Shown one piece after another: positions 1 to 64,000 of a stretch of 64,000 bases of DNA. This DNA is from Candidatus Cloacimonas sp. Its GTDB lineage: Bacteria; Cloacimonadota; Cloacimonadia; Cloacimonadales; Cloacimonadaceae. A model generated the notes under the pieces. The model had not been told where the DNA came from and made no database searches. It saw only the letters and a program-made list of their open reading frames with translations. The translations under genes and the position numbers were made by a program. The stretch spans positions 31,922 through 95,921 of the forward strand of contig JBDKSF010000068.1 of assembly GCA_039680785.1 (NCBI GenBank). The letters run 5' to 3'. How positions within the stretch are numbered: the first letter of the stretch is position 1; every line of letters starts with the position of its first letter.

Positions 1-1
1 A

Positions 2-1891
2 CTACTCTTTTTTGCGGCTGCAACTCTCTTGCCCTTGCTGATTTGGTTGCTGGCAAAGAAAAAACCGCAAAAAATCGTCTTTCCTTCCCTGCGTTTCATT
101 AAGCTTAGTAAAGAACAGGAAAAAAGCCGCAGCAAACTGAAAAACATTTTATTGCTAATTATCAGGATGCTGATTATTTTGCTGGTAGTTTTGGCAGTGG
201 CACGCCCTATGTTTAATTCCCCCCAAATAAAACCTTCCGCAAAGCATCCACCCACCGCAGTTGCCATTTTGATTGATACTTCCTATAGTATGGAATATGC
301 GGAAACAGGCAAAAGCGCACTTCAATATGCCAAGGAGGCATTACAAAAAATAAATTCCCAAGCCAATGCCGACGACCGTTTCATCCCCATAAGTTCCGAT
401 GAAAATTGGAACTTGATTCATAGCCAAATTTATGCCGGAACCATACCGGAGACACTGATTGAACAGCTAACAACTACTTACACACCTCTTTCGCTGAAAG
501 ATATGGTTACAGCGGCAGAAACAAAACTATCTGAAAGTCAGATGCCCAATCGAGAAATATATCTAATCAGTGATTTACGCATTCCCCCCGTTAATTTGAC
601 CTCCAGTGTTCCCATTGCTTTGATACCTTTGCCTCAAACAGTTGGCTATGAGAATTTGGCAGTTATCTCAGCTAATGCATTATATCAGCTTGTGGATAAA
701 CGCAACCAACAACTTATCCAATTTACGGTTGCCAATTATGGCAATGCTGAACGCAAAGATGTTTTAGTTAAAGCGATAGTAAACGAAATCAAACTGGCGG
801 AAAAATTTGTTTCCATTCCTCCTCGCAGTTCAATTACGGAAACGATGACCGTAGATTTACGCTCCGATGGCTGGCAAAGTGGTTTTATAGAAATAAACGA
901 TGAACGCCAAATTATGGACAATCGCTGTTATTTTGCCTTCCCATTTTACAGCAAACCCAAAATCGGCGTCATTACGCAAAATGACAATTTGCCTCCTATT
1001 CTGGCTACTGTTTTGAAGGTTTACAGCGCTTCCAATTATCAAATACTTTCTCCGGATGAGCTGTCTTTGAATGATTTGGATAATTATCAGCTTTTTGTGG
1101 TCTATAATTGTGGGCCTATCACTACCCGCCTAAGGGAAATTTTTACCAATTTGCAAAATCGCAAAATCGGATTATTATATTGTTTGGGAAATGATCTTGC
1201 TGCCGATTGGAAATCATATCTGAACAATACTTTTGGCTTGGATATCAGAGAACGAATGCAAAAAACGGTTACCATCGATAACTTAAATGCGCATCACTAT
1301 ATCAGTTCTCTTATTGCCGGCAAAGCTTTGAAAAGTCCTACCGTAACTGATTTTTGGCAGGCATCCAATAAAAAAGCCAGTGTGCTGATTTCGGCTCAAA
1401 ACTTTCCTTTGGCAGTGATTAAAGATAAGCAATCCCTTTGGTTGTGGAATATAGTTAGTTCTGGCATCCCTTTTTATATTGATCCCGCTTTTCCCGTTTT
1501 AGCTTATCGGACTTTTGATTACATCGCGGGAAAGGAAATTCCGGAAGCGGATGCCAAAATCGGGACGATGCTAACTTTTGCTAAATTAAAGTTGCCCGCG
1601 GGTGAAATTATCAGCAGTGGACGCTATTTAGCCAATGAACCGGGAATTTATATTTTTGAACCTGATACCCCTCGCAGTTACGCAATGGCGATAAATATTG
1701 ATTACAGCGATTCTGAGGCAAGAACTTTTCTTCCTGAAGGCGTGAAGAATTTGGGTAATAATTGGGAAGGAAAGCTTTTCTTTTCGCGCTTAGGTTATGA
1801 CCTATGGAAAATTTTACTTGCCATTGCTTTCGCTTTGATGATTTTGGAAATTATTATCATTAAAATGGAAGAATCCAGAGCAAAACCATAA
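2..1891 (+). CDS. BatA N-terminal domain / vWA-like membrane protein (5' end lies before the window)
   Basis: N-terminal 'PLLIWLL...FPSLRFI...LLLIIRMLIILLVVLAVARP' (BatA double-TM motif), 'ILIDTSYSME' MIDAS-like motif, C-terminal TM 'DLWKILLAIAFALMILE'. Frame is open back to base 2. Confidence 0.7.
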   Translation, partial: LLFFAAATLLPLLIWLLAKKKPQKIVFPSLRFIKLSKEQEKSRSKLKNILLLIIRMLIILLVVLAVARPMFNSPQIKPSAKHPPTAVAILIDTSYSMEYAETGKSALQYAKEALQKINSQANADDRFIPISSDENWNLIHSQIYAGTIPETLIEQLTTTYTPLSLKDMVTAAETKLSESQMPNREIYLISDLRIPPVNLTSSVPIALIPLPQTVGYENLAVISANALYQLVDKRNQQLIQFTVANYGNAERKDVLVKAIVNEIKLAEKFVSIPPRSSITETMTVDLRSDGWQSGFIEINDERQIMDNRCYFAFPFYSKPKIGVITQNDNLPPILATVLKVYSASNYQILSPDELSLNDLDNYQLFVVYNCGPITTRLREIFTNLQNRKIGLLYCLGNDLAADWKSYLNNTFGLDIRERMQKTVTIDNLNAHHYISSLIAGKALKSPTVTDFWQASNKKASVLISAQNFPLAVIKDKQSLWLWNIVSSGIPFYIDPAFPVLAYRTFDYIAGKEIPEADAKIGTMLTFAKLKLPAGEIISSGRYLANEPGIYIFEPDTPRSYAMAINIDYSDSEARTFLPEGVKNLGNNWEGKLFFSRLGYDLWKILLAIAFALMILEIIIIKMEESRAKP

Positions 1892-1907
1892 GTAAGAAGG
1901 CACAGTA

Positions 1908-3776
1908 ATGATTTTGGAAAATATTACCGATCCTAAACAAATAAAAGGATTAACGGTCAGCGAATTAAAAATCCTGGCTAAGGAAGTTCGCACTCGCATT
2001 GTAGAAGTCGTTTCCCAGACAGGGGGTCATTTAGCTCCCAGTTTAGGAACCGTGGATCTCACCGTTACCCTGCTTTATCTTTTTGATCCACTTGTAGATA
2101 GAATCGTTTGGGATGTAGGGCATCAGTCCTACGCTTGGAAAATTTTAACGGGACGCAACGCTCGCTTTGACACTTTAAGACAATATCAAGGCATCAGCGG
2201 TTTCACCAATCGCGAAGAAAGTCCTTATGATGCTTTTACTACAGGCCATAGCAGCACTTCCATTTCCGCCGCTTTGGGCATTGCTTGTGGCAGGGATTTA
2301 AATGGCGAAAAGGGTCATTGTCTTGCCATTATTGGTGATGGGGCTTTAACGGGTGGAATAAGTTTTGAAGCATTAAATTATGGGGGCCATCTCCAAAAAG
2401 ATAAATTCATCGTAATTCTTAATGACAACGAAATGTCCATCTCCAAAAATGTGGGCGGATTGCAAAAATATATGGCAAGAATGCTTGCCAGCAAGTCCTA
2501 TAATGTTCTTAAAAAACAGGTCTGGGATTTCAGCTCCACTTTACCTTCCAAATTTCGGCGCGGTTTCATCTACGGCGCCCAAAAAATGGAAGAATCGATG
2601 ATGAATATTTTGGTGCCCAACATCATTTTTGAAGATCTTGGCTTTAAATATGTAGGGCCCATTGACGGGAATGACATAGACCAGCTTTTGCGCATCATTA
2701 AAAGAGTTAAGAACTATATGGTCGGTCCCGTTTTAATTCATATTGTCACTCAAAAAGGAAAGGGCTATCTTCCCGCGGAAAAAGATTCCGAACTTTTTCA
2801 TGGAACAGGACCTTTTGACCTCAAAACCGGTAAGCAATTTAGCAGTGGAAAACAATCTTGGAGCGAATTTATGGGCTCAACTTTGGTCAATTTAGCTAAG
2901 CAGAATCCCAAAATTGTAGCTATAACCGCGGCTATGACTGCCGGTACAGGCCTAACGGATTTTGAAAAGAATTTTCCCGATCGCTTTTTTGATGTGGGCA
3001 TTGCCGAACAGCATTCCGTCACTTTGGCGGCAGGGATGTCCACGAAAGGTTTAAAGCCCTTCATAGCAATCTATTCCACTTTTCTGCAAAGAGCTCTGGA
3101 CCAAGTTATTCACGATGTAGCTCTTCCCAAATTGCCAGTGGTTTTTTGTATTGACAGAGCCGGACTTGTAGGCGAAGACGGAGCCACGCATCAGGGTGCT
3201 TTTGACATATCTTATTTAAATTTCATTCCCAATTTAGTCATTTTAACTCCTTCCACGGCTGAAGAACTTTCCGCGATGCTTGCTTGGGCTGCGGATTATC
3301 AAGCAAATCCTGTGGCTATCAGATATCCGAGAGGAGGGGTAGTTCATTCTAAGGAACATCAAGAACCAATGAAATTTGATCCTTTTTCCGCTAAAATTCA
3401 TTCTGATGAAGGTAACATTGCCTTGGTTGCTTGTGGAGATGCTTTTTTTATCGCTGAAGAAGTTCATAACTTATTGGCACAGAATAATATCCAATCCCAA
3501 TTAGTGCAATTATTGGCTGTTAAACCCTTGGATGCCCAAACGCTTGAAAATTTGGCAGCTAATTGCAACTATATCTTCACTTTAGAAAGCAATGCCATCA
3601 TCGGAGGAATGGGCTCCAGAATAAGCCAACTGCTTTCTCTTTATTCGGTTAAGGTAATCAATTTTGGCTATCCTGACTACTTCATTGCGCACGGCAAAAT
3701 TTCTGAATTATTGGATGAGATCGGTTTTACTCCACAAAAGCTGTATGACAAAATAACGCAGATCATCAATGAATAA
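1908..3776 (+). CDS. dxs: 1-deoxy-D-xylulose-5-phosphate synthase
   Basis: GGHLAPSLG, WDVGHQSY, GDGALTGG...ILNDN TPP-binding motif, DVGIAEQH, DGATHQG; 622 aa. Confidence 0.97.
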   Translation: MILENITDPKQIKGLTVSELKILAKEVRTRIVEVVSQTGGHLAPSLGTVDLTVTLLYLFDPLVDRIVWDVGHQSYAWKILTGRNARFDTLRQYQGISGFTNREESPYDAFTTGHSSTSISAALGIACGRDLNGEKGHCLAIIGDGALTGGISFEALNYGGHLQKDKFIVILNDNEMSISKNVGGLQKYMARMLASKSYNVLKKQVWDFSSTLPSKFRRGFIYGAQKMEESMMNILVPNIIFEDLGFKYVGPIDGNDIDQLLRIIKRVKNYMVGPVLIHIVTQKGKGYLPAEKDSELFHGTGPFDLKTGKQFSSGKQSWSEFMGSTLVNLAKQNPKIVAITAAMTAGTGLTDFEKNFPDRFFDVGIAEQHSVTLAAGMSTKGLKPFIAIYSTFLQRALDQVIHDVALPKLPVVFCIDRAGLVGEDGATHQGAFDISYLNFIPNLVILTPSTAEELSAMLAWAADYQANPVAIRYPRGGVVHSKEHQEPMKFDPFSAKIHSDEGNIALVACGDAFFIAEEVHNLLAQNNIQSQLVQLLAVKPLDAQTLENLAANCNYIFTLESNAIIGGMGSRISQLLSLYSVKVINFGYPDYFIAHGKISELLDEIGFTPQKLYDKITQIINE

Positions 3777-5142
3777 TGTGTTCGAAATTATTTGTGCGCC
3801 TGCCACTCCCGCCGGATTTTCCGCTCTGGCAATAATTCGTCTTAGTGGTTTAGGTTGCATTGAACTTGTAGCCAAGCACTTTTCCAAGAGCAAAGAACTG
3901 CTATCTTTATCTTCTCATCGGCTGATTCTGGGCACTTTTCATTCTGCCGCGGGAGAAGCTATAGATGAAGTTCTGCTTTCTGTTTTTAGAGAACCTCATA
4001 GTTATACGGGAGAAGATGTTGTGGAAATATCTTGTCACGGAAATCCCAACCTTGTGAATAGCATTTTGCAGACCCTGATGCTTTCCTGCCGTTTGGCAAA
4101 ACCGGGGGAATTTACTTTGCGCGCTTTTTTAAACGGAAAAATGGATTTGAGCCAAGCCGAGGCAGTTAACGATCTTATTCAAGCCCAAACATCCAAAGCT
4201 GAAAAGGCCTCCTTCAGGCAACTTAAGGGCTCACTTAGCCAATATTTGCAGGAATTGCTGAATCGGATAACGGAACTTCGTATCCATTTTGAACTTGCCA
4301 TTGATTTTGCCGACCAGGATTTGCCACTTCCCGATTTTGATTTGATGCATCAAGAACTGATTGATATTATCCAAAAGGCAGAGGAACTTATCAGCACAGG
4401 TGAGCAGGGAAAAAAACTCCGCACCGGCATAAAGATCTGTTTAACCGGTGCACCCAATGTAGGTAAGTCATCACTTTTTAATGCTTTGCTGCAACAGAAC
4501 CGGGCAATCGTTACTCCCCATCCGGGAACCACCCGAGATTATCTGGAAGAGTATCTATCCATAAATGGCTTTCCCATAGTTATTTATGATACTGCAGGCC
4601 TGCGCGAATCGCCGGATGACATCGAAAAAATGGGTATTGCCAAAAGTTACGAATTAATGCAGGAATCCGACCTCCTTTTATATTTAGTGGAAACAACCGC
4701 CGCAGTAAAACTTGCACAACCCATTTCCACTTTACTCTCCAATTCCTCCCTTGCGCCTGAACTTTTTGCCAAAACCCTGGTCGTATTTAGTAAAGCAGAC
4801 CTCCAAAAAGAAAATTTGCCCCCAATCGCCGGCGGTGTCTATTGTAGCGTAGTTACGGAAAATGGTTTGAAAGACCTCACTGAAACAATTTCCCAGCGCT
4901 TGCTGCTTAGCGACGACTTGCCAGATAAACCCATCCTTATCAATAACAGACATCTGATTGCCTTAGCTAACTGCTTGCAATCCTTGCATCAAGCCGAACA
5001 ATGCCTGGTGGAAAACCAAGGTTTTGAATTCATTGCCTTTGAATTGATTTCCGCCAGCAATGCATTAGAAGAAATTTTGGGCATCATTACCACCGACGAC
5101 CTCCTAAACAAAATATTCAGTGAATTCTGCATTGGAAAATAA
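3769..5142 (+). CDS. mnmE: tRNA modification GTPase MnmE (TrmE)
   Basis: SYTGEDVVEISCHG, GEFTLRAFLNGKMDLSQAEAV, GAPNVGKSSL, PGTTRD, DTAGLR, C-terminal FSEFCIGK. Confidence 0.97.
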   Translation: MNNVFEIICAPATPAGFSALAIIRLSGLGCIELVAKHFSKSKELLSLSSHRLILGTFHSAAGEAIDEVLLSVFREPHSYTGEDVVEISCHGNPNLVNSILQTLMLSCRLAKPGEFTLRAFLNGKMDLSQAEAVNDLIQAQTSKAEKASFRQLKGSLSQYLQELLNRITELRIHFELAIDFADQDLPLPDFDLMHQELIDIIQKAEELISTGEQGKKLRTGIKICLTGAPNVGKSSLFNALLQQNRAIVTPHPGTTRDYLEEYLSINGFPIVIYDTAGLRESPDDIEKMGIAKSYELMQESDLLLYLVETTAAVKLAQPISTLLSNSSLAPELFAKTLVVFSKADLQKENLPPIAGGVYCSVVTENGLKDLTETISQRLLLSDDLPDKPILINNRHLIALANCLQSLHQAEQCLVENQGFEFIAFELISASNALEEILGIITTDDLLNKIFSEFCIGK

Positions 5143-5224
5143 GCCACGGCAAAATAGCAATTATCTTCATTGCCTCAGAATGTAACTTCTCCTTAGTTAC
5201 GGCAAGTGACTAAATTAACTAACT

Positions 5225-5383
5225 CGCTGCCACAGCATACCTTGATTGCTGTTTCCATACCTTTTTTAAACGGATTGCATACGCCCAATACGCTGCCACT
5301 GCATACTCTGCTTACTGTTTCCATACCTTTTTTAAACGGATTGCATACGCTAAAAACGCTGCCACTTCATACTCTGCTTACTG
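5225..5383. repeat. 66-bp tandem repeat, about 2.4 copies
   Basis: CGCTGCCAC starts at 5225, 5291 and 5357; shared core CTGTTTCCATACCTTTTTTAAACGGATTGCATACGC. Confidence 0.85.
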
Positions 5384-5820
5384 CCCCTTTATCGTTTTGC
5401 CATCCATTTTTTTATTTATCGCTTACCGATTTATCTAATGCCCCTCGCTTTGATGCCGTTTGCCTGTCAGACCCTTTCTACTACAATTTCCGTGTATCCA
5501 CAGCAAGAATTATTTCTTCTTCTGCTACAATTTCCCCATATTCACAGCAAGAACTAATTACAACCTACCCAAAAATGCTCTTCTACTGCCCAGGCATCTT
5601 CCCTTTATGCTGCATTGACATAGCAGTAACATTTCCGTAACGAAACAACGGCAGTGTTACGGCAGCGTTACTTGATCGTAAGAGAGTGCACTGTGTAACA
5701 AATAATTAACTGATTCTATCTTATCACAGCAAAACCATTGAATAATTAGGAACAATGGCATTCTCTCTATGATTTTTGGCTGATGGGGAGAAATAATTAA
5801 AATCCTGAACAAATTATCCT

Positions 5821-5935
5821 ATCAGAATTGAATACAAGAGACCTCTACTTGCTATTTCTCCAATCTCGGCTAACAAATATCTGCAGATGATTGGAAAGGA
5901 TAGCAAAGAAGGATATTTTTTACCTTTACCACCCA
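5821..5935. repeat. 115-bp hairpin element, copy 1 (homologous to 13967-14081)
   Basis: ATCAGAATT...CTCCAAT...TTTTTACCTTTACCACCCA at identical spacing in both copies; imperfect inverted arms TTGCTAT-TCCAATC / GATTGGA-ATAGCAA. Confidence 0.65.
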
Positions 5936-5954
5936 GATGAGAAAAATTTTGTAC

Positions 5955-5984
5955 TTGACAGAACTGAAGCACTAAAAATATAAG
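5955..5984 (+). promoter_or_regulatory. putative sigma70 promoter of the TIR cassette
   Basis: TTGACA (5955-5960), 18-nt spacer, TATAAG (5979-5984), about 120 nt upstream of the first cassette gene. Confidence 0.45.
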
Positions 5985-6102
5985 AAAAACAACTATGCGA
6001 GGATAATGATTTATTATGAAAGATGAATCTCATTTATCACACACACTAAGCCTGATAGAGCAATCGGTAAAATTCCATTCATAGTCTGAACTGTTGAGGA
6101 AG

Positions 6103-7038
6103 ATGATGGATTTGCAACAAAACATCTGTCCAATATGCCATAGAGAGTTAAGTGAAAACCTAAGAACAAGCGATTATGGAAACATAGTTCATGTTGTATG
6201 TGCATACTGCGGTAACTTCAAGATAACAAATCATGTATTACTTGATATGTTGAGTGAGAGACAGCAGAAAAATGAGCCAGACATGGACATGAGTATTGCC
6301 TTAAGACATCTATCATCTATGGCAGCAGATGAGATTGATTTAAAGTATGAAAACTACGAAAAGATTAAGGGTAGTATTCAAATTCCTTCCGATCCATTGG
6401 AAGTTCTCGATCTTCTTATGCTTTATTGTGGGAAAAAAGCTACCAGGTTCAATGTAGGTATAACAGTTCCAAAAATCGATATTCCATTATTGTATGTGCA
6501 CGATGACAACGATATGCAAGCATTACTTGAAATGGCTCAGGAATTGGAGTACATTGATCAGTATCATTCAGAACAGAATAATTATGTGTTTACACTAAAA
6601 GTCAAGGGATGGGATAGAATAATCCAGCTTCGTAAAGTTAGACCAGAATCTAAACAAGTGTTTGTGGCAATGTCGTTTAACAATAAATTAGACGAAATCT
6701 ATCATCAAGGAATTGCGAAAGCAGTTGAACAATGCGGATTGATCCCTATCAGAATAGACCTTGTTGATTTTAATGACGAGATAATATCAAATGTATTAAG
6801 TAGGATAAACCAAAGCAGATTTTTAATAGCGGATTATACAGATAATAGACCAGGTGTCTATTTTGAAACTGGTTATGCTATCGGTAGAGGTTTGCCAGTA
6901 ATTTATTGCTGTCGGGAAAGCGATAAAGGGTATATTCATTTCGATATTAATCATTACAAATTCATTCATTGGATTGATGTAAGTGACTTTAAGACCGAAC
7001 TTGTAAAGAGGATAACTAATACTGGTCTAAATACTTAA
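6103..7038 (+). CDS. Zn-ribbon plus C-terminal nucleoside 2-deoxyribosyltransferase-like/TIR-like domain protein
   Basis: N-terminal CPIC...CAYC; C-terminal 'QVFVAMSF...IRID...SRFLIADYTDNRPGVYFETGYAIGRGLPVIYCC...HFDINH'. ATG at 6103 after GAGGA (ORF track starts at TTG 6094). Confidence 0.7.
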   Translation: MMDLQQNICPICHRELSENLRTSDYGNIVHVVCAYCGNFKITNHVLLDMLSERQQKNEPDMDMSIALRHLSSMAADEIDLKYENYEKIKGSIQIPSDPLEVLDLLMLYCGKKATRFNVGITVPKIDIPLLYVHDDNDMQALLEMAQELEYIDQYHSEQNNYVFTLKVKGWDRIIQLRKVRPESKQVFVAMSFNNKLDEIYHQGIAKAVEQCGLIPIRIDLVDFNDEIISNVLSRINQSRFLIADYTDNRPGVYFETGYAIGRGLPVIYCCRESDKGYIHFDINHYKFIHWIDVSDFKTELVKRITNTGLNT

Positions 7039-7071
7039 CTTAATATGTTATAAACCCTTTGAGGAGAATTG

Positions 7072-7509
7072 ATGACTAAACAAGAGTTAGAAATCTATGA
7101 ATCTCCTGCAGTTATTAAACACATAGAGATTTTGCAGGATATCATCAATAGAATGGCTGGAAACAGCGCAGCTTGTAAAACATGGGCATTAACAATCGTT
7201 ACAGGTATAATAGCTTTGTTTTACAATGATGGATTTCCCATATTGCTTGGCATCATAATTGTAGTTCTTTTCTTCGCCTTAGACTCGTTTTATGTGGGTC
7301 TTGAAAGCCATTTTAGATGTCTTCATAAAGAATTCGTGAAAAAAATGAATGAAAACAAGCTTGTAATAGAAGATATCTACAGCATCAAGACCAAGCGTAA
7401 TTTTCTTATTCACTTACAGTTCATTTTGTATGGAATGAGATCATTTTCCACTTTATTCTTTTATCCACCTATTTTGGTTATAATCGTTGTTCTGTTTTTG
7501 TGTAATTAA
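7072..7509 (+). CDS. small membrane protein (about 3 TM), putative defence effector
   Basis: 'HIEILQDIINRMAGNSAACKTW' followed by hydrophobic segments WALTIVTGIIALFY, PILLGIIIVVLFFALDSFYVGL and FFYPPILVIIVVLFL; GAGGAG RBS before ATG 7072. Confidence 0.7.
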   Translation: MTKQELEIYESPAVIKHIEILQDIINRMAGNSAACKTWALTIVTGIIALFYNDGFPILLGIIIVVLFFALDSFYVGLESHFRCLHKEFVKKMNENKLVIEDIYSIKTKRNFLIHLQFILYGMRSFSTLFFYPPILVIIVVLFLCN

Positions 7510-7533
7510 CATAAAATAAATAAGGAGGTTCAA

Positions 7534-8019
7534 ATGCCAAAGAGACAAGTTTTCTACAGCTTTCATTTCAAGAACGATGTTATGAGGGTTCAACAAATAA
7601 GAAACATTGGGGCAATTGAAGATAATAAGCCGGTATCAGAAAATGAATGGGAGGAGATTAGGAGAAAAGGGAAAGATTCTATTAAGAAATGGATCAATGT
7701 CAATATGAGTTATCGATCTTGTGTCATTGTATTGGTTGGCGAAGAAACAGCTGACCGTGAGTGGGTTCAATATGAAATAAAGAAAGCTTGGGAAGATGGT
7801 AAGGGATTACTTGGAATTTACATTCATAACATTCGGTGTCCGAGAAACGGTAAATGTAATAAAGGTGATAATCCTTTCGAACAATTTACTTTACAAGATG
7901 GTACTAAGCTATCAACTAAGGTAAAATGCTATAACCCAAAATCTGATGATGCTTACAACGATATAGCTAAAAATCTTGAGAAATGGGTTGAAGAAGCAAT
8001 TGAGAGTAGGAAGGAGTAG
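7534..8019 (+). CDS. ThsB-like TIR domain protein (DUF1863/MTH538 family)
   Basis: 'RQVFYSFHF..DVMRVQQIRN...WEE...IKKWI...M...SCVIVLVGEETADREWVQYEIKKAW..GKGLLGIYIH'; catalytic-type Glu in WVQYEI; AGGAGG RBS. Confidence 0.88.
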   Translation: MPKRQVFYSFHFKNDVMRVQQIRNIGAIEDNKPVSENEWEEIRRKGKDSIKKWINVNMSYRSCVIVLVGEETADREWVQYEIKKAWEDGKGLLGIYIHNIRCPRNGKCNKGDNPFEQFTLQDGTKLSTKVKCYNPKSDDAYNDIAKNLEKWVEEAIESRKE

Positions 8020-8021
8020 AT

Positions 8022-8825
8022 ATGTATAGGGGATTTAATGTTAAGAATATCGAGATAGAAGATGAAAAATACTATAATAAAGGATATGAGAAAATGGTTG
8101 AAAACAAGAATGCAATTTCTGATAAGTTACACAATTTCATTCCTAATAATGGTAAGATCGATGGAACAAATATTCAGAACTCTTGGTTCCCAACAATCGA
8201 CGCAGATGTTTTTATTTCTCATGCCCATAGTGATGAAAACATTGCTCTTACATTGGCTGGATGGTTATGGTGTCGTTTCCGCCTAACATCATTCGTGGAC
8301 TCTTGTGTTTGGGGATATTCAAATGACTTACAGAAGATAATTGATGAGCAATTTTGTAAAAAGGGTTACAATTCGAACAGTTATGAAAGCAGAAACTTTT
8401 CTACTAGCCATGTGCATATGATGCTTGCTAGTGCTTTAACGATAATGATTGATAGCGCAGAATGTTTATTTTTTTTAAATACGCCAAGTTCACTGTCAGT
8501 AAGTGACATTGAAGATAAGACTTGCTCTCCTTGGATATATCATGAATTAACTATCAGCAAGTACATAAGAAAACGATTTCCAACAAGACATAAACGCAAG
8601 AGTTTATTAGCCTATAGGTCAATACCAAAAGAAGCTCGATTAAAAATGGAATACTATATTGATTTGTCAAATTTGGTTACAATATCAGAAAGTGATTTGG
8701 TTGTTTGGGGAAACCACTGTAAGAGTACTAAATTAAATGCTCTTGATGATTTGTATAAAAGACATCCTATTAATCCTATTAAAAAGAGAAGTGCTCCTAA
8801 AGTGTGTAGATATCCATGTAGTTAA
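8022..8825 (+). CDS. second TIR domain protein
   Basis: 'DVFISHAHSDE...LAGWL...FVDSCVWG...MIDSAECLFFLNTP...SPWIYHEL'; starts 2 nt after the previous stop. Confidence 0.78.
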   Translation: MYRGFNVKNIEIEDEKYYNKGYEKMVENKNAISDKLHNFIPNNGKIDGTNIQNSWFPTIDADVFISHAHSDENIALTLAGWLWCRFRLTSFVDSCVWGYSNDLQKIIDEQFCKKGYNSNSYESRNFSTSHVHMMLASALTIMIDSAECLFFLNTPSSLSVSDIEDKTCSPWIYHELTISKYIRKRFPTRHKRKSLLAYRSIPKEARLKMEYYIDLSNLVTISESDLVVWGNHCKSTKLNALDDLYKRHPINPIKKRSAPKVCRYPCS

Positions 8826-8933
8826 AAACAGAGATTATATTAACTTTGAAGTCCGGTATTTCCAATGAAACAGTGGAAACAGAGTATGGATTTCTAAGAC
8901 ACCAATTTGGTTCATTTCTGATAAGGAGAATAG

Positions 8934-9914
8934 ATGAAAAAAGTTATACCAATAGTAAGTCCCGCTGTTAATTATCTAACTTATGTTCAAGCAATTTGTG
9001 GCATAAACTGGGAAATTGAAGATAAAGAGCGTAAGAACGAAATGCTCTCGGAAGAAGATCAAGTTTATATGCAATCTTGTGCCGATAACTTGAGATTTGG
9101 AGATGGCTCGGTATCCTCATTAACAGAGATATTTTACTTCCTTCCAGCTTATATATTCAAAGAAAATAGTGCCGGCATTATGGAATATTTTTCCTGTTTA
9201 GAACACTGTTATGATGTAGGTAGTCCATCACCTTTAATTGAGGAATATGGTGACCATATTAAACGAATGCAAGAATTTAATGCTTCCTTTTTACTGACTA
9301 TTAAATCATTAAATCAGGAAGAAGTACTCTTTAAAATCAAGCATCTAAGCACTATATATAAAACATATTACCTGAAATATTTGCACTTGATCTGGAGCCA
9401 CGATAAAGTAATTATAAATAGAACATTTGATTACATAAATGAGACATTCTCCGTGAATGACATAGTTAGTAAATGGGAAGTAGCTACAGGTTTTGATCTG
9501 CTTGCCGAGCAATATCAGCTGATTATAGTTCCCTCTCTTCAGTTTGGACCATGCGCAAATTCATTGCATTATGGTGTAAATATCTTCCCGGCTATTACAG
9601 AATACTGCCCTAAGGAATACTTTGATCATTTTATCTCGCATGAGATTGGAACCCACATCCTAAAACCTCACACTTTAGATAAAGCTGACATAGCAGATGA
9701 TAATTTTCGCATCCCCTATATTGCTTTTGAGAATCTGGCAAAACACATCAACCTAAAGATCCTATCAAATAGATATCAATATGAGTTAGGTGAAGAATAT
9801 TACGAGGATGCGATTTTTGAAAGTATCTATAATAATCTGGATACATTGGCTAATGATGATATTGGTGCTATGTACTTTACTGCCATAGACCAGTATAAGA
9901 AATTGAAATCATAG
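8934..9914 (+). CDS. hypothetical protein with HExxH motif (possible gluzincin-type metallopeptidase)
   Basis: 'FISHEIGTHILK' and downstream 'AFENLA'; AGGAG RBS; no signal peptide. Confidence 0.5.
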   Translation: MKKVIPIVSPAVNYLTYVQAICGINWEIEDKERKNEMLSEEDQVYMQSCADNLRFGDGSVSSLTEIFYFLPAYIFKENSAGIMEYFSCLEHCYDVGSPSPLIEEYGDHIKRMQEFNASFLLTIKSLNQEEVLFKIKHLSTIYKTYYLKYLHLIWSHDKVIINRTFDYINETFSVNDIVSKWEVATGFDLLAEQYQLIIVPSLQFGPCANSLHYGVNIFPAITEYCPKEYFDHFISHEIGTHILKPHTLDKADIADDNFRIPYIAFENLAKHINLKILSNRYQYELGEEYYEDAIFESIYNNLDTLANDDIGAMYFTAIDQYKKLKS

Positions 9915-10098
9915 AATGATTCCGATATGTAGGAATGTCACCTGTTGTCTGCTATATGTTTTTATAATCTGACATTATGACGATCTATTATTGCAATATT
10001 CGGTGATACTTCCTTTCCCTTTTCAGTAATATATTTTCAATTTTCGCTGATACTTTATCCTAAACTCATCCTTGGGATTGTTGCCTTGCAGAAAAAGC

Positions 10099-10127
10099 TT
10101 GACATCCACAGGGCTTTAGAGTATTAT
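10099..10127 (+). promoter_or_regulatory. near-consensus sigma70 promoter
   Basis: TTGACA (10099-10104), 17-nt spacer, TATTAT (10122-10127). Confidence 0.65.
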
Positions 10128-10279
10128 ATTATAAATGATTTATCTTGTTTGGATACATTGGGGATAAATGCTTCCGTGCCTTTGCCAAAAAGAATTCGGT
10201 AAGCAGGTGGATTCCCAAAGAAAATAAGTTGTAACCAGAAAAATTTGATATTAGTAAGTATCAAAAAAGCGAGAAAGCA

Positions 10280-12765
<2,486 letters not shown>

Positions 12766-13854
12766 GTGGATAGATTCAATGCTTGGATCTGCCTGAAATC
12801 TGCTCCGCTTTTAGGACCAAAAGGTGTTCTGGAAATTTTACAGCGCTATCCTGATCCACAAGAGTTTGTGGGAAACCCCGCTCATAACATCTACCGTGAG
12901 GATAAGCTTAAGCCAGAAACTATCAAACATTTAAGTAATTTTGTCCTGCCGGAAAACAGCCCTAAAATAGTGGACTTGCTGGCTAAATATCAGATCCAAT
13001 ATCTTTGCCTAACCGATCCTGACTATCCTGCCTGTTTAAAGGAGATTTGTGATCCGCCCTTGATTTTGTATTACAGAGGAGACCTTTTAGAAACCCTCAA
13101 AGACCTTTGTCTGGCAGTTGTGGGAACCAGAAAACCTACTTCCTACGGAGTGGAAATGACTCGGAAAATTCTCTCTCCGCTCTGTGAAAAAGGGGTAAAT
13201 ATTATCAGCGGTTTGGCAATGGGAATTGATACAATTGCCCATCAGACAGCTCTGAAAGCAAAGACAAAAACGATTGCCGTTTTTGCTTCCGGTTTGGAAA
13301 CTATCTATCCGCCAATGAATAAAGCCCTTGCCGAGCACATTATGGATAATGGGGCATTAGTTAGCGAATATGAACCCGGCAGCAAATTGGAACGCTGGAA
13401 TTTTCCTGCGCGCAATAGAATTATCAGTGCCCTTTCCCAAGCAATTTTGGTTGTGGAAGGTTCTCTCAATAGCGGCGCTATGCTTACTGCCAAATTTGCT
13501 CAGCAACAAAATAAACCGCTGTTCGCCTTGCCGGGAAACATTAATAACCGCAATGCACAAGGTCCCAATTTACTAATCCGACAGGGAGCTACTTTAGTAA
13601 GTTCCGCAGATGATTTAATCACTGATTTTGGGCTAAGCTCCTCTGTGAAAGAACAGCTGGAATTGATTCCGGAGCTTTCTGCTGAAGAACAATCAATATT
13701 TGACCTTCTTTCGGAAGCACAACGAGACATCACTTTTGATGAACTTTTGCTAAAAACCGGGTTGGGCTTTGGAAAACTTTCCACCTTGCTATTGAATTTG
13801 GAGCTGAAAGGAGTGATAGCCAAAAGTAGCGGAAATAGCTATATCAAATTGTGA
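12766..13854 (+). CDS. dprA: DNA processing protein DprA (Smf)
   Basis: LAVVGTRKPTSYG, IISGLAMGIDT, FPARNRIISALS, SGAMLTA; GTG start directly after the obgE stop. Confidence 0.95.
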   Translation: MDRFNAWICLKSAPLLGPKGVLEILQRYPDPQEFVGNPAHNIYREDKLKPETIKHLSNFVLPENSPKIVDLLAKYQIQYLCLTDPDYPACLKEICDPPLILYYRGDLLETLKDLCLAVVGTRKPTSYGVEMTRKILSPLCEKGVNIISGLAMGIDTIAHQTALKAKTKTIAVFASGLETIYPPMNKALAEHIMDNGALVSEYEPGSKLERWNFPARNRIISALSQAILVVEGSLNSGAMLTAKFAQQQNKPLFALPGNINNRNAQGPNLLIRQGATLVSSADDLITDFGLSSSVKEQLELIPELSAEEQSIFDLLSEAQRDITFDELLLKTGLGFGKLSTLLLNLELKGVIAKSSGNSYIKL

Positions 13855-13966
13855 GATAATTTCTTGTAACATAGAAAGCAAGGGAAAGGAAAGGAAAGGA
13901 AGCAAGAGGTTATTTTTATATTCACTGGTAACCTAAAAACCCAGAAACCCTGTCCCAATCTTCTCA

Positions 13967-14081
13967 TCAGAATTAAATAACAATAAGACCCTTCCTGTTA
14001 TCCCTCCAATTTTAACTGATAAATATATGTAGCTGATGGGAATGGATAATAAGGAGGGATACTTTTTACCTTTACCACCCA
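13967..14081. repeat. 115-bp hairpin element, copy 2
   Basis: aligns to 5821-5935 with the same anchor spacing and the same end TTTTTACCTTTACCACCCA; lies between convergent genes. Confidence 0.65.
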
Positions 14082-14090
14082 AGAAATGGC

Positions 14091-15044
14091 TTACGGTAAT
14101 TTAGTCACCTTGCGAACCAGTTTCCCGTTTCCATAGTTAATGGAGACAAAATACAATCCCGCCGTTTGATTGACAAAGACCTCGCTGAAGTCAAGCTGTG
14201 TTATCGCTCCGGCTTTCAGGATGTGCTCACTTTGGGTTATCAATCTCCCTTTTAGGTCGTAGATACTTATGCAAACAGGGCTGGAATTCTTTGCTTCCAG
14301 AATCAGGGAGAGATCACTGGCAAAGGGATTGGGGCTAAGGACCGCTTTCAGAGAATGGGTTTGAACTACATTATCTTCATTGGCAACATTGGGATCTGCT
14401 TGGTTCAGAACATAGAGCATACCATTATTCACAGTTAGGGTGTAGGCAATTATTCCATATTCTTTGGTTTCCCATTGATAGTAGTAATAGCTGATCACAT
14501 TCGTTTGATAATAGTAGCGAACCAGCAAAGCAGGATAACTTCCCAGTGGTGTGCTAACTTGACCTTCGGCTATCACTTTGCCACTGACTACATAGGTTCC
14601 ATAAGCCCAATTATGCGTCCCCGACCAGGTTTTGCCCAAATAATGTGGTAAGCCCATAGGAACAGGTGGATTCCAAACAAAATCCGGAGAAGCCGTGTAA
14701 CCAATGCTGAGAATGTCACTACCGGTATTTTGGTAGTATTGAGTTCCACTGCTGTAATAATCCAGTATGTTTTGCTCAAAAACGGCAGACATATTGGCAT
14801 TGGGGAAGCCGTTTACATTCTGCACACTGTGGAAGATGTTATTGACATATCCGGCAGAAGGCATATTAAAATTCCAAAGCTTGTTTGTGCCTTCCGAGAG
14901 GTCTGTTCCAGAAGAATTCCAAGGTCCTTCACTGTAGTTTCTGATCTTTCCTTCTGTGTAGCCATAATCGCTAACTTCGATCGTAAGGCAAAAACCCCGT
15001 AGCCAGTATAGCGAGATCGCCAATATCAATAGTATCCTGCGCAT
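14091..15044 (-). CDS. secreted protein with T9SS type A-like C-terminal domain
   Basis: signal peptide; tail 'SPNPF...ISIYDLKGRLI...AGLYFVSI....RKVTKL'. Confidence 0.72.
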   Translation of the reverse strand: MRRILLILAISLYWLRGFCLTIEVSDYGYTEGKIRNYSEGPWNSSGTDLSEGTNKLWNFNMPSAGYVNNIFHSVQNVNGFPNANMSAVFEQNILDYYSSGTQYYQNTGSDILSIGYTASPDFVWNPPVPMGLPHYLGKTWSGTHNWAYGTYVVSGKVIAEGQVSTPLGSYPALLVRYYYQTNVISYYYYQWETKEYGIIAYTLTVNNGMLYVLNQADPNVANEDNVVQTHSLKAVLSPNPFASDLSLILEAKNSSPVCISIYDLKGRLITQSEHILKAGAITQLDFSEVFVNQTAGLYFVSINYGNGKLVRKVTKLP

Positions 15045-15290
15045 TTTCAGATTCCTTATTCCTTTTTTTGTATATTATGAGGGCGTTTTCCTCTTTTGGC
15101 TCTACAAATGACGCTTGCGGGATTGTGTCAACTTTTCTTTCTGCTGGCTTATCCCTATTTTTCACCGGAGCTTTATTTTCATTTTTCCTGGCTGATATGT
15201 TCTGCTTAATTTACCTTGACACATAAGGCAATGTCAATTTTATGGATTAACATACATAATTGTATATAAATTTAAGGAGATAGCTAAAAA

Positions 15291-15425
15291 ATGAAAAGGA
15301 CTTACCAGCCCTCAAACACATCACGCAAAAATACGCACGGTTTTCGTAGCAGAATGGCTACCAAAAATGGACGCAAGGTTTTAGCTCGCAGAAGAGCAAA
15401 AGGGAGAAAGACCTTAACCGTATGA
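15291..15425 (+). CDS. rpmH: 50S ribosomal protein L34 (not in the ORF track; 44 aa)
   Basis: hand translation [44 protein letters not shown]; AAGGAG RBS. Confidence 0.96.
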
Positions 15426-15429
15426 ATTT

Positions 15430-15756
15430 ATGGTCAAATGGATTACTTCTCATTCTGACTATGCCGATTTTTTTCATCCCGCTTTTGAAATCCGCACAAC
15501 ATATTTTTATGTGCCCGTGCTCAGAGGTGAAAGTGCAGCGGGCATTACCATCAGTCGTAAAATTGGCAACGCCGTTAAACGCAATTTGCTTAAGCGCAGA
15601 ATCAAATCTTGGTTGCGTACGAATCAGGAAAATATACCGGTTAATTACCGTTTTAATTTAATAGCCAAAACAGGGGCAGCGGATCTAAAATGGCAGGAAT
15701 TATCACAAGAGCTATTAAGAGTGATAAATCAATTAACATCAAAAGCATCCTGCTAA
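15430..15756 (+). CDS. rnpA: ribonuclease P protein component
   Basis: '[22 protein letters not shown]' RNR motif; between rpmH and yidD. Confidence 0.9.
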
Positions 15757-15983
15757 AGCAGGTTTTGCGGTTTCCTAATCTGCTTTTTTTGTTTCTCATT
15801 CGTTTTTATCAGCTCGTTTTTTCTCCCTTTTTACCTGCCAGTTGCAGATTCGAGCCATCCTGTAGTGTCTATGGCTATCAAGCATTCAAAAAATATAACT
15901 TTTTTAAGGCATTTTATTTAACTACCCTGCGTATCCTGAAATGCAATCCTTTTCACAAGGGCGGATACGATCCACTTCCCTAA
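15690..15983 (+). CDS. yidD: membrane protein insertion efficiency factor YidD (true start probably further downstream)
   Basis: '[10 protein letters not shown]...[11 protein letters not shown]...[17 protein letters not shown]'. Confidence 0.92.
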
Positions 15984-15993
15984 AGGTTAAACA

Positions 15994-17628
15994 ATGGAAA
16001 AAAGAACATTACTTGCGCTGCTACTCGTTTTCATTCTCTTTTTAATCTTCAATGAATTCGTTTGGAAGCCACAACAAATAAAACAACAGCAGTTACAACA
16101 ACAAGAACAACGATCTCCCGTTCCCCAAACAGTTAAAGAGCCAGTCAAACCCGATTCCAGCAATTTTATTGCTTTGTCTGACACTCTTTTAGCAAAAGGA
16201 ATTACGCCTGCCACAATTCAGCTCTCCAATAAATTGATGACCGTTACTTTCAGTAACAACGGGGGTGTAATTAAACAAATTGAATTGCGTAATTATGCAA
16301 TGCACGACAGCACTAAAGTTAAACTGATTCCTGCAAACAATTCACTTGCCGGCATAAAACTCATTCATCCCGCCACTGAGACCCCTTTAAAAGATGTTAT
16401 TTTTAACTATAATGTCTCTCCCGATTCAATGGGAATCACTTTTTTCCTGGGTGATGAGAAAAATCCGCAAATCAGTAAAAGTTTCGCTTTGGACGATCAA
16501 TACGGCATAGCTTTGGATGTGGATGTAACTAATTATATAGTTACCAATGGCATAGAAGTAGATTTCGGTTGCGGAATCGCCGATACCGAAAAAACTACCA
16601 AAAGCAAAATACAGGATTATCGGTTTATGTTTTATGCCGATAATGAGATTTTTAAAACAACTTTGGCGAAAATGAAGAAAAAACAGCCCTCCGGTTCTTT
16701 TAACAGTTTCAACTGGATGGCTTTACGCGGTAAATATTTTACTCTTGTGCTAAAAGAAAATGAGCCCGCTCTGATGCGTTCTTTCAGCACCGGTTTGAAT
16801 CCAGAAACAGGTAATCCTACTTTTGTGATTGATTCCCGACAAAGCAATCCCAAACAAAGCTGGCATCAAAGTTTTGTCATTTATGCCGGACCTACGGACT
16901 ATCAAATCCTGCAAAAATATGGAAAACAAATGGATAGCATTCCCGAAAGGGGCGCTTCTTGGCTGCGTTGGCTTTCCAATATTTTTGAGTGGATTCTGAA
17001 ATTTTTACACCGTTACATTAAAAACTACGGAGTAGTTATTCTGATTTTTGCCCTGATTATCAAATTATTGTTGCATCCTTTAACTCAGCATCAATTAGTG
17101 CATAGCATGCGGCAGCAAAAAATGCAACCTTACATTGAAGAAATCAGAAAAAAATATGCCAACGATGTGGTAAAACAACGCGAAGAACTATCCAAGCTCT
17201 ATAAAGAAAATAAAACCAGTATGACTGCCGGCTGTTTGCCATTGCTGATTCAAATTCCCATCTTGATTCCGCTTTATAGTGTTTTGCGTTATTCCCTCGA
17301 TATGCGAAATGCTTCGTTTTGTTTATGGCTGAAAGACCTCTCCGAGCCAGATCCTTATATGATTCTCCCAATTATTATGGGTGGATTTATGCTTTTACAA
17401 TCGTTGATGATGCGACCCAAAAATGTAGATACTTCGAATATGACGGAACAGCAAAAAATGCAGCAGTCCCAGATGAAAATTATGACTTGGGGTATGCCGA
17501 TTTTTATGATTATCATCTTTCGTAGTATGCCTGCAGGTTTGGTTTTATACTGGACAACCTTCAATGTGCTGTCCATCATTCATCAATACTATCTTACCAA
17601 ATACATCAAGAAAAAGGAAAATCAATGA
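15994..17628 (+). CDS. yidC: membrane protein insertase YidC
   Basis: N-terminal TM, periplasmic domain, 'NYGVVILIFALIIKLLLHP', 'AGCLPLLIQIP', 'WLKDLSEPDP', 'PAGLVLYW'. Confidence 0.96.
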   Translation: MEKRTLLALLLVFILFLIFNEFVWKPQQIKQQQLQQQEQRSPVPQTVKEPVKPDSSNFIALSDTLLAKGITPATIQLSNKLMTVTFSNNGGVIKQIELRNYAMHDSTKVKLIPANNSLAGIKLIHPATETPLKDVIFNYNVSPDSMGITFFLGDEKNPQISKSFALDDQYGIALDVDVTNYIVTNGIEVDFGCGIADTEKTTKSKIQDYRFMFYADNEIFKTTLAKMKKKQPSGSFNSFNWMALRGKYFTLVLKENEPALMRSFSTGLNPETGNPTFVIDSRQSNPKQSWHQSFVIYAGPTDYQILQKYGKQMDSIPERGASWLRWLSNIFEWILKFLHRYIKNYGVVILIFALIIKLLLHPLTQHQLVHSMRQQKMQPYIEEIRKKYANDVVKQREELSKLYKENKTSMTAGCLPLLIQIPILIPLYSVLRYSLDMRNASFCLWLKDLSEPDPYMILPIIMGGFMLLQSLMMRPKNVDTSNMTEQQKMQQSQMKIMTWGMPIFMIIIFRSMPAGLVLYWTTFNVLSIIHQYYLTKYIKKKENQ

Positions 17629-18401
17629 CCACTATAGATAAAAGCGGAACATCTCTGGAAGATATTATCAGAGATTTCCGCAAGGATTATAACATTCACG
17701 ATTGGGAACTGCAATACGAAATCTTAAAAAAACCCTCCAAAGGCATTTTTGGACTTTTTGCCCACAAACTTGCCGTAGTGCGTTTCCAACTACCTACTAC
17801 ACAGGATAGAGCTAAACTTTTTATGCAGGCCTTACTGGAAAAAATGGGCATTAAATATGCCTCCTTAAACAGTAAAATGGAAGGCAAATCTATTTATCTC
17901 GAAATAAACGGTTCCGCCGATTCCGGTTTTTTAATCGGCAAAAACGGTTCTATGCTCGATAATTTGCAATACTTGATAAATCGTATTTTTGAAACCGACC
18001 GCCAGGTGGAAAAAATTTACCTGGATGTAGATGGATATAGAGAACGCCAGGCAGACATTTTCATTAAACCCTATATTCCTAAAATACTGCAAGTTAAGCT
18101 AAGCGGAAAATCCATTACCTTGGAACCGATGACCGCTTCCCAAAGACGCATCATTCATCGTTTCGTGGAAAAAGAAAATGGCTTGCGCACTCTTACTATT
18201 GGCGAAGGCGAAAAAAAACGCATTGTTATCTTTTCGGCTCGCCAAAACGAAAAAGATGCCCTCTCTCAAAGCAAAGCCATACACCAAAACCGCAACCCTC
18301 ATCCTGACCATCCAACCAAAAAGCCAGTAACAAAGACCTATCCCAAAAATAATAATGCCAAATCCAAACCGCACTTAAAACAACCTGATAATACGAACTA
18401 A
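17625..18401 (+). CDS. jag: Jag/EloR (KhpB) RNA-binding protein (Jag_N, KH, R3H)
   Basis: 'KGIFGLF', 'GFLIGKNGSMLDNLQYL', 'LEPMTASQRRIIH'; follows yidC. Confidence 0.9.
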   Translation: MTTIDKSGTSLEDIIRDFRKDYNIHDWELQYEILKKPSKGIFGLFAHKLAVVRFQLPTTQDRAKLFMQALLEKMGIKYASLNSKMEGKSIYLEINGSADSGFLIGKNGSMLDNLQYLINRIFETDRQVEKIYLDVDGYRERQADIFIKPYIPKILQVKLSGKSITLEPMTASQRRIIHRFVEKENGLRTLTIGEGEKKRIVIFSARQNEKDALSQSKAIHQNRNPHPDHPTKKPVTKTYPKNNNAKSKPHLKQPDNTN

Positions 18402-18408
18402 TATAATT

Positions 18409-19239
18409 ATGATCAAAATCTTTCCTGTCCCCGCCGGTTTTTATTGGTCTGATAGCGGTGCCTTTATGGGTGTTTTACCGTATCCGCTTTGGAGCAAAAA
18501 ATCCGAAATCGATGAACGCTTTCGCCGCAAACTGAATTTGAACCTACTCTTGATTCAAAGCGGAAACCGCAACATTTTAATCGATACGGGATTGGGCAAC
18601 CGTCTTTCCGCCAAACAAAGAGATATCTATCAACCCGGTGAATTTCTGCTACCTGTTTCGCTTGCGGAATTAGGACTGCAAGATAAAGATATAACAGATG
18701 TAATTATGACTCATCTGCATTTTGACCACGCCGGCGGAATTGTTACCGATTTTGGAACTTATGAGGCATTAACTTTCCCCAAAGCCAGGTATTGGATTCA
18801 AAAAGCGGAATGGGAAATGGCTAAAAATCCCGATGAACTAAATCAGGCAGCTTATAACTTTGCACAGCAATTATCCCTTCTGGATCAAAAAGGGAACATC
18901 ACTTTCGTTGAAGGGGAAGCGGAAATTGAACCCGGAATTACTTTAACCCAAGTTGGAGGCCACTCTGTCGGTAGCCAAATTGTGACCATCGATTGCGGCA
19001 CGGAGTATTACATTTACGCCGGAGACATTATTCCTACTCTGTTTCATAGTTCTTTGGCAATAACTTCCGCTTATGATGTTTCCCGCATTCAATCCGTTGC
19101 TGCCAAAAAACTTATCTATAGTCGGTTACAAGAACATAACGGAATTTTACTTCTAAACCACGACATTTCACAATGGCAAATACCCTTTTCGGAATTGAAA
19201 ATTGGCAAGCAAGCAATAAAGGATAAAATAGATAGTTAG
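18409..19239 (+). CDS. MBL-fold metallo-hydrolase (YtnP/lactonase-like)
   Basis: 'LIDTG', 'THLHFDHAGG', 'GGHSVG', 'AGDIIP'. Confidence 0.85.
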   Translation: MIKIFPVPAGFYWSDSGAFMGVLPYPLWSKKSEIDERFRRKLNLNLLLIQSGNRNILIDTGLGNRLSAKQRDIYQPGEFLLPVSLAELGLQDKDITDVIMTHLHFDHAGGIVTDFGTYEALTFPKARYWIQKAEWEMAKNPDELNQAAYNFAQQLSLLDQKGNITFVEGEAEIEPGITLTQVGGHSVGSQIVTIDCGTEYYIYAGDIIPTLFHSSLAITSAYDVSRIQSVAAKKLIYSRLQEHNGILLLNHDISQWQIPFSELKIGKQAIKDKIDS

Positions 19240-19564
19240 TTGAAACAATAAAGTAAAGGAGAAATCCTCATACCGCTGTTTACATAGCTGCCAATAATCT
19301 ATACAAAACCATTGTCTTTCCGTTCTTTTCCTACTTGTTTTCAGCTGAGGAAGCTGCAGTAAAAAGAGAGGTGAAAAAATACAATCTTCTTAATCTTTAC
19401 ATCCTTGTTTCTAAAGTTCAAACCTTGAATCCTGGTTTCTAAAACTAAATCCCTTACATCCCAAAAATCTTGTTCATCTCAGGCCTATTATCTTTTTGAA
19501 TCTGCGAAATCTGCGTCATCTGCGTGAAACTAAATCTGTGTAATCTGTGAGAGAATATCCCAAA

Positions 19565-19780
19565 GGAAGAACGACATCCTCGTCGTTCCCCATACAACCG
19601 AGTTATCCAGTTTCCACTTTATTCTATAAAAGCTTTATTTATGTAGTTTCCGCATTATTACATACAAGCTTGATTTATCCAATTTCCACTTTAATCTATA
19701 CAAGCTTGAGTTATGTAGTTTCCGCATTATTCTATATATGCTTGATAGTTTGTCTGTTGTGGTTGACGATGAAATCAACC
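19565..19780 (+). mobile_element. inverted-REP (REPIN/MITE-like) element with 4 internal 36-bp units
   Basis: left hairpin GAACGACATCCTCGTCGTTC, right hairpin GGTTGACGATGAAATCAACC; A(A/T)GCTT at 19630, 19666, 19702, 19738. Confidence 0.6.
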
Positions 19781-19793
19781 CTCCTTTTTTTGC

Positions 19794-19904
19794 CGGGTTA
19801 AAACCCGTCGCTTATATCTGTCGTCCCGCTGGGACTAATTTATTTGTTTTACATTGCGCCGGGTTAAAAACCCGTCGTTAGTATGTATCGTTCCTAACGG
19901 AACT
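19794..19904 (+). repeat. REP-like family B units (GGGTTAAAACCC with GTCCCGCTGGGAC or GTTCCTAACGGAAC), 2 copies
   Basis: same double-hairpin unit as at 43024-44014. Confidence 0.8.
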
Positions 19905-20134
19905 TAAAATTTGAAATACTCTAAATCCTAAAATCCTTGTTTGTAAAGAAGATAACATCATAATCCTAAAATTCTTGTTTCTAAATCTAAATCCTAAAAT
20001 CCTGGTTTATAAAACTAAATCCCTTAAATCCCAAAAATCCTGTTCATCCCAGGCCTATTATCTTTTTAAATCTGCGTAATCTGCGTGAAACCAAATCTGT
20101 GTAATCTGTGTAATCTGTGAGAGGATATTCCAAA

Positions 20135-20421
20135 GGAAGAACGACATCCTGTCGTTCCACATACAACCGAGTTATCAAGTTTCCACTTTATTCTATAAAA
20201 GCTTTATTTATGTAGTTTCCGCATTATTCCATACAAGCTTTATTTATGTAGTTTCCGCATTATTCCATACAAGCTTGAGTTATCCAGTTTCCGCATTATT
20301 CCATACAAGCTTGAGTTATCAAGTTTCCGCATTATTTTATACAAGCTTGAGTTATGTAGTTTCCGCATTATTCTATATATGCTTGATAGTTTGTCTGTTG
20401 TGGTTGACGAGGACGTCAACC
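20135..20421 (+). mobile_element. inverted-REP element with 6 internal 36-bp units
   Basis: A(A/T)GCTT at 20199, 20235, 20271, 20307, 20343, 20379; right hairpin GGTTGACGAGGACGTCAACC. Confidence 0.6.
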
Positions 20422-20599
20422 CTCCATTATTTTCGCACCTGATAAATATCTTGGTTTATAAAACTAAATCCCTTAAATCCCAAAAATCCTGTTCATCCCA
20501 TACCTATTATCTTTTTGAATCTGCGCCATCTGCGTTATCTGCGTGAAACCAAATCTGTGAGAGCTAAATTTCGGTGTTTTCGGTGGCTACACAATTCCT

Positions 20600-20735
20600 G
20601 CAAACCTTCTTTTTAACCCATCCATAGCTCCTCTTTCTATCCTCTTCCACTCAACCTAAACGAGGGGAGGAGGAGGAGAGGATGAGGCGATGAGGACGGG
20701 TGGTTAATAAGGAAATGGTTGCAAAGATACCATTT
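20600..20735. repeat. pyrimidine-arm/purine-arm long hairpin element (inverted homologue at about 53660-53800)
   Basis: CCTAAACGAGG and GGATGAGGCGA here are reverse complements of CCTCGTTTAGG and TCGCCTCATCC near 53690-53750. Confidence 0.55.
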
Positions 20736-20788
20736 AGAGTCAAAAAATCGCTATTCGGGTAGCTAACCGTTTATCAGTCAATCGCCTA

Positions 20789-21385
20789 TCAGTTATCTTG
20801 ATTTGTCGGCTTTTTATTTTGGTAGAGAGCGATAATATCCTCTTCCAAATCTGCTGGAACCATACCTTTAATGCTTTCTCCGTTAAATATTCGCCTTCGG
20901 ATATCGGTTGCGGAAATAGGGCAGAGTTGAATATCCAAAACGGTAGCTTTCAATTGGTTAATAACTTGTGGCAGAAGTGGATAACCGGGGCGTGGGAGAA
21001 TGATGAAAGAGACATATTGTTGTAAATAGGGATAGTTATACCACTTATGCAGATTGAGCAAATTATCGGATCCGATGATAAAAGTAAAATTCACTTCCGG
21101 ATGCAGGTAAAACATTTTTTTCATCAAATCGGCCGTATAGCCGCTACCTGATTTATCCGCATCGGTTATGGCAAAGTTACTATTACACATAATTGCTTTT
21201 TCTACAAGGGCATAGCGTTGTTCAAAAGGAAGTAGGATGGAATTTTGTTTAAAATGATGATTGCCGCTGGGCGCAAATAAAACGCTATCCGCAGCCCGGA
21301 GCTTCAAAATTTCAGTCGCTATATGCAAATGACCCAGATGGACAGGATCAAAAGTTCCGCCCAAAATAGCAACTAAACCCTGCAC
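20789..21385 (-). CDS. nadD: nicotinate-nucleotide adenylyltransferase
   Basis: 'ILGGTFDPVHLGHL', 'FIIGSDNL', 'ISATDIRRR'. Confidence 0.93.
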   Translation of the reverse strand: MQGLVAILGGTFDPVHLGHLHIATEILKLRAADSVLFAPSGNHHFKQNSILLPFEQRYALVEKAIMCNSNFAITDADKSGSGYTADLMKKMFYLHPEVNFTFIIGSDNLLNLHKWYNYPYLQQYVSFIILPRPGYPLLPQVINQLKATVLDIQLCPISATDIRRRIFNGESIKGMVPADLEEDIIALYQNKKPTNQDN

Positions 21386-21386
21386 T

Positions 21387-22121
21387 TTATTTTTCCAATG
21401 CGCTGAACTTTTTAGCTAATCTTTTTGCCTCTTTGGAATCGGGATAGCGAGTTTGAAGTTTAGTATAGCTTTCTTTGGCTTTTTCGAGGTTCTTTTGATG
21501 GAGATGAAGTTTGGCAGAATAGTAAAGCGCTTGACGGTCAATTTCGTTATAATTTCCCAGGGCGGTGATATCGTCAAAATACATTAGTGCGCTGCTATAG
21601 TCCTTCATTTTATAATATAGATAGCCGGTTAAATAGTCCTTCTCCAATAATTTATACTGGCATTTTTGAATATATTCCAGCGCTTTGCCATAGCGAGAAT
21701 CACTTGGATAGCGATCGATAAAAGTTCTGAATGCCTCAATGCAATTTACTGTTTCGGTTTGATCATATTGGGGCGGAAGGGATTCTTCAAACAGACATTC
21801 GCCTTTGCGGAAATAGGCATCGGAGACATTCTCGTGATCGGGAAAAGAACTGATAAATTGTTCATACCGGGCGCGCGCATCGGCAAATTTATTCATCTTG
21901 AAGTAACAATCGGCTACTTTCATTGTGGCATAAGCAGTCGAAGCAGATTTGCGTTCAAAAGATATCTCTTCATAGATAGTCGCTGCCCGAGAATATTTAC
22001 CTTTGGCATATAGTTCATCGGCATTTTTTAACTTTGCCTCCGTGGAAAGCTGGGTTTTGTTACTGCTGCAAGAAAAGAGGCAAAAAACCACTATCGGGAT
22101 AAGAAGGAAGTATTTACGCAC
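21387..22121 (-). CDS. bamD: outer membrane protein assembly factor BamD (lipoprotein)
   Basis: lipobox LFSC, TPR repeats, 'YDQTET..CIEAFRTFIDRYPSDSRY'. Confidence 0.88.
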   Translation of the reverse strand: MRKYFLLIPIVVFCLFSCSSNKTQLSTEAKLKNADELYAKGKYSRAATIYEEISFERKSASTAYATMKVADCYFKMNKFADARARYEQFISSFPDHENVSDAYFRKGECLFEESLPPQYDQTETVNCIEAFRTFIDRYPSDSRYGKALEYIQKCQYKLLEKDYLTGYLYYKMKDYSSALMYFDDITALGNYNEIDRQALYYSAKLHLHQKNLEKAKESYTKLQTRYPDSKEAKRLAKKFSALEK

Positions 22122-22136
22122 AAAAGATTCCTTTTT

Positions 22137-22712
22137 TTAATCAAAATTCCACAGCAGAAAAACCAGTGAACCAATGGCTGCACCGGCGACGATGGGTTCA
22201 AACCAGCGTTTATGTAAAGAGGAAGTGCTGGAATTTTTCTGCTCCGGTAAAGGTAAATTACAGGTGGAGATTTTTTTTACCTGCAAGGAAGGCAGCTCTA
22301 TCTGCCGAATCTCAAAAATGTAAACAGGATAACGCTGAGTTCGATAGGAAAAAAAACTGCTGTGAGTTTCCTCTTGCCAGATAATGTTCATATTTACTTG
22401 AATCAGCAAAGCATTTGTGATGCCATAAGAGGAAAGGTTAATTGCTTTGCCTTCTTCCACAGAGAAAAATAAATCTCCGGTCTCGGATATATTATAACGC
22501 AGGTCTGCTCCCGCTTCGATCAGAAGAGAACTTATTTTTTCAGTTAAAACGGGATTCCAGTCGCCACAATTAATATCCAGAAAAAGCGGCTGCCCAATCG
22601 TAATTTCGGTTGCTATGTTCTGCGCTATTTTATCAAGAGCGGATAACTCTTGAGAAGATAGAAGGTTCGCACTAAGCAAGAGAACCCAAAAGGGCAGCAG
22701 ATATTTAAACAT
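22137..22712 (-). CDS. hypothetical exported protein with C-terminal TM
   Basis: ATG at 22712 (MFKYLLPFWVLL) avoids overlap with the upstream gene; C-terminal 'WFEPIVAGAAIGSLVFLLW'. Confidence 0.6.
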   Translation of the reverse strand: MFKYLLPFWVLLLSANLLSSQELSALDKIAQNIATEITIGQPLFLDINCGDWNPVLTEKISSLLIEAGADLRYNISETGDLFFSVEEGKAINLSSYGITNALLIQVNMNIIWQEETHSSFFSYRTQRYPVYIFEIRQIELPSLQVKKISTCNLPLPEQKNSSTSSLHKRWFEPIVAGAAIGSLVFLLWNFD

Positions 22713-22713
22713 T

Positions 22714-24126
22714 CTATACGGATTGTAAAAACGCCTTATAAGCCAGATAAGTTGAATATAAATCCGCTTTGGAACTAAGTTCATATAGCGAATGCATACC
22801 GATTAAGCCCACTCCGCAATCCAAAACTTCAGCTCCTAAATTGGCTAAAATATAGGCAATTGTGCCACCGCCACCTTCATCAACTTTGCCCAGTTCTCCT
22901 GATTGCCAGAAAACTCCTGCGCTATTGAAAATCCGGATGACTTTGGCTAAAAATTCGGCATTGGCATCGTTGCAACCATACTTTCCGCTGCTACCGGTAA
23001 ATTTGCTGACGCCAATTCCACAATTGAAAAGGACGGCATTTTGTTTTTCGTGCACATTAGGATAATTGGGATCGATGGCTACAGTTACATCTCCACTTAA
23101 TATCTGACTGTTAATAAATGTCTTACGCAAACTATAACTGCCATTGTCCTCTCCCTTGTAGGCAAGAAGATCGGCAACAAAATCACTAATAAATATGCTA
23201 TTGGCGCCGGTATTACCCTGACTGCCCACTTCTTCTCTATCGGAAAGATAAACGATCATCGTGCGTTTTGGCTTTTCCGCAATGTTATTCAGTAAAGCCA
23301 TCAACGCATTATAGGCACTAATGCGATCGTCCTGTCCGTAGCCAACAATCATTGAATTGTCCAAACCACAATTTCTTGCTTTATAGGCAGGGACTAATTG
23401 CAATTCCGCACTTAAAAAATCGGCTTCGGTAATGCCATATTTTTGATTTAACAGCTTGATGGTATATGCTTTAATTGCTTCTTTTTCTTCATTGCCAGGT
23501 TCCTGCATACCGGAAAAAATGAGGTTCATTTTGCTGGCGTCAATTGCCTCACCCAAGTTCTTGGTATATTGTTCTTTATGTGCCAAATGCGGTAAAAGAT
23601 CAGGAATGATAAAGACCGGTTCATCTTCCTTTTCGCCAATGCAAATATTGAGAATGGAACCATCATTTTTAATGACTACTCCGTGCAAAGACAAAGGTGT
23701 GGAAACCCACTGGTATTTTTTGATGCCACCGTAATAATGAGTCCTCATACAACCCAGGGCACTGTTGCCGTCTTCGTATAAAGGATTTTGTTTAAGATCC
23801 ACTCGGGGGGAATCAATGTGGGCTGCAACCATATTAAATCCCTGAGAGAGAGGTTCCGTTCCCAAATAAGCTATTGCCATTGTTTTGTTGCGAAATACAC
23901 TGTAAACTTTATTGCTTCCTTTTTTGCTTAAGGGAGTAAATTTACTTTTTTGCAAGAGTTCCAAAATACAGGCAATTGTTTCTCTTTCCGTTTTTGCCTT
24001 ATTCAAAAATTGAATATATGGTTCGGCATAAGCCATGGCTTTGTTTTGTTCATCCAGAGATGCTTCTTTCCAAAAGTTTTTGCGCTCATAACTGAGTGCC
24101 TCTTTTTGTGTTTTAGTGTTTTTCAT
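22714..24126 (-). CDS. M18 family aminopeptidase (ApeA-like)
   Basis: 'AHIDSPR', 'YYGGIKKYQW', 'GQDDR', 'DREEVGS', 'GMHSLYE'. Confidence 0.92.
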   Translation of the reverse strand: MKNTKTQKEALSYERKNFWKEASLDEQNKAMAYAEPYIQFLNKAKTERETIACILELLQKSKFTPLSKKGSNKVYSVFRNKTMAIAYLGTEPLSQGFNMVAAHIDSPRVDLKQNPLYEDGNSALGCMRTHYYGGIKKYQWVSTPLSLHGVVIKNDGSILNICIGEKEDEPVFIIPDLLPHLAHKEQYTKNLGEAIDASKMNLIFSGMQEPGNEEKEAIKAYTIKLLNQKYGITEADFLSAELQLVPAYKARNCGLDNSMIVGYGQDDRISAYNALMALLNNIAEKPKRTMIVYLSDREEVGSQGNTGANSIFISDFVADLLAYKGEDNGSYSLRKTFINSQILSGDVTVAIDPNYPNVHEKQNAVLFNCGIGVSKFTGSSGKYGCNDANAEFLAKVIRIFNSAGVFWQSGELGKVDEGGGGTIAYILANLGAEVLDCGVGLIGMHSLYELSSKADLYSTYLAYKAFLQSV

Positions 24127-24142
24127 TGCTACTCCTAAATAT

Positions 24143-24622
24143 TTATTTTATTTCTATTATTTTTAATTGTCTATCGCCGATAGGTGCTTTTACAATGGCA
24201 ACATCGCCCACTTTTTTACTTAATAAAGCTCTTCCAATAGGCGAAACCACGGACACTTCTTGAACTCCTTCCTCGCTGTAATAATTTAATTCATCGGCGC
24301 CTACCAAATGATAACAGGTATTTTCATTCGTGCTGATATCTTCCGCTATGCAATAACTACCGAAACGAACTGTGTCCTTGGGAAATTCACTGGTGTCAAT
24401 TACTTTCAAACAGGCACAGCGACGCCTGAGAAAATCAATTTCACTGTCTATGGCTCGCTGCCTTTCGCGGGCAGCTTTGTATTCTGCATTTTCACTGAGG
24501 TCTCCAAATTCACGAGCAACAGTAATGGCTTTAATAACTTCCGGGCGCTCGGCAAGCAAATCATTTATCCTTTGTTGCAGCCGCTGCATACCCGTTTTGG
24601 TGATAAATTGTGTTAAGTCCAA
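24143..24622 (-). CDS. greA: transcription elongation factor GreA
   Basis: 'AREFGDLSENAEYKAARERQ', 'VSVVSPIGRALL'. Confidence 0.93.
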   Translation of the reverse strand: MDLTQFITKTGMQRLQQRINDLLAERPEVIKAITVAREFGDLSENAEYKAARERQRAIDSEIDFLRRRCACLKVIDTSEFPKDTVRFGSYCIAEDISTNENTCYHLVGADELNYYSEEGVQEVSVVSPIGRALLSKKVGDVAIVKAPIGDRQLKIIEIK

Positions 24623-24626
24623 GAGA

Positions 24627-25439
24627 TTAAACAGCTCCTTTCTTCTTTATTAAAATCCGCTGAGCGGTTGTAGCCGCTTTTTTTAAACGCGCATTGCCAC
24701 TTTTTGTCCAAACCTCAATCGGAGTTTCCAAACCAGGAAAATAATCGGTTATGGACGCACAAAGCAATTCCACAATTTGAGGATCACGGCTAATGCCATA
24801 TTCCTGCCAAATTTTTAAGTAATAATCGGGATTAAGCTTAGCCACCGTTTTCAGCATCGTAATATGAATGGATGTATATTCTCCCAAAGGATATAACCAT
24901 TGATGCACAAAATAATTCATTACTTTGGGAACAAGGTCTTCGCGTTTCTTTACCAGCTTAATCAACAAATTCAACGCTGCTTTATGCAAATTGGGCTCTG
25001 AACTGCTGGCGTAATGAAAAACTTTCTCCAGATATTTATCAGGATATTTGCGCAAAAGAGGCAGCATCACTTTGTCCAAAAGAGCGTTGATATCTGCTTC
25101 GGAAGCCGTTGATAATGTTTCATCCAACAAAGGAAGATACACGGAGGGCTTTTTAGGTAGCAGTTTGCTGATTATCTGTGCAAAAGCCAGCTTTCCATAA
25201 TCTCCTTTCTTGTTCCATAAAGCCCTGTAAAAAGGAATATAGGCGTCATGTTTTTTCCCCAGCTGCTGAACTATGTTACTCGCTACATGATAGATAACCT
25301 CCGCTGGAATTTTGCCGTTTACCCTCTCCGGATAAGCAATAAAGATGATTTCAAAATCATAATCTCCATTCGGCAGCTTATTCTTAAGAAAATCCGCAGT
25401 ATCCATATTCAGCCGTTCTTTCCAGTCAATGGTTAACAT
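24627..25439 (-). CDS. HEAT/armadillo-repeat protein (DNA alkylation repair-like)
   Basis: all-helical pattern, C-terminal 'W.KSGNARLKKAA'; in operon with greA. Confidence 0.45.
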   Translation of the reverse strand: MLTIDWKERLNMDTADFLKNKLPNGDYDFEIIFIAYPERVNGKIPAEVIYHVASNIVQQLGKKHDAYIPFYRALWNKKGDYGKLAFAQIISKLLPKKPSVYLPLLDETLSTASEADINALLDKVMLPLLRKYPDKYLEKVFHYASSSEPNLHKAALNLLIKLVKKREDLVPKVMNYFVHQWLYPLGEYTSIHITMLKTVAKLNPDYYLKIWQEYGISRDPQIVELLCASITDYFPGLETPIEVWTKSGNARLKKAATTAQRILIKKKGAV

Positions 25440-25620
25440 CTGTCTCTCCCAATATCACTATTTTTTCTCTGTGTGGCATTAGCTCTTAAAATGCCCTATC
25501 TTGTCAATAGAAAAAAACAATTGCCCTGCAGTAAAGGGTTTTAACTATCTATAAATTGCTGTATTTGGCTATCAATAATGATTTATCCTAAACTAATACA
25601 GTTGCTTCTTTTTTTTAAAA

Positions 25621-25694
25621 TGGCTGGGATGGAAGGAGTTGAACCCTCACATACGGATCCAGAGTCCGCTGTCCTACCATTAGACGACATCCCA
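25621..25694 (-). tRNA. tRNA-Gln(CTG)
   Basis: reverse complement TGGGATGTCGTCTAATGGTAGGACAGCGGACTCTGGATCCGT...GGTTCAACTCCTTCCATCCCAGCCA; CCA encoded. Confidence 0.95.
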
Positions 25695-25706
25695 TTTTAT
25701 ATTTAC

Positions 25707-25781
25707 TGGCTGGGCAGGAAGGATTCGAACCCTCGTATGGCAGGACCAAAACCTGCTGCCTTACCACTTGGCGACTGCCCA
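25707..25781 (-). tRNA. tRNA-Gln(TTG)
   Basis: anticodon arm GCAGG-TTTTGGT-CCTGC; GGTTCGAATCC T-arm; CCA encoded. Confidence 0.95.
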
Positions 25782-25797
25782 GCAAATATTTTATAAC

Positions 25798-25889
25798 TGG
25801 CGGAGAGGCAGGGATTTGAACCCTGGGTGGGCTTTTGACCCACACACGCTTAGCAGGCGTGCACCTTCAGCCAACTCGGTCACCTCTCC
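25798..25889 (-). tRNA. tRNA-Ser(GCT)
   Basis: anticodon arm CACGC-CTGCTAA-GCGTG; long variable arm; CCA encoded. Confidence 0.95.
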
Positions 25890-25911
25890 CAATTTTTTAT
25901 ATAATTCTATC

Positions 25912-25997
25912 TGGCGGAGGATGAGGGATTCGAACCCCCATGGGCATAACCCGGCGGTTTTCAAGACCGCTGCCTTACCTGTTAGGACTAATCCTCC
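25912..25997 (-). tRNA. tRNA-Ser(TGA)
   Basis: anticodon arm GCGGT-CTTGAAA-ACCGC; long variable arm; CCA encoded. Confidence 0.95.
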
Positions 25998-26308
25998 CTT
26001 TGTTATTTTTTCCTTCAAAATTATCGAGGCATTTCTGTCAAGAGCTTTCTGCGGTAAGACCCCTCACAGATTGCAAGGATCTCATAGATTTTGTTTCCCG
26101 CAGATTGCGCTGATTTGGTTGCACGCAGATTACGCAGATTCAAAAAGATAATAGGCCTGGGATGAACAGGATTTTTGGGATTTAAGGGATTTAGTTTTAT
26201 ACACTTAGGATTTTAGGATTGAGATTTAGAAACAAGGATTTAAGGATTTAAGGATTTAGAGGATTTGGTTATATAAACAAGAATATTAAATCGTTGGGAA
26301 TAATGGAG

Positions 26309-26415
26309 GGTTGACTTCCTCGTCAACCACAACAAACAAACTATCAAGCTATCATAGAATAATGCGGAAACTGGATAACTCGGTTGTATGGGGAACGACA
26401 AGATGTCGTTCTTCC
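26309..26415 (-). mobile_element. inverted-REP element, 1 internal unit (107 bp)
   Basis: GGTTGACTTCCTCGTCAACC ... GGAACGACAAGATGTCGTTCTTCC. Confidence 0.6.
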
Positions 26416-26479
26416 TTTAATATTCTATCACAGATTTGGTTATATAAACAAGAATATTGACCCGTTGGGAATAATGGAG

Positions 26480-26623
26480 GGTTGACGTCCTCGTCAACCA
26501 CAACAAACAAACTATCAGGCAATTATAGAATAACGCGGAAGCTGCATAAATCAAGCTTGTATAGAATAAAATGGAAACTTGATAATTCGGTTGTCAGGGG
26601 AACGACGAGGACGTCGTTCCTCC
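26480..26623 (-). mobile_element. inverted-REP element, 2 internal units (144 bp)
   Basis: GGTTGACGTCCTCGTCAACC ... GGAACGACGAGGACGTCGTTCCTCC. Confidence 0.6.
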
Positions 26624-26978
26624 TTTAATATTCTCTCACAGATCTATTTTCGGTGGCTTCGGTGTCCTCGGTGGCTTAAAATAAAAATCCCTTAAATCCC
26701 CAAAATCCTGTTCATCCCAGACCTATTATTTTCACTTCGCCCTGAGCTCTCTGCCCTCTGCAATATAAAATCCTGTTCATCCCAGACCTATTATCCTCTT
26801 ATATCTATGAGAATTGTGGAATCTGTGAGAGGTCTTATTTTTTTCGGTGTTCTCGGTTTTTTCCGTGTTCTCGGTGTAAAATAATCCCTTAAATCATTAT
26901 CATCTAATAAAACAGTTTGTCTGGAACGAATTCTGCATTATCTTATCATAAAAAACATTGCTATGAAAGGATAGTTTA

Positions 26979-28796
26979 ATGCAAAGAATTTTTAAGTTAG
27001 GATTGGCGTTATGTCTGTTTCTAATCCTGTCATCTCTATTTGCTCAAAGTGTTAAATTCTCGTTATCTCCCGCGGTTTTGCAGCCCGGGGAAAAAGGTGT
27101 TATTAAAGCCACTTTAGTTATTCCCGAAGGGAAAAAGCAGACCGTGAACCCCAAAAATCCAGAATATTTTTATTTGGAAGCAAATCATCCCGATCTTATT
27201 TTTGGTAAAGTTATTTATCCTCAGCCGACTATGATTGTTTCTGCAGAGGAATGGAATTATCATCCCAAAGTTACTTTAACATTGCCTTTTACGGTAAAAA
27301 ACACGGCAAAACCGGGTGACAAACAAATCGAGGTCTTGCTAAGTTATAATTTATGTTATGAAACAGGAATGTGCGATCCCCCTGAAGAAACTTCTAAAAC
27401 CCTTTCTTTTCAAATTGCGGCAAGCGAAAATGCAGTAACAACAGAATCCGAAATTGCAGATACAATAAGTAAAAATGAGCCAAGCCAGGCAACTCCTGTT
27501 TCTGAAAAACAAAAACCAGTAGAAAATCCCCCGACAAAGCAATCCCTGGGCGAAATCCTGAAGTATATTCTGTTTGCTTTTTTAGGAGGCATAATTTTGA
27601 ACATCACCCCCTGCGTGCTGCCGATTTTGCCTATCAGGATAATGAGCATAATGAATCAGGCACAGAAAGACAGAACTAAAGTGTTGAATCATACTTTGGT
27701 TTATGCTTTGGGAGTGCTTATTTCCTTTGCCGTGATGGCTGGAATATTCATCGCTTTACAAAAAGCGGGTGAATCGGTAGGTTGGGGCTTGCAAAATCAA
27801 AACCCCGGTTTCGTAGTAACCCTGATGGCAATTGTTTTTGTATTTGCTTTGTCGCTTTTAGGTGTTTTTGAGATAACCGTCCCCGGAATGAATACTGCCA
27901 ACAAAGCAACCGCCAAAGGTGGATATAGCGGTTCTTTTTTTGGAGGTATTTTTGCCTTTTTGATGGCTATTTCTTGTACCGGACCTTTTTTAGGAGCCGC
28001 TTTACCTTTTGCTTTAGCTATGCCACCTGTTTTAATGCTGATTTTCTTCCTCACCATCGGACTGGGTTTTGCGTTTCCTTTTTTGCTGATCGGCTTTTTC
28101 CCCAAGGCATTGAAAATTATTCCCAAACCTGGCAACTGGATGATCATATTCAAAGAAGTGATGGGCTTTGTTTTGCTCTTTATCGTTTATACGCAATTAA
28201 AAACATTGCTGCTTTTAACCGATGGCGAATATTTGATGCAAGTGCTCTGGTTTTTACTTATTCTCGGTTTTGCCAGTTGGCTATATGGCTGTTTTGTAAA
28301 AGTGGAGAACAGCAAACTGATTCAATGGCTGTTTACGCTTATTTCTCTGGCGCTGATTATTTTTGCCGCGGCTACTTATCTTCCGCTTAAAGAGACGAAC
28401 AAAACAGAAATTCAGGCAAACAAAAGTGAACTTATTCCTGCTCCCAATGCCCCAGAGGGTTGGTATGTATTTTCGGAAGATGTTCTAAACAAGGCACTCA
28501 AAGAAAATAAAGCGGTTTTTCTTGACATCGGGGCTGCCTGGTGTAAAAATTGTATGACGAATGAAAAAACCGTCCTTTTTACAGATACGATGATGCAGGA
28601 ATTTAAGCAGAAAAATGTTTTATTGCTCCGGGGAGATTTTACCAAAAAAGATGAGACGCTGCTTGCTTGGATAAAAAAACACGGAAGAGCGGGTGTCCCT
28701 TTCAGTGCATTATACATTCCCGGGCAAGAACCCTATATTTTTGGCGAACTGCTTTCCAAAGAGGATATTTTTAACGCCCTTAACAAAATTCAGTAG
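26979..28796 (+). CDS. dsbD: protein-disulfide reductase DsbD (alpha, beta and gamma domains)
   Basis: alpha CYETGMC; TM-domain cysteines in 'LNITPCVLPILP' and 'ISCTGPFL'; C-terminal thioredoxin AAWCKNC. Confidence 0.85.
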   Translation: MQRIFKLGLALCLFLILSSLFAQSVKFSLSPAVLQPGEKGVIKATLVIPEGKKQTVNPKNPEYFYLEANHPDLIFGKVIYPQPTMIVSAEEWNYHPKVTLTLPFTVKNTAKPGDKQIEVLLSYNLCYETGMCDPPEETSKTLSFQIAASENAVTTESEIADTISKNEPSQATPVSEKQKPVENPPTKQSLGEILKYILFAFLGGIILNITPCVLPILPIRIMSIMNQAQKDRTKVLNHTLVYALGVLISFAVMAGIFIALQKAGESVGWGLQNQNPGFVVTLMAIVFVFALSLLGVFEITVPGMNTANKATAKGGYSGSFFGGIFAFLMAISCTGPFLGAALPFALAMPPVLMLIFFLTIGLGFAFPFLLIGFFPKALKIIPKPGNWMIIFKEVMGFVLLFIVYTQLKTLLLLTDGEYLMQVLWFLLILGFASWLYGCFVKVENSKLIQWLFTLISLALIIFAAATYLPLKETNKTEIQANKSELIPAPNAPEGWYVFSEDVLNKALKENKAVFLDIGAAWCKNCMTNEKTVLFTDTMMQEFKQKNVLLLRGDFTKKDETLLAWIKKHGRAGVPFSALYIPGQEPYIFGELLSKEDIFNALNKIQ

Positions 28797-28817
28797 GTAA
28801 ACTGGCAAAGGAAGATA

Positions 28818-29939
28818 ATGAAAAAGAGTATATACATTCTGCTGCTGATTGTGCTTTTGGGAATATTTTCCTGTGACCGCTTTGAGCATAATTTTCAGCC
28901 CTTGGAACAAGTAAATTTGGAAGCGGAACTTTTCAGCCCTCTGCAAGAGGCATTTAATAATGTCCAACCTGCGGATTTAGCCCCTGTAATGGCTTTTTAT
29001 GCAGAGGATTATAATCACTACGGAAAAAATAAAAGCCAGTGGGAAGCAATGCTGTTCAATATGCTTTCCGGATTATCCAATCCCAGCATTGAAGTTACTT
29101 TGCTTACTGCCGAGCTCCAAAATGAAACCAATGCTTTGGCAAACTGGCGATTAAAGATCAGCGATGGCAATAAAGCCATTATTGCCGATAGTTTATATAC
29201 CGGTGAACGCCTTCGCAAAGACAACGGAAAATGGCTTTTACGCGGAAACCAATGTGGATGCACTCCTGAGGTTCCCACTCAAAAAGTAATAGTAGAATAT
29301 GTTACTAATGTGGGCTGTAGTTATTGTCCCGCCGTGGAAGAACTTTTGCATAATTTAAGTGCGGAATTGGGAGAGAATTTCATTTATATAACGCATCAGC
29401 TATCGGGTCCGGTAGCTATCAACGATCCACTTTATGCTTATTATAGTGCTTTTAGCGCTCCCGTTTCCATTATTCAAGGAAAGCATAAACTGACAAACGG
29501 AACCCAAGCTGTTTTAGATCAATATAATCCGCTGGTGCAAAATGAACTTGCCATTTCCAATCCGATGGATTATAATATTATTAATCCTATCGTAACAGGA
29601 AATTCTATCTCAGGAAGCGTAAAACTTACACCTACTACAGAGAACTTCAGCCAGGAAGAACTCATTTTGAATCTGGCAGTTATTGATCTTGTCTCTACTG
29701 CTAATAATGCCGTCGGCGATCCCCTCACCAATGTTGTTATCGGTAGAAAACGCATAGATATCAGCGCTGTGGATTTAAATAACCCGATCGCTTTTGAATT
29801 CAATACTAATGTTAGCATTCCCAATGATGCCGCTTTAGTTGTTTTTGCCCAAAAAACACCTGCCACTTTTGCCAATAACGCCACAATTTATAGTGGCTTA
29901 CAATATCCCCTCTCGGTTACCAAAGGAGGTTTACGATGA
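28818..29939 (+). CDS. lipoprotein with Omp28-like thioredoxin-fold domain
   Basis: lipobox IFSC; 'VIVEYVTNVGCSYCP'. Confidence 0.65.
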   Translation: MKKSIYILLLIVLLGIFSCDRFEHNFQPLEQVNLEAELFSPLQEAFNNVQPADLAPVMAFYAEDYNHYGKNKSQWEAMLFNMLSGLSNPSIEVTLLTAELQNETNALANWRLKISDGNKAIIADSLYTGERLRKDNGKWLLRGNQCGCTPEVPTQKVIVEYVTNVGCSYCPAVEELLHNLSAELGENFIYITHQLSGPVAINDPLYAYYSAFSAPVSIIQGKHKLTNGTQAVLDQYNPLVQNELAISNPMDYNIINPIVTGNSISGSVKLTPTTENFSQEELILNLAVIDLVSTANNAVGDPLTNVVIGRKRIDISAVDLNNPIAFEFNTNVSIPNDAALVVFAQKTPATFANNATIYSGLQYPLSVTKGGLR

Positions 29940-30427
29940 AAAAGTTGATTGCTGTCCTTGCTGCCTTGCTGTGTCTTTCTTTTGCTTTTGCAGAAGAGAT
30001 GCCCGATTTCAAACTTCCAGATGCCGCAGGCAAAAATGTCACCTTGCAAAACCTTTTGGGAAAGGGTCCCATTCTAATTGATTTTTGGGCGGACTATTGT
30101 CAACCCTGTAAAGAAGCAATGCCCCAGCTGAACACTTTAGCCGAAAAGTATGATTCGCTGACAGTTGTAATGATTTCCATTGATGCTCCCAAAAATCAGC
30201 CCAAGGCAAAGAACTATCTTAAAACCAAAAACTATAAGTTTTTAACTCTTTTTGATGCGGAAAAGACATTGGCCAAAAAACTGGGAGTAGTAAACCCTCC
30301 CCATACATTTATTCTAAATAATCAAGGGCAAATTGTCTATTCTCATCTGGGCTATGAACCGGGTGTGGAAAAAGAATACGAAATCCATATTCGCAGTTTG
30401 TTGGGGCTGCAAACCGAAGCGGAATAG
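29936..30427 (+). CDS. TlpA-family thiol:disulfide oxidoreductase
   Basis: signal peptide; 'PDFKLPDAAGK', 'ILIDFWADYCQPCKEAMP'. Confidence 0.9.
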   Translation: MKKLIAVLAALLCLSFAFAEEMPDFKLPDAAGKNVTLQNLLGKGPILIDFWADYCQPCKEAMPQLNTLAEKYDSLTVVMISIDAPKNQPKAKNYLKTKNYKFLTLFDAEKTLAKKLGVVNPPHTFILNNQGQIVYSHLGYEPGVEKEYEIHIRSLLGLQTEAE

Positions 30428-30509
30428 CATATTTTCACGCAGATTTCGCAGATGGAATAGGTATGGGATGAACAGGATTATGGGGATTTAGAGGATTAAA
30501 AATAATGTG

Positions 30510-30770
30510 TAGACGGCGGACACCGTTCCTCCACAAAAAAGTGGATAGTTTTAGGTAGCGGCGGACACCGTTCCTCAGCAAAAAAGTGGATAGTTTTAGG
30601 TAGCGGCGGACACCGTTCCGCCGAAAAAAAGTGAAAAAGAGAAAAGGTTGAAAAGTGAAACCCGGGGATAGTTTTAGGTAGCGGCGGACGCCGTTCCGCC
30701 GAAAAAAAGTGAAACCCGGGGATAATTTTAGGTAGCGGCGGACGCCGTTCCGCCGAAAAAAAGTGAAACC
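30510..30770. repeat. REP-like family C array (GGCGGAC(A/G)CCGTTCC), 5 copies
   Basis: copies at 30515, 30560, 30605, 30683 and 30737; flank GATAGTTTTAGGTAGC. Confidence 0.88.
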
Positions 30771-30855
30771 CATGGGATATAAAATATCCTGAACTCCTTA
30801 TTTCTAAACCTATATCAGTGAAGTCAGTGAAGTCAATGAGAAAATAATATAAACA

Positions 30856-32310
30856 ATGGAAGGGAGAATGAAACATTTTTGGTTAATCCTGATCTTAGTC
30901 AGTTTTACCTTGCTTAGCGCTCAAAATACCCTTTGGGTAAATGGTTCTAATGAATCACAATTTATCTATAGAACGGTTGAGGACTCTCTGCATACCTATT
31001 TTAAGGATACTTTTGGCTTCAATCTCGGTTATCGAAACTTCAGTTTTGGAATGAAGTTTATTGCCAATTTACCCAAATATTCCACAGAGCAAACGGAACT
31101 TATGGACGAATTGGATAGCAATCGTTTGGACCTTGGTTGGCAGGAATTATATGCTGCTTATGAAAAAGATGCTTACAAAATTTATGCCGGCATAACGGAA
31201 GAAAGTTTTGGCAATGGCATTGTTTTTCGCAGTTTTAAAGACCTGGAATTTGATATAGACAACCGTTTGGAGAGTTTTTTGTTTAGTTACGACGATGCTT
31301 TTAAATTCAAGGCAATTTACGGAGCGATAGAAAATCCCGATATTACAGGTAAATATGATCTTGCTTATGGTGCGGATGGCCAAACTCCATACTGGAATGG
31401 CATTTCTTTAGGCGCTTCCGCCATGGCTTTTCGTAATTTGTTGGCTACCAATATTTATAATCAACGCACCGTGTTTGCCGGTAGGTTAAGTTATTCCGCT
31501 CATAATATAGATTTACAGGCAGAAACGGCTTTCAGCGAGTTATATCATCAACCCGGCATCGGAACTAAAAATGGCAAGGCAATTTATGCAAATGGCAGTT
31601 ACTTAATTGGTCCCGTTACTTTAGGTGGCGCATATAAACAGTATGATAAATTTCAATATCGTCTAAACGACCTACCGACAGTAAATTATCATAATGAAAC
31701 CCTTTCGGATGCTTCCGCCACGGGAGAAGACGAAATTGGCTATCAGGGTTTTGGAACCGTTAATTTTACCGATTATCTAAATTTTACGGCAGATTATGCC
31801 GAAGCGTTCAACAACGCTAAAGATAAGAAAATGAACGATGCCTATTTTGCCCTTGAATATAATGCAAACTCCTTTTCTCTGCTTGCTTCTTACGGGCATA
31901 TAGAAAAAATTGATGATAATAACGATACCTGGCAACAGGAGTTAATTCCAGCATTGCAATCCAATTTCAATTTATTTGCCATTCCTCTGAAAGTGCAGCT
32001 GGAATATAAAAAGGTGTCCAAACAAAAACAGGATGTGGAAAGCGAACACTATGAACCCAAGCTGCAGACAGACCTAATTTTGGGTAAAATTTCGCTTGCT
32101 TTGTGCGCCCAAAGCAGTTGGGAAGAAATAAGTGACATTTTAGACAGTCGTTATTACCCTTCTGCGGAAATTAAATATCCACTATTTGAACATAGCGATT
32201 TAATTCTTTTCGGCGGCAAAGAAGCAGGTGGAAAAGTATGTAGAAATGGGGTTTGCCGTTATGTTGCTCCGTTTGAAGGTTTACGGATTGAGCTTAACAC
32301 CCGCTTTTAA
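30856..32310 (+). CDS. DUF6029-like outer-membrane beta-barrel protein
   Basis: signal peptide, alternating aromatic beta-strands, C-terminal 'GGKVCRNGVCRYVAPFEGLRIELNTRF' ending in F. Confidence 0.65.
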   Translation: MEGRMKHFWLILILVSFTLLSAQNTLWVNGSNESQFIYRTVEDSLHTYFKDTFGFNLGYRNFSFGMKFIANLPKYSTEQTELMDELDSNRLDLGWQELYAAYEKDAYKIYAGITEESFGNGIVFRSFKDLEFDIDNRLESFLFSYDDAFKFKAIYGAIENPDITGKYDLAYGADGQTPYWNGISLGASAMAFRNLLATNIYNQRTVFAGRLSYSAHNIDLQAETAFSELYHQPGIGTKNGKAIYANGSYLIGPVTLGGAYKQYDKFQYRLNDLPTVNYHNETLSDASATGEDEIGYQGFGTVNFTDYLNFTADYAEAFNNAKDKKMNDAYFALEYNANSFSLLASYGHIEKIDDNNDTWQQELIPALQSNFNLFAIPLKVQLEYKKVSKQKQDVESEHYEPKLQTDLILGKISLALCAQSSWEEISDILDSRYYPSAEIKYPLFEHSDLILFGGKEAGGKVCRNGVCRYVAPFEGLRIELNTRF

Positions 32311-32430
32311 AAAAATATATTTCCCGCAGATTGCGCAGATTTATTTAGTAGTTAGGATTCCTGAGGGAAGGGCAAATATATTTTTTGTCCCTTTCCCCTA
32401 ATCAGTTAATATATATAAAAAGACGAGGAT

Positions 32431-33777
32431 ATGAAAATGAAAAACATTTATCTGATATTTACTCTCTTGGTTTGCAGCATCCTTTTCGCTCAACCAACCT
32501 ATATGCCGGTAACTACGATAGCTGAAGATTTTGGAGCTACCTGGTGTATGAATTGTCCTCTTGCCTGGCAAGGTTTGCAGGCAGTTCATTCAGTTACCAA
32601 TAACAATGAATTTATCAGCGCCAGGTTATTCACGACCAGTGGAGACCTCAGCAATGCAATGGTAGAAGAAAGATTTACCTATTATAATGTAAATGGGTTA
32701 CCCAATGTTATTTTCAACGGAGCGACCTCTTTAGAAGGCATAGGTGAAGGCACCGCAAACGGAGCCGATTATCTTAATGCCCTATCCAAAACTCGCTTTG
32801 CTGCCTCCCCAATTAAAATTGTGCCAACTAATTTCAGCTTTGATAGGGGTTTGATAAGCGGCTCTGTAATAATGATTTCGCCCGATGTGTCCATTTCCAA
32901 TGCCCGGCTTGTATATTATCTGCTGGAAGATAATGTGGGAGAAGAAGATCATATTTTAAGAGGCGTTCTTTACGACGATATTGTTTCTTTAGCGGGTGTT
33001 GGCGACACCTATAATTTCAGCAAGACATTCAGTTTAGACCCTTCCTGGGTAATAAGTAATTTGTGGGGAATTGTTTTTCTGCAACTACCGGATAAGAAAA
33101 TTGTGCAAAGCATTTCATCTCTTCCTTTGCCGGAATATAATTTCCGCGTGGCGATGGATTGGAAAACTTCCATAACCTGCGATCCGAATATTAATTATCT
33201 TTCATCGCCATTCTGGTTTTTTAATCTGGGAGCAAGTGACAATTACACGATGCGTATCCAAGTGGATAATGCCCCAGCGGATTGGTATTTTAACTATTGC
33301 GACGAAGAAGGAAACTGCTATCCTGGTTCAATAGACCGTCCTTTTTCTTTGGCTGAGGGAGGATATTCATCTTTCCATCTGAATCTTATGGTTGGCTCGG
33401 CAGGAACCGCTGATTTTCATTTTGTCATTAGCAGCCCTCATATAGGTGAATATAATGTTCCTTTCCATATTTCAGCTGGAGTGCCTGTTATCGATCATAC
33501 CAATACTCCCAATATCTTGGCAATTAAGAGTTTATACCCCAATCCAATTAAAGGTAATGCCATTTTTACGCTCTCAAATCCTAAAAACAGTGGTTCTGCC
33601 ACAATTGACATTTTCAATGTAAAGGGACAAAAAGTGCAGAGTATCGATAATTGGAAGTTATCTTTGGGAGAAAACGACATCAGCTTTGTACCAGATACGA
33701 ATTTGCCCAACGGAATCTATTTTTACCGCCTGCAAAATAGTGACGCCAAAGCCGGACGCTTCCTCATTCTAAAATAA
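32431..33777 (+). CDS. Omp28-related thioredoxin-fold protein with T9SS type A-like C-terminal domain
   Basis: 'AEDFGATWCMNCP', 'GLPNVIFNG', tail 'YPNP...IDIFNVKGQKV...LPNGIYFYRL'. Confidence 0.75.
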   Translation: MKMKNIYLIFTLLVCSILFAQPTYMPVTTIAEDFGATWCMNCPLAWQGLQAVHSVTNNNEFISARLFTTSGDLSNAMVEERFTYYNVNGLPNVIFNGATSLEGIGEGTANGADYLNALSKTRFAASPIKIVPTNFSFDRGLISGSVIMISPDVSISNARLVYYLLEDNVGEEDHILRGVLYDDIVSLAGVGDTYNFSKTFSLDPSWVISNLWGIVFLQLPDKKIVQSISSLPLPEYNFRVAMDWKTSITCDPNINYLSSPFWFFNLGASDNYTMRIQVDNAPADWYFNYCDEEGNCYPGSIDRPFSLAEGGYSSFHLNLMVGSAGTADFHFVISSPHIGEYNVPFHISAGVPVIDHTNTPNILAIKSLYPNPIKGNAIFTLSNPKNSGSATIDIFNVKGQKVQSIDNWKLSLGENDISFVPDTNLPNGIYFYRLQNSDAKAGRFLILK

Positions 33778-33852
33778 GTAGATCGCCCACCGCGTAAACC
33801 CATAATCAGCGTGACTTTTACTGCTTCGTAGAAAGTCCTTCCTTGATAGTTA

Positions 33853-33913
33853 TGGTGGAAATGCAATGGTGCTATTCGGGTTTTTGCCGAATACCGCCAC
33901 CGTATTTCCACCA
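33853..33913. terminator. long imperfect hairpin between convergent operons
   Basis: TGGTGGAAAT...TATTCGG-GTTTTTG-CCGAATA...ATTTCCACCA. Confidence 0.5.
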
Positions 33914-33946
33914 TTTATTATAAGCGCCAAGTTGGCTATAACTATC

Positions 33947-36736
33947 CTATTCTATCGGTAATGCGTTTATAAAACCTGTAAAGTTGAAAGTGGCAAGAAT
34001 TGTCCCCACAATCAAGGCAACGATAATAAACACTTTGAAATAATCCGAGGCCTTTAGCATACTGACCAAATCAGGATTATGCGAAATGTAGGCGGAAGCA
34101 GCGTAAAATTCTTCTCCAATCAAAGTATAAGAACAGGTAGTAATGAAGAAAGGCACCTGGGTAATGGCATCTGTTCCAGCAATTTGAAAGGCACCCACCT
34201 GATTTCCTGTTTCCGTTAAGAGCAAAGCTTCCGCATTGAAAAATCCCATATAAAATATGGTGGCAACTCTTTCCCTGACTGTTATGCCGTTAACTCCGGC
34301 ACAGAAAGGAAACTGGTCATAAGAAATGAAGAATATGTCATTGGGATTATAGGCATCGGGACGCCCCACTTCATTAAAAGAATTTTGGATGATTTCCTGA
34401 GCCATGGGCAAAACCATATAATCACAATGCGGAGAAATTAAGCGAACATCAAATTCTGCGGCTTTTTTAGCTACCTGACCCAAAATCATCATACTGGCAA
34501 CGGTATCCGGATCTCCTAAAGTTCCCCAGCCGGGAACATACATTAAAGGACGACCCATTTCCGTGGCTCTGCCAACTGCCTCTTCAATAGATTCCAATCC
34601 AGCAATTGGTCTAATATAAACATCTCCCTTTCGACTGAGGATGATGGCATAGATTAGCAAAACCAATAGCAAAATGGAGGCACCTAAAGTGATGTATTTG
34701 GTAGAATCAAACCATTCGCTTTTAGGATAAAATACGGAAATTCCTTTAGGATTTGTGAAGGTGGCAGTGGTGATGAAATTTGCCTTTCCATCCGTTTTAA
34801 TAAGACGATAGGAATAACTGCGCATATTTTTTTCTCGCACGGAAAGCAATGATTTTAGCCAGGACTTATCAGTTTTGGCTTTCGTGGCGGCAAGATAGGC
34901 AGGATGATGGATAATAAAATTATAGGTTCCTTCTGCCTCTTGAATTGCATTTTGCAAGGATTCTGGCAGTGCGGACGCAGCATACATTTTCTTCTGATCA
35001 AGGAGTTTATCAAGCTCTGACTTTTGCTGTTTCAGGTCTTTTTCAAATTTAGTTCTATAAAGAGGAACCGCAAAGCTATAACCATTCGTAGAATCAATGG
35101 CAATCGTAAGCTGAGGATCTAAAAGCAGATATTTACCCTTGGCGTCATAATTCAAAATTCTTTCATAAACGGTGCTTTCATAAGGAATGGAATGATCGTA
35201 GGAACGGGTTAAACCATTAGTCCGATTTCCAAACATAAAATCAGGATCAAAACCGTTACGCGTAAGAACTTCGTAGTAAAGTTTATTCACGGGCTCATTT
35301 TGATAATAGATGTTTTGCCCGCGGAAGATTTTATTGTCGTTATCATAAACAATGTGCTGCTCGGTATAATCCTCAAAATTTTGTTCGTCATTGGTTCTAA
35401 CTGCAATCCGGACATTCATATTGCTAATATGTTCATATTGTTTGGGAAGCTTGATATGAACTGTTTTATCCAAATAATGTTCCGAGACCTTGCCAATTTC
35501 TTTGCCCAAAGAATCCAACACGGTAAAGCGCAATTCCTTAATTTTGTAATGCTCGTTATTGGAGACCTCATAGTTGATCTTTAAAGCGGTTTTGGCTTTA
35601 TTCAAATATAACGCCTGGCTAACAAAGACCAAAGGCCTGCCAATGGAAACGGTTAAATAATCGCCTTTATCGTTAATTTTATCGTAAACAGCTATTTTGG
35701 GCATTTTAAGCTGCTGCGCAGAATTTAGGATGCGAAAGTGTTTTGCTGGCACTGCTGCACTCTGACCCAGATAATCACTAAAAGAAAGAACGGCATAATA
35801 ATCCGCCATATTTTGTGGAAGTTCTATGCCTTCCTTTTTTGTATCTACACTGTAACAGGCATTTACCGAGCCGTAATAATTGGGAATTTGAAATAGATGC
35901 ACGGCGCTATTTTGCCAATTTTCAGTTAGGGCTCCACCGTTTGCTTGGGTTAATGTTTTCGGAACCAACCAGCCCTCCCACATTGCTATATCTGGACTGG
36001 AAGTTGGTGGATTCCACTCAAAATTAAACACTCCCGTATCTTCAAAATAAGTGCTGGAAAATATGGTGGCCGGTTCAGGAGGATTATCCTCAGGAACCAC
36101 TTTTTGAATGTCAGCATAGGGTAGATATTGCCCTCTTTCATTCACGCCCAATATTGTATAATAATATTCCTGTCCTGCTTTCGGAAAACCAAGAATGGAT
36201 TCAAAATGACGCATTTTCAAGCCAGCCATTAGGTCCTCACCCTTTTTTATGGGTGCGGAACGATGATAAAGCTTAGAATTGTTGATGGCGCCTAAAACAT
36301 TGTAACGATCCAAAACAGAAGCAAGCAATGCCGGTTGTTGAGGAAAATGACTGTATAAAGGGCTGTCTTTACTTTGCTGTTTTTCCTTTTTCAGATTTAC
36401 GGGAGCCGTTTCAAATTCAATCAACGGCTGGTCGCCTCTATCATAAAAGTATAATTCATTGGATAAAACACCCAATTTAGGATCAACTTCTATGTTGCTA
36501 AGCAAAAACAGAGAATCGGGGCTCACGCCTCTATAAATATTGTAGTATATAATGTGGTAAGATTTATCCAGTGGTTTCCATTTTAAAACTACGCCTGCAC
36601 CATCGTCATAAGGCATATCGGTAGCGCTGAATTCAGAAATTTTACCTTGCGAAATTTCCGGTTTTGCTTTATCTGTAGAAAGCAAAGAAATCCCGATCAA
36701 AAGAATGATACCGATAATTATAAGATATTTCTTCAT
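33947..36736 (-). CDS. large membrane protein, extracytoplasmic Fn3-like region plus C-terminal DUF6754-type domain (paralogue 2)
   Basis: signal peptide; 'DMPYDDGAGVVLKWKP...YNIYRG'; C-terminal 'YIRPIAGLESIEEAVGRATEMGRP...QIAGTDAITQVPFFITTCSYTLIGEEFYAASAY'. Confidence 0.7.
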   Translation of the reverse strand: MKKYLIIIGIILLIGISLLSTDKAKPEISQGKISEFSATDMPYDDGAGVVLKWKPLDKSYHIIYYNIYRGVSPDSLFLLSNIEVDPKLGVLSNELYFYDRGDQPLIEFETAPVNLKKEKQQSKDSPLYSHFPQQPALLASVLDRYNVLGAINNSKLYHRSAPIKKGEDLMAGLKMRHFESILGFPKAGQEYYYTILGVNERGQYLPYADIQKVVPEDNPPEPATIFSSTYFEDTGVFNFEWNPPTSSPDIAMWEGWLVPKTLTQANGGALTENWQNSAVHLFQIPNYYGSVNACYSVDTKKEGIELPQNMADYYAVLSFSDYLGQSAAVPAKHFRILNSAQQLKMPKIAVYDKINDKGDYLTVSIGRPLVFVSQALYLNKAKTALKINYEVSNNEHYKIKELRFTVLDSLGKEIGKVSEHYLDKTVHIKLPKQYEHISNMNVRIAVRTNDEQNFEDYTEQHIVYDNDNKIFRGQNIYYQNEPVNKLYYEVLTRNGFDPDFMFGNRTNGLTRSYDHSIPYESTVYERILNYDAKGKYLLLDPQLTIAIDSTNGYSFAVPLYRTKFEKDLKQQKSELDKLLDQKKMYAASALPESLQNAIQEAEGTYNFIIHHPAYLAATKAKTDKSWLKSLLSVREKNMRSYSYRLIKTDGKANFITTATFTNPKGISVFYPKSEWFDSTKYITLGASILLLVLLIYAIILSRKGDVYIRPIAGLESIEEAVGRATEMGRPLMYVPGWGTLGDPDTVASMMILGQVAKKAAEFDVRLISPHCDYMVLPMAQEIIQNSFNEVGRPDAYNPNDIFFISYDQFPFCAGVNGITVRERVATIFYMGFFNAEALLLTETGNQVGAFQIAGTDAITQVPFFITTCSYTLIGEEFYAASAYISHNPDLVSMLKASDYFKVFIIVALIVGTILATFNFTGFINALPIE

Positions 36737-36841
36737 TGTTTATTCCTTTTTTTTACCCAAATTCCGATAACGCAAAGGCAATGCAGAGGTCTATATAGAA
36801 TCTGCAATTATGCCGGAATTACCGGTTTTTAGGAAAAGCAG

Positions 36842-37444
36842 CTATTTCATCAATCCCAACACATCAATTACCAGAAATTGAATTCTGCCAATCAATAATG
36901 AGATACGAGCCATAACTGTTAAACCAAAAGAAGCGCCGAAACCAATCATCATATACCATTTTCCCAATTCCACAAATTTGCCATAAGCACCTGTGTGCGC
37001 TTTGGAGAAAAAGAAATATAACAAAACGGCAATTGTGCCAATCAGGATCAGAACAAGATTAACATTTTCCAGAGGAACCATCGCTTGACGCATCTGAACT
37101 AAAATTCCGGCATGAATTCCCATCGGAATGCTGAATCCGATTCCAATCATCGAAAAGGCAATTGGATAACGGGAAAGCCAACCCAGTTTACGAGAAAAAC
37201 GAAATAGATATAGTATTCCCAAAAGGCAGGGGAGAATAAGGACAAAATTATGCTTCAGAATAATCGGCTGCCAAACATAAGGAATAAATATTCTTTCATA
37301 AGTGAACACCAGCGAATATCCCAAAGAAATTCCTACCAGCAGTTGTTCCGCCATTCTATATAAAGGATTTTCTTTGTAAAGGAAGGAGAAAATGCACAGC
37401 GTAAAAAACGCAGCTACCAGATTACTTATTAATTCAAAACTCAT
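36842..37444 (-). CDS. conserved polytopic membrane protein of unknown function
   Basis: about 6 hydrophobic segments; 'TLCIFSFLYKENPLYRMAEQLLVG', 'GKWYMMIGFGASFG'. Confidence 0.75.
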   Translation of the reverse strand: MSFELISNLVAAFFTLCIFSFLYKENPLYRMAEQLLVGISLGYSLVFTYERIFIPYVWQPIILKHNFVLILPCLLGILYLFRFSRKLGWLSRYPIAFSMIGIGFSIPMGIHAGILVQMRQAMVPLENVNLVLILIGTIAVLLYFFFSKAHTGAYGKFVELGKWYMMIGFGASFGLTVMARISLLIGRIQFLVIDVLGLMK

Positions 37445-37461
37445 TTTTCCTCTCCCTTTCT

Positions 37462-38676
37462 TTACTTTTCTACCGTTTTGGCTCTTTGAATGAAGTAACC
37501 AATATTACCCAAAAGAATGAAGACAATGATCATTATATGGGCAACGGACTGTGCGTTCATTCCAATTCTGGCTACTTTGAATTTATAATCAATATTATAG
37601 GTAAGCTTATTCAGTTCCCGATAAGCATATTCGCCCATCTGATTTCTCTGCTCCGGGGTTATTTTGCTAACATCAATCACGATTTTATCTTTTTCCTGTT
37701 CCGTCAGGGAATCAAAAATAGCTTTTTGCTCAGGATATTTGGCTACGAAGGCGGCATAATCGGCAGGTGTAAATTCAGCTTTGGTCTGAGTGGTAATGTT
37801 AATTAGTTTTTTCGTGCTTTCATCATTGAGCACTTCTTTGCCGAAAGGACGGCCCGGAATGATTTTGTTGCCTTCTGCATCCATTTTTACTCTATAATCA
37901 ACTTTCGGATCACGATAAGCGGCAAAAACATCCACTAATTTTTCATATTCGGCTGCACCTTTTAATCCAGTAAGCATACCAATCAATTGACCTGATTGTA
38001 AATAGGGATATTCATCGGCAGCCATAACGGCAGTAACTCCCAAAGCTACATTCACTCCAAATTTGGGACGAGCATAATAAATCCAATAAGTTCCAGCCGT
38101 GCTTCCGGAAAATTCCACTACCAGGTTCATTTCGTTGTAATTTGTTATGCCTTTCATAATTGGCAAACTTTCCAGTTTTCTACCTTCGGCGTCGGTATTT
38201 ACGGCATTGGCAATATTATCTCCCATTCCCAAAACCAAAGCCATGGGCTGGGGCTTGAAACCAAAATTACAATAATCCACTCCGCTTTTCACATCGGGAT
38301 ATTCTTCTTTCACGGAATTGAAAGCATAGTCAATAATAGGTGCACCCGAAGTTAAAAAAGTGAGAGCGAAGACCTTGATATTGCGTTCAAAACAATGTCT
38401 GATTATGGCAATTTCCATTGGGTAAAGTTCCGGCATCGTAGAAGCATCATGTAAAAAACTTAATAACACGGCTCTATCTTCTCTGCCGGCAAAAGAATCA
38501 ATCATCTGATACAGATTTTCCGTAGGCGGAGAAGTTACATTATCCGAATTATAAGGAATCATTAAGGGAATGATAATTGCCAGAGCCACAACAATGTAGA
38601 TCCAGCGTCGGTCTAAATTTTGCATTCTTTCAAAAAAGTTCATCCTGTTTTCTCCCCTTTCCTTAATCCGTTCCAC
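37462..38676 (-). CDS. membrane-anchored protein of unknown function (N- and C-terminal TM; possibly a distant DUF6754 relative)
   Basis: 'DRRWIYIVVALAIIIP', 'ELYPM', 'GQLIGMLTGLKGAAEYEKL', 'MNAQSVAHIMIIVFILLGNIGYF'. Confidence 0.7.
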   Translation of the reverse strand: MERIKERGENRMNFFERMQNLDRRWIYIVVALAIIIPLMIPYNSDNVTSPPTENLYQMIDSFAGREDRAVLLSFLHDASTMPELYPMEIAIIRHCFERNIKVFALTFLTSGAPIIDYAFNSVKEEYPDVKSGVDYCNFGFKPQPMALVLGMGDNIANAVNTDAEGRKLESLPIMKGITNYNEMNLVVEFSGSTAGTYWIYYARPKFGVNVALGVTAVMAADEYPYLQSGQLIGMLTGLKGAAEYEKLVDVFAAYRDPKVDYRVKMDAEGNKIIPGRPFGKEVLNDESTKKLINITTQTKAEFTPADYAAFVAKYPEQKAIFDSLTEQEKDKIVIDVSKITPEQRNQMGEYAYRELNKLTYNIDYKFKVARIGMNAQSVAHIMIIVFILLGNIGYFIQRAKTVEK

Positions 38677-39292
38677 CCAAATAGGAACGTTCTATGCCCA
38701 AAAGTATTTTTAGGGAAGTTGCCACACCTCCAAGACCTACGCCAATGGCTATTCCACGCTTGGAAGCCAAATTGGGAACATCCAATATCCACTGAGAGAT
38801 TATAGGTAGGTTTTTATAAATTTTCACTCCCAAAGGCACTTGAGCCAGCATCACTACAATGGCGGCAATCAACAAAACCGTCGCTTCTGCAGAACGAGCT
38901 CTAAATGCTTTATAAGCTGCGGATGCCATATAAAATGCCAAAAGCGAAAACATCGTAGAGCTCATTGGCATTTGCATATTTTCAAATATCCACATCAACA
39001 TACTACCTTTTTGCGTTCCACCGATAAAACCGGCAAGCGATGTTATGATGAATCCACCAAAAAAGAAATAGCTATATTGCCATTTAGGAGCACGCCTTTT
39101 TATTTTACTGCTATGCATCATACACAAACTTATCACTCCCAAAAGAGCCGCCCAAGGCGCTGAAGCATAAGCCCAAGGAAGGTAAAACTTGTTGTAGAAA
39201 TCATCCTGTAAAAGTTTGTGGGGACTAAAGGCATATAACACAAAGATTATGCCCCCCACGATTACCATAATTAAAGGAATTGTTTTCTTCAT
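38663..39292 (-). CDS. conserved polytopic membrane protein of unknown function
   Basis: about 6 TM; 'STMFSLLAFYMASAAYKAFRARSAEATVLL', 'KRGIAIGVGLG...LLGIERSYLG'. Confidence 0.75.
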   Translation of the reverse strand: MKKTIPLIMVIVGGIIFVLYAFSPHKLLQDDFYNKFYLPWAYASAPWAALLGVISLCMMHSSKIKRRAPKWQYSYFFFGGFIITSLAGFIGGTQKGSMLMWIFENMQMPMSSTMFSLLAFYMASAAYKAFRARSAEATVLLIAAIVVMLAQVPLGVKIYKNLPIISQWILDVPNLASKRGIAIGVGLGGVATSLKILLGIERSYLGGTD

Positions 39293-39304
39293 TTAGGACC
39301 TCAT

Positions 39305-42232
39305 TTATTTAATAGGAAATATTTCAGTTAAACCCGTCAATTGAAAACTGGAAAGCACCGCTCCGGCAATTACAAAAGCAAAAATGAGGAATTTATAATA
39401 GTCCTGTGCCTTCAAAGTTCCCAGCTGCATCGGTTCACGATTTAAATAGGAAGAAGCGGCATAAAGCTCTTCTCCGATTAAAGTATAATCACAAGTAGTA
39501 ATAAAAAAGGGGATTTGAGTAACGGCATCGGTTCCAGCTATCTGATATGAACCCAAATAGTTACCGGTTTCCGTCATCAACAATGCCTCGGCTGCAAAAT
39601 AACCCATAAAGAAATTAGTTGCCGACCGCTCCCGAATCATTATTCCATTCACACCTGCCACATAGGCAAATTGAACATCGGTTAAAAAAAATACATTGTT
39701 TTTATCAAAACTATCCGGACGGCCTACAGAGTAATGTGCATCTCTAACAATTTCTTGAACGATGGGCATCACTATGTAATTATAGACGGGAACAATTAGT
39801 TTTATGTCATATTCTGCCGCTTTACGAGCCACCAAACTTAAAATTCCCATCGAGGCAATAGTGGCCACATCACTCAAAGAACCATTTCCCATCATATACA
39901 TCATTGGGCGTCCCATTTCTGTAGCTCTGCCGACAGCCGTGTCAATTTCTTCCAAACCGGCTATGGGACGAATGTATAAATTCTTGCCCCGTCTGGCTAA
40001 ATTGATAAAGACCACTACCATTATCCCGAAGATGATCATTGCTACCAAAGTAGTGTATTTATTAGTATCAAACACATTGGAGACGGGTTTCATATATTTT
40101 ATTTCGTCCCCGTCTTTCAACATATCGCTTTCGGTAAAAAGTCCTTTCCCATCAGTGCGCACAACTTGATAACTTGTCCAGCGATTATAGTCCTCTCTAA
40201 TTTTGGCTATATAGCGCATGCGGCTTTTTCTGCCGGCTATCTTGTTGGCGGAGAGCAGATTTTCATTTTTGCCATAGGCATTCAGCTGTTTTTGAATCTG
40301 TTCAATGTTTTGATTTATTGGTTCAGCCATTGCGGGATCAGTTAACATTGCTTTTTGGGTTTGCAGCTCGGAAAGTTGTTTGGTAAGTTCTTTTACTTTT
40401 TCTTCCGCTTCTTTTTTGCCTAAATCGGGGAAAATATTAGTTTCAATCCGGGTTTCATTCTTTTTATCATAAACCAGATCAAGCTTGGGCGAAAGCAAAG
40501 CGAGAGGAGTGGTTTTATCTCCATTTTTTAATTTGCGTGCCTGGCGTTCTCCGTTGATGACAGTAATGAAAGAATCGCCTTTGGCATAGCAAAATCCCTC
40601 TACCGGTTTCTGAATCATACTGGCATAAGGAATGGTTACATCCAAAGAATTATCATAAGATGTATTGCGTTTCACCAAAGTTAACTGCGGAGAAGACACA
40701 CTTTTCCTATACACCACATTGTCTATCTTGGAAACATTTTTGCCATTTCGGTAAAGTGCCTTGGTGGGCATAATCGCCAGCATTTGAGGATCATATTCCA
40801 AATCCTGTTCCAGATAGTAATCCTCCGGAATTTCCGGTTTGCCTTTCATAGCAATTTTCACACGGAATCCCTTTTTATAATTATAACCATCGGGCACTTG
40901 CAAAATTACGCTATTATCTTGATAAAATTCGTTCAGACGGACAAAAGGAGTGGTTTCCCCTTTCTTGTAAAATTCAAAATAGATGTTATCCACTTTTTGG
41001 GTTTCGGTTTGATTTAACTGATAGTTTACTCTAAATTTGGTAAAATTGCTATTTAGCGCAGTCGTTTTCACCACAAAACAGATGGGACTATCCCAAACCA
41101 CCGTTAAACGATCACCTTTGTCATTGGGTTTGTCTTCCATCGTAAATATGGGTTTGGCGGGAAGATTGTAACTGTTTTTCAACCGTGGCTTCGTTAGAGC
41201 GGAAAAACTGCTATAACCATCAGCATCTATTAATTCCAAGGCGTAACGAGAATTTTTGTATATACTAAGGGAATCTTCCCGAGGAATGGAGTATTTACAG
41301 TAATTCTTCAAAGAACCATAGCCAACTAATCCCTGATTCAATACCGCTGTCTTTTCCCGTAAAAGCCCAGGATTATTGCGCATAATATTCCACATCGAAT
41401 CTGCCAACGCCGGAATTTGATGAACGCGATATTGAACTATGTCCGACCGAAAAATAGGCAATTCCCATTCAAATCTCAGCTCTCTACTATCTTCCAAAAC
41501 TACACTGTAAAATTCAGATGCGGGTTCAGGCGGATTTGGATAAGGGATTCCAAAAGATATATTAGCTGGTTTTTGATATTGACGCCTTTCATTCACCGCC
41601 ACTACAGTATAATAATATTTTTCACCCGGATTTAAAAAACAGAGCACCGTTTGCTGATTATTCTTCAAACCAGCATAGGTCTCACCTTCTTTAGGAAAAG
41701 AACTTTCCGCTTTTGATTGCGGCAATTTGTCGAGAGTCACTTTTTGGCTTCTGTAATAGTAATTGTTCTTTTCACTAACGGAAAGCAGAGAATATTTTCC
41801 GGACATATCAGCTAAAAACGCAATGTCCCGCGGCATTTTTTCGTAAAGAGGACTGTTCTTGCCTTGCTGCTTCTCCTTTTTTAAATGGCGAGGAGAGGAT
41901 ATATCAAAAAATTCGCTGCCAGAATTGTCGTAATAATACATTCGCTCAGAAGCGACTCCGGTCTTCACATTCACGGGAATGGCTTCTAAAAAGAATAATT
42001 GATCAGGACTTACTCCCCGGTAAACTCGATATTCAATTATGCGTTTGTTTCGTTCCAGCGGTTTCCAGGAAAGCATTAATCCACTACCATCATCTGCAGG
42101 AATATCTTCAACCCGGAAGTCATCTACAACATATTTTTCCGTCTCTGGCTGTTTCTGCGCTATAATTACCGTTCCTACTATGATAAAAATAAACAGCAGA
42201 AGAAGGATTAGGCGACTTCTATTCAAATTCAT
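39305..42232 (-). CDS. large membrane protein, extracytoplasmic Fn3-like region plus C-terminal DUF6754-type domain (paralogue 1)
   Basis: 'DIPADDGSGLMLSWKP...YRVYRG'; 'YIRPIAGLEEIDTAVGRATEMGRP...QIAGTDAVTQIPFFITTCDYTLIGEELYAASSY'. Confidence 0.7.
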   Translation of the reverse strand: MNLNRSRLILLLLFIFIIVGTVIIAQKQPETEKYVVDDFRVEDIPADDGSGLMLSWKPLERNKRIIEYRVYRGVSPDQLFFLEAIPVNVKTGVASERMYYYDNSGSEFFDISSPRHLKKEKQQGKNSPLYEKMPRDIAFLADMSGKYSLLSVSEKNNYYYRSQKVTLDKLPQSKAESSFPKEGETYAGLKNNQQTVLCFLNPGEKYYYTVVAVNERRQYQKPANISFGIPYPNPPEPASEFYSVVLEDSRELRFEWELPIFRSDIVQYRVHQIPALADSMWNIMRNNPGLLREKTAVLNQGLVGYGSLKNYCKYSIPREDSLSIYKNSRYALELIDADGYSSFSALTKPRLKNSYNLPAKPIFTMEDKPNDKGDRLTVVWDSPICFVVKTTALNSNFTKFRVNYQLNQTETQKVDNIYFEFYKKGETTPFVRLNEFYQDNSVILQVPDGYNYKKGFRVKIAMKGKPEIPEDYYLEQDLEYDPQMLAIMPTKALYRNGKNVSKIDNVVYRKSVSSPQLTLVKRNTSYDNSLDVTIPYASMIQKPVEGFCYAKGDSFITVINGERQARKLKNGDKTTPLALLSPKLDLVYDKKNETRIETNIFPDLGKKEAEEKVKELTKQLSELQTQKAMLTDPAMAEPINQNIEQIQKQLNAYGKNENLLSANKIAGRKSRMRYIAKIREDYNRWTSYQVVRTDGKGLFTESDMLKDGDEIKYMKPVSNVFDTNKYTTLVAMIIFGIMVVVFINLARRGKNLYIRPIAGLEEIDTAVGRATEMGRPMMYMMGNGSLSDVATIASMGILSLVARKAAEYDIKLIVPVYNYIVMPIVQEIVRDAHYSVGRPDSFDKNNVFFLTDVQFAYVAGVNGIMIRERSATNFFMGYFAAEALLMTETGNYLGSYQIAGTDAVTQIPFFITTCDYTLIGEELYAASSYLNREPMQLGTLKAQDYYKFLIFAFVIAGAVLSSFQLTGLTEIFPIK

Positions 42233-42354
42233 AAGCTTGGTCTCCTATTTGTTATAATGAACAGTTAATTTTCCATTTCATTCCAACCACAAAAATAGCC
42301 CGATTATGTCAATCTCTTTTTTTCCTTACGGATCATTCCTGTGCAGATGAAGCG

Positions 42355-42400
42355 CATCCCGAATGCATCCCGTATCGCCATTCGGGATGAGTTCGGGATG
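42355..42400. repeat. nested palindrome upstream of the DUF6754 operon
   Basis: CATCCCGAA-TG-CATCCCG-tatcgccatt-CGGGATG-AG-TTCGGGATG. Confidence 0.6.
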
Positions 42401-43023
42401 CTTTGCGGCAGCAATCAAGCAGCGAGTAAGAATGGCTAAAGATAATAGTATTTTGTCTGCTGAGAATGGTGATATCGCTTTGGTGCATAATGAGTTGCAG
42501 ACAAAAATAAATATTGCACAGAGCTGAAAATAATTACTGGCTTATAAATATTTGCTATTCTTATGTATAAACCCTTTTTTAGCGACCTTACTATTGGCAT
42601 CTAACTATTTGCCATTTATATGGATATGTCACATTTTAGCAACTACATTTCTTGCAATAGACCAATAGCTACATTTAGACATCAAACAAAAACATTTTCT
42701 GCTCTACATTTTTTTTGATAGTGCACTAAATTGTGATATGATTGGTATAATATTATATTGTCAATAATCTGCTTTATATCTTAAGAGTATTGAATATATT
42801 TTGATTGAACTGACTGATCTAATTCTGAACAAGCAAACTGTATTTTTGGAAGAGCAACTTTTTCAATTTTTTCTGGATGGAATTAATCTATGCAATGAGT
42901 TGAAGTTCAATAGAAAACTACAGTCCATAATTGAACAAAATATGTTCACTGATAAATGCCTATATCCACGATAATTATTTTTATCCAATAATTTTACAGA
43001 ATATATAATAACTCATTAGGAAA

Positions 43024-43530
43024 GAAATAGTTCCGTTAGGAACGCGGGTTTTAAACCAGGCGAATGAAATGACAGTATAATATGTTATCTTATAACTGGA
43101 GAAATAGTTCCGTTAGGAACGACAGGTATTAACGACGGGTTTTTAACCCGGCGAATGAAATGACAGTATAATATGCTAATTTACAACTGGATAGATAGTT
43201 CCGTTAGGAGCGACAGGTATTAACGACGGGTTTTAACCCGGCGAATGTAATGACAGGATAATATGTTATCTTACTACTGGAGAAATAGTTCCGTTAGGAA
43301 CGACAGGTATTAACGACTGGTTTTGAACCCGGCGTAGGAAAAATAAATAAAAAAGTCCCAGCGGGACGACAGATGATAACTACGGGTTTTAACTCGGTGC
43401 ATTAAATGACAGTATAATATGCTATCTTATAACTGGAGAAACAGTTCCGTTAGGAACGACAGGTATTAACGACGGGTTTTAACCCGGCGTAGGAAAAATA
43501 AATAAAAAAGTCCCAGCGGGACGACAGATG
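43024..43530 (-). repeat. REP-like family B tandem array (about 90-bp period; 5 GTTCCGTTAGG units plus 2 GTCCCAGCGGGAC units)
   Basis: AGTTCCGTTAGGA(A/G)CG recurs near 43029, 43106, 43197, 43287 and 43443. Confidence 0.88.
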
Positions 43531-43645
43531 ATGATTGCAGCGTTAATATTGGATAATTACTATCTATTAAAATAGTCCTTTAAATCCTTGTTTCTAAAAC
43601 TCAATCTGTGAAATCAGTGCAATCTGTGAGAGATTATAATCCAAA

Positions 43646-43752
43646 GGAAGAACGAAGTCCTCTTCGTTCCCCATACAGCCAAATTCTGAAGTTTCCGCTT
43701 ATTATATGAAAGCTTGATAGTTTGCTTGTTGTGGTTGACGAAGAAGTCAACC
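43646..43752 (+). mobile_element. inverted-REP element, 1 internal unit (107 bp)
   Basis: GGAAGAACGAAGTCCTCTTCGTTCCCC ... GGTTGACGAAGAAGTCAACC. Confidence 0.55.
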
Positions 43753-43769
43753 CTACTGTATTTTTGCAA

Positions 43770-44014
43770 CGGGTTAAAAACCCGTCGCTGAAATCTGTCG
43801 TCCCGCTGGGACTTTTCTGACATCCTGACATTTATGCGCCGGGTTAAAACCCGTCGTTAATATCTGTCGTCCCGCGGGGACTAAATAATATGGTTTTTGT
43901 TTCAGAGGGTTAAAACCCGTCGTTAATATCTGTCGTCCCGCTGGGACTAAATAATATGGTTTTTGTTTCAGAGAGTTAAAACCCGTCGTTAGTATGTATC
44001 GTTCCTAACGGAAC
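43770..44014 (+). repeat. REP-like family B array, 4 copies, inverted relative to 43024-43530
   Basis: (G/A)GTTAAAA(A)CCCGTCG...TCGTCCCGC(T/G)GGGACT at about 43770, 43839 and 43907, and a fourth at about 43973 ending GTTCCTAACGGAAC. Confidence 0.88.
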
Positions 44015-44049
44015 TTTTAGCTAACATCTTTATATTCGAGATGTTTACA

Positions 44050-44250
44050 CCCTATTGCTATGATTGTGTCGCCCTCAGGGGCTTTTTCAAGATTGCAAAA
44101 ATATTAAATGATAACGATTTTGTCTTTCATTTTTCGAGGGGCTTACGCCTCCATCGCTATAATTGTGTCTCCCACAAGGGGCTTTATTTTAAAGATGCGA
44201 GAGAAATAGAAAACAATATGTTTTACACTTTTCGAGGGGCTTACGCCACA
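44050..44250. repeat. REP-like family D (GCCCTCAGGGGC / TTTTCGAGGGGCTTACGCC)
   Basis: TTTTCGAGGGGCTTACGCC twice (about 44131 and 44229); ATTGTGTC(G/T)CCC..A.GGGGCTTT twice. Confidence 0.6.
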
Positions 44251-44269
44251 TCGCTATAAATGTTATGCT

Positions 44270-44773
44270 CTATTTACTATGAACATACACAGGAATATCT
44301 TTCACCCAAAGTTTATAGATGGCCTCGGGACCCAAGTCCTGCCAAAGATATGTTTCACAGGAAACAATATGCTGAGATAGGTAGGCGGAAATCCCTCCTG
44401 GCATAATAAAATAGACAGCTCCATATTCAGTTATGGCTTTCTGAACTTCAGGAGAGCGATCTCCTTTGCCGATCATAACTTTTAAACCATTTTGGAGTAA
44501 AAACGGGGTATAAATATCCATTCTTGCACTGGTTGTGGGACCTATGGCTCCACAGATATTTCCGGGTCGGATTGGACTGGGACCGCAATAAAATAAAGCA
44601 ACATCAGCCAAACTGAAGGGAAGTTTTTCTCCCTTTTGCAAAATATTAACGATTCTTTTATGCGTTGCATCTCTGGCAGTATAGAGGCAGCCGGTTAACA
44701 GAACTTTGTCAGTCCTGTTTAATTTGGCAATATCAGCTGTGCTAAGAGGCAATGTAAGATCATAAGTTTTCAT
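44270..44773 (-). CDS. class I fumarate hydratase / tartrate dehydratase, beta subunit
   Basis: 'LYTARDATHKR', 'GPTTSARMD', 'MIGKG', 'LGPEAI'. Confidence 0.9.
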   Translation of the reverse strand: MKTYDLTLPLSTADIAKLNRTDKVLLTGCLYTARDATHKRIVNILQKGEKLPFSLADVALFYCGPSPIRPGNICGAIGPTTSARMDIYTPFLLQNGLKVMIGKGDRSPEVQKAITEYGAVYFIMPGGISAYLSQHIVSCETYLWQDLGPEAIYKLWVKDIPVYVHSK

Positions 44774-44776
44774 AAG

Positions 44777-45628
44777 TTAGATAATTATTTCCTTGTGCCG
44801 ATGAGAATGACATTGCACATTTACCGCTACAGGCAAAGAAGCAATATGACAAGGTGCAGTTAAAATATGAACAGTTAGAGCGGTATTATTTCCTCCCAAA
44901 CCCTGAACTCCGATTCCGGTATTGTTTACGCCAGCCAAAATATCCTGTTCCAAGGTGGCATATTCCGCTAATGGATTTTTACTGGTTAGGGGTTGAAATA
45001 ATGCCTTTTTAGCTAAAAGAGCACAGTTCTCAAAATTACCTCCTATGCCAATTCCGATAATTAAAGGAGGGCATGCTTTGCCACCTGCCAGTTGAACTGT
45101 CTCTATGGCAAAATTTATAATTTCTTTAGGTTCAGCAGAAGGAGTGAACATTTTTAGCCGACTCATATTTTCGGCTCCGCCACCCTTTTGAGCAATTTGC
45201 AATTTCAGTTTATCACCATCCACAATGTCAATATGGATTATAGCCGGGGAGTTGGTTTCAGAATTTTCTCTCTGCAAAAGGGGGTCTTTCAAGATGGAAG
45301 AGCGCAAAAATAATTCTGAAGAGACCTTAGTGAGGGTATTATTGATAATTTGCGGTAAAGGCGGACCTTCAATAATACATTTGTTTCCAATTTCAGCAAA
45401 AACAACTAAAGTTCCCGTATCTTGGCAAAGAGGAATTTCTATTTTAGGAGCCAGTTCTATATTTTTCAGCATACAGTTTAGAATATCTCTGGCAATTTCA
45501 TTCGTTTCGCCAAGAAGGGCTTTTTTTAGCAAAGTCGCTAATTCCTGATCAGGGTTAAAAGTAATGTCAGTAATGGCTTGGGAGAGTTCGGACTCAATTG
45601 TTTCACATAAAACATAGCGGTAATTCAT
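44777..45628 (-). CDS. class I fumarate hydratase / tartrate dehydratase, alpha subunit
   Basis: 'PLCQDTG', 'KGGGAEN', 'ACPP', 'GVQGLGG', 'CHIASLPVAVNVQCHSHRH'. Confidence 0.92.
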   Translation of the reverse strand: MNYRYVLCETIESELSQAITDITFNPDQELATLLKKALLGETNEIARDILNCMLKNIELAPKIEIPLCQDTGTLVVFAEIGNKCIIEGPPLPQIINNTLTKVSSELFLRSSILKDPLLQRENSETNSPAIIHIDIVDGDKLKLQIAQKGGGAENMSRLKMFTPSAEPKEIINFAIETVQLAGGKACPPLIIGIGIGGNFENCALLAKKALFQPLTSKNPLAEYATLEQDILAGVNNTGIGVQGLGGNNTALTVHILTAPCHIASLPVAVNVQCHSHRHKEIII

Positions 45629-45631
45629 ACT

Positions 45632-46510
45632 CTAACCCTTTTGCCTTTTGATAAGATACTTCAATAGTAAATCCTCAATAGGAGTGTGCGTATCTACGGC
45701 ATTATATTCAATTTGATGTTTGTAGCATTCTTTTTTGAGAAAGTTGGTAAAGTTATGATAATTTTCCTGATATTCCTTATGAATTTGCCAAGGGGAAACG
45801 GTTATTTTTTCTCCGGTCTCGCTATCGATGAATTGGGCTTCCCTTTTGTAATCAAACTTTTCTTCTTTGGGGTCAATTATGTGAAAAACTAATACTTCGT
45901 GGTTCCTGGCACGGAAATGTTTTAGCGCTTCCATTATCTTTTCGGGTTCATCTAAGAGATCACTGATAACGATAATCAACGAGCGTTTTTTGATTATTTC
46001 CGCAATTTGATGCAGAGGAGTTAATAAATCGGTTTGATCTTCCGCTTGCAAATCCAAAAGAGCGGTAAACAATTGAGAAGTATAGGTTCTAATTGCTTTG
46101 GGAGGATAGGCGGCAGTAATTTTGTTATTAAAGGTATAAAGTCCGGCGGCATCCTTTTGAGCAATCATCAGCCAAATTAAAGCACCGGCGAGTTTTGTGG
46201 CATATTCCATTTTGCTGTTTTTGCCGGAACTGAAAAACATTGATTTGCTATGATCTAAAAGGACATAGCAGCGCAGATTGGTTTCTTCTTCATAGCGTTT
46301 GACATAATAACGCTCAGTTTTAGCCAAAAGTTTCCAATCGAGGTCTTTTAACGGTTCGCCCGGATTATATTGTCTGTGATCGGAAAATTCAGCGCTGAAA
46401 CCATGAAAAGGTGATTTATGCAAACCCACAAGGAAACCTTCCACGATGCTTTTGGCAGTTAGCTGAAATTTGTTTAGGCGGACTAATGTCTCTTCGGATA
46501 AAAGGGGCAT
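45632..46510 (-). CDS. DUF58 domain protein (MoxR-associated vWA-like)
   Basis: 'GLHKSPFHGFSAEFSDHRQYNPGE...DWK', 'EEETN', 'LLDHSKSM', 'IVISDLL'. Confidence 0.9.
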   Translation of the reverse strand: MPLLSEETLVRLNKFQLTAKSIVEGFLVGLHKSPFHGFSAEFSDHRQYNPGEPLKDLDWKLLAKTERYYVKRYEEETNLRCYVLLDHSKSMFFSSGKNSKMEYATKLAGALIWLMIAQKDAAGLYTFNNKITAAYPPKAIRTYTSQLFTALLDLQAEDQTDLLTPLHQIAEIIKKRSLIIVISDLLDEPEKIMEALKHFRARNHEVLVFHIIDPKEEKFDYKREAQFIDSETGEKITVSPWQIHKEYQENYHNFTNFLKKECYKHQIEYNAVDTHTPIEDLLLKYLIKRQKG

Positions 46511-46511
46511 A

Positions 46512-46712
46512 TTATTTCTTTTTGGGCTGATAGAGCAATGCTATGGGAATTACTATGGCATACGCAATAATTAATAGAATCGGAGAAAGAGAGATTTCAT
46601 TAAAGGACATAATGAAATAGCCGGCAATAAGGATTAAAGCGGCTACCAGCAAAAGGATAAAGTTAATCCTGTTTAAGTGCAGTTTGTTCTTTTTGTTGTC
46701 TTCGGTTTTCAT
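46512..46712 (-). CDS. small 2-TM membrane protein (DUF3098-like)
   Basis: 'NFILLLVAALILIAGYFIM...LSPILLIIAY..IPIALL'; AGGAG RBS; tight operon spacing. Confidence 0.65.
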   Translation of the reverse strand: MKTEDNKKNKLHLNRINFILLLVAALILIAGYFIMSFNEISLSPILLIIAYAIVIPIALLYQPKKK

Positions 46713-46750
46713 ATTTGCTCCTTATATCTTTGCCCCATAGGCAATTTATT

Positions 46751-47572
46751 TTATGTTTCAACACCTATGGAACCGCATTGTTTGTCAATAAAACTTTCTC
46801 TTTGTAGATAAGATAATAATATTTGGCTATAAACCAAATCGGATAATTCTTGTCTTCTTCTGTTTTCCTGATAGGGAACTGCTTCCAAGATATCAATTTC
46901 CGCTGCTATTTGATGACCGATCAGCTTGAAATAGTGTTTTAGAAAAGGCATATCTCCATACCAGAAAATGGTGTCCTGAGTGTCATTATCAATTTTTTTG
47001 CCATCAAGGGCAATGTATTTGATACAAAGTGGCAAAACAAGACATTTTGCTTTTAGGGCAATTTGAAAGAGGGATTTATGAAAGGGATGAACTGTCCTGC
47101 CATCGGTACTCGTTCCTTCGGGAAAAAGCAAGACCTTAAAACCCTGCTGAAGAGTGGCAGCGAAATTATCAATTTCAGCTGGCAGAGACACATATTTATT
47201 GCGATTGGTATATAAACAACCGCCATTACGCGTTATTTTCCCTAAAAAAGGAATTCCTCGCATTTCCGTAGAAGTAATGAACACAAATTGTTCCATAGAA
47301 GCGAGCAGGATTATATCAAGATAGGTAGTATGATTGGAAACGGCTAAATAAGCACTGTTTTGTATTTCTCGCAGGCGTTCAGGATGATTGATTTGAAGCT
47401 CTATCTTAAAAGAGCGGATAAAACTTTGGCTGATTCTGGCGTTATTGTGTAAATAACGCAGACGGCGTTTTATCTTATCCCGGGTAAAAATGCGGATAAA
47501 AGTGGCTTTTACGAAATAAATGGTAGCGAGCCATAAATGCCAAAGGAAGCAATGTAATTTCCTGAAAAACAT
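46751..47572 (-). CDS. 1-acyl-sn-glycerol-3-phosphate / lysophospholipid acyltransferase
   Basis: 'SNHTTYLDI' (HX4D) and 'FPEGTSTDG'. Confidence 0.88.
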   Translation of the reverse strand: MFFRKLHCFLWHLWLATIYFVKATFIRIFTRDKIKRRLRYLHNNARISQSFIRSFKIELQINHPERLREIQNSAYLAVSNHTTYLDIILLASMEQFVFITSTEMRGIPFLGKITRNGGCLYTNRNKYVSLPAEIDNFAATLQQGFKVLLFPEGTSTDGRTVHPFHKSLFQIALKAKCLVLPLCIKYIALDGKKIDNDTQDTIFWYGDMPFLKHYFKLIGHQIAAEIDILEAVPYQENRRRQELSDLVYSQILLSYLQRESFIDKQCGSIGVET

Positions 47573-47761
47573 AATTTATCCTATCCTGAAATTACCGTGT
47601 CACAAATAAAAGTATCTCATTCATTTCCGCAATTACTTTTAGTAACGGAAGTTTAAGGACTGCAGGACATTCAAGGTCTTAGATAAGTGATCCATTTATC
47701 TTTCCCTAAAATTTGATTTCTTCGCTAAAACTTCATCTTACAAACAGTCAAATCGTTCATA

Positions 47762-50485
47762 TTAATTAAGCAGTAACAGCTTTTTGGTAAAGGACTTACC
47801 TTCCACTGATATTTTGTAATAATAAACTCCGCTGGAGCACTTTCTGTTATAGTTATCTTTGCCATTCCAAGAAAATTGATGGGAACCGTTCTTCATTGGT
47901 GCGTTAACCAGATCTTTAACTTTTTGTCCCTTAATATTATAAACGGAAAGCGAAAGCGAAGCTGATTTATTTAAATTAAAGCTAATTTGGGAGTTTTGGA
48001 TTGCGGGATTGGGATAAACACTTAATGTTTGAATCGCTGGGCAAAAGACAGGATCGCTATTACCATCTGGAATATAATCATAAACATCCAATGCAGAAAG
48101 AATTATGCCTGCCAGTTCAGCTAAAGTATGTTCACCTTCTTGCACTTGCGAGAACTGAAAGGAGGAAGTAATAACTTTATAATCGTCGGTAGAGTTTAAA
48201 ATTGCCAGAATCGGATTATCCGTTTCTCCATTGTTCGCTAAAAAGATTCCTGAGGCAGTTTCTTGATTAGGCAATAAGGCAAAAATAAGTGAATCGGAAG
48301 CAGCATAATTCCAGGAAAAATGGGTTTCCGGGTGATAAAGAGAAGATATATTCACGGGATCGGCAAGTTGAGCTCCCATTTTGGTATAAAGAGGTCCGTT
48401 GCTTGCATCTATATAATTCTCGCAGTAGAGTTTACCGCCTGCTTCCAGATAGCTGTTTAAGTAACTATAGGCAAAGGAAGTTGGCTCAAGTGAGGATGCC
48501 AAAATAGAATCCCCGGCAAGATAAAACACTGCCTCAAAGTTATTTATATAGTTGTAATCAGGAATAAGTTTATCGGTATAGATAACATTAAAATTAGTGA
48601 GCTGGTGAATTGCGTTAACTAAGGCAATGCCTTCATTGCCACTGGGTTCCCAAACTAAGATTTCTCCGTTCAAATTGGGTTCTTCATCCGTCCAACCAAT
48701 CATCGGATCGCCAAAAAGCATAAAAGTATAAACATTTTGCAATTCAGGATAAATTATGCCTCCGGTATCCAGTGAATCACCAAAAAGATAATATTGCGTA
48801 TGTAAAAGATTGGCATAAGAATGCGCGGAGCCCAAGTCAAGCTTGTTCTGACGGAAATTCTCCACAAAATGATAATTATAGCTGGAAAGTCCACCCCAAC
48901 CTGGATTCAGCCAACCAATTTTATACCAACCGGTTCTGGTGGCGGCTAAAACACCCACCGCTTTTTTTATTAAGGCATATTCTGCCAGGCAGGTTTCATT
49001 GATATCCAGCATTCCATTATCACAAGAAGCGGCAAAAATTACGGTTCCATCTTGATTTTGTAAACTAATAAAACTTTGGCGATCCACCATTCCCATCCAA
49101 TCCATTTCTCCGCCATCAGGAATGTTATTATGGTTAAAATCTGCCATCCAAACTTTTCGGGAAGAGGAAGTTGCACTGCCATGAGCACTCCAGTTAATAA
49201 ATCCCCAGCTTTCGGCATTGATTTTGTTGCGAAGGTTGTCATAATTAACTGGTAAGTCACTGGGAAATGAAGTTACTACGCCTTCTTGTTCATACATCGT
49301 AAAATTGTTCTGCTCTGCCAAACAGGTATCACATAAATAGTCCATAAATAGTCCGCCATCGGTTGGAAGAAATCCCAGTTCCGGCTCATCTTGATAGTTG
49401 AGAAAACAGGCAGGAAGCAGATTTTTATCTTTCCAGGGCTCGCTAACTTGTTCATATTCAACGATGCGATTGGCAATAGAGGAAACCTCAGAAACCACAT
49501 TGGTAGAAATGCGTCCCACAAATACCTCAGGCGTGAAGTCAATGCCATAGTCCTCATCCATATAACCGGTTGAATACTCACCTCTTCTGCCATCATTATC
49601 GGTATCCCAATCACTGCTTAAATCAGAATAAAAGAAATCGGTAGGAACTGTTTCCGCTCCATCGGGTTCCGGAGTTACATAAGCCGGGGGTATTATATCA
49701 TAATCACCTGCCAAAAGTAAATAGGAAAAAGGATTTTGATTATAGGTATTTTGCAGAAAGTTGCGTAATTTTTCAGCATTATCGGTTCCCATCCCGGAAG
49801 CCAATGCTGTTGCTATATTGCAAAAGGAGACATCAATGTTTTGGGATTGGCGGAAAAAGACCAGTGCACTTAACGCATTGTAAAGCTCTGGGGTAGTTAT
49901 AATTAGAAGATGGTTATTGCGTTCTTTGGAGGTATTGTACCACTGCGTAAGATATTGCGGATTGGCAAAATAATTAGCGTTTTTACAAGTGGGCGGAATT
50001 GTCCCTTTGGTTTTAGCTGAGGCAGTGTAGTTTATCAAAATCTGACAGGAGCTGTTCCAAAGCCAATTGGAACCGTTATAAACAGCTGGAAGAACGCTAA
50101 AACAGGCAAAATTAAGTTCACCCCATTTTCTTAAGCCCTGATAGCGGTAACGAGAGATAATGTTTCTCTGAAAGGGATAAGTTAATATGTGCTCGCCATC
50201 AGTAAAAGCAGGATTCACGGCAGGGGATTCACCCGGGAGAGTTTTTGCCTCCGGAAAAGTTATCTGCCAATTATCCACCACCGCATCTTTGGGTAAGAGG
50301 ATATTTATTTGTTTAACAGGCAGTTGCAAAGTTCCGGGGGCGCCGGAAAAGCCATAACCCTGTTTACTTAATGAAGAGGTCGAAAGTCCATTTTCCAAAA
50401 CCGGAAATTGCACCGTAGTGTTTAGAGTGGTTGCCATAATTATTAATGGCAAGCATAATAAGAGGAGACAAAGTATTTTTTTCAT
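47762..50485 (-). CDS. C25 (gingipain-like) cysteine peptidase with T9SS/FlgD-type C-terminal domain
   Basis: signal peptide; 'LLLAGD', 'TDFFYSDL', 'FVGRI', catalytic His in 'SAHGS' and Cys in 'AASCDNG'; tail 'YPNP...YNIKGQKV...WNGKD...SSGVYYY'. Confidence 0.88.
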   Translation of the reverse strand: MKKILCLLLLCLPLIIMATTLNTTVQFPVLENGLSTSSLSKQGYGFSGAPGTLQLPVKQINILLPKDAVVDNWQITFPEAKTLPGESPAVNPAFTDGEHILTYPFQRNIISRYRYQGLRKWGELNFACFSVLPAVYNGSNWLWNSSCQILINYTASAKTKGTIPPTCKNANYFANPQYLTQWYNTSKERNNHLLIITTPELYNALSALVFFRQSQNIDVSFCNIATALASGMGTDNAEKLRNFLQNTYNQNPFSYLLLAGDYDIIPPAYVTPEPDGAETVPTDFFYSDLSSDWDTDNDGRRGEYSTGYMDEDYGIDFTPEVFVGRISTNVVSEVSSIANRIVEYEQVSEPWKDKNLLPACFLNYQDEPELGFLPTDGGLFMDYLCDTCLAEQNNFTMYEQEGVVTSFPSDLPVNYDNLRNKINAESWGFINWSAHGSATSSSRKVWMADFNHNNIPDGGEMDWMGMVDRQSFISLQNQDGTVIFAASCDNGMLDINETCLAEYALIKKAVGVLAATRTGWYKIGWLNPGWGGLSSYNYHFVENFRQNKLDLGSAHSYANLLHTQYYLFGDSLDTGGIIYPELQNVYTFMLFGDPMIGWTDEEPNLNGEILVWEPSGNEGIALVNAIHQLTNFNVIYTDKLIPDYNYINNFEAVFYLAGDSILASSLEPTSFAYSYLNSYLEAGGKLYCENYIDASNGPLYTKMGAQLADPVNISSLYHPETHFSWNYAASDSLIFALLPNQETASGIFLANNGETDNPILAILNSTDDYKVITSSFQFSQVQEGEHTLAELAGIILSALDVYDYIPDGNSDPVFCPAIQTLSVYPNPAIQNSQISFNLNKSASLSLSVYNIKGQKVKDLVNAPMKNGSHQFSWNGKDNYNRKCSSGVYYYKISVEGKSFTKKLLLLN

Positions 50486-51330
50486 TGTTTTTCCTTTATG
50501 GTAATGGCCACATTATTATTTGCCAGAGGAGACGAAGTTTCCTGTGCTGTTTTTTCCGCTGATTTTGCATTTGGCTTTGCCTCAATATCAGAATTATAAC
50601 CCAATCCCTTTCCCGTTACTAACACATTTATCCGATTAAACAATTGTCTGATTCGATAAAGCATAATTTTATCGGGATTTAGCTGAGCCAGCATTTTAGC
50701 AATAAGGTTATCCCAATTGATTGTTTCTTTTTTTTGAAAAAAGCCGATGGAATGTAAAACTGCCATTATGTATTTGTGAATATTGTTTATTTCTTCTTTA
50801 CGGGCGGCATTGTAATATTTATTTAGGGTTTGTTGTTCTTCCACTGGCAAAGCATAAATTTCCCAAAGTGCCAAGGCAACTGCCTGAGCCAGATTTAAAG
50901 AAGGGAAATCCGGGTTTGCCATAAAGTGACAGCGAAGTGTGCAAAGTTCTGCCTCGGAATCAGTTAAGCCGTATGTCTCGCGTCCAAAAACAAGTCCTAT
51001 TTTAGCATTGGGCAAATTATGCACATATTTTGCCATCTGCCGAGGACTAAGGTCTATGGGTTTGGTTTTACCCACGCGACGGGAAAAGGCAATAACTCGT
51101 TCCAGGTCTGCAACGGCATCTTTCAGAGAGGTATAAGTATTAGCATTTTCCAGAATTTGTTCACTGTGCATAGCGAGGTAGAAATCATTTTTTTCGGGAA
51201 CTTTGCCTACTATGCGCAAGTCAGAAAAACAAAAATTATGCATAATTCTGGCTATGGCGCCTACATTTCCTCCGTAGATTGGTTCCACCAAAATTACAGC
51301 GATGTGGGAATATTGGGAAATGAGTTTCAT
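50482..51330 (-). CDS. SPOUT tRNA/rRNA methyltransferase, TrmJ/LasT family
   Basis: 'VILVEP..GGNVGAIARIMHNF', 'LVFGRETYGL', 'PSLNLAQAVAL'. Confidence 0.88.
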   Translation of the reverse strand: MKLISQYSHIAVILVEPIYGGNVGAIARIMHNFCFSDLRIVGKVPEKNDFYLAMHSEQILENANTYTSLKDAVADLERVIAFSRRVGKTKPIDLSPRQMAKYVHNLPNAKIGLVFGRETYGLTDSEAELCTLRCHFMANPDFPSLNLAQAVALALWEIYALPVEEQQTLNKYYNAARKEEINNIHKYIMAVLHSIGFFQKKETINWDNLIAKMLAQLNPDKIMLYRIRQLFNRINVLVTGKGLGYNSDIEAKPNAKSAEKTAQETSSPLANNNVAITIKEKQ

Positions 51331-52217
51331 ATTTGTCGGGAGGAGCGATTATTCTCTGAATTGCTTACCTTGTTGTTATGAAAGTCCTTTTTCTTCTTTT
51401 TATTGATGATTCCATAAAGTTTTGATCCCATTAAAGATACTTTGGGATTAGAGTCGTTACGCCAGTCCGAAATTGTCTTTTGGGTAATATTCATAAATTC
51501 GTTGGTTTTATCTCTTCTACTGCGTTGAGAGTAGATATTAGCCAGTTTTTTCATCGTTTGCCAAAGAATACGAATACGGTTTTCGTCACCTTCCATAAGC
51601 CAGCGACGGATATTACTGTAACATTGAACAGGACGTTGCCTACCAACCTGAGTGAGGATATGGCTTACTTTTTTCTGCACTTCTTCGCTTTCGTCATCCA
51701 ATAAACGAGAAACAAAAGTAAGCACATATTGAGGGTGGCGAGAAGCAATATTTTCCATTCCATGCATACTGATGGCGCGCTTTTTTTCATTATCGGATTC
51801 AGCCCAAAGAGGCATATATTCTTGCATCACATCGGGGGCTTTCTTCCAAAGTTCAAAACAGATGGTTTCTGATTCCCAGGGCACGCTTTCAAAGGTCTTT
51901 TCCACTGTTTTTACAATGATTTCAGGATGTTCCTGATGTTTATAATAGAAATAAAATAAAGCCGTAGCTCTTACGCCATAAATAAAATGCTCCAAAAGAC
52001 GAATGCAAATTGCATCCAATTCACCATTTCCGGGATATTGAGCCAGGCGTTTACCCATTTCTTCACGCACAAAATAATTAGCTGTGTTTCCAGTATCTAT
52101 TATTTGCTTTTCCGCCAAAGCGTATTTTCCCTTTTCTAAATTGCGGAATATTTTTTCCACTTCTGCATCAAGGATTTTATAATCATCCAGATTCAGACGA
52201 CCGATTTCTTTTATCAT
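51327..52217 (-). CDS. HEAT-repeat protein (DNA alkylation repair-like)
   Basis: 'WAESDNEKKRAISMHG', 'LLDDESEEVQKKVSHIL'. Confidence 0.5.
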   Translation of the reverse strand: MIKEIGRLNLDDYKILDAEVEKIFRNLEKGKYALAEKQIIDTGNTANYFVREEMGKRLAQYPGNGELDAICIRLLEHFIYGVRATALFYFYYKHQEHPEIIVKTVEKTFESVPWESETICFELWKKAPDVMQEYMPLWAESDNEKKRAISMHGMENIASRHPQYVLTFVSRLLDDESEEVQKKVSHILTQVGRQRPVQCYSNIRRWLMEGDENRIRILWQTMKKLANIYSQRSRRDKTNEFMNITQKTISDWRNDSNPKVSLMGSKLYGIINKKKKKDFHNNKVSNSENNRSSRQI

Positions 52218-52494
52218 TTAACCTGCTTTGCGACGAATATTTTTGTTCCGTCACTATAATTGATAGTGTTCTTAGCACTTGTATTCTTATATTGTTTTGG
52301 CACGAATCTAATTGTTACCCTTCCCTTGGATAGAATTTATTATACGGGATTGAGGATAATTGGGATTGATGTGTATCGCTATTAAATACACACCTATTTA
52401 ACTTCTGTTATCTGTCAAGAAAAATATGCAGCTGAAAAACAAGTTCCTCCTAACGGAAATTTAAATTAGAAACCCTATAAACCCTTGATTTTTT

Positions 52495-52711
52495 GTACCG
52501 GCGCTCGCTGTAGCGCCGAAAAAATTAGGCGGAACGGAGTCCACCTGTACAGGGGGATTTATTTGTACCGGCGCTCGCTGTAGCGCCGAAAAAATTAGGC
52601 GGAACGGCGTCCGCCTGTACAGTGGGTTTTTTGTACCGGCGCTCGCTGTAGCGCCGAAAAAAATAAGGCGGAACGGCGTCCGCCTGTACAAATAACGGCG
52701 TCCGCCTGTAC
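52495..52711. repeat. REP-like doublet array (CGGCGCT-CGCTGT-AGCGCCG plus GGCGGAACGG(C/A)GTCC), 3 copies of about 69 bp
   Basis: GTACCGGCGC at 52495, 52565 and 52633; the second hairpin is the reverse complement of family C. Confidence 0.88.
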
Positions 52712-52767
52712 CTGAAAATTAGTGGATAATATCTATCGCGTTTTGCACTTGCCAGCGCAATGATTTT

Positions 52768-53565
52768 GTGTATCCTTTCTATATGAAGAGAAGTTTCCTA
52801 ATCATTTTAATCGTATTGCCGATGGTTTGTTTTGCGCTTTCCGCAGAGGAAAATAGTTATCCAACAGATTATCTACTTTCCTATCCTGCAACAATTTATA
52901 CCGAGGCAACGGCTCCCCTAAACTGGCAAAAAGCAAATTGGCTACAGGCAAGCGTCATAATTTTAACAGCAGGGAGTTTATATTTTCTGGATGACGAATT
53001 GCGTGAGCTCTATCAACGCAACCGAACTGAATTTACCGATAATATTTTTACGGGCGCAAAGCAATGCGGAGAGGTGAAAATTGTGCTTCCAGCTTTAGCC
53101 ATAACCACTTTAGGAGGGTATCTTGCCCAAAATGAAAAGATTACCGACACGGGTTTGCTGTGTTTAAAAAGTTCTGTTTTGGCTTTATCAGTTACGCAAA
53201 TCCTCAAGATGGCTTCGCAAAGGCAAAGGCCTTTAAAAGACCAAGGCGAACAATTTTGGAACGGAAGCAAATTTTCGTTTCACAATGATAGTTTTCCTTC
53301 CGGGCACTCAACTTTGGTTTGGAGCATAGCACCCATCATAGCAGAAGCGAATCAACCAATAAAATGGATTCCACCCACGGTTTATGTAATGGCAACTTTA
53401 ACTTCGTTATCCCGCCTGAACGATGATCAGCATTGGACCAGCGATGTTTTTACCGGAGCGGTAATTGGATATGTAACGGCAAAATTAACATTAAAAACCA
53501 CTCCTCATTGGCAGCTAAGTTATTATCAACAGGGGCAGGGAGTTTCCGTTCTTTATCGTTTCTGA
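52768..53565 (+). CDS. PAP2-family phosphatase
   Basis: 'K...QRQRP', 'SFPSGHS', 'SRLNDDQHWTSDV'. Confidence 0.88.
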   Translation: MYPFYMKRSFLIILIVLPMVCFALSAEENSYPTDYLLSYPATIYTEATAPLNWQKANWLQASVIILTAGSLYFLDDELRELYQRNRTEFTDNIFTGAKQCGEVKIVLPALAITTLGGYLAQNEKITDTGLLCLKSSVLALSVTQILKMASQRQRPLKDQGEQFWNGSKFSFHNDSFPSGHSTLVWSIAPIIAEANQPIKWIPPTVYVMATLTSLSRLNDDQHWTSDVFTGAVIGYVTAKLTLKTTPHWQLSYYQQGQGVSVLYRF

Positions 53566-53659
53566 GCAGATACCCGCTATTTTACTTCCCCTCCAATCCC
53601 AAACCAATTTTCAGGCAGATGCCCAAAAGTTATCAGGAACTGCATATATTTTCTAAGTT

Positions 53660-53800
53660 GCTTTTCCCCTGCCAATTACGCTTATGCCTCGCCTCATCCA
53701 CTCCTCCTCTTCCCCTCCTTTGCTCCTCGTTTAGGAGGAGAGGAAGGGGAGCAAATAAGGAGAAGTAGATAGGAAGATAGTAAGACAAAAGCTGGGAAGG
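53660..53800. repeat. pyrimidine-arm/purine-arm long hairpin element
   Basis: CTCCTCCTCTTCCCCTCC...GGAGGAGAGGAAGGGGAG; inverted homologue of 20600-20735. Confidence 0.55.
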
Positions 53801-53933
53801 GAAGCGAAATCAGCTAAAGTTAAAGTTCTCTCTAAAATAAATAACAAGCGTCCATCCTATTACTGGAATAAAAATTGCATATAATATTAAGAAAGGTTTT
53901 TGTTTTTCAGAAAGTAAAGAGGAGGAAAGGAAA

Positions 53934-54941
53934 ATGAAACGCCTTGTTCTATTATGCGTGCTTTTTACCGCAATATCCTTCGCTGGGGCAAATCCCATTG
54001 TGGAAAATTTAATCAGCAGATTCTGGTTTGAAGAAGATAATGTGCTGAAGATTGAATTAAGCAGATTTTTCCACTACTATAACATTGAAACGGTAACTTA
54101 TCTGGATGCCGAGGACTCACTTACCTTTGTTATTACTCCAGATTCTTTGGAGTTTCATCTCATTCAAATTCCGGAAAGTTGTAATACACCTGCTCAAGGA
54201 TATTTTACGCTACGAGCTGCAGAATTAACTGATGATACGGTTCATTGGGGAGAGGGCTTGGAAAATGATTTAAGCCCCTTATACGATACTCAATGTGCAA
54301 TTCAAATGCTTTATGATAATTTTAATGGTGATAATGTTTATGGTTGGGCAAAAGATATTTCACCTTCGGTTTGCAGTTCACAATATTGTTCTGCCAGATT
54401 CACTCTCCAAGTGATATGTACTGATTTAAGCGGTTTACCGGTTGCCGGTGTTTCTGTTTTTCACAGTCAATCCGGTTGGGGTGAATTTAATAATCCGATT
54501 ATAACTAATGCGGAAGGCATTGCCACAGATGATTTATGGCCTATGAAAACGCGGTTTTGGGTAAAAAATCCCCTTAATGATGAAACGGTGTTTGATACCC
54601 TGTTTTTTGCCGAACCCTCGGAACTTAAGACCTTTTCGGTGCAATTGCCAATTTCCGTAGAGGATAGTGTTTTGCCCTCTGCTACCGGTAAACTGATCAT
54701 AAATCCTTCCGTGCTGAATATGAATTCCGGAAAGGCATTACATATTGTTTATGGCCAAAAGATTTCCGGTAAGGCAGAACTGATTTTATATGACCTCAAA
54801 GGACGCAAACTTGCCGCAACAAAATACACAAAAAAGGAAGTGGATTGGCTGCTTCCCAAGCTTGCCAACGGTATATATTTTGTCCGTTTAACGAACGATG
54901 GCAAAGCATTGGGAACGGCTAAACTGATCGTCATCAAGTGA
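53934..54941 (+). CDS. secreted protein with T9SS type A-like C-terminal domain
   Basis: signal peptide; tail 'LILYDLKGRKL...LANGIYFVRL....KLIVIK'. Confidence 0.7.
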   Translation: MKRLVLLCVLFTAISFAGANPIVENLISRFWFEEDNVLKIELSRFFHYYNIETVTYLDAEDSLTFVITPDSLEFHLIQIPESCNTPAQGYFTLRAAELTDDTVHWGEGLENDLSPLYDTQCAIQMLYDNFNGDNVYGWAKDISPSVCSSQYCSARFTLQVICTDLSGLPVAGVSVFHSQSGWGEFNNPIITNAEGIATDDLWPMKTRFWVKNPLNDETVFDTLFFAEPSELKTFSVQLPISVEDSVLPSATGKLIINPSVLNMNSGKALHIVYGQKISGKAELILYDLKGRKLAATKYTKKEVDWLLPKLANGIYFVRLTNDGKALGTAKLIVIK

Positions 54942-55510
54942 AATATGTAGTTCTATCTATTTTAATAATCGGCATAACAGCCCTTTCGGCACTTAGCTTT
55001 GAGGCGGAAGAATTAAATTTTACCCTCCAAAAAGAGAGGTGGGAAATGGAGGGCTTATATTATTTTGCCAATTACGATACCATTGCTGTTGCCCAATTAA
55101 TTTATTTTCCGATTCCGGTGGATAGTGTTTGTTTGCCGGCAACCCTAAAAAAAATAGCCATTCAGGAAGGGAAAGATGCCAAAGTAACAATGAAAAAACA
55201 GACCCAGAACGGTTTTTCTTTTTCACTTTCTTTGCCCGCAAAGTCATTTTGCTCCGTGCAAATTATCTATACTCAGGCACTGAAAGGAAATTATGCCAAA
55301 TATATTATTACTTCAGCAAATGCTTGGGGCAGACCTTTACCTTATGCAAAATATACTCTCAGAAAAGGAAAGAAGGTGGAAATAACCGCTCTGCCTTTTC
55401 CGGTTCAGAAACGGAAAAAAGATAGTTATACCTGGGAATTTTACGATTTTGTGCCCGATAAGGACATAGCAGTGCATTTTGTGGCCAAGCAAAATAACAA
55501 GGAAAAATGA
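54938..55510 (+). CDS. hypothetical exported protein
   Basis: GTG start overlapping the upstream stop; signal peptide; 'YIITSANAWGRPL'. Confidence 0.65.
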   Translation: MKYVVLSILIIGITALSALSFEAEELNFTLQKERWEMEGLYYFANYDTIAVAQLIYFPIPVDSVCLPATLKKIAIQEGKDAKVTMKKQTQNGFSFSLSLPAKSFCSVQIIYTQALKGNYAKYIITSANAWGRPLPYAKYTLRKGKKVEITALPFPVQKRKKDSYTWEFYDFVPDKDIAVHFVAKQNNKEK

Positions 55511-55693
55511 AGTGCACGGATTAACTCAGATTATTATGCTTAAGCTCTTTTGGCTTAATAAGTTACCATAAGTTGAGCAGAAACTGAAGGGAAAGGCCAA
55601 AGTGCGAGTAATGAGCAAGGTTAAAAAAGCATTTGACATATAATCAAATAATCAGGATTAGACGCACAATGAAATTTAATGGATCGGGAAGAT

Positions 55694-56902
55694 ATGAAAA
55701 TATTAGTATTAAATTGCGGTAGTTCCTCTATTAAATATCAGCTTATTGATATGCAAACAGAGAACTTAATGGCAGAGGGCATTGTAGAAAAAATCGGGGA
55801 AGATATTGCGCTTTTTACCTTTAAAAGTAGCAAATACACGAAAAAGAAACGCGAAATGGTGATTGATAATCATGAACAGGGTTTGCAACTTATTTTGGAA
55901 GCGCTGATTGATCCGGCCACTGGCGTTCTGAATGAACTAACGGAAATAGATGCAGTAGGCCATCGTTTGGTGCATGCCGGAGAACATTATTCCGATGCGG
56001 TGAAAATTACTGATAATGTGGTAGAAGTGATGGAAGAATGTATATCTCTGGCGCCACTGCATAATCCTGCCAATTTGAAAGGCATAGAAGCAGTAAAAAA
56101 TAAAATGCCGGAATGTCCTCAATGCGGTGTTTTCGATACTGCTTTTCATCAAACAATGCCCGCTATGGCATATTTGTATCCCTTACCGCTGGAATTTTAT
56201 ACTAACTATAAAATTCGGCGTTACGGTTTTCATGGAACCAGCCACAAATATGTAAGCTTTAAAGCGGCGGAATTTTTACACCGTCCGTTGACGGATATGA
56301 AAGTGATAACCTGTCATCTTGGTAACGGAGCTTCCATTTCTGCCATCAAAAATGGTAAATCAATAGATACTTCAATGGGTTTTACTCCCTTAGAGGGCTT
56401 GATGATGGGAACCCGTTGCGGAGACATTGATCCTGCCATTCCGATACATATGCAACAACAGCTTGGACTTACAGTGGAAGAAGTGAATAACATATTAAAT
56501 AAAAAAAGCGGTATGCTGGGTTTGAGTCATATTTCCAATGATATGAGGGAAATTGAAAGCGAAGTATTGGAAAAAAATAATCCCAAGGCGATTATGGCGT
56601 TAAATGTATATTGCTACCGCATAAAAAAATACATCGGCAGCTATTTTGCCGCTCTGAACGGACTTGATGTTTTGGTTTTTACCGGCGGAGTAGGTGAAAA
56701 TATGCCGATTGCTCGTGATATTATCTGCCGGGATATGGAAGCGCTCGGCATAAAGATTAACCTGGAAGAAAATGCCAAACATAGTGATGATATCCAAGTT
56801 TTAAGTTCAGCCGAAGCAAAAGTAATCGTGCTAAAAATACCAACTAATGAAGAGCTGATGATAGCTCGCGAAACAGAAAACATATTAAGGCAGGAAAAAT
56901 GA
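55694..56902 (+). CDS. ackA: acetate kinase
   Basis: MKILVLNCGSSSIKYQL, GHRLVH, APLHNP, FDTAFH, YGFHGTSH, GFTPLEG, FTGGVGEN, PTNEE. Confidence 0.97.
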   Translation: MKILVLNCGSSSIKYQLIDMQTENLMAEGIVEKIGEDIALFTFKSSKYTKKKREMVIDNHEQGLQLILEALIDPATGVLNELTEIDAVGHRLVHAGEHYSDAVKITDNVVEVMEECISLAPLHNPANLKGIEAVKNKMPECPQCGVFDTAFHQTMPAMAYLYPLPLEFYTNYKIRRYGFHGTSHKYVSFKAAEFLHRPLTDMKVITCHLGNGASISAIKNGKSIDTSMGFTPLEGLMMGTRCGDIDPAIPIHMQQQLGLTVEEVNNILNKKSGMLGLSHISNDMREIESEVLEKNNPKAIMALNVYCYRIKKYIGSYFAALNGLDVLVFTGGVGENMPIARDIICRDMEALGIKINLEENAKHSDDIQVLSSAEAKVIVLKIPTNEELMIARETENILRQEK

Positions 56903-59814
56903 ATGCGTTGAGCCAATCGTTTTATCGAATCTTGTTTGATCAATCCCCTGTGTCTTTGTGGGTAGAAGATTTCAGAGAAATTAAAAGTGAAGTTCAGAAA
57001 CTTAAGCAGGATGGAATTGAAGATCTGCGTAAATACCTGACGGAGAATCCTGAAAAATTCGATGACTTGTTAGACAAACTGAAAGTAGTAGATGTGAATA
57101 ATACTACTCTGCGTATTTATAAGGCAGTGAATAAACGGGAGTTGCTGGATAATCTGCAGCTTATTTTTAAAGATGAAGCGCATAATGTTATGTTGGATTC
57201 GATCTTAGCGGTGGCAGAAGAGAAGGAATATTTTCAGGGGCAGGGCATTAACTATGACCTGAAAGGTAACAAACTCTATTTTAACATTTCTTGGAATATT
57301 CCTTTGGGCGAGCAAAAGGACTATGAAAGTGTAATTGTAGCTATGCAGGATATTACGAATCTTACTTTAACCAGCAACGAATTGGAAGAACGCGAGGCAT
57401 TATTTCGCTGTATTTTTGAACAGTCCTCGGATGGAATGATGCTGTTCCAAAAAGACGGTAAAGTGATTATGGCTAATGATACGATTGAGGAACATTTCGG
57501 TATTCCTGCCAATAAAATAATCGGTGAATATATCTGGAATATCTACAAAGAATTCAGTCAAATTGTAACTTTCGAACAATCAGACCTGATGAATAAAGAA
57601 AATGTTCTAAGAATCCTATCTGAACCTAACGAAGCATTTATGGAAATGGAATATTCCTTTACGGACAACCACCACAAAATTCATGCTCGCAAACAAACGA
57701 TTTTACCCATCTCTACAACTAAAGGAGATATATTTGCCTATATTTCCACAGACCTAACTCCTGCTTACCGTTCGGAAAAAGTAACCTCCATTCTGCATCA
57801 AATAAGCCATGCGGTAAATATTACGGAATCGTTGGAAGATTTATTTCAAATTATACATAAGGCAATTAGCACGATAATTGACGCCACCAATTTTTATATT
57901 GCCCTCTACGATGAAAAGAGCAATCTGATTACTTTTCCCTATCTGGTGGATGAAATGGAAGAAAGTAATTTTCCCGTTGTGGCTGATGATAGCCAATCAT
58001 TAACAGCACAAATAATTAGCGAAGCCAAAACACTGTTGCTGGATAGCAAAGAAATTGAAAGAAGGGTAAAAACTACTGGACTGGTGGGAGTTGAATGCAA
58101 AAACTTTTTGGGTATTCCCCTAATCCTTTCCGGAAAAGTGCTCGGCGCTTTAGTGGTGCAATCTTATCAAGATATCGATCTCTATGATGAAGAAGATAAA
58201 TTGCTGCTGGAATCAATCTCTGAACAGATAGCTTTCGCTTTGCATAAAAAGCAGGCGGATGAAAACATCAAAATCTTGGTTCAGGCAGTGGAACAAGCAG
58301 GTGAAGGCATCGTTATCTTCACGCCGGAAGGAGATATTCAATATGTAAATTCCATCTTTGAGAAAATAACCTCTTACCGCAGAATTGAGCTGTTGGGCAA
58401 ACCTTTTGAATATCTTCCTTTAAAATCCAACAACAATTTGGAAATTAAACAATCCTGGATGCGGGTTCGTTCTTCTCAGCCGTGGAGCGGAAAAGTTGAT
58501 ATGGTTCGTAAAGATGGTTCAACCGCTACTTTGGATATGGTGGTAAAACCTGTGATTGATAATGAGGGACGCCTCTCCAGTATCGTTGCCAGCTGTAAAG
58601 ACATTACTTATGAAATTTTACAGGAAGAACAAATGAAGAGGACTCAACGGCTGGAAGCTCTCGGTCGTTTAACTGGAGGCATCGCTCACGATTTTAATAA
58701 TATATTAAGCGCCATCATTGGCTATACTGAACTGGCTGCCGATGATTTACCTCCCGAAAGCGATGCTGCAATGAATTTGCTGGAAGTATTAAAATCATCC
58801 ACTCGCGCCAAAGAAATGATTCACCAGCTGATATCTTTTTCTCGTCAGGAAGAATCTAAATCGGAAGTAATAGAATTAGTGGATCATGTAAAAGAATCGG
58901 TGCGTTTTCTGAAGTCCTTTTTACCTCATTCCATAGAAATAAGAGAAAGGTATGCGGCTGATAAAAGTACCGTTTGGGCGGTTCCCAGCCAGATTCATCA
59001 GATTGTAATCAATTTGGGCACGAATTCTATGCATGCCATTAAAAGAGATGATGGTTACATAGATGTTTCCGTTGAGCCAGTTGCTTTTCGCAGCAGTGAT
59101 ATGCAGATGTTTCCTGAACTTGAACAAAGCCAATATCTGAAAATATCCGTGAGTGATAATGGAACTGGTATTGAGCCCTCCATTATAGACCGGATTTTTG
59201 ATCCCTATTTTACTACTAAAGGTGCCACCGATGGAACCGGTTTGGGACTTTCCATCGTGCATAGCATAATTCAGTCACACCATGGAGCTATCAGAGTGGA
59301 TAGTAAACCCGGAATCGGAACCACTTTTGATATCTATCTTCCTCTGTATATACAGGAACAAGCTAATCAGGAAGGAATGGAAGAAGACGAAGAAATTGAT
59401 TATAGCGGCACAGAGACCCTTATGTTCGTAGATGACGAACCAAGCTTAGTTTCCGTGTTCAGACAGGGTATGATGCGTTTGGGCTATAAAGTTGAGGGCT
59501 TTACAGATCCCCGTAAAGCACACGAATATTTTACTAAAAATCCCAATGCCGTGGATATCGTGATTACGGATACTACGATGCCTTATATGAATGGCGTAGA
59601 TTTGGCTGCCAAACTGATGTCCATCCGCCCCGATATTCCCATTATAATTTGCACCGGTTTTACCACCTTAATTTCGATGGAAGAAGCAAGACAGCGGGGA
59701 ATTCGTGATTTCATAATGAAGCCCTTCAAGATTAGAGATATCGCCACTCGGATCAGAGAAATATTGAATTTTGACAAGAGTAATAACGATGCGCCTGGAT
59801 CTCTTGCTGAATAA
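56899..59814 (+). CDS. cytoplasmic hybrid sensor histidine kinase/response regulator (PAS, GAF, PAS, HisKA, HATPase, REC)
   Basis: 'GGIAHDFNNIL', 'VINLGTNS', 'DNGTGI', 'YFTTK...GTGLGL', receiver 'FVDDE...ITDTTMP..NG...KPF'; no TM segments. Confidence 0.92.
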   Translation: MNALSQSFYRILFDQSPVSLWVEDFREIKSEVQKLKQDGIEDLRKYLTENPEKFDDLLDKLKVVDVNNTTLRIYKAVNKRELLDNLQLIFKDEAHNVMLDSILAVAEEKEYFQGQGINYDLKGNKLYFNISWNIPLGEQKDYESVIVAMQDITNLTLTSNELEEREALFRCIFEQSSDGMMLFQKDGKVIMANDTIEEHFGIPANKIIGEYIWNIYKEFSQIVTFEQSDLMNKENVLRILSEPNEAFMEMEYSFTDNHHKIHARKQTILPISTTKGDIFAYISTDLTPAYRSEKVTSILHQISHAVNITESLEDLFQIIHKAISTIIDATNFYIALYDEKSNLITFPYLVDEMEESNFPVVADDSQSLTAQIISEAKTLLLDSKEIERRVKTTGLVGVECKNFLGIPLILSGKVLGALVVQSYQDIDLYDEEDKLLLESISEQIAFALHKKQADENIKILVQAVEQAGEGIVIFTPEGDIQYVNSIFEKITSYRRIELLGKPFEYLPLKSNNNLEIKQSWMRVRSSQPWSGKVDMVRKDGSTATLDMVVKPVIDNEGRLSSIVASCKDITYEILQEEQMKRTQRLEALGRLTGGIAHDFNNILSAIIGYTELAADDLPPESDAAMNLLEVLKSSTRAKEMIHQLISFSRQEESKSEVIELVDHVKESVRFLKSFLPHSIEIRERYAADKSTVWAVPSQIHQIVINLGTNSMHAIKRDDGYIDVSVEPVAFRSSDMQMFPELEQSQYLKISVSDNGTGIEPSIIDRIFDPYFTTKGATDGTGLGLSIVHSIIQSHHGAIRVDSKPGIGTTFDIYLPLYIQEQANQEGMEEDEEIDYSGTETLMFVDDEPSLVSVFRQGMMRLGYKVEGFTDPRKAHEYFTKNPNAVDIVITDTTMPYMNGVDLAAKLMSIRPDIPIIICTGFTTLISMEEARQRGIRDFIMKPFKIRDIATRIREILNFDKSNNDAPGSLAE

Positions 59815-60049
59815 ACTCTGCCTTACCAAAACTCGCTCCATAGCTAAAACTGCTTGCGATAAGAACTTGGTATTGGTAAACAATAAACAGGCAAAAGCGG
59901 CAACCGATGTAAAAGAAGGAGATATTATTATCTTTCGGCTCTATAATGCGGAACACGAAATCCGGATCACTAAAATTCCGGAAGGCAATGTAGCTAAAAA
60001 GGACACTACAAAATATTACGAGATGTTACGCAAAGAAGATCTTTCCTGA
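59789..60049 (+). CDS. S4-domain RNA-binding protein (Hsp15/HslR-like)
   Basis: 'MRLDLLL....KTRSIAKTAC....VLVN...AK....VKEGDII'. Confidence 0.85.
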   Translation: MRLDLLLNKLCLTKTRSIAKTACDKNLVLVNNKQAKAATDVKEGDIIIFRLYNAEHEIRITKIPEGNVAKKDTTKYYEMLRKEDLS

Positions 60050-60118
60050 AAACAGGAGTATATTAAGTTGTTTTTATAAGTTGCTGACGCTTTTTGCGCT
60101 AAAAAAAGGATTGATAGC

Positions 60119-61015
60119 TTGCACAAATGCTATGTTATATTGCTCTTATTGCTTATCGGAGGATGCCTCTGTGCAAATTACACTCTGCAATTAAAGACCA
60201 ATAATCTTGCCGTTTATGCTCGCAATCCTGTTTCCGAACCGCTGAAAACTATGCTGCAAGCGCTGGATGGTAACATAGATTCGTTTCAGATGAATTTGGG
60301 TGTATATATCGACTATCCTGCCCCTCTTTTCCTAATGGAAAGTAATGAAGAATATCAAACTCTTGCTCTGGGAAAGGCAAAAATAGTGGAATTCAGCGAC
60401 GCTTTCTATAACGGAACCGAAAAAAGAATCTATGTGCGCCCCCTTGTTTCCATTCAGGAAAATCACCGTAAAGTGCTAATGCATGAATATATTCACTGGT
60501 ATCTGGAACAGATATTTTATCAGACGCCACTGTGGTTTCACGAAGGGATGGCAGTATATTATTCCAGACAATCAGATTTTGAACATTATGTTTATTTTCT
60601 GCAACAAAGCTTTTTCGGTAAACAAAGTGACCTGTTTCGGCTAAGCTATAACTATCCTGAAAAAAAGGAAGATTGGTCACTTTTTTATTTGTCTTCCAGT
60701 ATGGCAGTTCGCTATATGAACGAAAAAAATACGGAAAAATGGCAGAAATTTTGGGAACAAGCGGCGGAAAATAAAAGAAGTGGTATGCAAACCGCTTTCC
60801 CCGATTGTTTTACGATAACTTATAATACCTCTCTTTACGATTTTCATAAGAACTTTGCCAAATATGTAAAGCATTTAAGCTATCAGTATTTATTCTGGAG
60901 CATAAACGCTCTTTTGGCTATGATTTTACCTGTAGTGGTAATTATTGCCTGGCGAATTAGGAAAAAAAGACAGGCAGCGCTACCCGATTTGCCGTTACCC
61001 GAAGATGAAACATAA
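60119..61015 (+). CDS. peptidase MA-like (gluzincin) membrane-anchored metallohydrolase
   Basis: 'LMHEYIH...PLWFHEGMAVY'; signal peptide and C-terminal TM. Confidence 0.75.
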   Translation: MHKCYVILLLLLIGGCLCANYTLQLKTNNLAVYARNPVSEPLKTMLQALDGNIDSFQMNLGVYIDYPAPLFLMESNEEYQTLALGKAKIVEFSDAFYNGTEKRIYVRPLVSIQENHRKVLMHEYIHWYLEQIFYQTPLWFHEGMAVYYSRQSDFEHYVYFLQQSFFGKQSDLFRLSYNYPEKKEDWSLFYLSSSMAVRYMNEKNTEKWQKFWEQAAENKRSGMQTAFPDCFTITYNTSLYDFHKNFAKYVKHLSYQYLFWSINALLAMILPVVVIIAWRIRKKRQAALPDLPLPEDET

Positions 61016-61102
61016 AACTATAGCCAGAGCTTGCCAAAACTGCGTTAATGGTATCGTAAACACGATTTTCTCGCCGTTCCCTGCAATCCGAATTGGATAA
61101 CT

Positions 61103-61771
61103 ATGGAAAATCTCCAAACCCATCCCTATAAACCTTTTCTACCTGCAGAGGCAAATACCTTACTTTTAGGCAGTGCCCCTCCCTATCGTTTTTGTACCGG
61201 AAATGTCAATGACCTGAAAAATAAGGATATTAACTATTATTATGGTAGCAACAGCAACCTGCTTTGGGATATTCTGTTTTTGGCTCTTGAACCCGAAAAT
61301 AAGGATAGTATATCTTCTTTAAGGACATTAGAGAATGATAGGGAAAGCAGAACTGCTTATCAGGTGGAATTTATGCAGAACTTTCTCTCCAAATACAAAC
61401 TTGGAATGGCAGATATTCTGTTACGCTTCACTCGCCAAGGAACAAGCGCCGCGGATTTTAAACTGCAGGTTTTGGAATATCAGGATATTTGGGCAATTTT
61501 GCAGAGCCGCCCCACTCTCGAAAAAATTCTCTGCACCAGCAAAAACAGAGTTCATTATTGGTTAGTGGACTACCTCCAGCAAAAAGAAAAACTGGGCTTA
61601 GTGAAACTGGACGAAAACCAAACCAAACTAATCCTGCCAATTGATGTTCAGAGAGAAATAAAGATAGGCATTTTGCCTTCTCCTTCGGCAAGAAGTGTGA
61701 TGCGTTTTGCCAATAAAGAGGATTGCCTGCATCAGATAGCCAAAATTTACGCGCAAGAATTTAAAAGCTAA
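61103..61771 (+). CDS. uracil-DNA glycosylase superfamily protein
   Basis: 'HPYKPF', 'LLLGSAPP', 'YYYGSNSNLLWDIL', 'LPSPS'. Confidence 0.65.
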   Translation: MENLQTHPYKPFLPAEANTLLLGSAPPYRFCTGNVNDLKNKDINYYYGSNSNLLWDILFLALEPENKDSISSLRTLENDRESRTAYQVEFMQNFLSKYKLGMADILLRFTRQGTSAADFKLQVLEYQDIWAILQSRPTLEKILCTSKNRVHYWLVDYLQQKEKLGLVKLDENQTKLILPIDVQREIKIGILPSPSARSVMRFANKEDCLHQIAKIYAQEFKS

Positions 61772-61790
61772 AGCTACGCCTTTTACCAAT

Positions 61791-62018
61791 CAAGAAATCA
61801 AGCAGTGAATCAGCATATACAAAGCAAGAAATCAAGCAGCAAATCAGCATATACAAAGCAAGATATCAAGCAGTGAATCAGCATATACAAAGCAAGCAAT
61901 CAAGCAGTGAATCAGTATATACAAAGTAAGAAATCAAGCAGTGAATCAGTATATACAAAACAAGATATCAAGCAGCAAATCAGCATATACAAAGCAAGAA
62001 ATCAAGCAGTGAATCAGC
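61791..62018. repeat. 34-bp tandem repeat, 6.7 copies
   Basis: consensus CAAGAAATCAAGCAGTGAATCAGCATATACAAAG at 61791, 61825, 61859, 61893, 61927, 61961 and 61995 (partial). Confidence 0.95.
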
Positions 62019-62149
62019 GTCATTTACGATGTAATAGTCATTACTCTAATATATGGCTGGGTTTCACCTTTCCACTTTTTCACTTTTCCACCCTTCCACC
62101 TCTCGACTTCTCGACCCCCTGACCTCTCGACTTTTACACCTTTCCACCT

Positions 62150-62196
62150 TTTTCGGCGGAACGGCGTCCGCCGCTACCTAAAACTATCACTGGGTT
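62150..62196 (-). repeat. REP-like family C single copy
   Basis: TTTTCGGCGGAACGGCGTCCGCCGCTACCTAAAACTATC is the reverse complement of the 30667-30705 unit. Confidence 0.85.
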
Positions 62197-62200
62197 TTAC

Positions 62201-62296
62201 CTCTCGACCTCTCGACCTCTCGACCCCTCGACTTCTCGACTTCTCGACCTCTCGACTTCTCGACCTCTCGACCTCTCGACTTCTCGACCCCTCGAC
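62201..62296. repeat. 8-bp microsatellite (YYCTCGAC) x12 abutting the ftcD stop codon
   Basis: 12 consecutive octamers ending at 62296; TCA (stop on the minus strand) at 62297; more copies at about 62099-62132. Confidence 0.95.
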
Positions 62297-63970
62297 TCAT
62301 CCCCCCATCAACATCCCCAAAACATCTTTTTCTACATTATCACAAAGCAAATTACATTTTTCTAACAGGTCTTTTGCCTCGGTGAGGGTTTTCTGTTTAA
62401 AATCCTCATCTGTAATGCCTGGCAGGTTGATGAGGATATTGTAATAGGCAGATTGGGACGCACATTTAGCCGTTAAAGCAGCCACTCCGGCATCGGAAAG
62501 AGCATTGGCATTGCCTATTTTTGCTATTTGGGAAGCAAGTTCAGCGGAGGAAATTGCCAGGTGCATTGTTTCCAAAGGGGCATTAATTGCTGCCTGAGTG
62601 CATTTTTCTATTTGTGCTTTACGCAATTCCAATTCCGCCGTAGTTTTTTTGGGCAGACGCATTGCTTCCATCATTGCGTAAAAGGCATCTGTATCTTTAT
62701 CAATAACTTCCAATGCTTTTTGCTTAATTTCCTGACCCCAGGGAGCCAGTTTCATCGCTTCTGCGGTAACCTTTTCATAACCCTTTTTGCCAATGGTTAA
62801 ATTAGCTACCATAGATGAGAGAGCTCCACTCATTGCAGAACACAAAGCTGCCACACTTCCACCCCCGGGAGCGGGAGCATCCGTAGAAAGTAAATCGCAG
62901 AAAGCATCTATTTTCAGATTCACCAGCCGGTCTTTTTTGGCAATGGCGTATTCAATCACTTTTTTTTCTACATCGAAGGGTGCCAATTCTGCCAAGCCCA
63001 TTGATTGAATGGCTGTTTGCATAATCATTTTTTCCGGAATGCCAGTGCTTTCCTGCAAACGGTTTAAGTAAAATTTTCCCGCTTCTACCAAAGCGGCTTT
63101 GGGAATTAAACCAACCAGTTCACTGCCCGTAACTTGAATACCCATTTCACTTGCCAATTCCCGCACTTTTTCCAAAACCAGTTGAGGAGGAGTTATTTTA
63201 TAGTTAGTAAGATTTATGCTTATTTGGGCGCGGTCGTAACTTTCAATAAACCAGCCGACGGCTTTGCATTGAGTAAATAAACCAGGTAGATTTATGTTAT
63301 TTCCGTTTTCATCTTTAAGCAGTTTCCCATTTTTATCTTTTGCCGCTCTACCGCTTTCCCGAATTATTTGAGCTATTTCACTTGCCTTCTTTTTATCGCG
63401 AGTATTCAAATTTATGTTATAAGCAATCAGAAATTCTCTGGCTCCAATGGCTGTGGCTCCACTTTTGGCATTAAAAGAATGAGGCCCAAAATCCGGTTTC
63501 CAATAAGGGTCTTTGGCTTTTTCTGCCAAGGCCTCATATTCACCGCTGCGAATATTAGCCAGATTCTTCCATTCTTCTTTCGTAGCTGCATATTCATACA
63601 AGTAAACAGGTATGCCCAGTTCGTCACCCACTCTTTTGCCTAATTTTTTAGCATATTCAACGCATTCTTCCATAGTCATTTCCGAAATGGGAATAAAGGG
63701 ACAAACATCCGTTGCGCCCATTCTGGGATGAGCGCCTTTATGTTTACTCATATCGATCAGTTCGGCTGCTTTTTTAATTGCCTGAAACGCCGCTTCCATA
63801 ACTGCTTCTGGTTCTCCAGCTATGGTAAAAACAGTTCTATTGGTATCGGCGCCGGGATCAACATCCAGCAAAACCACGCTCTGCACACTTTTAATAGCGG
63901 AAGCAATTGCCTCCAACACGGTTTTATCTCTTCCTTCGCTAAAATTGGGAACGCATTCCATCAGTTTCAT
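62297..63970 (-). CDS. ftcD: glutamate formimidoyltransferase / formiminotetrahydrofolate cyclodeaminase (bifunctional)
   Basis: 'MECVPNFSEGRD', 'NRTVFT', 'HPRMGATDVCPFIP', 'GSELVGL', cyclodeaminase 'APAPGGGSVAAL', 'SDAGVA'. Confidence 0.93.
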   Translation of the reverse strand: MKLMECVPNFSEGRDKTVLEAIASAIKSVQSVVLLDVDPGADTNRTVFTIAGEPEAVMEAAFQAIKKAAELIDMSKHKGAHPRMGATDVCPFIPISEMTMEECVEYAKKLGKRVGDELGIPVYLYEYAATKEEWKNLANIRSGEYEALAEKAKDPYWKPDFGPHSFNAKSGATAIGAREFLIAYNINLNTRDKKKASEIAQIIRESGRAAKDKNGKLLKDENGNNINLPGLFTQCKAVGWFIESYDRAQISINLTNYKITPPQLVLEKVRELASEMGIQVTGSELVGLIPKAALVEAGKFYLNRLQESTGIPEKMIMQTAIQSMGLAELAPFDVEKKVIEYAIAKKDRLVNLKIDAFCDLLSTDAPAPGGGSVAALCSAMSGALSSMVANLTIGKKGYEKVTAEAMKLAPWGQEIKQKALEVIDKDTDAFYAMMEAMRLPKKTTAELELRKAQIEKCTQAAINAPLETMHLAISSAELASQIAKIGNANALSDAGVAALTAKCASQSAYYNILINLPGITDEDFKQKTLTEAKDLLEKCNLLCDNVEKDVLGMLMGG

Positions 63971-64000
63971 TTTTAAAAACCTCTATCTAATTTATTTTAT

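Follow-up and report, generated by a model that had tools for sequence, protein, structure and literature searches.

Positions 7069 to 8825 of the window, which is the whole stretch of 64,000 nucleotides that was analysed, hold a fresh example of the already described type V Thoeris, judged by homology and gene neighbourhood. The core comprises one ThsF gene (g2) and two ThsB genes (g3 and g4). The gene at the head of the cassette, g1, is most likely a separate defence-island enzyme. Taken as a whole, a type V Thoeris core with g1 as a self-contained neighbouring enzyme, working by the mechanism set out below, is the reading that we consider probable. The original prediction of a Thoeris-type TIR signalling system with a small membrane protein as its effector was right in outline; that protein matches the ThsF family. 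However, it had called the system new. The g2 and g3 proteins match PDC-M50, g2 to g4 correspond to type V Thoeris, and the g2 family corresponds to ThsF. Therefore, three of the four genes match a described system, and g1 lies outside it.

The cassette consists of four genes on the same strand (Table 1). The gaps are 33 nt (from g1 to the g2 ATG at 7072), 24 nt, and 2 nt, and the list of open reading frames confirmed the predicted co-orientation and tight spacing. The predicted motifs were likewise present, each with its Glu: YFETGYA (Glu258 of g1), WVQYEI, and WIYHEL. The G+C content of the cassette is 0.33 to 0.35, versus about 0.41 in the flanks. The metatranscriptome of the same study contains contigs that are 100% identical to g1, g3, g4, and g5, and DNA carry-over may account for them.

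Table 1. Features of the cassette and its immediate surroundings (positions in the window)
Feature	Position	Strand	Description
Repeat	5800-5937	+	Copy of a dispersed intergenic repeat of ~135 nt; ends shortly 5' of TTGACA at 5955
g1	6094/6103-7038	+	314 aa counted from TTG; homologues begin at ATG 6106
g2	7069/7072-7509	+	146 aa; predicted ThsF-family effector of type V Thoeris, three TM helices
g3	7534-8019	+	161 aa; ThsB-type TIR, putative catalytic Glu81 in WVQYEI
g4	8022-8825	+	267 aa; second ThsB-type TIR, invariant Glu175 in SPWIYHEL
g5	8934-9914	+	326 aa, HEIGTH motif; outside the system

A TTGACA promoter had been predicted upstream of the cassette. The hexamer is there, at 5955 to 5960, and is followed after 18 nt by TATAAG. 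However, a promoter scan of the region returned 23 promoter-like matches against 24.5 in shuffled sequence, which is the chance level, and the promoter is therefore unproven. A terminator scan of the region found no terminator-like site. The repeat copy upstream is 75% identical to positions 13945 to 14081 and has 11 matches in the genome. Rfam gave no match for it, nor for anything over 5000 to 14400. We also looked for an empty site in the four closest genomes. These keep the T9SS-tail protein, obgE, and dprA, but dxs and mnmE were not found within about 10 kb upstream. An insertion boundary could not be cleanly drawn.

Two flanking genes were considered as further components and rejected. 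The g5 protein matched nothing in Pfam, PADLOC, NCBIfam, or PHROGs, and its 25 homologues are 54 to 100% identical, the two with a source name both coming from Cloacimonetes. The gene was found in 10 of the 61 genomes of the family and is missing 3' of the cassette at loci L001, L006, L126, and L127. Because g5 is not kept beside cassettes elsewhere, is restricted to one lineage, and has no family matches, we ruled it out as a fifth component. The other candidate encodes about 215 residues 5' of g1 at L001, L006, L127, and L133. It has no Pfam or PADLOC match and is missing from the window by tblastn.

The g2 protein matches all four PADLOC PDC-M50A models (best E value, 2.3e-25). Its hydrophobic helices span approximately residues 38 to 54, 57 to 75, and 123 to 146. 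The first two merge in a hydropathy scan (46 to 80), and the family alignment has three conserved hydrophobic blocks. A conserved N-terminal helix was assigned to the cytoplasm. None of 32 close homologues carries a Pfam domain, and a family profile search retrieved 4,715 representative clusters at E<=1e-3. When we tabulated the neighbours of homologues of 7072 to 7509, as the original prediction had proposed, ThsB genes adjoined them in nearly all of the distinct contexts fetched, often near restriction-modification genes.

We conclude that the g2 family, as matched through published loci, is the protein named ThsF by Yirmiya et al. (preprint of December 2025, bioRxiv 10.64898/2025.12.03.692087), the "DUF2270" three-TM effector of type V. 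The Pfam model for DUF2270, PF10028, does not see this family. It gave no match to g2 at E<=1 and none in the source genome at E<=10. Across the 232 genomes of the phylum it had no match at E<=0.001, though ten of them carry a g2-family gene, and one of ten g2-family members was matched faintly (E value, 0.068). The link to DUF2270/ThsF therefore goes through the preprint's Table S1 and gene neighbourhoods, and not through direct comparison with the tested B. thuringiensis effector. A g2-family HMM matched the TIR-adjacent gene at L035, L065, L071, and L075 with E values of 7e-51 to 2e-21. The TIRs of these loci are those that Table S1 classes as "DUF2270 - Type V", from Porphyromonas somerae DSM 23386, Exiguobacterium antarcticum DSM 14480, Clostridium carboxidivorans P7, and Neobacillus niacini F8, and at each locus the g2-family protein is the sole adjacent co-oriented partner.

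Both TIR proteins are short and ThsB-type, have no partner domains, and conserve the putative catalytic Glu (Glu81 in g3 and Glu175 in g4). The g3 protein matches Pfam ThsB_TIR (1.9e-26), PADLOC ThsB1 (3.1e-75), and PDC-M50B (3.4e-64). It is 74 to 85% identical to its counterparts at L001, L006, and L011 and 39% identical to a cluster 2661146773 TIR that Table S1 classes as "DUF2270 - Type V". The g4 protein matches PADLOC ThsB1 (PDLC00430) at 2.4e-75. Its relatives in cluster 2734579397 include two producers of 3'cADPR (bioRxiv 10.64898/2025.12.03.692087): the tested type V ThsB from B. thuringiensis DAR 81934, with 40% identity to g4, and the type IX ThsB from B. cereus VD021, with 42%.

The neighbourhoods agree with this assignment. 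A g2-family gene is present at 62 of the 80 reference-genome loci that have a g4 relative, usually directly adjacent at 2 to 50 nt. The other 18 lack it, and some of these have a neighbouring ORF that is SIR2-type ThsA-like or caspase-like, as read from the sequence and not from a library scan. The PDC-M50 and ThsB matches, the Table S1 TIRs, and the B. thuringiensis ThsB cluster together assign 7069 to 8825 to type V Thoeris. Type V Thoeris protects B. subtilis, and its ThsB produces 3'cADPR upon infection; 3'cADPR is toxic to cells bearing the system, and the effector alone confers this 3'cADPR-dependent toxicity (bioRxiv 10.64898/2025.12.03.692087). In the same preprint, ThsF is a protein with three TM helices that is enriched among Bacteroidota (bioRxiv 10.64898/2025.12.03.692087).

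The g1 protein has a zinc ribbon, a winged-helix-like middle, and a C-terminal domain of the NDT/DNPH1/TIR fold. C12, C15, C36, C39, E258, and F283-D284 are invariant in the family. Against Pfam PF05014, g1 scores 23.9 bits (4.9e-5), under the gathering cut-off of 28.8, and several homologues carry PF05014. The AF2 model (pLDDT, 93.9) retrieved NDT, DNPH1, SPARTA TIR, and BcmB in Foldseek, and a profile alignment placed Glu258 on the Glu of the rat Rcl "GYELG" motif, which is the catalytic nucleophile of Rcl. The N-terminal part is also modelled well (pLDDT, 95.5). Its winged-helix matches are weak, and the model suggests that it resembles DNA-binding winged helices, unlike known nucleotide-signal sensors. 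The family is absent from PADLOC, save that its catalytic domain weakly matches a CBASS TIR-effector model; our literature search found no paper on it.

The original prediction had placed three TIR/NDT-fold enzymes in one system. This holds for g3 and g4, which are ThsB proteins. However, g1 is NDT/DNPH1-like and mostly occurs with no Thoeris nearby. In the 232 genomes of the phylum, the g1 family is present in 41, the g2 family in 10, and ThsB_TIR in 28. Of the 54 metagenomic g1 loci whose sequence reaches far enough downstream, only 2 carry a g2-family gene or a TIR, and no recurrent partner other than Thoeris emerged from the metagenomic loci. The stand-alone copies at L095, L096, and L131 are intact at 50 to 56% identity. 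In a quick tree, the g1 of the window clusters with stand-alone copies (support, 98), outside a six-member Thoeris-linked clade. When 149 genes neighbouring stand-alone g1 copies were tallied with PADLOC, type I restriction-modification components turned up at a few loci, and the enrichment of g1 in defence islands is qualitative. Phage records gave a single weak partial match to g1; PHROGs has families for g1, g2, and g4.

The main alternative is that g1 is integral to a two-effector Thoeris. It would then be either a second effector that the ThsB signal activates, by analogy with ThsI, or an enzyme that sets a threshold by trimming or destroying that signal. We consider this unlikely, but several observations favour some functional tie between g1 and Thoeris. 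The g1 gene lies directly 5' of the effector gene, co-oriented and 9 to 33 nt away, in at least six contexts (the window, L001, L006, L126, L128, and L135), and at least six contexts keep the order g1-g2-g3(-g4), closely spaced, despite g1 identity down to 35 to 50%. Thoeris linkage arises at no fewer than three places in the g1 tree. Genes resembling g1 head a different ThsB operon in genomes G008 and G047 (L130 and L215), and NDT-domain genes adjoin ThsB in G118, G135, and G194. ThsB_TIR was found in 13 of the 41 g1-bearing genomes, versus 15 of the 191 without g1.

Two of the genomes with NDT-domain neighbours, G194 and G135, encode ThsI-like NDT+TPR-S proteins beside ThsB, with PF20308 (TPR-S) matches of 3.5e-20 (L211) and 4.3e-27 (L213). 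The g1 family aligned with the L211 protein in hhalign at a probability of 95.8% (E value, 6.8e-9), which makes the catalytic domains homologous. Rare operons with two effectors, ThsH and ThsI, are also on record (bioRxiv 10.64898/2025.12.03.692087). However, g1 has no TPR-S, SLOG, Macro, or other known signal-binding domain. Moreover, 52 of the 54 metagenomic g1 loci lack a nearby TIR or ThsF, ThsB_TIR has no match in 28 of the 41 g1-bearing genomes, and 60 of the 62 loci with ThsF and ThsB are minimal operons that do without g1. We are similarly doubtful that g1 represents a novel functional class linked to TIR signalling, whether as a second effector with an unrecognised sensing surface or as a glycosidase that cleaves a cADPR-type signal and acts as a threshold or off switch. 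If it did, the repeated recruitment of NDT domains to the heads of ThsB operons would reflect function, beyond the crowding of defence islands.

The original prediction, in which the four genes together make up a single undescribed Thoeris-like system whose effector is non-canonical, is very improbable. As predicted, none of the effectors of Thoeris types I, II, and IV (SIR2-SLOG, TM-Macro, and the caspase-like protease) was found in g1 to g5 by Pfam, PADLOC, or NCBIfam; NCBIfam gave no name to any of g1 to g4, and Pfam recognised g3 alone, plus the sub-threshold NDT match of g1. However, the PADLOC check proposed for novelty returned PDC-M50A for g2, ThsB1 and PDC-M50B for g3, and ThsB1 for g4. 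The g2 and ThsB module is covered by PDC-M50 (2023) and by type V Thoeris (2025), and g1 is dispensable for this module elsewhere. It is equally hard to credit that the TIRs are NAD+-depleting effectors instead of signal makers, with g2 as a membrane protein that serves as sensor or anchor or is unrelated: the preprint does caution that a TIR may be the effector in unverified configurations (bioRxiv 10.64898/2025.12.03.692087), but the two ThsBs in the cluster of g4 make 3'cADPR solely upon infection, the toxicity that the type V effector confers by itself depends on that molecule, and g3 and g4 have the short architecture of ThsB proteins.

For the preferred reading, of a type V core with g1 as a separate enzyme, we propose the following mechanism. 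It is carried over from tested relatives to a locus at which we observed gene structure, homologies, neighbourhoods, and identity with a published class. On sensing phage infection, one or other ThsB (g3 or g4) would make an isomer of cyclic ADP-ribose from NAD+; for the g4-type TIR this is most likely 3'cADPR. A ring-shaped ThsF (g2) oligomer would bind the signal, and the activated ThsF would damage the membrane, so that growth stops before the phage cycle finishes. Having two different ThsB proteins probably broadens the range of phages sensed. The signal in this cassette is uncertain, because one type V variant is unresponsive to 3'cADPR and the TIRs of the g3 cluster in type XI systems make no known molecule (bioRxiv 10.64898/2025.12.03.692087). 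The N-terminal zinc-ribbon and winged-helix-like part of g1 may serve as a sensor. Triggering it would unleash the NDT/DNPH1-like N-glycosidase, which would degrade NAD+ or a nucleotide as a self-contained defence-island enzyme. It would accompany the Thoeris cassette in one lineage, and not as a required part. For the signal molecule, the activation of the effector, and every function given to g1, we infer by analogy.

As a further type V Thoeris, with two different ThsB sensors and from a little-studied Cloacimonadota-like lineage of wastewater, the core adds little beyond distribution data. The ThsF family, however, is large yet invisible to the Pfam DUF2270 model, and annotation that relies on Pfam will overlook type V Thoeris. 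Abundant, well folded, and unnamed, the g1 family has an invariant putative catalytic Glu and a patchy distribution, often near restriction-modification genes and repeatedly at the head of ThsB operons. Should g1 defend alone, it would be a defence system of one gene, and a new one. Should it act on the TIR signal, Thoeris would gain either a first built-in regulator or an effector of a new type.

Compared with known type V systems, the cassette has the same direct adjacency of a ThsB TIR gene and a gene for a three-TM effector of about 145 residues, and g4 and the tested ThsB of B. thuringiensis DAR 81934 are members of one TIR family. Many of the 80 loci with a g4 relative are from Bacteroidota, in line with the enrichment given in the preprint. 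However, the window has two ThsB genes from different clusters, preceded by the effector gene, and carries the extra NDT-like gene at its head. Its host is of Cloacimonadota type, and its effector is unseen by PF10028. The tested members are experimentally characterised, whereas the subfamily in the window is known here from sequence. PDC-M50 (PADLOC-DB v2.0.0) has the same pair, with g2 as M50A and g3 as M50B 24 nt apart, but it is a two-gene computational candidate that covers neither g4 nor g1.

Among characterised enzymes, the type VIII effector ThsI (a CMP hydrolase with TPR-S) is comparable to g1, because ThsI-like proteins have at their N-terminus an NDT-superfamily domain that is homologous to the C-terminal domain of g1, with the Glu motif and an HFD/PFD motif in common. 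However, in g1 a zinc ribbon and a winged-helix-like part replace TPR-S, and the domain order is reversed, with the catalytic domain last. The TIRs near g1 come from other clusters, and most g1 genes have no adjacent TIR. DNPH1/Rcl, the nucleoside 2-deoxyribosyltransferases, and the CMP N-glycosidases BcmB and MilB resemble g1 in fold and in where the nucleophile Glu sits, but they are 12 to 17% identical to it, the Pfam score is under the family cut-off, and they lack an N-terminal zinc-ribbon and winged-helix module of the g1 type. Swarozyc, a DUF4062 TIR-like NADase with an auxiliary sensor domain (bioRxiv 10.64898/2026.05.01.722283), differs in that g1 has no DUF4062 match and would be an NADase only by analogy. 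However, it is the working analogy for stand-alone g1, as a single protein that combines a TIR/NDT-like catalytic domain with a sensing domain and is patchily distributed in defence islands.

The open reading frames g1 to g4 are co-oriented and tightly spaced, with gaps of 33, 24, and 2 nt, as the original prediction had described, and the motifs it quoted, with their Glu residues, are present in the g1, g3, and g4 sequences. The cassette lies between the genes dxs and mnmE and a second group that consists of obgE, dprA, and the gene for a T9SS-tail protein, and its G+C content is 0.33 to 0.35, down from about 0.41. The TTGACA hexamer of the putative promoter is found at 5955, but promoter-like matches occur only at the chance level. 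No terminator was found in the cassette region. The metatranscriptome of the same study has contigs identical to g1, g3, g4, and g5, which are compatible with expression and uninformative on the operon. In close relatives, the T9SS gene, obgE, and dprA are kept, whereas the upstream side is different. Therefore, the cassette sits in a variable spot, of which no clean boundary could be drawn among these relatives. Logan contigs of the best DNA run (X1) are interrupted within g3, where pieces end at 7899 and start at 7926, and also at the 66-nt repeats (5278 to 5344). Strain variation within the sample could account for the interruption in g3.

Coordinates of the cassette, nearby repeats, and related genes at compared loci (L; genomes of the phylum set, G)
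Feature	Position	Strand	Description
g1	6094/6103-7038	+	ORF call; 314-aa Zn-ribbon and NDT/DNPH1/TIR-fold protein
g2	7069/7072-7509	+	ORF call; 146-aa three-TM protein
g3	7534-8019	+	ORF call; 161-aa ThsB-type TIR
g4	8022-8825	+	ORF call; 267-aa ThsB-type TIR
g5	8934-9914	+	fifth co-oriented ORF; 326 aa
Tandem duplication	5225-5356		2 x 66 nt, 88% identity
Tandem duplication	5476-5559		2 x 40 nt, 44-nt spacing, 83% identity
Intergenic repeat, ~135 nt	5800-5937 and 13945-14081		two copies, same orientation, 75% identical
ThsB operon headed by a g1 paralogue	L130 4456-7972 (G008), L215 3051-5257 (G047)		paralogue of 334-335 aa
~215-aa protein	L001 4385-5047, L006 4410-5048, L127 5854-6522, L133 2095-2757		upstream of g1

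The 950-bp non-coding spacer between mnmE and g1 carries the tandem repeats and one copy of the dispersed repeat. A 144-aa ORF that spans both duplications (5206 to 5640) is probably not a gene. The dispersed repeat terminates in GGATAYTTTTTACCTTTACCACCCA and has at least 11 copies in the genome (73 to 100% identity), counting the one in the spacer. It had no match in Rfam; a MITE-like element, a repeat that carries a promoter, and a family of small RNAs are all candidate identities. Downstream, g5 carries an HExxH-like motif, HEIGTH, and had no family match in Pfam, PADLOC, NCBIfam, or PHROGs. Its homologues are all close, with the two named ones both from Cloacimonetes; they occur in only 10 of the 61 genomes of the family, a patchy distribution, and were never seen beside the cassette at other loci. 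Their frequent location at the ends of contigs points to a variable region.

Pfam recognized g3 alone (ThsB_TIR, 1.9e-26), with a sub-threshold NDT match in g1. NCBIfam had no name for any of g1 to g4, and g1, g2, and g4 belong to families in PHROGs. In PADLOC, g2 matched all four PDC-M50A models (best, 2.3e-25), g3 matched ThsB1 (3.1e-75) and PDC-M50B (3.4e-64), g4 matched ThsB1 (2.4e-75), and the g1 C terminus weakly matched a CBASS "TIR effector" model. Because g2 matches PDC-M50A and g3 matches PDC-M50B, the pair was a listed, unproven PADLOC candidate by 2023.

Thoeris has been widened to types I to XI and 29 predicted effector classes; type V, which is enriched in Bacteroidota, consists of ThsB and ThsF, a three-TM protein annotated DUF2270 (Yirmiya et al., bioRxiv 10.64898/2025.12.03.692087). 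The type V system of B. thuringiensis DAR 81934 protects B. subtilis and is countered by the Tad1 sponge. Its ThsB produces 3'cADPR upon infection, 3'cADPR poisons cells that carry the type V system, and ThsF was modelled as a ring with basic pockets (bioRxiv 10.64898/2025.12.03.692087).

Over its full length, g4 aligns with this tested type V ThsB (40% identical) and with that of the type IX system of B. cereus VD021 (42%), the invariant Glu of SPWI(Y/F)HE included. None of the 32 close g2 homologues has a Pfam domain. ThsB genes adjoin g2 homologues in almost every context fetched, and restriction-modification genes are often beside these loci. Scanning one genome per species with the g4/ThsB alignment gave 80 loci, 62 of which have a g2-family gene by HMMs built from the window families, nearly always directly adjoining the TIR. 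At some of the other 18, a neighboring ORF resembles, as judged by sequence, a SIR2-type ThsA or a caspase-like protein. Four TIRs, from Porphyromonas somerae, Exiguobacterium antarcticum, Clostridium carboxidivorans, and Neobacillus niacini, are found verbatim in Table S1 of the preprint as "DUF2270 - Type V" (cluster 2734579397), and the table likewise assigns to type V a TIR that belongs to the cluster of g3 and shares 39% identity with g3. At those four loci, a g2-family protein is the sole adjacent co-oriented partner of the TIR; therefore, g2 is ThsF. Accordingly, 7069 to 8825 is a predicted further type V Thoeris system with two ThsB genes, g3 and g4, also known as PADLOC PDC-M50. The PF10028 model did not recognize the g2 family (no match in g2, the genome, or the phylum, and a faint one in 1 of 10 family members), so equating g2 with the tested effector rests on the authors' table and gene neighborhoods. 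The family comprises 4,715 representative clusters (E<=1e-3). The original prediction of a Thoeris system with a membrane effector was right in kind, but its claim of novelty falls, as the core is already described and g2, g3, and g4 match existing PADLOC models.

The g1 family (111 hits, many phyla) has four invariant Cys residues and an invariant Glu258 within GVYFE(A/T)G; an HFD motif is also conserved. In the AlphaFold model, which has high confidence (pLDDT 93.9), the C-terminal domain matches NDTs, DNPH1/Rcl, the TIR domains of SPARTA and AbTir, and BcmB, a CMP N-glycosidase. A profile search aligned Glu258 with the Glu of the Rcl "GYELG" motif. A separate model of the first 180 residues (pLDDT 95.5) gave only weak matches, to winged-helix DNA-binding proteins, and the profile also weakly matched Elf1-type zinc ribbons and a PadR-like regulator.

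It is unlikely that g1 has a real role in Thoeris signaling, although several observations point that way. The order g1-g2-g3(-g4), with short gaps, is repeated in different genomic settings (L001-3, L006-7, L126/L014, L127, L128, and L135), and ThsB occurs in 13 of 41 g1-bearing genomes versus 15 of 191 others. In G008 and G047, the g1 paralogue leads another same-strand operon, followed by a 231-aa protein and a 168-aa ThsB of another type (PADLOC ThsB1, 1.9e-70). ThsI-like NDT+TPR-S proteins, whose catalytic domain and the NDT domain of g1 are homologous (hhalign probability, 95.8%; E, 6.8e-9), adjoin ThsB genes in G194 and G135, and the caspase/TIR/NDT island of G118 places a further NDT-domain protein beside ThsB. 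However, g1 is four times commoner than ThsF in the phylum (41 versus 10 of 232 genomes), and 60 of the 62 ThsF-ThsB loci have no g1. Of the 54 metagenomic g1 loci whose downstream sequence was long enough, only 2 have g2 or a TIR, and no other partner recurs save occasional upstream restriction-modification genes. Stand-alone copies are intact and 50 to 56% identical to the window g1, which clusters with them in a quick maximum-likelihood tree, outside a six-member Thoeris-linked clade; Thoeris linkage requires at least three changes on this tree. Moreover, g1 has no known signal-binding domain. Most likely, g1 is a self-contained defense-island enzyme.

Several loci have further neighbors. 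At four loci (L099/L126, L105/L128, L174, and L183), two with downstream Thoeris and two without, g1 is directly preceded by a large restriction-type gene of the same orientation; that of L126 matches a type IIG restriction-methyltransferase model. In one cassette clade, the gene for the conserved ~215-aa protein directly precedes g1, with an overlap or a gap of at most 20 nt. This protein had no Pfam or PADLOC match and is missing from the window; it is a possible g1 partner. The 231-aa protein of L130/L215 had no family hit and is possibly a Thoeris effector of an undescribed or SLATT-like kind; in G008 this operon is extended by a 164-aa ORF and a PDC-S30 protein. The G118 compound island (L212, 2739 to 6636) contains a small ThsB, a type IV-like caspase-like Peptidase_C14 protein, a 273-aa TIR protein, a 296-aa protein that begins with a g1-like NDT domain, and a divergent 193-aa ORF with the g1-type Zn-ribbon N terminus alone. 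At L214 (4516 to 6067, G100; the same as L004), the gene just ahead of ThsF (g2 HMM, 1.6e-70) encodes a 316-aa protein whose C-terminal NDT domain is g1-like and whose N-terminal part is of another kind. The region behind ThsF has no intact ThsB, just two ORFs of 106 and 90 aa; the locus represents a Thoeris system in decay or else another type of pairing.

What remains of interest is the uncharacterized g1 family and its repeated position ahead of ThsB operons. A working analogy for g1 as a self-contained enzyme is Swarozyc, in which a sensor part is fused to a TIR/NDT-like catalytic domain.

Follow-up and report, generated by a model that had tools for sequence, protein, structure and literature searches.

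A 145-aa ORF in the window (the whole 64,000-nt stretch of DNA that was analysed, to which all positions below refer) very probably encodes a ThsF-family membrane effector of a type V Thoeris anti-phage cassette, judging from its homology to a validated ThsF and from its neighbours (Table 1). With this assignment, a previously unannotated ORF and the genes around it can be named as an anti-phage system in Cloacimonadota, an uncultured lineage from anaerobic digesters. Little is added for the field, as the pairing of ThsF with ThsB is already known, having been catalogued as the PADLOC candidate PDC-M50 in 2023 and validated in 2025 (bioRxiv 10.64898/2025.12.03.692087).

Table 1. Features of the putative type V Thoeris cassette and its surroundings, in positions of the window
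Feature	Position	Strand	Basis or remark
Low-GC island with the cassette, between mnmE and T9SS-tailed protein/obg	5500..10000	.	Composition profile
Candidate accessory gene, 314 aa: Zn-ribbon, helical middle, DNPH1/NDT/BcmB-like domain	6094..7038	+	Pfam, PADLOC, PHROGs, AF2 fold
GAGGAG, ribosome-binding-site-like	7061..7066	+	Read from sequence
thsF-like gene, putative 145-aa 3-TM membrane effector	7072..7509	+	PDC-M50A, phrog_19896, ThsF homology, AF2
thsB-1, 161-aa ThsB-type TIR protein	7534..8019	+	PF08937 E 1.9e-26; WVQYEI glutamate motif present
thsB-2, 267-aa TIR, B. thuringiensis type V ThsB kind	8022..8825	+	FISHAHSD, SPWIYHEL motifs
326-aa ORF, same low-GC island	8934..9914	+	108 bp after thsB-2

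The thsF-like ORF is unbroken from the ATG at 7072 to the TAA at 7507-7509. An in-frame TTG lies ahead of the ATG at 7069, and 5 nt separate the ATG from the Shine-Dalgarno-like GAGGAG. An HMMER search of 1.84 billion cluster representatives yielded 2,718 50%-identity cluster representatives at E<=1e-3 (366 at E<=1e-10), which confirms that the ORF is a genuine gene rather than a chance ORF; nearly all of these relatives are 135-165 aa long and have the same layout. Kyte-Doolittle windows gave hydrophobic stretches at residues 37-51, 56-70(77) and 125-145, and the distribution of lysine and arginine (four in residues 1-36, none in the loop 52-55, nine in 71-124 and none at the C-terminus) predicts an N-in/C-out topology. 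The AF2 model obtained with an 82-sequence alignment of the family is all-helical (mean pLDDT 93.1, pTM 0.82), with helices at 12-50, 57-93, 99-103, 111-122 and 125-144. Taken together, the model and the hydropathy profile predict, from the N-terminus, an amphipathic helix, then a TM hairpin, a helical linker on the cytoplasmic side and a last TM helix at the C-terminus. This upholds the amphipathic helix, adjacent TM pair and C-terminal TM described in an earlier note on this DNA, and the motifs quoted in that note coincide with the most conserved columns of the family. Searches of Pfam and NCBIfam gave no family for the protein, and Foldseek found no significant match to the model in the PDB (best E 2.9) or in BFVD (best E 0.57). 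With PADLOC the protein matched four PDC-M50A models (best PDLC04686, E 2.2e-25), and with PHROGs it matched phrog_19896 (E 6e-18).

A literature search on ThsF found only one source, a December 2025 preprint surveying TIR signalling systems (Yirmiya, Leavitt, ... Sorek; bioRxiv 10.64898/2025.12.03.692087), which defines type V Thoeris as ThsB together with ThsF, a 3-TM effector labelled DUF2270 (PF10028). The validated type V systems come from B. thuringiensis DAR 81934 and Bacillus sp. 1NLA3E, the first of which defends B. subtilis against phage (bioRxiv 10.64898/2025.12.03.692087). The DAR 81934 ThsB alone makes 3'cADPR in an infection-dependent manner. Added 3'cADPR, in contrast to 2'cADPR or cADPR, was toxic only to cells bearing the B. 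thuringiensis system, in a test where the cells carried both genes, the whole system and not ThsF alone (bioRxiv 10.64898/2025.12.03.692087). The Tad1 3'cADPR sponge abolishes B. thuringiensis type V defence, the Bacillus sp. 1NLA3E system is not triggered by 3'cADPR, and an AF3 model of ThsF is a ring-shaped homo-heptamer with positively charged pockets between protomers (bioRxiv 10.64898/2025.12.03.692087).

The link between this validated effector and the window TM protein runs through P0171, a database protein on a B. cereus-group contig that is 100% identical to the validated DAR 81934 ThsB (sequence from Table S1 of the preprint). A 141-aa gene lies 14 bp downstream of P0171 on its contig, a position that fits the consecutive IMG gene IDs of TIR and effector in Table S2 (bioRxiv 10.64898/2025.12.03.692087). 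The product of this gene aligned with the window TM protein over its full length at 33% identity (BLASTP, E 3e-18) and with the family profile at a probability of 99.5% (hhalign, E 6.7e-23), and it retains R27, N31, S32, K36, W38, D71, E78, R82, S124 and Y131 of the family. Similar pairs were seen on plasmids. On a Terribacillus plasmid, the window TM protein matched, in tblastn, the gene directly after a ThsB that shares 47% identity with the validated protein, and on a Vibrio chagasii plasmid a homologue of the protein adjoins an annotated TIR gene. Homology to ThsF of the validated B. thuringiensis system thus supports the proposal of the earlier note that the protein may be a membrane-disrupting effector answering to the neighbouring TIRs. 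That note had also suggested that the protein, having no Macro, SLOG or SAVED domain, might bind its signal through a new kind of site; the literature has since proposed the same for the ThsF family, with AF3 models that show pockets between protomers. A Clostridium botulinum plasmid also has a ThsB/ThsF-like pair among the matches (H5, H22). Among plasmids, the nearest homologues of the B. thuringiensis ThsB, in B. cereus and Priestia, were considered as type V and rejected, their loci being type I and type II Thoeris; the same TIR clusters are therefore common to different Thoeris types.

We filed the window protein under ThsF because of its homology to the validated protein, and not under PF10028 because the threshold for that family was not reached: there was no match to PF10028 (DUF2270) even at E<=1, the gathering threshold being 25 bits. 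Ten of the 82 family members match PF10028 weakly (best E 0.004). Two Bacilli-class members beside ThsB-like genes score 18.8-22.7 bits, over profile positions 22-83 only, and one of these two has a precomputed PF10028 tag and aligned with the family profile at a probability of 99.2%. Searching the phylum (the window's own genome included), five homologue-bearing genomes and 300 Bacilli genomes with PF10028 gave no match above threshold. Going by these scores, the family of the window TM protein is no more than a relative of PF10028 below the threshold. The features of ThsF, namely ~140-150 aa, three membrane-spanning helices and no other domain, were all found in the predicted window protein. 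The type II Thoeris effector (TM plus Macro) was rejected as an identity for the protein, which gave no Macro match and ends in a TM helix.

Across the family, R27, K36 and E78 are invariant (100%), and conservation reaches 90% or more at Q22, I25, N31, S32, W38, D71, Y74, L75, S124 and Y131; the corresponding motifs are LQxxIxRMAxNSxxxKxW, LDxxYxxxExxFR and SxSxxxFY. The conserved basic residues R82 (78%) and K91 (76%) are, like R27 and K36, at the predicted cytoplasmic membrane-proximal face. The window protein is off consensus at three well-conserved columns (P63I, R79S and L75V) and retains every invariant residue. The conserved polar residues form two patches, one immediately ahead of TM1 (R27/N31/S32/K36) and one immediately behind TM2 (D71/Y74/E78/R82). 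We infer that both patches face the cytoplasm close to the membrane, the place expected for a pocket between protomers, and the conserved basic-face residues appear consistent with the positively charged pockets of the published ThsF oligomer model. R27, K36, E78, D71, Y74, S124 and Y131 provide a mutagenesis map for the ligand site and gating of ThsF.

The thsF-like gene is followed after 24 bp by thsB-1, which also carries the PF08937 match, and thsB-2 starts 2 bp after thsB-1 on the same strand, so that the location directly upstream of a ThsB-like gene given in the earlier note was correct. In PADLOC, ThsB-1 matched ThsB (PDLC00433, E 3e-75) and PDC-M50B (PDLC04688, E 3.4e-64), and the PDC-M50A match of the TM protein adjoining this PDC-M50B match makes up the PDC-M50 pair. 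ThsB-1 is 56% identical to a TIR entered as 'DUF2270 - Type V' in Table S1 (bioRxiv 10.64898/2025.12.03.692087), and it falls within a TIR cluster that also contains type XI TIRs, the product of which is unknown. ThsB-2 matched ThsB PDLC00430 (E 2.4e-75) and is 40% identical over its full length to the validated 3'cADPR-producing DAR 81934 ThsB (E 4e-68). By these matches, both downstream TIRs are relatives of type V ThsB. Thoeris loci with several ThsBs are well established, and the two ThsBs of the window cassette probably widen phage sensing. For type V Thoeris, islands with multiple ThsBs and ThsF have been reported (bioRxiv 10.64898/2025.12.03.692087).

The gene immediately upstream of the thsF-like gene, 33 bp away, encodes a 314-aa protein with an N-terminal CxxC...CxxC Zn-ribbon. 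Its C-terminal domain contains the motifs VFVAMSF, IADYTD, GVYFETGYA (with the invariant E258) and IHFD. The protein scored 23.9 bits with Pfam Nuc_deoxyrib_tr, below the cut-off, and matched the PADLOC 'TIR effector' model PDLC00733 over residues 230-297 (E 7.5e-11) as well as phrog_16139 (E 2e-36). The best fold matches of its AF2 model, which is of moderate confidence (pLDDT 75.8), were DNPH1/Rcl, nucleoside 2'-deoxyribosyltransferase (NDT) and the CMP N-glycosidase BcmB, and the SpbK and SPARTA TIRs were interleaved in the list (TM on target ~0.7, E ~1e-3). The C-terminal domain is accordingly modelled as a TIR-related N-glycosidase fold, and the protein is not a canonical TIR. The description of the TM gene as lying between TIR genes is therefore only loosely true: two TIR genes are indeed found downstream, whereas the upstream gene is DNPH1/NDT-like. 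This gene is kept immediately upstream of ThsF in the closest clade and is absent from most other ThsF loci.

The closest homologues of the window TM protein, at 79-84% identity, are found in the same intact cassette in other metagenomes, and close homologues in general (53-84% identity) are always within this cassette. The order in these relatives is a gene for ~215 aa, a ~300-aa Zn-ribbon/NDT-like gene, the TM gene, one or two ThsB genes and a ~255-aa TIR gene; the window cassette lacks the 220-aa gene with which the cassette of close relatives begins. Copies of the thsF-like gene are patchy. The gene is an accessory gene, as it is present in 12 of 232 genomes of the window's phylum and in one of 20 other genomes of the genus. 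A tblastn search of phage genomes gave no match.

We also examined how often homologues of the window TM gene have TIR genes nearby. GTDB species genomes were scanned with a seed from a 27-sequence subset, the full 82-sequence alignment having no stretch conserved enough to seed the scan, and this gave 80 loci. The seed was the RMAxNSAxCK motif, and the sample is thus not an unbiased one. The loci span Cloacimonadota, Bacteroidota, Pseudomonadota, Actinomycetota, Bacillota, Cyanobacteriota, Chloroflexota, Acidobacteriota, Nitrospirota, archaea and others. ORFs and neighbour clusters were determined, cluster representatives were annotated, and HMMs of the TIR-type clusters were used to call TIR genes; singleton TIR types are missed by this procedure, and the counts are lower bounds. 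A TIR-family ORF was found within 2 kb in at least 60 of the 80 loci and within 300 bp in at least 54. The density of TIR ORFs in the same loci was 9.2 per 10 kb within 500 bp, at most 0.15 beyond 2 kb and zero beyond 4 kb. The nearest TIR partner was on the same strand in 54 of the 60 loci, lying upstream (38 loci) or downstream (16 loci). Partners belonged to no fewer than seven TIR clusters (ThsB_TIR, the 267-aa type, TIR_2, a SEFIR/TIR-FGE-sulfatase fusion, a TIR N-terminus on a ~800-aa protein and two weaker ones) and occurred in both gene orders. The share of homologues within 2 kb of TIR genes, which the earlier note had named as a check on its reading, speaks against homologues being mostly in non-defence contexts.

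By the HMMs used, the remaining 20 of the 80 loci are without a TIR, most conspicuously a syntenic Dehalococcoidia block. The 40%-identity homologues were initially taken to have a non-TIR context. This reading was revised, as their convergent 304-347-aa neighbour matches the model from one neighbour cluster, c12, strongly in one locus (L006, E 3e-114) and weakly in another (L010, E 1.1e-05); the c12 representative itself has weak TIR matches only.

Other roles for the TM protein have to be weighed against that of an effector. It could be a sensor or anchor in the membrane that switches on the TIRs, for example when phage DNA is injected or the envelope is under stress, and the TIRs would then kill by depleting NAD+. 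NADase effectors are common among bacterial TIRs, and no nucleotide-binding domain can be recognised in ThsF. The preprint warns that the TIR might be the effector in unverified configurations, and its 3'cADPR toxicity test was carried out with both genes in the cells (bioRxiv 10.64898/2025.12.03.692087). We nevertheless regard a sensor or anchor as improbable. A homologous ThsB makes 3'cADPR alone, 3'cADPR is toxic only with the system and Tad1 abolishes defence, observations that put the signal upstream of the TM protein. ThsB-2 is homologous over its full length to the signal-producing ThsB, and at other loci these TIR clusters are partnered with SIR2-SLOG and Macro effectors.

Chances are slimmer still that the protein is a SLATT-type or a CBASS/Pycsar-type 2TM-4TM effector of a cyclase-made cyclic (oligo)nucleotide, with the TIR neighbours reflecting nothing but defence-island proximity. 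An amphipathic helix followed by a TM hairpin and a helical tail does resemble SLATT proteins, and one of the 82 family members matches SLATT_6 weakly (E 0.0077). However, SLATT membership was rejected for the window TM protein, which gave no Pfam SLATT or DUF4231 match, and SLATT proteins appeared only at non-significant ranks in a viral fold search with its model. There is also no CD-NTase or Pycsar cyclase among the cassette genes, and the tight spacing to TIR genes (within 300 bp in 54 of the 80 loci), mostly on the same strand and across phyla, as well as the direct homology to ThsF, argues against mere proximity. It is equally hard to credit that the window gene is a decayed or orphan copy without current function, or that it has a housekeeping membrane role, as may hold for the TIR-less Dehalococcoidia homologues. 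The 20 loci with no detectable TIR gene, the missing 220-aa cassette-heading gene and the three departures from consensus would fit such a copy. The intact frame, the ribosome-binding site, the tight spacing to intact ThsB genes and the retention of all invariant residues do not, nor does the 79-84% identity to homologues in intact cassettes of other metagenomes; the patchy, accessory distribution likewise counts against this reading.

For the preferred reading, a ThsF-family effector acting downstream of the ThsBs, the following course can be proposed. When a phage infects the cell, ThsB-1, ThsB-2 or both would make a cyclic ADP-ribose-type signal from NAD+, with 3'cADPR as the likeliest product of the B. 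thuringiensis-like ThsB-2. The signal would bind the cytoplasmic membrane-proximal face of ThsF at the clustered R27, N31, S32 and K36 and D71, Y74, E78 and R82, putative ligand sites that are probably at the protomer interfaces of a ring-shaped homo-oligomer. Binding would switch the oligomer to a membrane-breaching or channel state, and the cell would be arrested or die before the phage cycle is completed. For the window cassette, we infer by homology with the Bacillus systems which molecule is the signal, what oligomer ThsF forms, where the signal binds and that the membrane is damaged. The signal is less certain than the architecture because the Bacillus sp. 1NLA3E system is unresponsive to 3'cADPR and ThsB-1 clusters with type XI TIRs. 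It is conceivable, though rather unlikely, that the Cloacimonadota-type cassette represents a distinct type V sub-architecture, in which the 314-aa N-glycosidase-fold protein would be a third, non-TIR signal generator, a processor or clearer of the signal or a second effector (cf. the CMP-hydrolase ThsI of type VIII), and, separately, that its ThsF responds to a signal other than 3'cADPR, as suspected for Bacillus sp. 1NLA3E. The conserved DNPH1/NDT-like companion gene is a candidate accessory gene.

The window protein resembles ThsF of type V Thoeris in its size (~141-145 aa), its three predicted TM helices, its motifs and its full-length homology, as well as in being encoded beside TIR genes homologous to type V ThsBs in an accessory, horizontally mobile cassette. 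Unlike the two-gene type V operon, the window cassette has two different ThsBs and a Zn-ribbon/DNPH1-NDT-like gene, and unlike the validated Bacillus ThsF, the window protein comes from a Cloacimonadota host, shares only 33% identity with that protein and has no PF10028 match. PDC-M50 of PADLOC-DB v2 (PDC-M50A plus PDC-M50B), both parts of which are matched by the TM protein and ThsB-1, is itself a purely computational candidate with no mechanism attached, and a literature search found no paper naming it.

Membrane effectors of other systems offer further parallels. In type II Thoeris (TM plus Macro; His-ADPR) and with ThsH of type VII (SLATT; cADPR), a TIR-made nucleotide activates a membrane-spanning effector, as proposed here; both effectors are thought to oligomerise and breach the membrane. 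In contrast to these, the window protein has no Macro domain, SLATT match or separate soluble sensor domain, and its ligand site would therefore have to come from the membrane-proximal helices. The CBASS 2TM/4TM effectors (Cap14/Cap15-type) and PycTM of Pycsar are likewise small TM effectors of the nucleotide-second-messenger abortive-infection type, but they show no relationship to the window protein in sequence or fold, and the partner here is a TIR and not a CD-NTase or pyrimidine cyclase.

The cassette is set in a stretch of low GC content (~0.32-0.36 over ~5.5-10 kb, compared with ~0.41-0.44 in the flanking dxs/mnmE and obg/dprA regions). The 326-aa ORF in the same island gave no match in Pfam, PADLOC, NCBIfam or PHROGs, has no counterpart in the other ThsF loci compared and is probably outside the Thoeris cassette. 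A promoter and terminator scan gave sites no more numerous than in shuffled sequence, and an Rfam search of 5000-10400 returned nothing. The two nearest genomes share mnmE; synteny stops at the 3' end of mnmE, with no clean insertion boundary. The cassettes of relatives are at other chromosomal sites, beside the S10 ribosomal operon, a type I R-M system and a type III-B CRISPR (Cmr) module.

The ThsB proteins encoded on plasmids that are closest to the validated type V ThsB of B. thuringiensis DAR 81934 include those of B. cereus plasmid NZ_CP053657.2 (locus L115) and Priestia megaterium plasmid NZ_CP085436.1 (L116), and these lie in Thoeris loci whose effectors are of the SIR2 kind (type I) and the Macro kind (type II). 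Several effector types are thus shown to be served by one ThsB clade.

ThsF homologues were also found beside unusual TIR partners. In four Nostocales loci (L068, L075, L078 and L082) as well as L081, L095 and L106, the partner is a TIR fusion of one of two kinds, either a SEFIR/TIR protein with an FGE-sulfatase domain (~460-530 aa) or an ~800-aa protein with a TIR N-terminus. For a ThsF sub-clade (L035, L047, L087, L104, L006 and L010), the convergent neighbour is a 304-363-aa weak-TIR protein, and next to it comes a large protein of 456-1082 aa with a GAF domain, making a recurrent three-gene arrangement; a faint match to histidine-kinase HATPase_c was detected in the GAF-domain protein of L006 only. 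In Dehalococcoidia, none of nine ThsF loci (L045, L051, L053, L069, L076, L091, L105, L107 and L109) has a detectable TIR gene, and the ThsF-family genes are often found within a conserved block that comprises a PaREP1-like gene, a gene for a 240-aa membrane protein and two genes resembling MFS transporters. The sister loci L052, L054 and L073 retain ThsB upstream. In the nine loci where no TIR gene was detected, the ThsF copy may have decayed or taken on another role.

Features in and beside the cassette (window coordinates)
Feature	Position	Description
Zn-ribbon + DNPH1/NDT/BcmB-like N-glycosidase-fold protein	6094-7038	immediately 5´ of thsF
326-aa ORF	8934-9914	within same low-GC island as cassette
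Tandem repeat	5225-5383	66-bp unit, 2.4 copies, 90% match

Cloacimonadota-type cassettes keep the Zn-ribbon/NDT-like protein directly upstream of ThsF. In relatives, its gene is preceded by an ~220-aa gene (for example, 4385-5047 in locus L001), which tblastn did not find in the window. The 326-aa ORF gave no matches across Pfam, PADLOC, NCBIfam and PHROGs, and a counterpart was absent from all other ThsF loci examined; given its HEIGTH motif (HExxH-like), the product may be a metallopeptidase-like orphan. Finally, the tandem repeat lies where the low-GC island borders its flank, inside the ~950-bp non-coding gap separating mnmE from the cassette, and may be what is left of an element that delivered the cassette.

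Follow-up and report, generated by a model that had tools for sequence, protein, structure and literature searches.

A hairpin-ended intergenic repeat with an expandable 36-bp core in Candidatus Cloacimonas, probably of the REPIN type

The studied genome of Candidatus Cloacimonas sp. (G000, 2.07 Mb in 122 contigs) contains roughly 85 copies of a hairpin-ended, intergenic repeat family whose modules occur in the constant order A, (B)n, C. The element is probably a REPIN-type non-coding intergenic repeat, spread by the RAYT lineage that is represented in the congener G012 and with B modules that change in number in place. It would be built of two related REP hairpins, one A-type and one C-type, in inverted orientation and separated by a spacer of which module B is a part. 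The repeat belongs to a known kind; what is unusual is an additional feature, the expandable 36-bp core.

Five copies are located in the window, i.e. the whole analysed stretch of 64 kb, and no sixth copy was found there. An earlier note on this DNA had described these five positions and a length that varies in steps of 36 bp; both observations hold, as the nhmmer module profiles that define the copy ends recover all five copies, and the arrays divide in exact 36-bp register with n=1, 2, 4 or 6. Copy 1 (A-(B)4-C, plus strand) extends from 19562 to about 19790, with 19787 as a second estimate of its end, and copy 2 (A-(B)6-C, plus strand) covers positions 20132..20431. Copy 3 (A-B-C, one unit, 26299..26418) and copy 4 (A-(B)2-C, 26470..26626) are found on the minus strand, and copy 5 (A-B-C, one unit, 43643..43762) is found on the plus strand. 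The unit numbers of copies 1, 2 and 4 were also obtained by unit cutting. Tandem Repeats Finder assigns to the two long arrays a period of 36 bp, repeated 3.8 and 6.1 times, and for the array of copy 1 it lists periods of both 36 and 72. The six 36-nt units of copy 2 occupy positions 20169..20384 (plus strand; Tandem Repeats Finder and unit cutting), between an A-type REP hairpin, GAACGAC-ATCCT-GTCGTTC, at 20139..20157 and a C-type REP hairpin, GGTTGACG-AGGA-CGTCAACC, at 20402..20421. Both of these plus-strand hairpins were read from the sequence and from stem covariation, and both are kept in the MFE and centroid folds of single-stranded DNA. The A stem of copy 5 carries a compensated change (GAACGAAG...CTTCGTTC). 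The hairpin cores first proposed for the window copies, GACGTCCTCGTC and GACGAGGACGTC, match as given.

A genome-wide count identifies many further copies. Module searches of G000 (nhmmer) yield 82 matches to A, 80 to B and 88 to C, from which 72 complete A-(B)n-C elements are obtained. Module A comprises 37 nt with the hairpin GAACGACG-TCCT-CGTCGTTC, module B comprises 36 nt (consensus GAGTTATGTAGTTTCCGCATTATTCCATACAAGCTT) in variable tandem number n, and module C comprises 47 nt with the same C hairpin as in copy 2. The majority of elements, 62 of the 72, have n=1; n=2 is found in five, n=4 in two and n=6 in one, and the remaining two are incomplete and round to n=0, one of them being cut by a contig end. 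All eight multi-unit elements consist of whole numbers of 36-nt units when cut in register. A pattern search gave 56 real matches compared to 0 for a reversed-pattern control. All 72 complete elements are intergenic; two seeming overlaps with ORFs concern frames of about 120 aa within repeat-rich gaps, which are probably spurious. A 164-aa ORF located between two inverted copies on C10 was rejected as a gene, as it is the translation of another tandem repeat. Whole-element tandems are found at C115:38117-38427, at C47:1959-2224 and on C93.

Unit number changes in place, as follows from the paralogue pairs of the window, which differ only by clean indels. Copies 1 and 2 are recent paralogues and near-identical from the immediate upstream flank through the end of C, except for a single clean 72-nt indel; copies 3 and 4 are tandem paralogues that differ by a clean 36-nt indel. 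The earlier note had regarded the units as reshuffled between copies, which the conserved unit order of copies 1 and 2 contradicts. Units B2 and B3 of copy 2 are identical 36-mers, indicating a recent tandem duplication. The B part of the spacer may grow and shrink by replication slippage or by unequal recombination between tandem units, and would do so independently of transposition, as does boxB in BOX elements. The element and its flanks may also be copied together by local segmental duplication and by recombination between neighbouring repeat modules.

The end hairpins are of REP type, as judged from compensated stems and sharp element boundaries. Module A aligns with the reverse complement of module C over AAAGGARG..GACGTCCTCGTC..CC..ACAAC, and the two inverted hairpins form a REP doublet with a spacer of about 64 nt, as in a REPIN. 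The one-unit consensus is predicted to fold as a single long hairpin (z -5.2 and -6.0, with 0/200 shuffles as stable), which likewise fits a REPIN. The top pair of the C stem is CG in 20 copies and GC in 19, and the pairs of the A stem exhibit compensated changes from A-T to G-C and from C-G to A-T. A long pairing of A with C is uncompensated at the position of the C top pair (CG 24, CC 15). The compensated stem changes therefore fit local A and C hairpins. Information content increases from at most 0.6 bits to more than 1.5 bits at AAAGGAAG and drops again past CCCTCCnTTATT, a rise and fall at both edges that assigns defined ends to the unit. The canonical GT[AG]G motif is missing 5' of the hairpins, which counts against the REPIN-type reading; both A and C hairpins are preceded by GGA[AG]G (GGARG) instead. 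Some REP subclasses likewise lack the GT[AG]G consensus (PMC6006769).

The association of these hairpins with a transposase is found in the congener. G012 encodes a RAYT of 214 aa, identified as a HUH/Tyr Y1 transposase of the TnpA-REP type by profile (NF047646, 92.9 bits at a cut-off of 80), by its only PDB match (4ER8, E. coli TnpArep, E 2.9e-8) and by motifs (the HUH motif 'HIH' and a Tyr in 'YIMNNP', corresponding to Y-x-x-N-P). On both sides the gene is flanked by arrays of the exact A core AACGACGTCCTCGTCGTT and the exact C core GTTGACGAGGACGTCAAC, with 5 and 11 C cores and with about 3 and at least 3 A cores, respectively. A RAYT flanked by the same hairpins, as sought in the follow-up of the earlier note, therefore exists in a congener. 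Hairpins of their own also surround seven other RAYT homologues in the family, in each case on both sides. The G012 gene amid arrays of both hairpins would represent a REPtron, i.e. the cognate RAYT (TnpA-REP) surviving in a sister species, and its lineage may have spread the copies by acting on single-stranded hairpins.

The situation in G000 itself is different. Its single Y1/RAYT gene (C77) encodes a protein of 222 aa that shares only 33% identity with the G012 RAYT, and the gene lies between hairpins of another family (GGCGCTCGCTATAGCGCC and GGCGGAACGGCGTCCGCC); mobilisation in trans in G000 is therefore unproven. Of the initial proposal of a REPIN-like, RAYT-mobilised element, the inverted hairpin doublet with its spacer and the hairpin flanks of a RAYT (in G012) are supported, and the mobilisation in trans in G000 is not. 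Cross-mobilisation by the C77 RAYT was considered and rejected: its hairpin contains GAACGnCGTCC like module A, in another stem/loop register, and the likeness is hence regarded as chance. No RAYT with A/C hairpin flanks was found in the G000 assembly, whose smallest contig has 1544 bp; a RAYT island that is short and enclosed by arrays may thus have dropped out. The G012-type RAYT is also absent from G001 (182 C hairpins) and G005 (21 full elements), and the RAYT-like genes of these two genomes have other flanks or none. These absences count against the REPIN-type reading. Repeat-associated nucleases of the PDDEXK_3/GxxExxY and DUF559 types are absent from G000. The G000 family may constitute an orphan, slowly decaying population, or may rely on a RAYT whose gene the assembly missed.

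The hairpin family is common to a small subclade of one Cloacimonadota genus. C hairpins are found in G000 (68), G012 (208), G001 (182), G020 (32), G005 (9), G094 (2) and G019 (1), and the search of 91 further genomes of the family gave none; an exact pattern scan of the whole collection gave one outside record, a metagenome-assembled 'Cloacimonetes bacterium'. The hairpin arrays in G012 and G001 have periods of 33, 66, 110 and 138 bp. The gap that harbours copy 5 spans 1.96 kb in G000 compared to about 100-170 bp in G019 and G012. At the loci of copies 1/2 and copies 3/4 the two flanks are widely separated in each of the four or five relatives that were compared, so that no empty site can be defined there; the same holds for C25:31299. 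We also compared 22 metagenome loci that carry the upstream MBL-fold gene (best about 82% DNA identity). None of the modules A, B and C is found at the best of these loci, and synteny is lost just past the gene; the loci belong to other species and are thus uninformative on strain polymorphism.

The strongest alternative, which we consider unlikely, is a BIME-like intergenic mosaic that never transposed. The host would use the hairpins at fixed sites, for example to terminate transcription, to stabilise mRNA or to bind proteins, and copies would have arisen solely through local duplication, whether tandem or segmental, and through ectopic recombination or gene conversion among adjacent repeat modules. 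Several copies have orthologues in other species, namely in G012 (C103), in G005 (C71 and C93) and in G019 (C83, a solo A hairpin). All five species carry a C'-A' doublet at one intergenic site, located upstream of a conserved gene, and each has elaborated it in its own way. Almost all elements lie within a larger context, with an upstream 9-mer array ending in ATCTGTGAGAG and a recurring downstream module (CGGGTTAAAACCCG / GTCCCGCTGGGAC). A clean presence/absence was seen once, at C58:6847 in the comparison of G000 with G012. What differs there is not the element alone but a composite block of 209 bp, in which A-B-C is joined by a left module of 40 nt and by a hairpin module downstream; the block thus includes the neighbour modules, and it counts against the REPIN-type reading. 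Most near-identical pairs, which count against it as well, are adjacent to each other or share a flank. A T-rich run follows each outward-facing hairpin, the C hairpin of copy 1 scores as terminator-like, and elements are enriched in gaps between convergent genes (14/48, compared to 8% of all gaps). A fixed mosaic is opposed by the unit itself, which is discrete and keeps its sharp ends although its upstream contexts are of at least six unrelated kinds and its downstream contexts of several. A few element pairs are 93-97% identical with unrelated flanks, and the orientation relative to genes is mixed. The A and C hairpins around the G012 RAYT are, moreover, the classic mark of RAYT-dependent REPs.

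A second alternative, an ordinary BOX-type MITE derived from and moved by a DDE-type IS with the same terminal inverted repeats, is improbable. The terminal inverted repeats of the element are imperfect (AAAGGAAG... and ...CCTCCTTT), and the element is small, AT-rich inside and self-folding and shares the A-Bn-C modularity of BOX (PMC3049150). Its ends, in contrast, are self-complementary hairpins with compensated changes, as expected of HUH substrates, and no target-site duplication, in the form of a direct repeat, is evident across 58 anchored flank pairs. Module profile matches reveal no A...C pair around a gene-sized insert in G000. The copies are also diverse rather than near-identical: their mean pairwise identity is 79%, and the copies are old. 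Slightly less probable still is a role of the copies as cis-regulatory RNA elements or as small RNA genes, in which the conserved upstream GAGAATAT would act as the -10 box of a promoter. Many copies do have a TAnAAT-like motif some 10 nt upstream, yet this motif is also found ahead of unrelated modules and of gene starts. The predicted RNA fold is strong, but it comes with no Rfam match even at E<=1, mixed orientation, variable unit number and no consistent open frame. A coding reading was likewise rejected, as each frame is open in at most 22 of the 58 copies.

We therefore retain the REPIN-type reading, from which a wider claim, possible rather than probable, may be drawn: Cloacimonadota would possess a REP/RAYT system with a BOX-like internal minisatellite, whose REPIN population persists, duplicates locally and varies in length after loss of the RAYT. 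If true, G000 would harbour a natural orphan REPIN population that, within a genome of only 2 Mb, seeds rearrangements and gaps of kilobase size filled with repeats. The REPIN-type reading by itself extends REP/RAYT biology to an uncultured lineage and adds to it a hybrid design of REPIN ends and a BOX-like expandable core. The sister species provide a natural comparison, one with the RAYT and more than 200 hairpins and others with 9 to about 180 and no such RAYT, with which the published claim that REPIN populations decay after RAYT loss could be examined. Members of the family are found within 300 bp of 25 of 244 contig ends and coincide with synteny breakpoints; the family thus limits the assembly of these genomes. 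The 36-bp arrays could serve as strain markers, like boxB arrays in MLVA typing.

BOX elements of Streptococcus pneumoniae were reportedly described by Martin in 1992. Their architecture, boxA-(boxB)n-boxC (PMC3049150), provides a described equivalent of the element, for which the earlier note knew of none. The number of boxB units varies between pneumococcal strains, and BOX elements are known from S. suis as well (Croucher 2011, PMC3049150). The likeness is one of architecture only: an end module A, a variable tandem B and an end module C, with ends that pair together and a B that takes little part in the fold. Length differs between copies, longer arrays are more variable, and frames are often open by chance. 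For BOX elements, target-site duplications have been reported and mobilisation by ISSpn2 has been proposed (PMC3049150), whereas the G000 element has no duplications seen and ends in REP hairpins linked to a HUH transposase. Homology to the streptococcal modules boxA, boxB and boxC is not expected, since the hosts are of different phyla and since the range of the element is narrow, comprising a few species within a single genus.

A close relation also exists to REPINs and REP-RAYT systems, or REPtrons (Bertels & Rainey 2011, PMC3116915, PMC3337134; Nunvar 2010, PMC2817692; Quentin 2018, PMC6006769). As in these, the repeats are short imperfect palindromes, extragenic and present in many copies; an inverted pair of two related REP subtypes encloses a spacer, and the whole element folds back. 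The copies differ among themselves, as do those of published REPIN populations, and are in part vertically inherited; a RAYT gene in single copy is found amid the same REPs (in G012), and tandem REPIN clusters occur, for example the one on C115. REPIN spacers are reported to vary in length, with 11 spacings for GI in SBW25. A repeating module within the spacer, for which no report was found in the REPIN literature, sets the G000 element apart, as its spacer holds a 36-bp module tandemly amplified 1-6 times. Further differences are GGARG in place of GT[AG]G beside each hairpin and the cognate RAYT missing from the G000 assembly; the one RAYT survey searched for Cloacimonadota (PMC6006769) makes no mention of this phylum. 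BIMEs of E. coli, as well as tandem REPINs, have been described (PMC3337134, PMC6006769); the Y and Z2 REPs of E. coli are comparable to the A-type and C-type hairpins. BIME-2, i.e. tandem Y-Z2 REP arrays with fixed linkers, shares with the G000 family the two REP subtypes, the alternating orientation, the presence of other short motifs and, as in the hairpin arrays of the sister species G012 and G001, the tandem intergenic arrays. In BIME-2 the whole REP pair is repeated, whereas repetition in G000 mostly concerns the internal, non-palindromic 36-bp unit, and the two REPs are single.

The five stretches that an earlier note had grouped together are, on reading of the window sequence, genuine copies of a single element A-(B)n-C, in which A and C carry hairpins and B is a 36-nt unit. 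Profiles derived from nine one-unit copies define module A (37 nt, AAAGGAAGAACGACGTCCTCGTCGTTCCCCTnACAACC), module B (36 nt, GAGTTATnnAGTTTCCGCnTTATTnTATnAnAGCTT) and module C (47 nt, GATAGTTTGTTTGTTGTGGTTGACGAGGACGTCAACCCTCCnTTATT). The profile ends place copy 1 (four units) at window positions 19562-19787 (+), copy 2 (six units) at 20132-20431 (+), copy 3 (one unit) at 26299-26418 (-), copy 4 (two units) at 26470-26626 (-) and copy 5 (one unit) at 43643-43762 (+); the profile search found no sixth copy within the window. The genome-wide count of copies and unit numbers, which the note had called for, gives 72 complete elements with n = 1, 2, 4 or 6 (n = 1 in 62, n = 2 in 5, n = 4 in 2, n = 6 in 1), based on 82 A, 80 B and 88 C modules detected by nhmmer in an assembly of 2,068,119 bp (122 contigs, 38.4% G+C, 99.2% complete). 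Two incomplete chains round to n = 0, one of them truncated by a contig end. All eight multi-unit elements split exactly into 36-nt units, and the window holds the largest array of the genome (six units) as well as one of its two four-unit arrays. Of the 244 contig ends, 25 have a member of the element family within 300 bp, and no contig is shorter than 1544 bp, so that copy number and long arrays are probably under-counted.

The ends of the element are sharp. In 58 end-anchored copies the information content rises at AAAGGAAG, from at most 0.6 bits in the flank to above 1.5 bits, and falls again after CCCTCCnTTATT; no target-site duplication is visible at the flanks of these copies. Elements occur in at least six unrelated contexts upstream and several downstream. 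According to our own crude ORF calls all 72 complete elements are intergenic, in long gaps (median 1154 bp versus a genome median of 18 bp), with mixed orientation relative to genes and an enrichment in gaps between convergent genes (14 of 48 classifiable versus 8% of all gaps). No reading frame is consistently open across copies, and Rfam gives no match to the element, whether the whole window is searched at gathering thresholds or 19300-20600 (copies 1 and 2) at E<=1. The copies in the window sit in intergenic gaps of 1-2 kb made up purely of repeat mosaic (19240-20788, 25998-26978 and 42233-44269); the genome has 148 gaps above 500 bp, summing to 128 kb. A cluster of four tRNA genes (25624-25997, -) adjoins copies 3 and 4.

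The A hairpin reads GAACGACG-TCCT-CGTCGTTC and the C hairpin GGTTGACG-AGGA-CGTCAACC. A is homologous to reverse-complemented C over approximately 40 nt (AAAGGARG..GACGTCCTCGTC..CC..ACAAC), which makes the element an inverted doublet built from two diverged types of hairpin. Folding predicts one long hairpin for the one-unit consensus on either strand (z of -5.2 and -6.0); covariation among the copies favours two local hairpins over such a long A:C pairing. With related copies counted as independent, the top C-stem pair splits into 20 C-G and 19 G-C copies, double changes (A-T to G-C, C-G to A-T) occur in the A stem, and that same C position goes uncompensated when placed in the long A:C pairing (CG 24, CC 15). 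Both C stem variants are found in five species and are thus old. For the six-unit copy, the terminal hairpins alone are kept in both the MFE and the centroid fold of single-stranded DNA, and its B array is without stable predicted structure.

Copies 1 and 2 are recent paralogues 570 bp apart. Their sequences are nearly identical, starting in the flank directly upstream and continuing through C, where homology ends directly after CCCTCCwTTwTTT; the difference between them is a single clean 72-nt (two-unit) indel. Units B2 and B3 of copy 2 are identical 36-mers, which marks a recent tandem duplication. Copies 3 and 4, too, are paralogues in tandem, with a common 3' flank and a clean 36-nt indel between them. 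Judged from these alignments, the number of B units changes in place. A two-unit B-B query detects no tandem B in five congeners, and B expansion appears specific to the present species among those searched.

Other repeats are present as well. A third two-hairpin module (CGCCGGGTTAAAACCCGTCG ... GTCGTCCCGCTGGGAC, approximately 60 copies) comes after most A-B-C elements, as at window positions 19791-19836 and in arrays at 43041-43532 and 43765-44002; its resemblance to RF01687 (Acido-Lenti-1 RNA) stays below threshold: in a 1.3-kb search it scores 25.7 bits (E 0.002), where the gathering score is 37. Upstream of approximately 40 A-B-C copies lies a 9-bp tandem repeat, (AATCTGYGY)n, terminating in ATCTGTGAGAG (window 19499-19560, 20069-20130, 26086-26140 and 43602-43628; approximately 90 sites genome-wide). 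Because this repeat is also found ahead of other repeat modules, and of the starts or ends of some genes, it is a separate intergenic module. A 164-aa ORF on another contig (C10:15407-15901) was rejected as a gene, as it translates a tandem repeat of approximately 99 bp (...FSRGLRHHRYDCVAHKGLFWGG...); this repeat, open to mis-annotation as a gene, is dispersed, with related sequence at window ~44150-44270. Further tandem arrays are located at 61784-62018 (34 bp x 6.9) and 62199-62296 (8 bp x 12.2).

The host lineage is Cloacimonadota, and the sole outside match of an exact-pattern scan is 'Cloacimonetes bacterium UBA5835'. The full element occurs in the genome studied here and in the congener G005 (21 copies, 74-88% identity). 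Four further congeners harbor mainly hairpins, with other spacers and other periods; one of them, G012, also has single A-B-C copies, for example an orthologue of the copy on our contig C103. C hairpins number 68 in the present genome, 208 in G012, 182 in G001, 32 in G020, 9 in G005, 1 in G019 and 2 in G094, a member of another genus, with none in the remaining 91 genomes of the family and no match for the reversed control pattern.

One-unit copies share a mean pairwise identity of 79%. The most similar pairs are mainly neighbours or have a common flank, and a few pairs with unrelated flanks also reach 93-97%; much of the recent multiplication in this genome is local duplication including flanks. 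Several copies are orthologous between species. The gap upstream of a conserved gene starting ATGGAYCAAAA.. shows a full series across five species: a minimal C'-6 nt-A' doublet in G019, one element in G005, 2.3 tandem elements in the present genome, and hairpin arrays in G012 and G001. The single clean presence/absence case is a 209-bp block at C58:6847, missing in G012, in which A-B-C stands between a left module of 40 nt and the downstream module with two hairpins; this composite is found at three or four more loci of the genome. The gap holding copy 5 measures 1.96 kb; its counterparts in G019 and G012 span ~100-170 bp. At window 19240-20788, at 25998-26978 and at C25:31299 synteny is broken with respect to all four or five relatives examined, and the flanks of these three gaps are far apart in sister genomes, so that repeat clusters coincide with rearrangement breakpoints.

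A RAYT (REP-associated tyrosine transposase) gene between A/C hairpins, which the note suggested looking for, was not found in the genome itself. Its single Y1 transposase gene (C77:15808-16473, 222 aa; 80.7 bits on NF047646 'REP-associated tyrosine transposase', cut-off 80) has a repeat of another family on both sides (GTACCGGCGCTCGCTATAGCGCCG...AGGCGGAACGGCGTCCGCC), which also makes arrays at window 30509-30779 and 52487-52690, and contig C77 carries no A or C modules. The hairpins of this second REP family (GGCGCTCGCTATAGCGCC and GGCGGAACGGCGTCCGCC; approximately 62 and 20 matches genome-wide) are paired in ~66-70-bp units, and together with the C77 gene they apparently constitute a complete REPtron. 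The gene sought is present in G012. It encodes 214 aa (92.9 bits on NF047646) with the HUH motif as HIH and the tyrosine in YIMNNP; E. coli TnpArep (4ER8) is the sole PDB entry that the protein matches. One flank holds five C cores (GTTGACGAGGACGTCAAC) and three A-type hairpins; the other holds at least three A cores (AACGACGTCCTCGTCGTT), with a 100-N scaffold gap between, and eleven C cores, with a period of 33 bp. The locus fits the definition of a REPtron in PMC6006769. The G012 protein shares 33% identity with the C77 protein and at best 48% with any other in 60 genomes sampled across the family. Seven further RAYT homologues in the family each have their own hairpins on both sides; those of G030 form a pair of types whose loops are inverted, as in A/C. 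The G012-type gene is absent from G001 and G005, whose RAYT-like genes have other flanks or none. A 192-aa Y1-transposase-like gene, 88-98% identical in four sister species (G005:C43, G012:C53, G001:C9, G019:C1:633447-633809) and not found in the present genome, has none of four tested hairpin cores within ~1.5 kb; it has the appearance of a domesticated paralogue that was inherited vertically.

The REPIN-like reading of the note thus stands in part: the REP ends, the inverted doublet and the A/C-flanked RAYT of G012 support it, and the other hairpins around the C77 gene count against it. The element ends are probably REPs, and the element a REPIN-type doublet of a genus-level REP family whose cognate RAYT would still be visible in G012; copies may have been spread by this RAYT lineage. 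In the present genome the A-B-C family either is an orphan or depends on a RAYT gene missing from the assembly. The 36-bp module in the doublet spacer seems to behave like a minisatellite, and a limited literature search found no published REPIN with a repeating module as spacer. Among described systems REPIN/RAYT comes closest; there, spacer length varies and tandem REPINs occur (PMC3337134), and populations reportedly decay once the RAYT is lost (bioRxiv 2021.07.10.451892). The note knew of no described equivalent; the closest described architecture is in fact the pneumococcal BOX element, boxA-(boxB)n-boxC, whose longer arrays are more variable between strains (PMC3049150).
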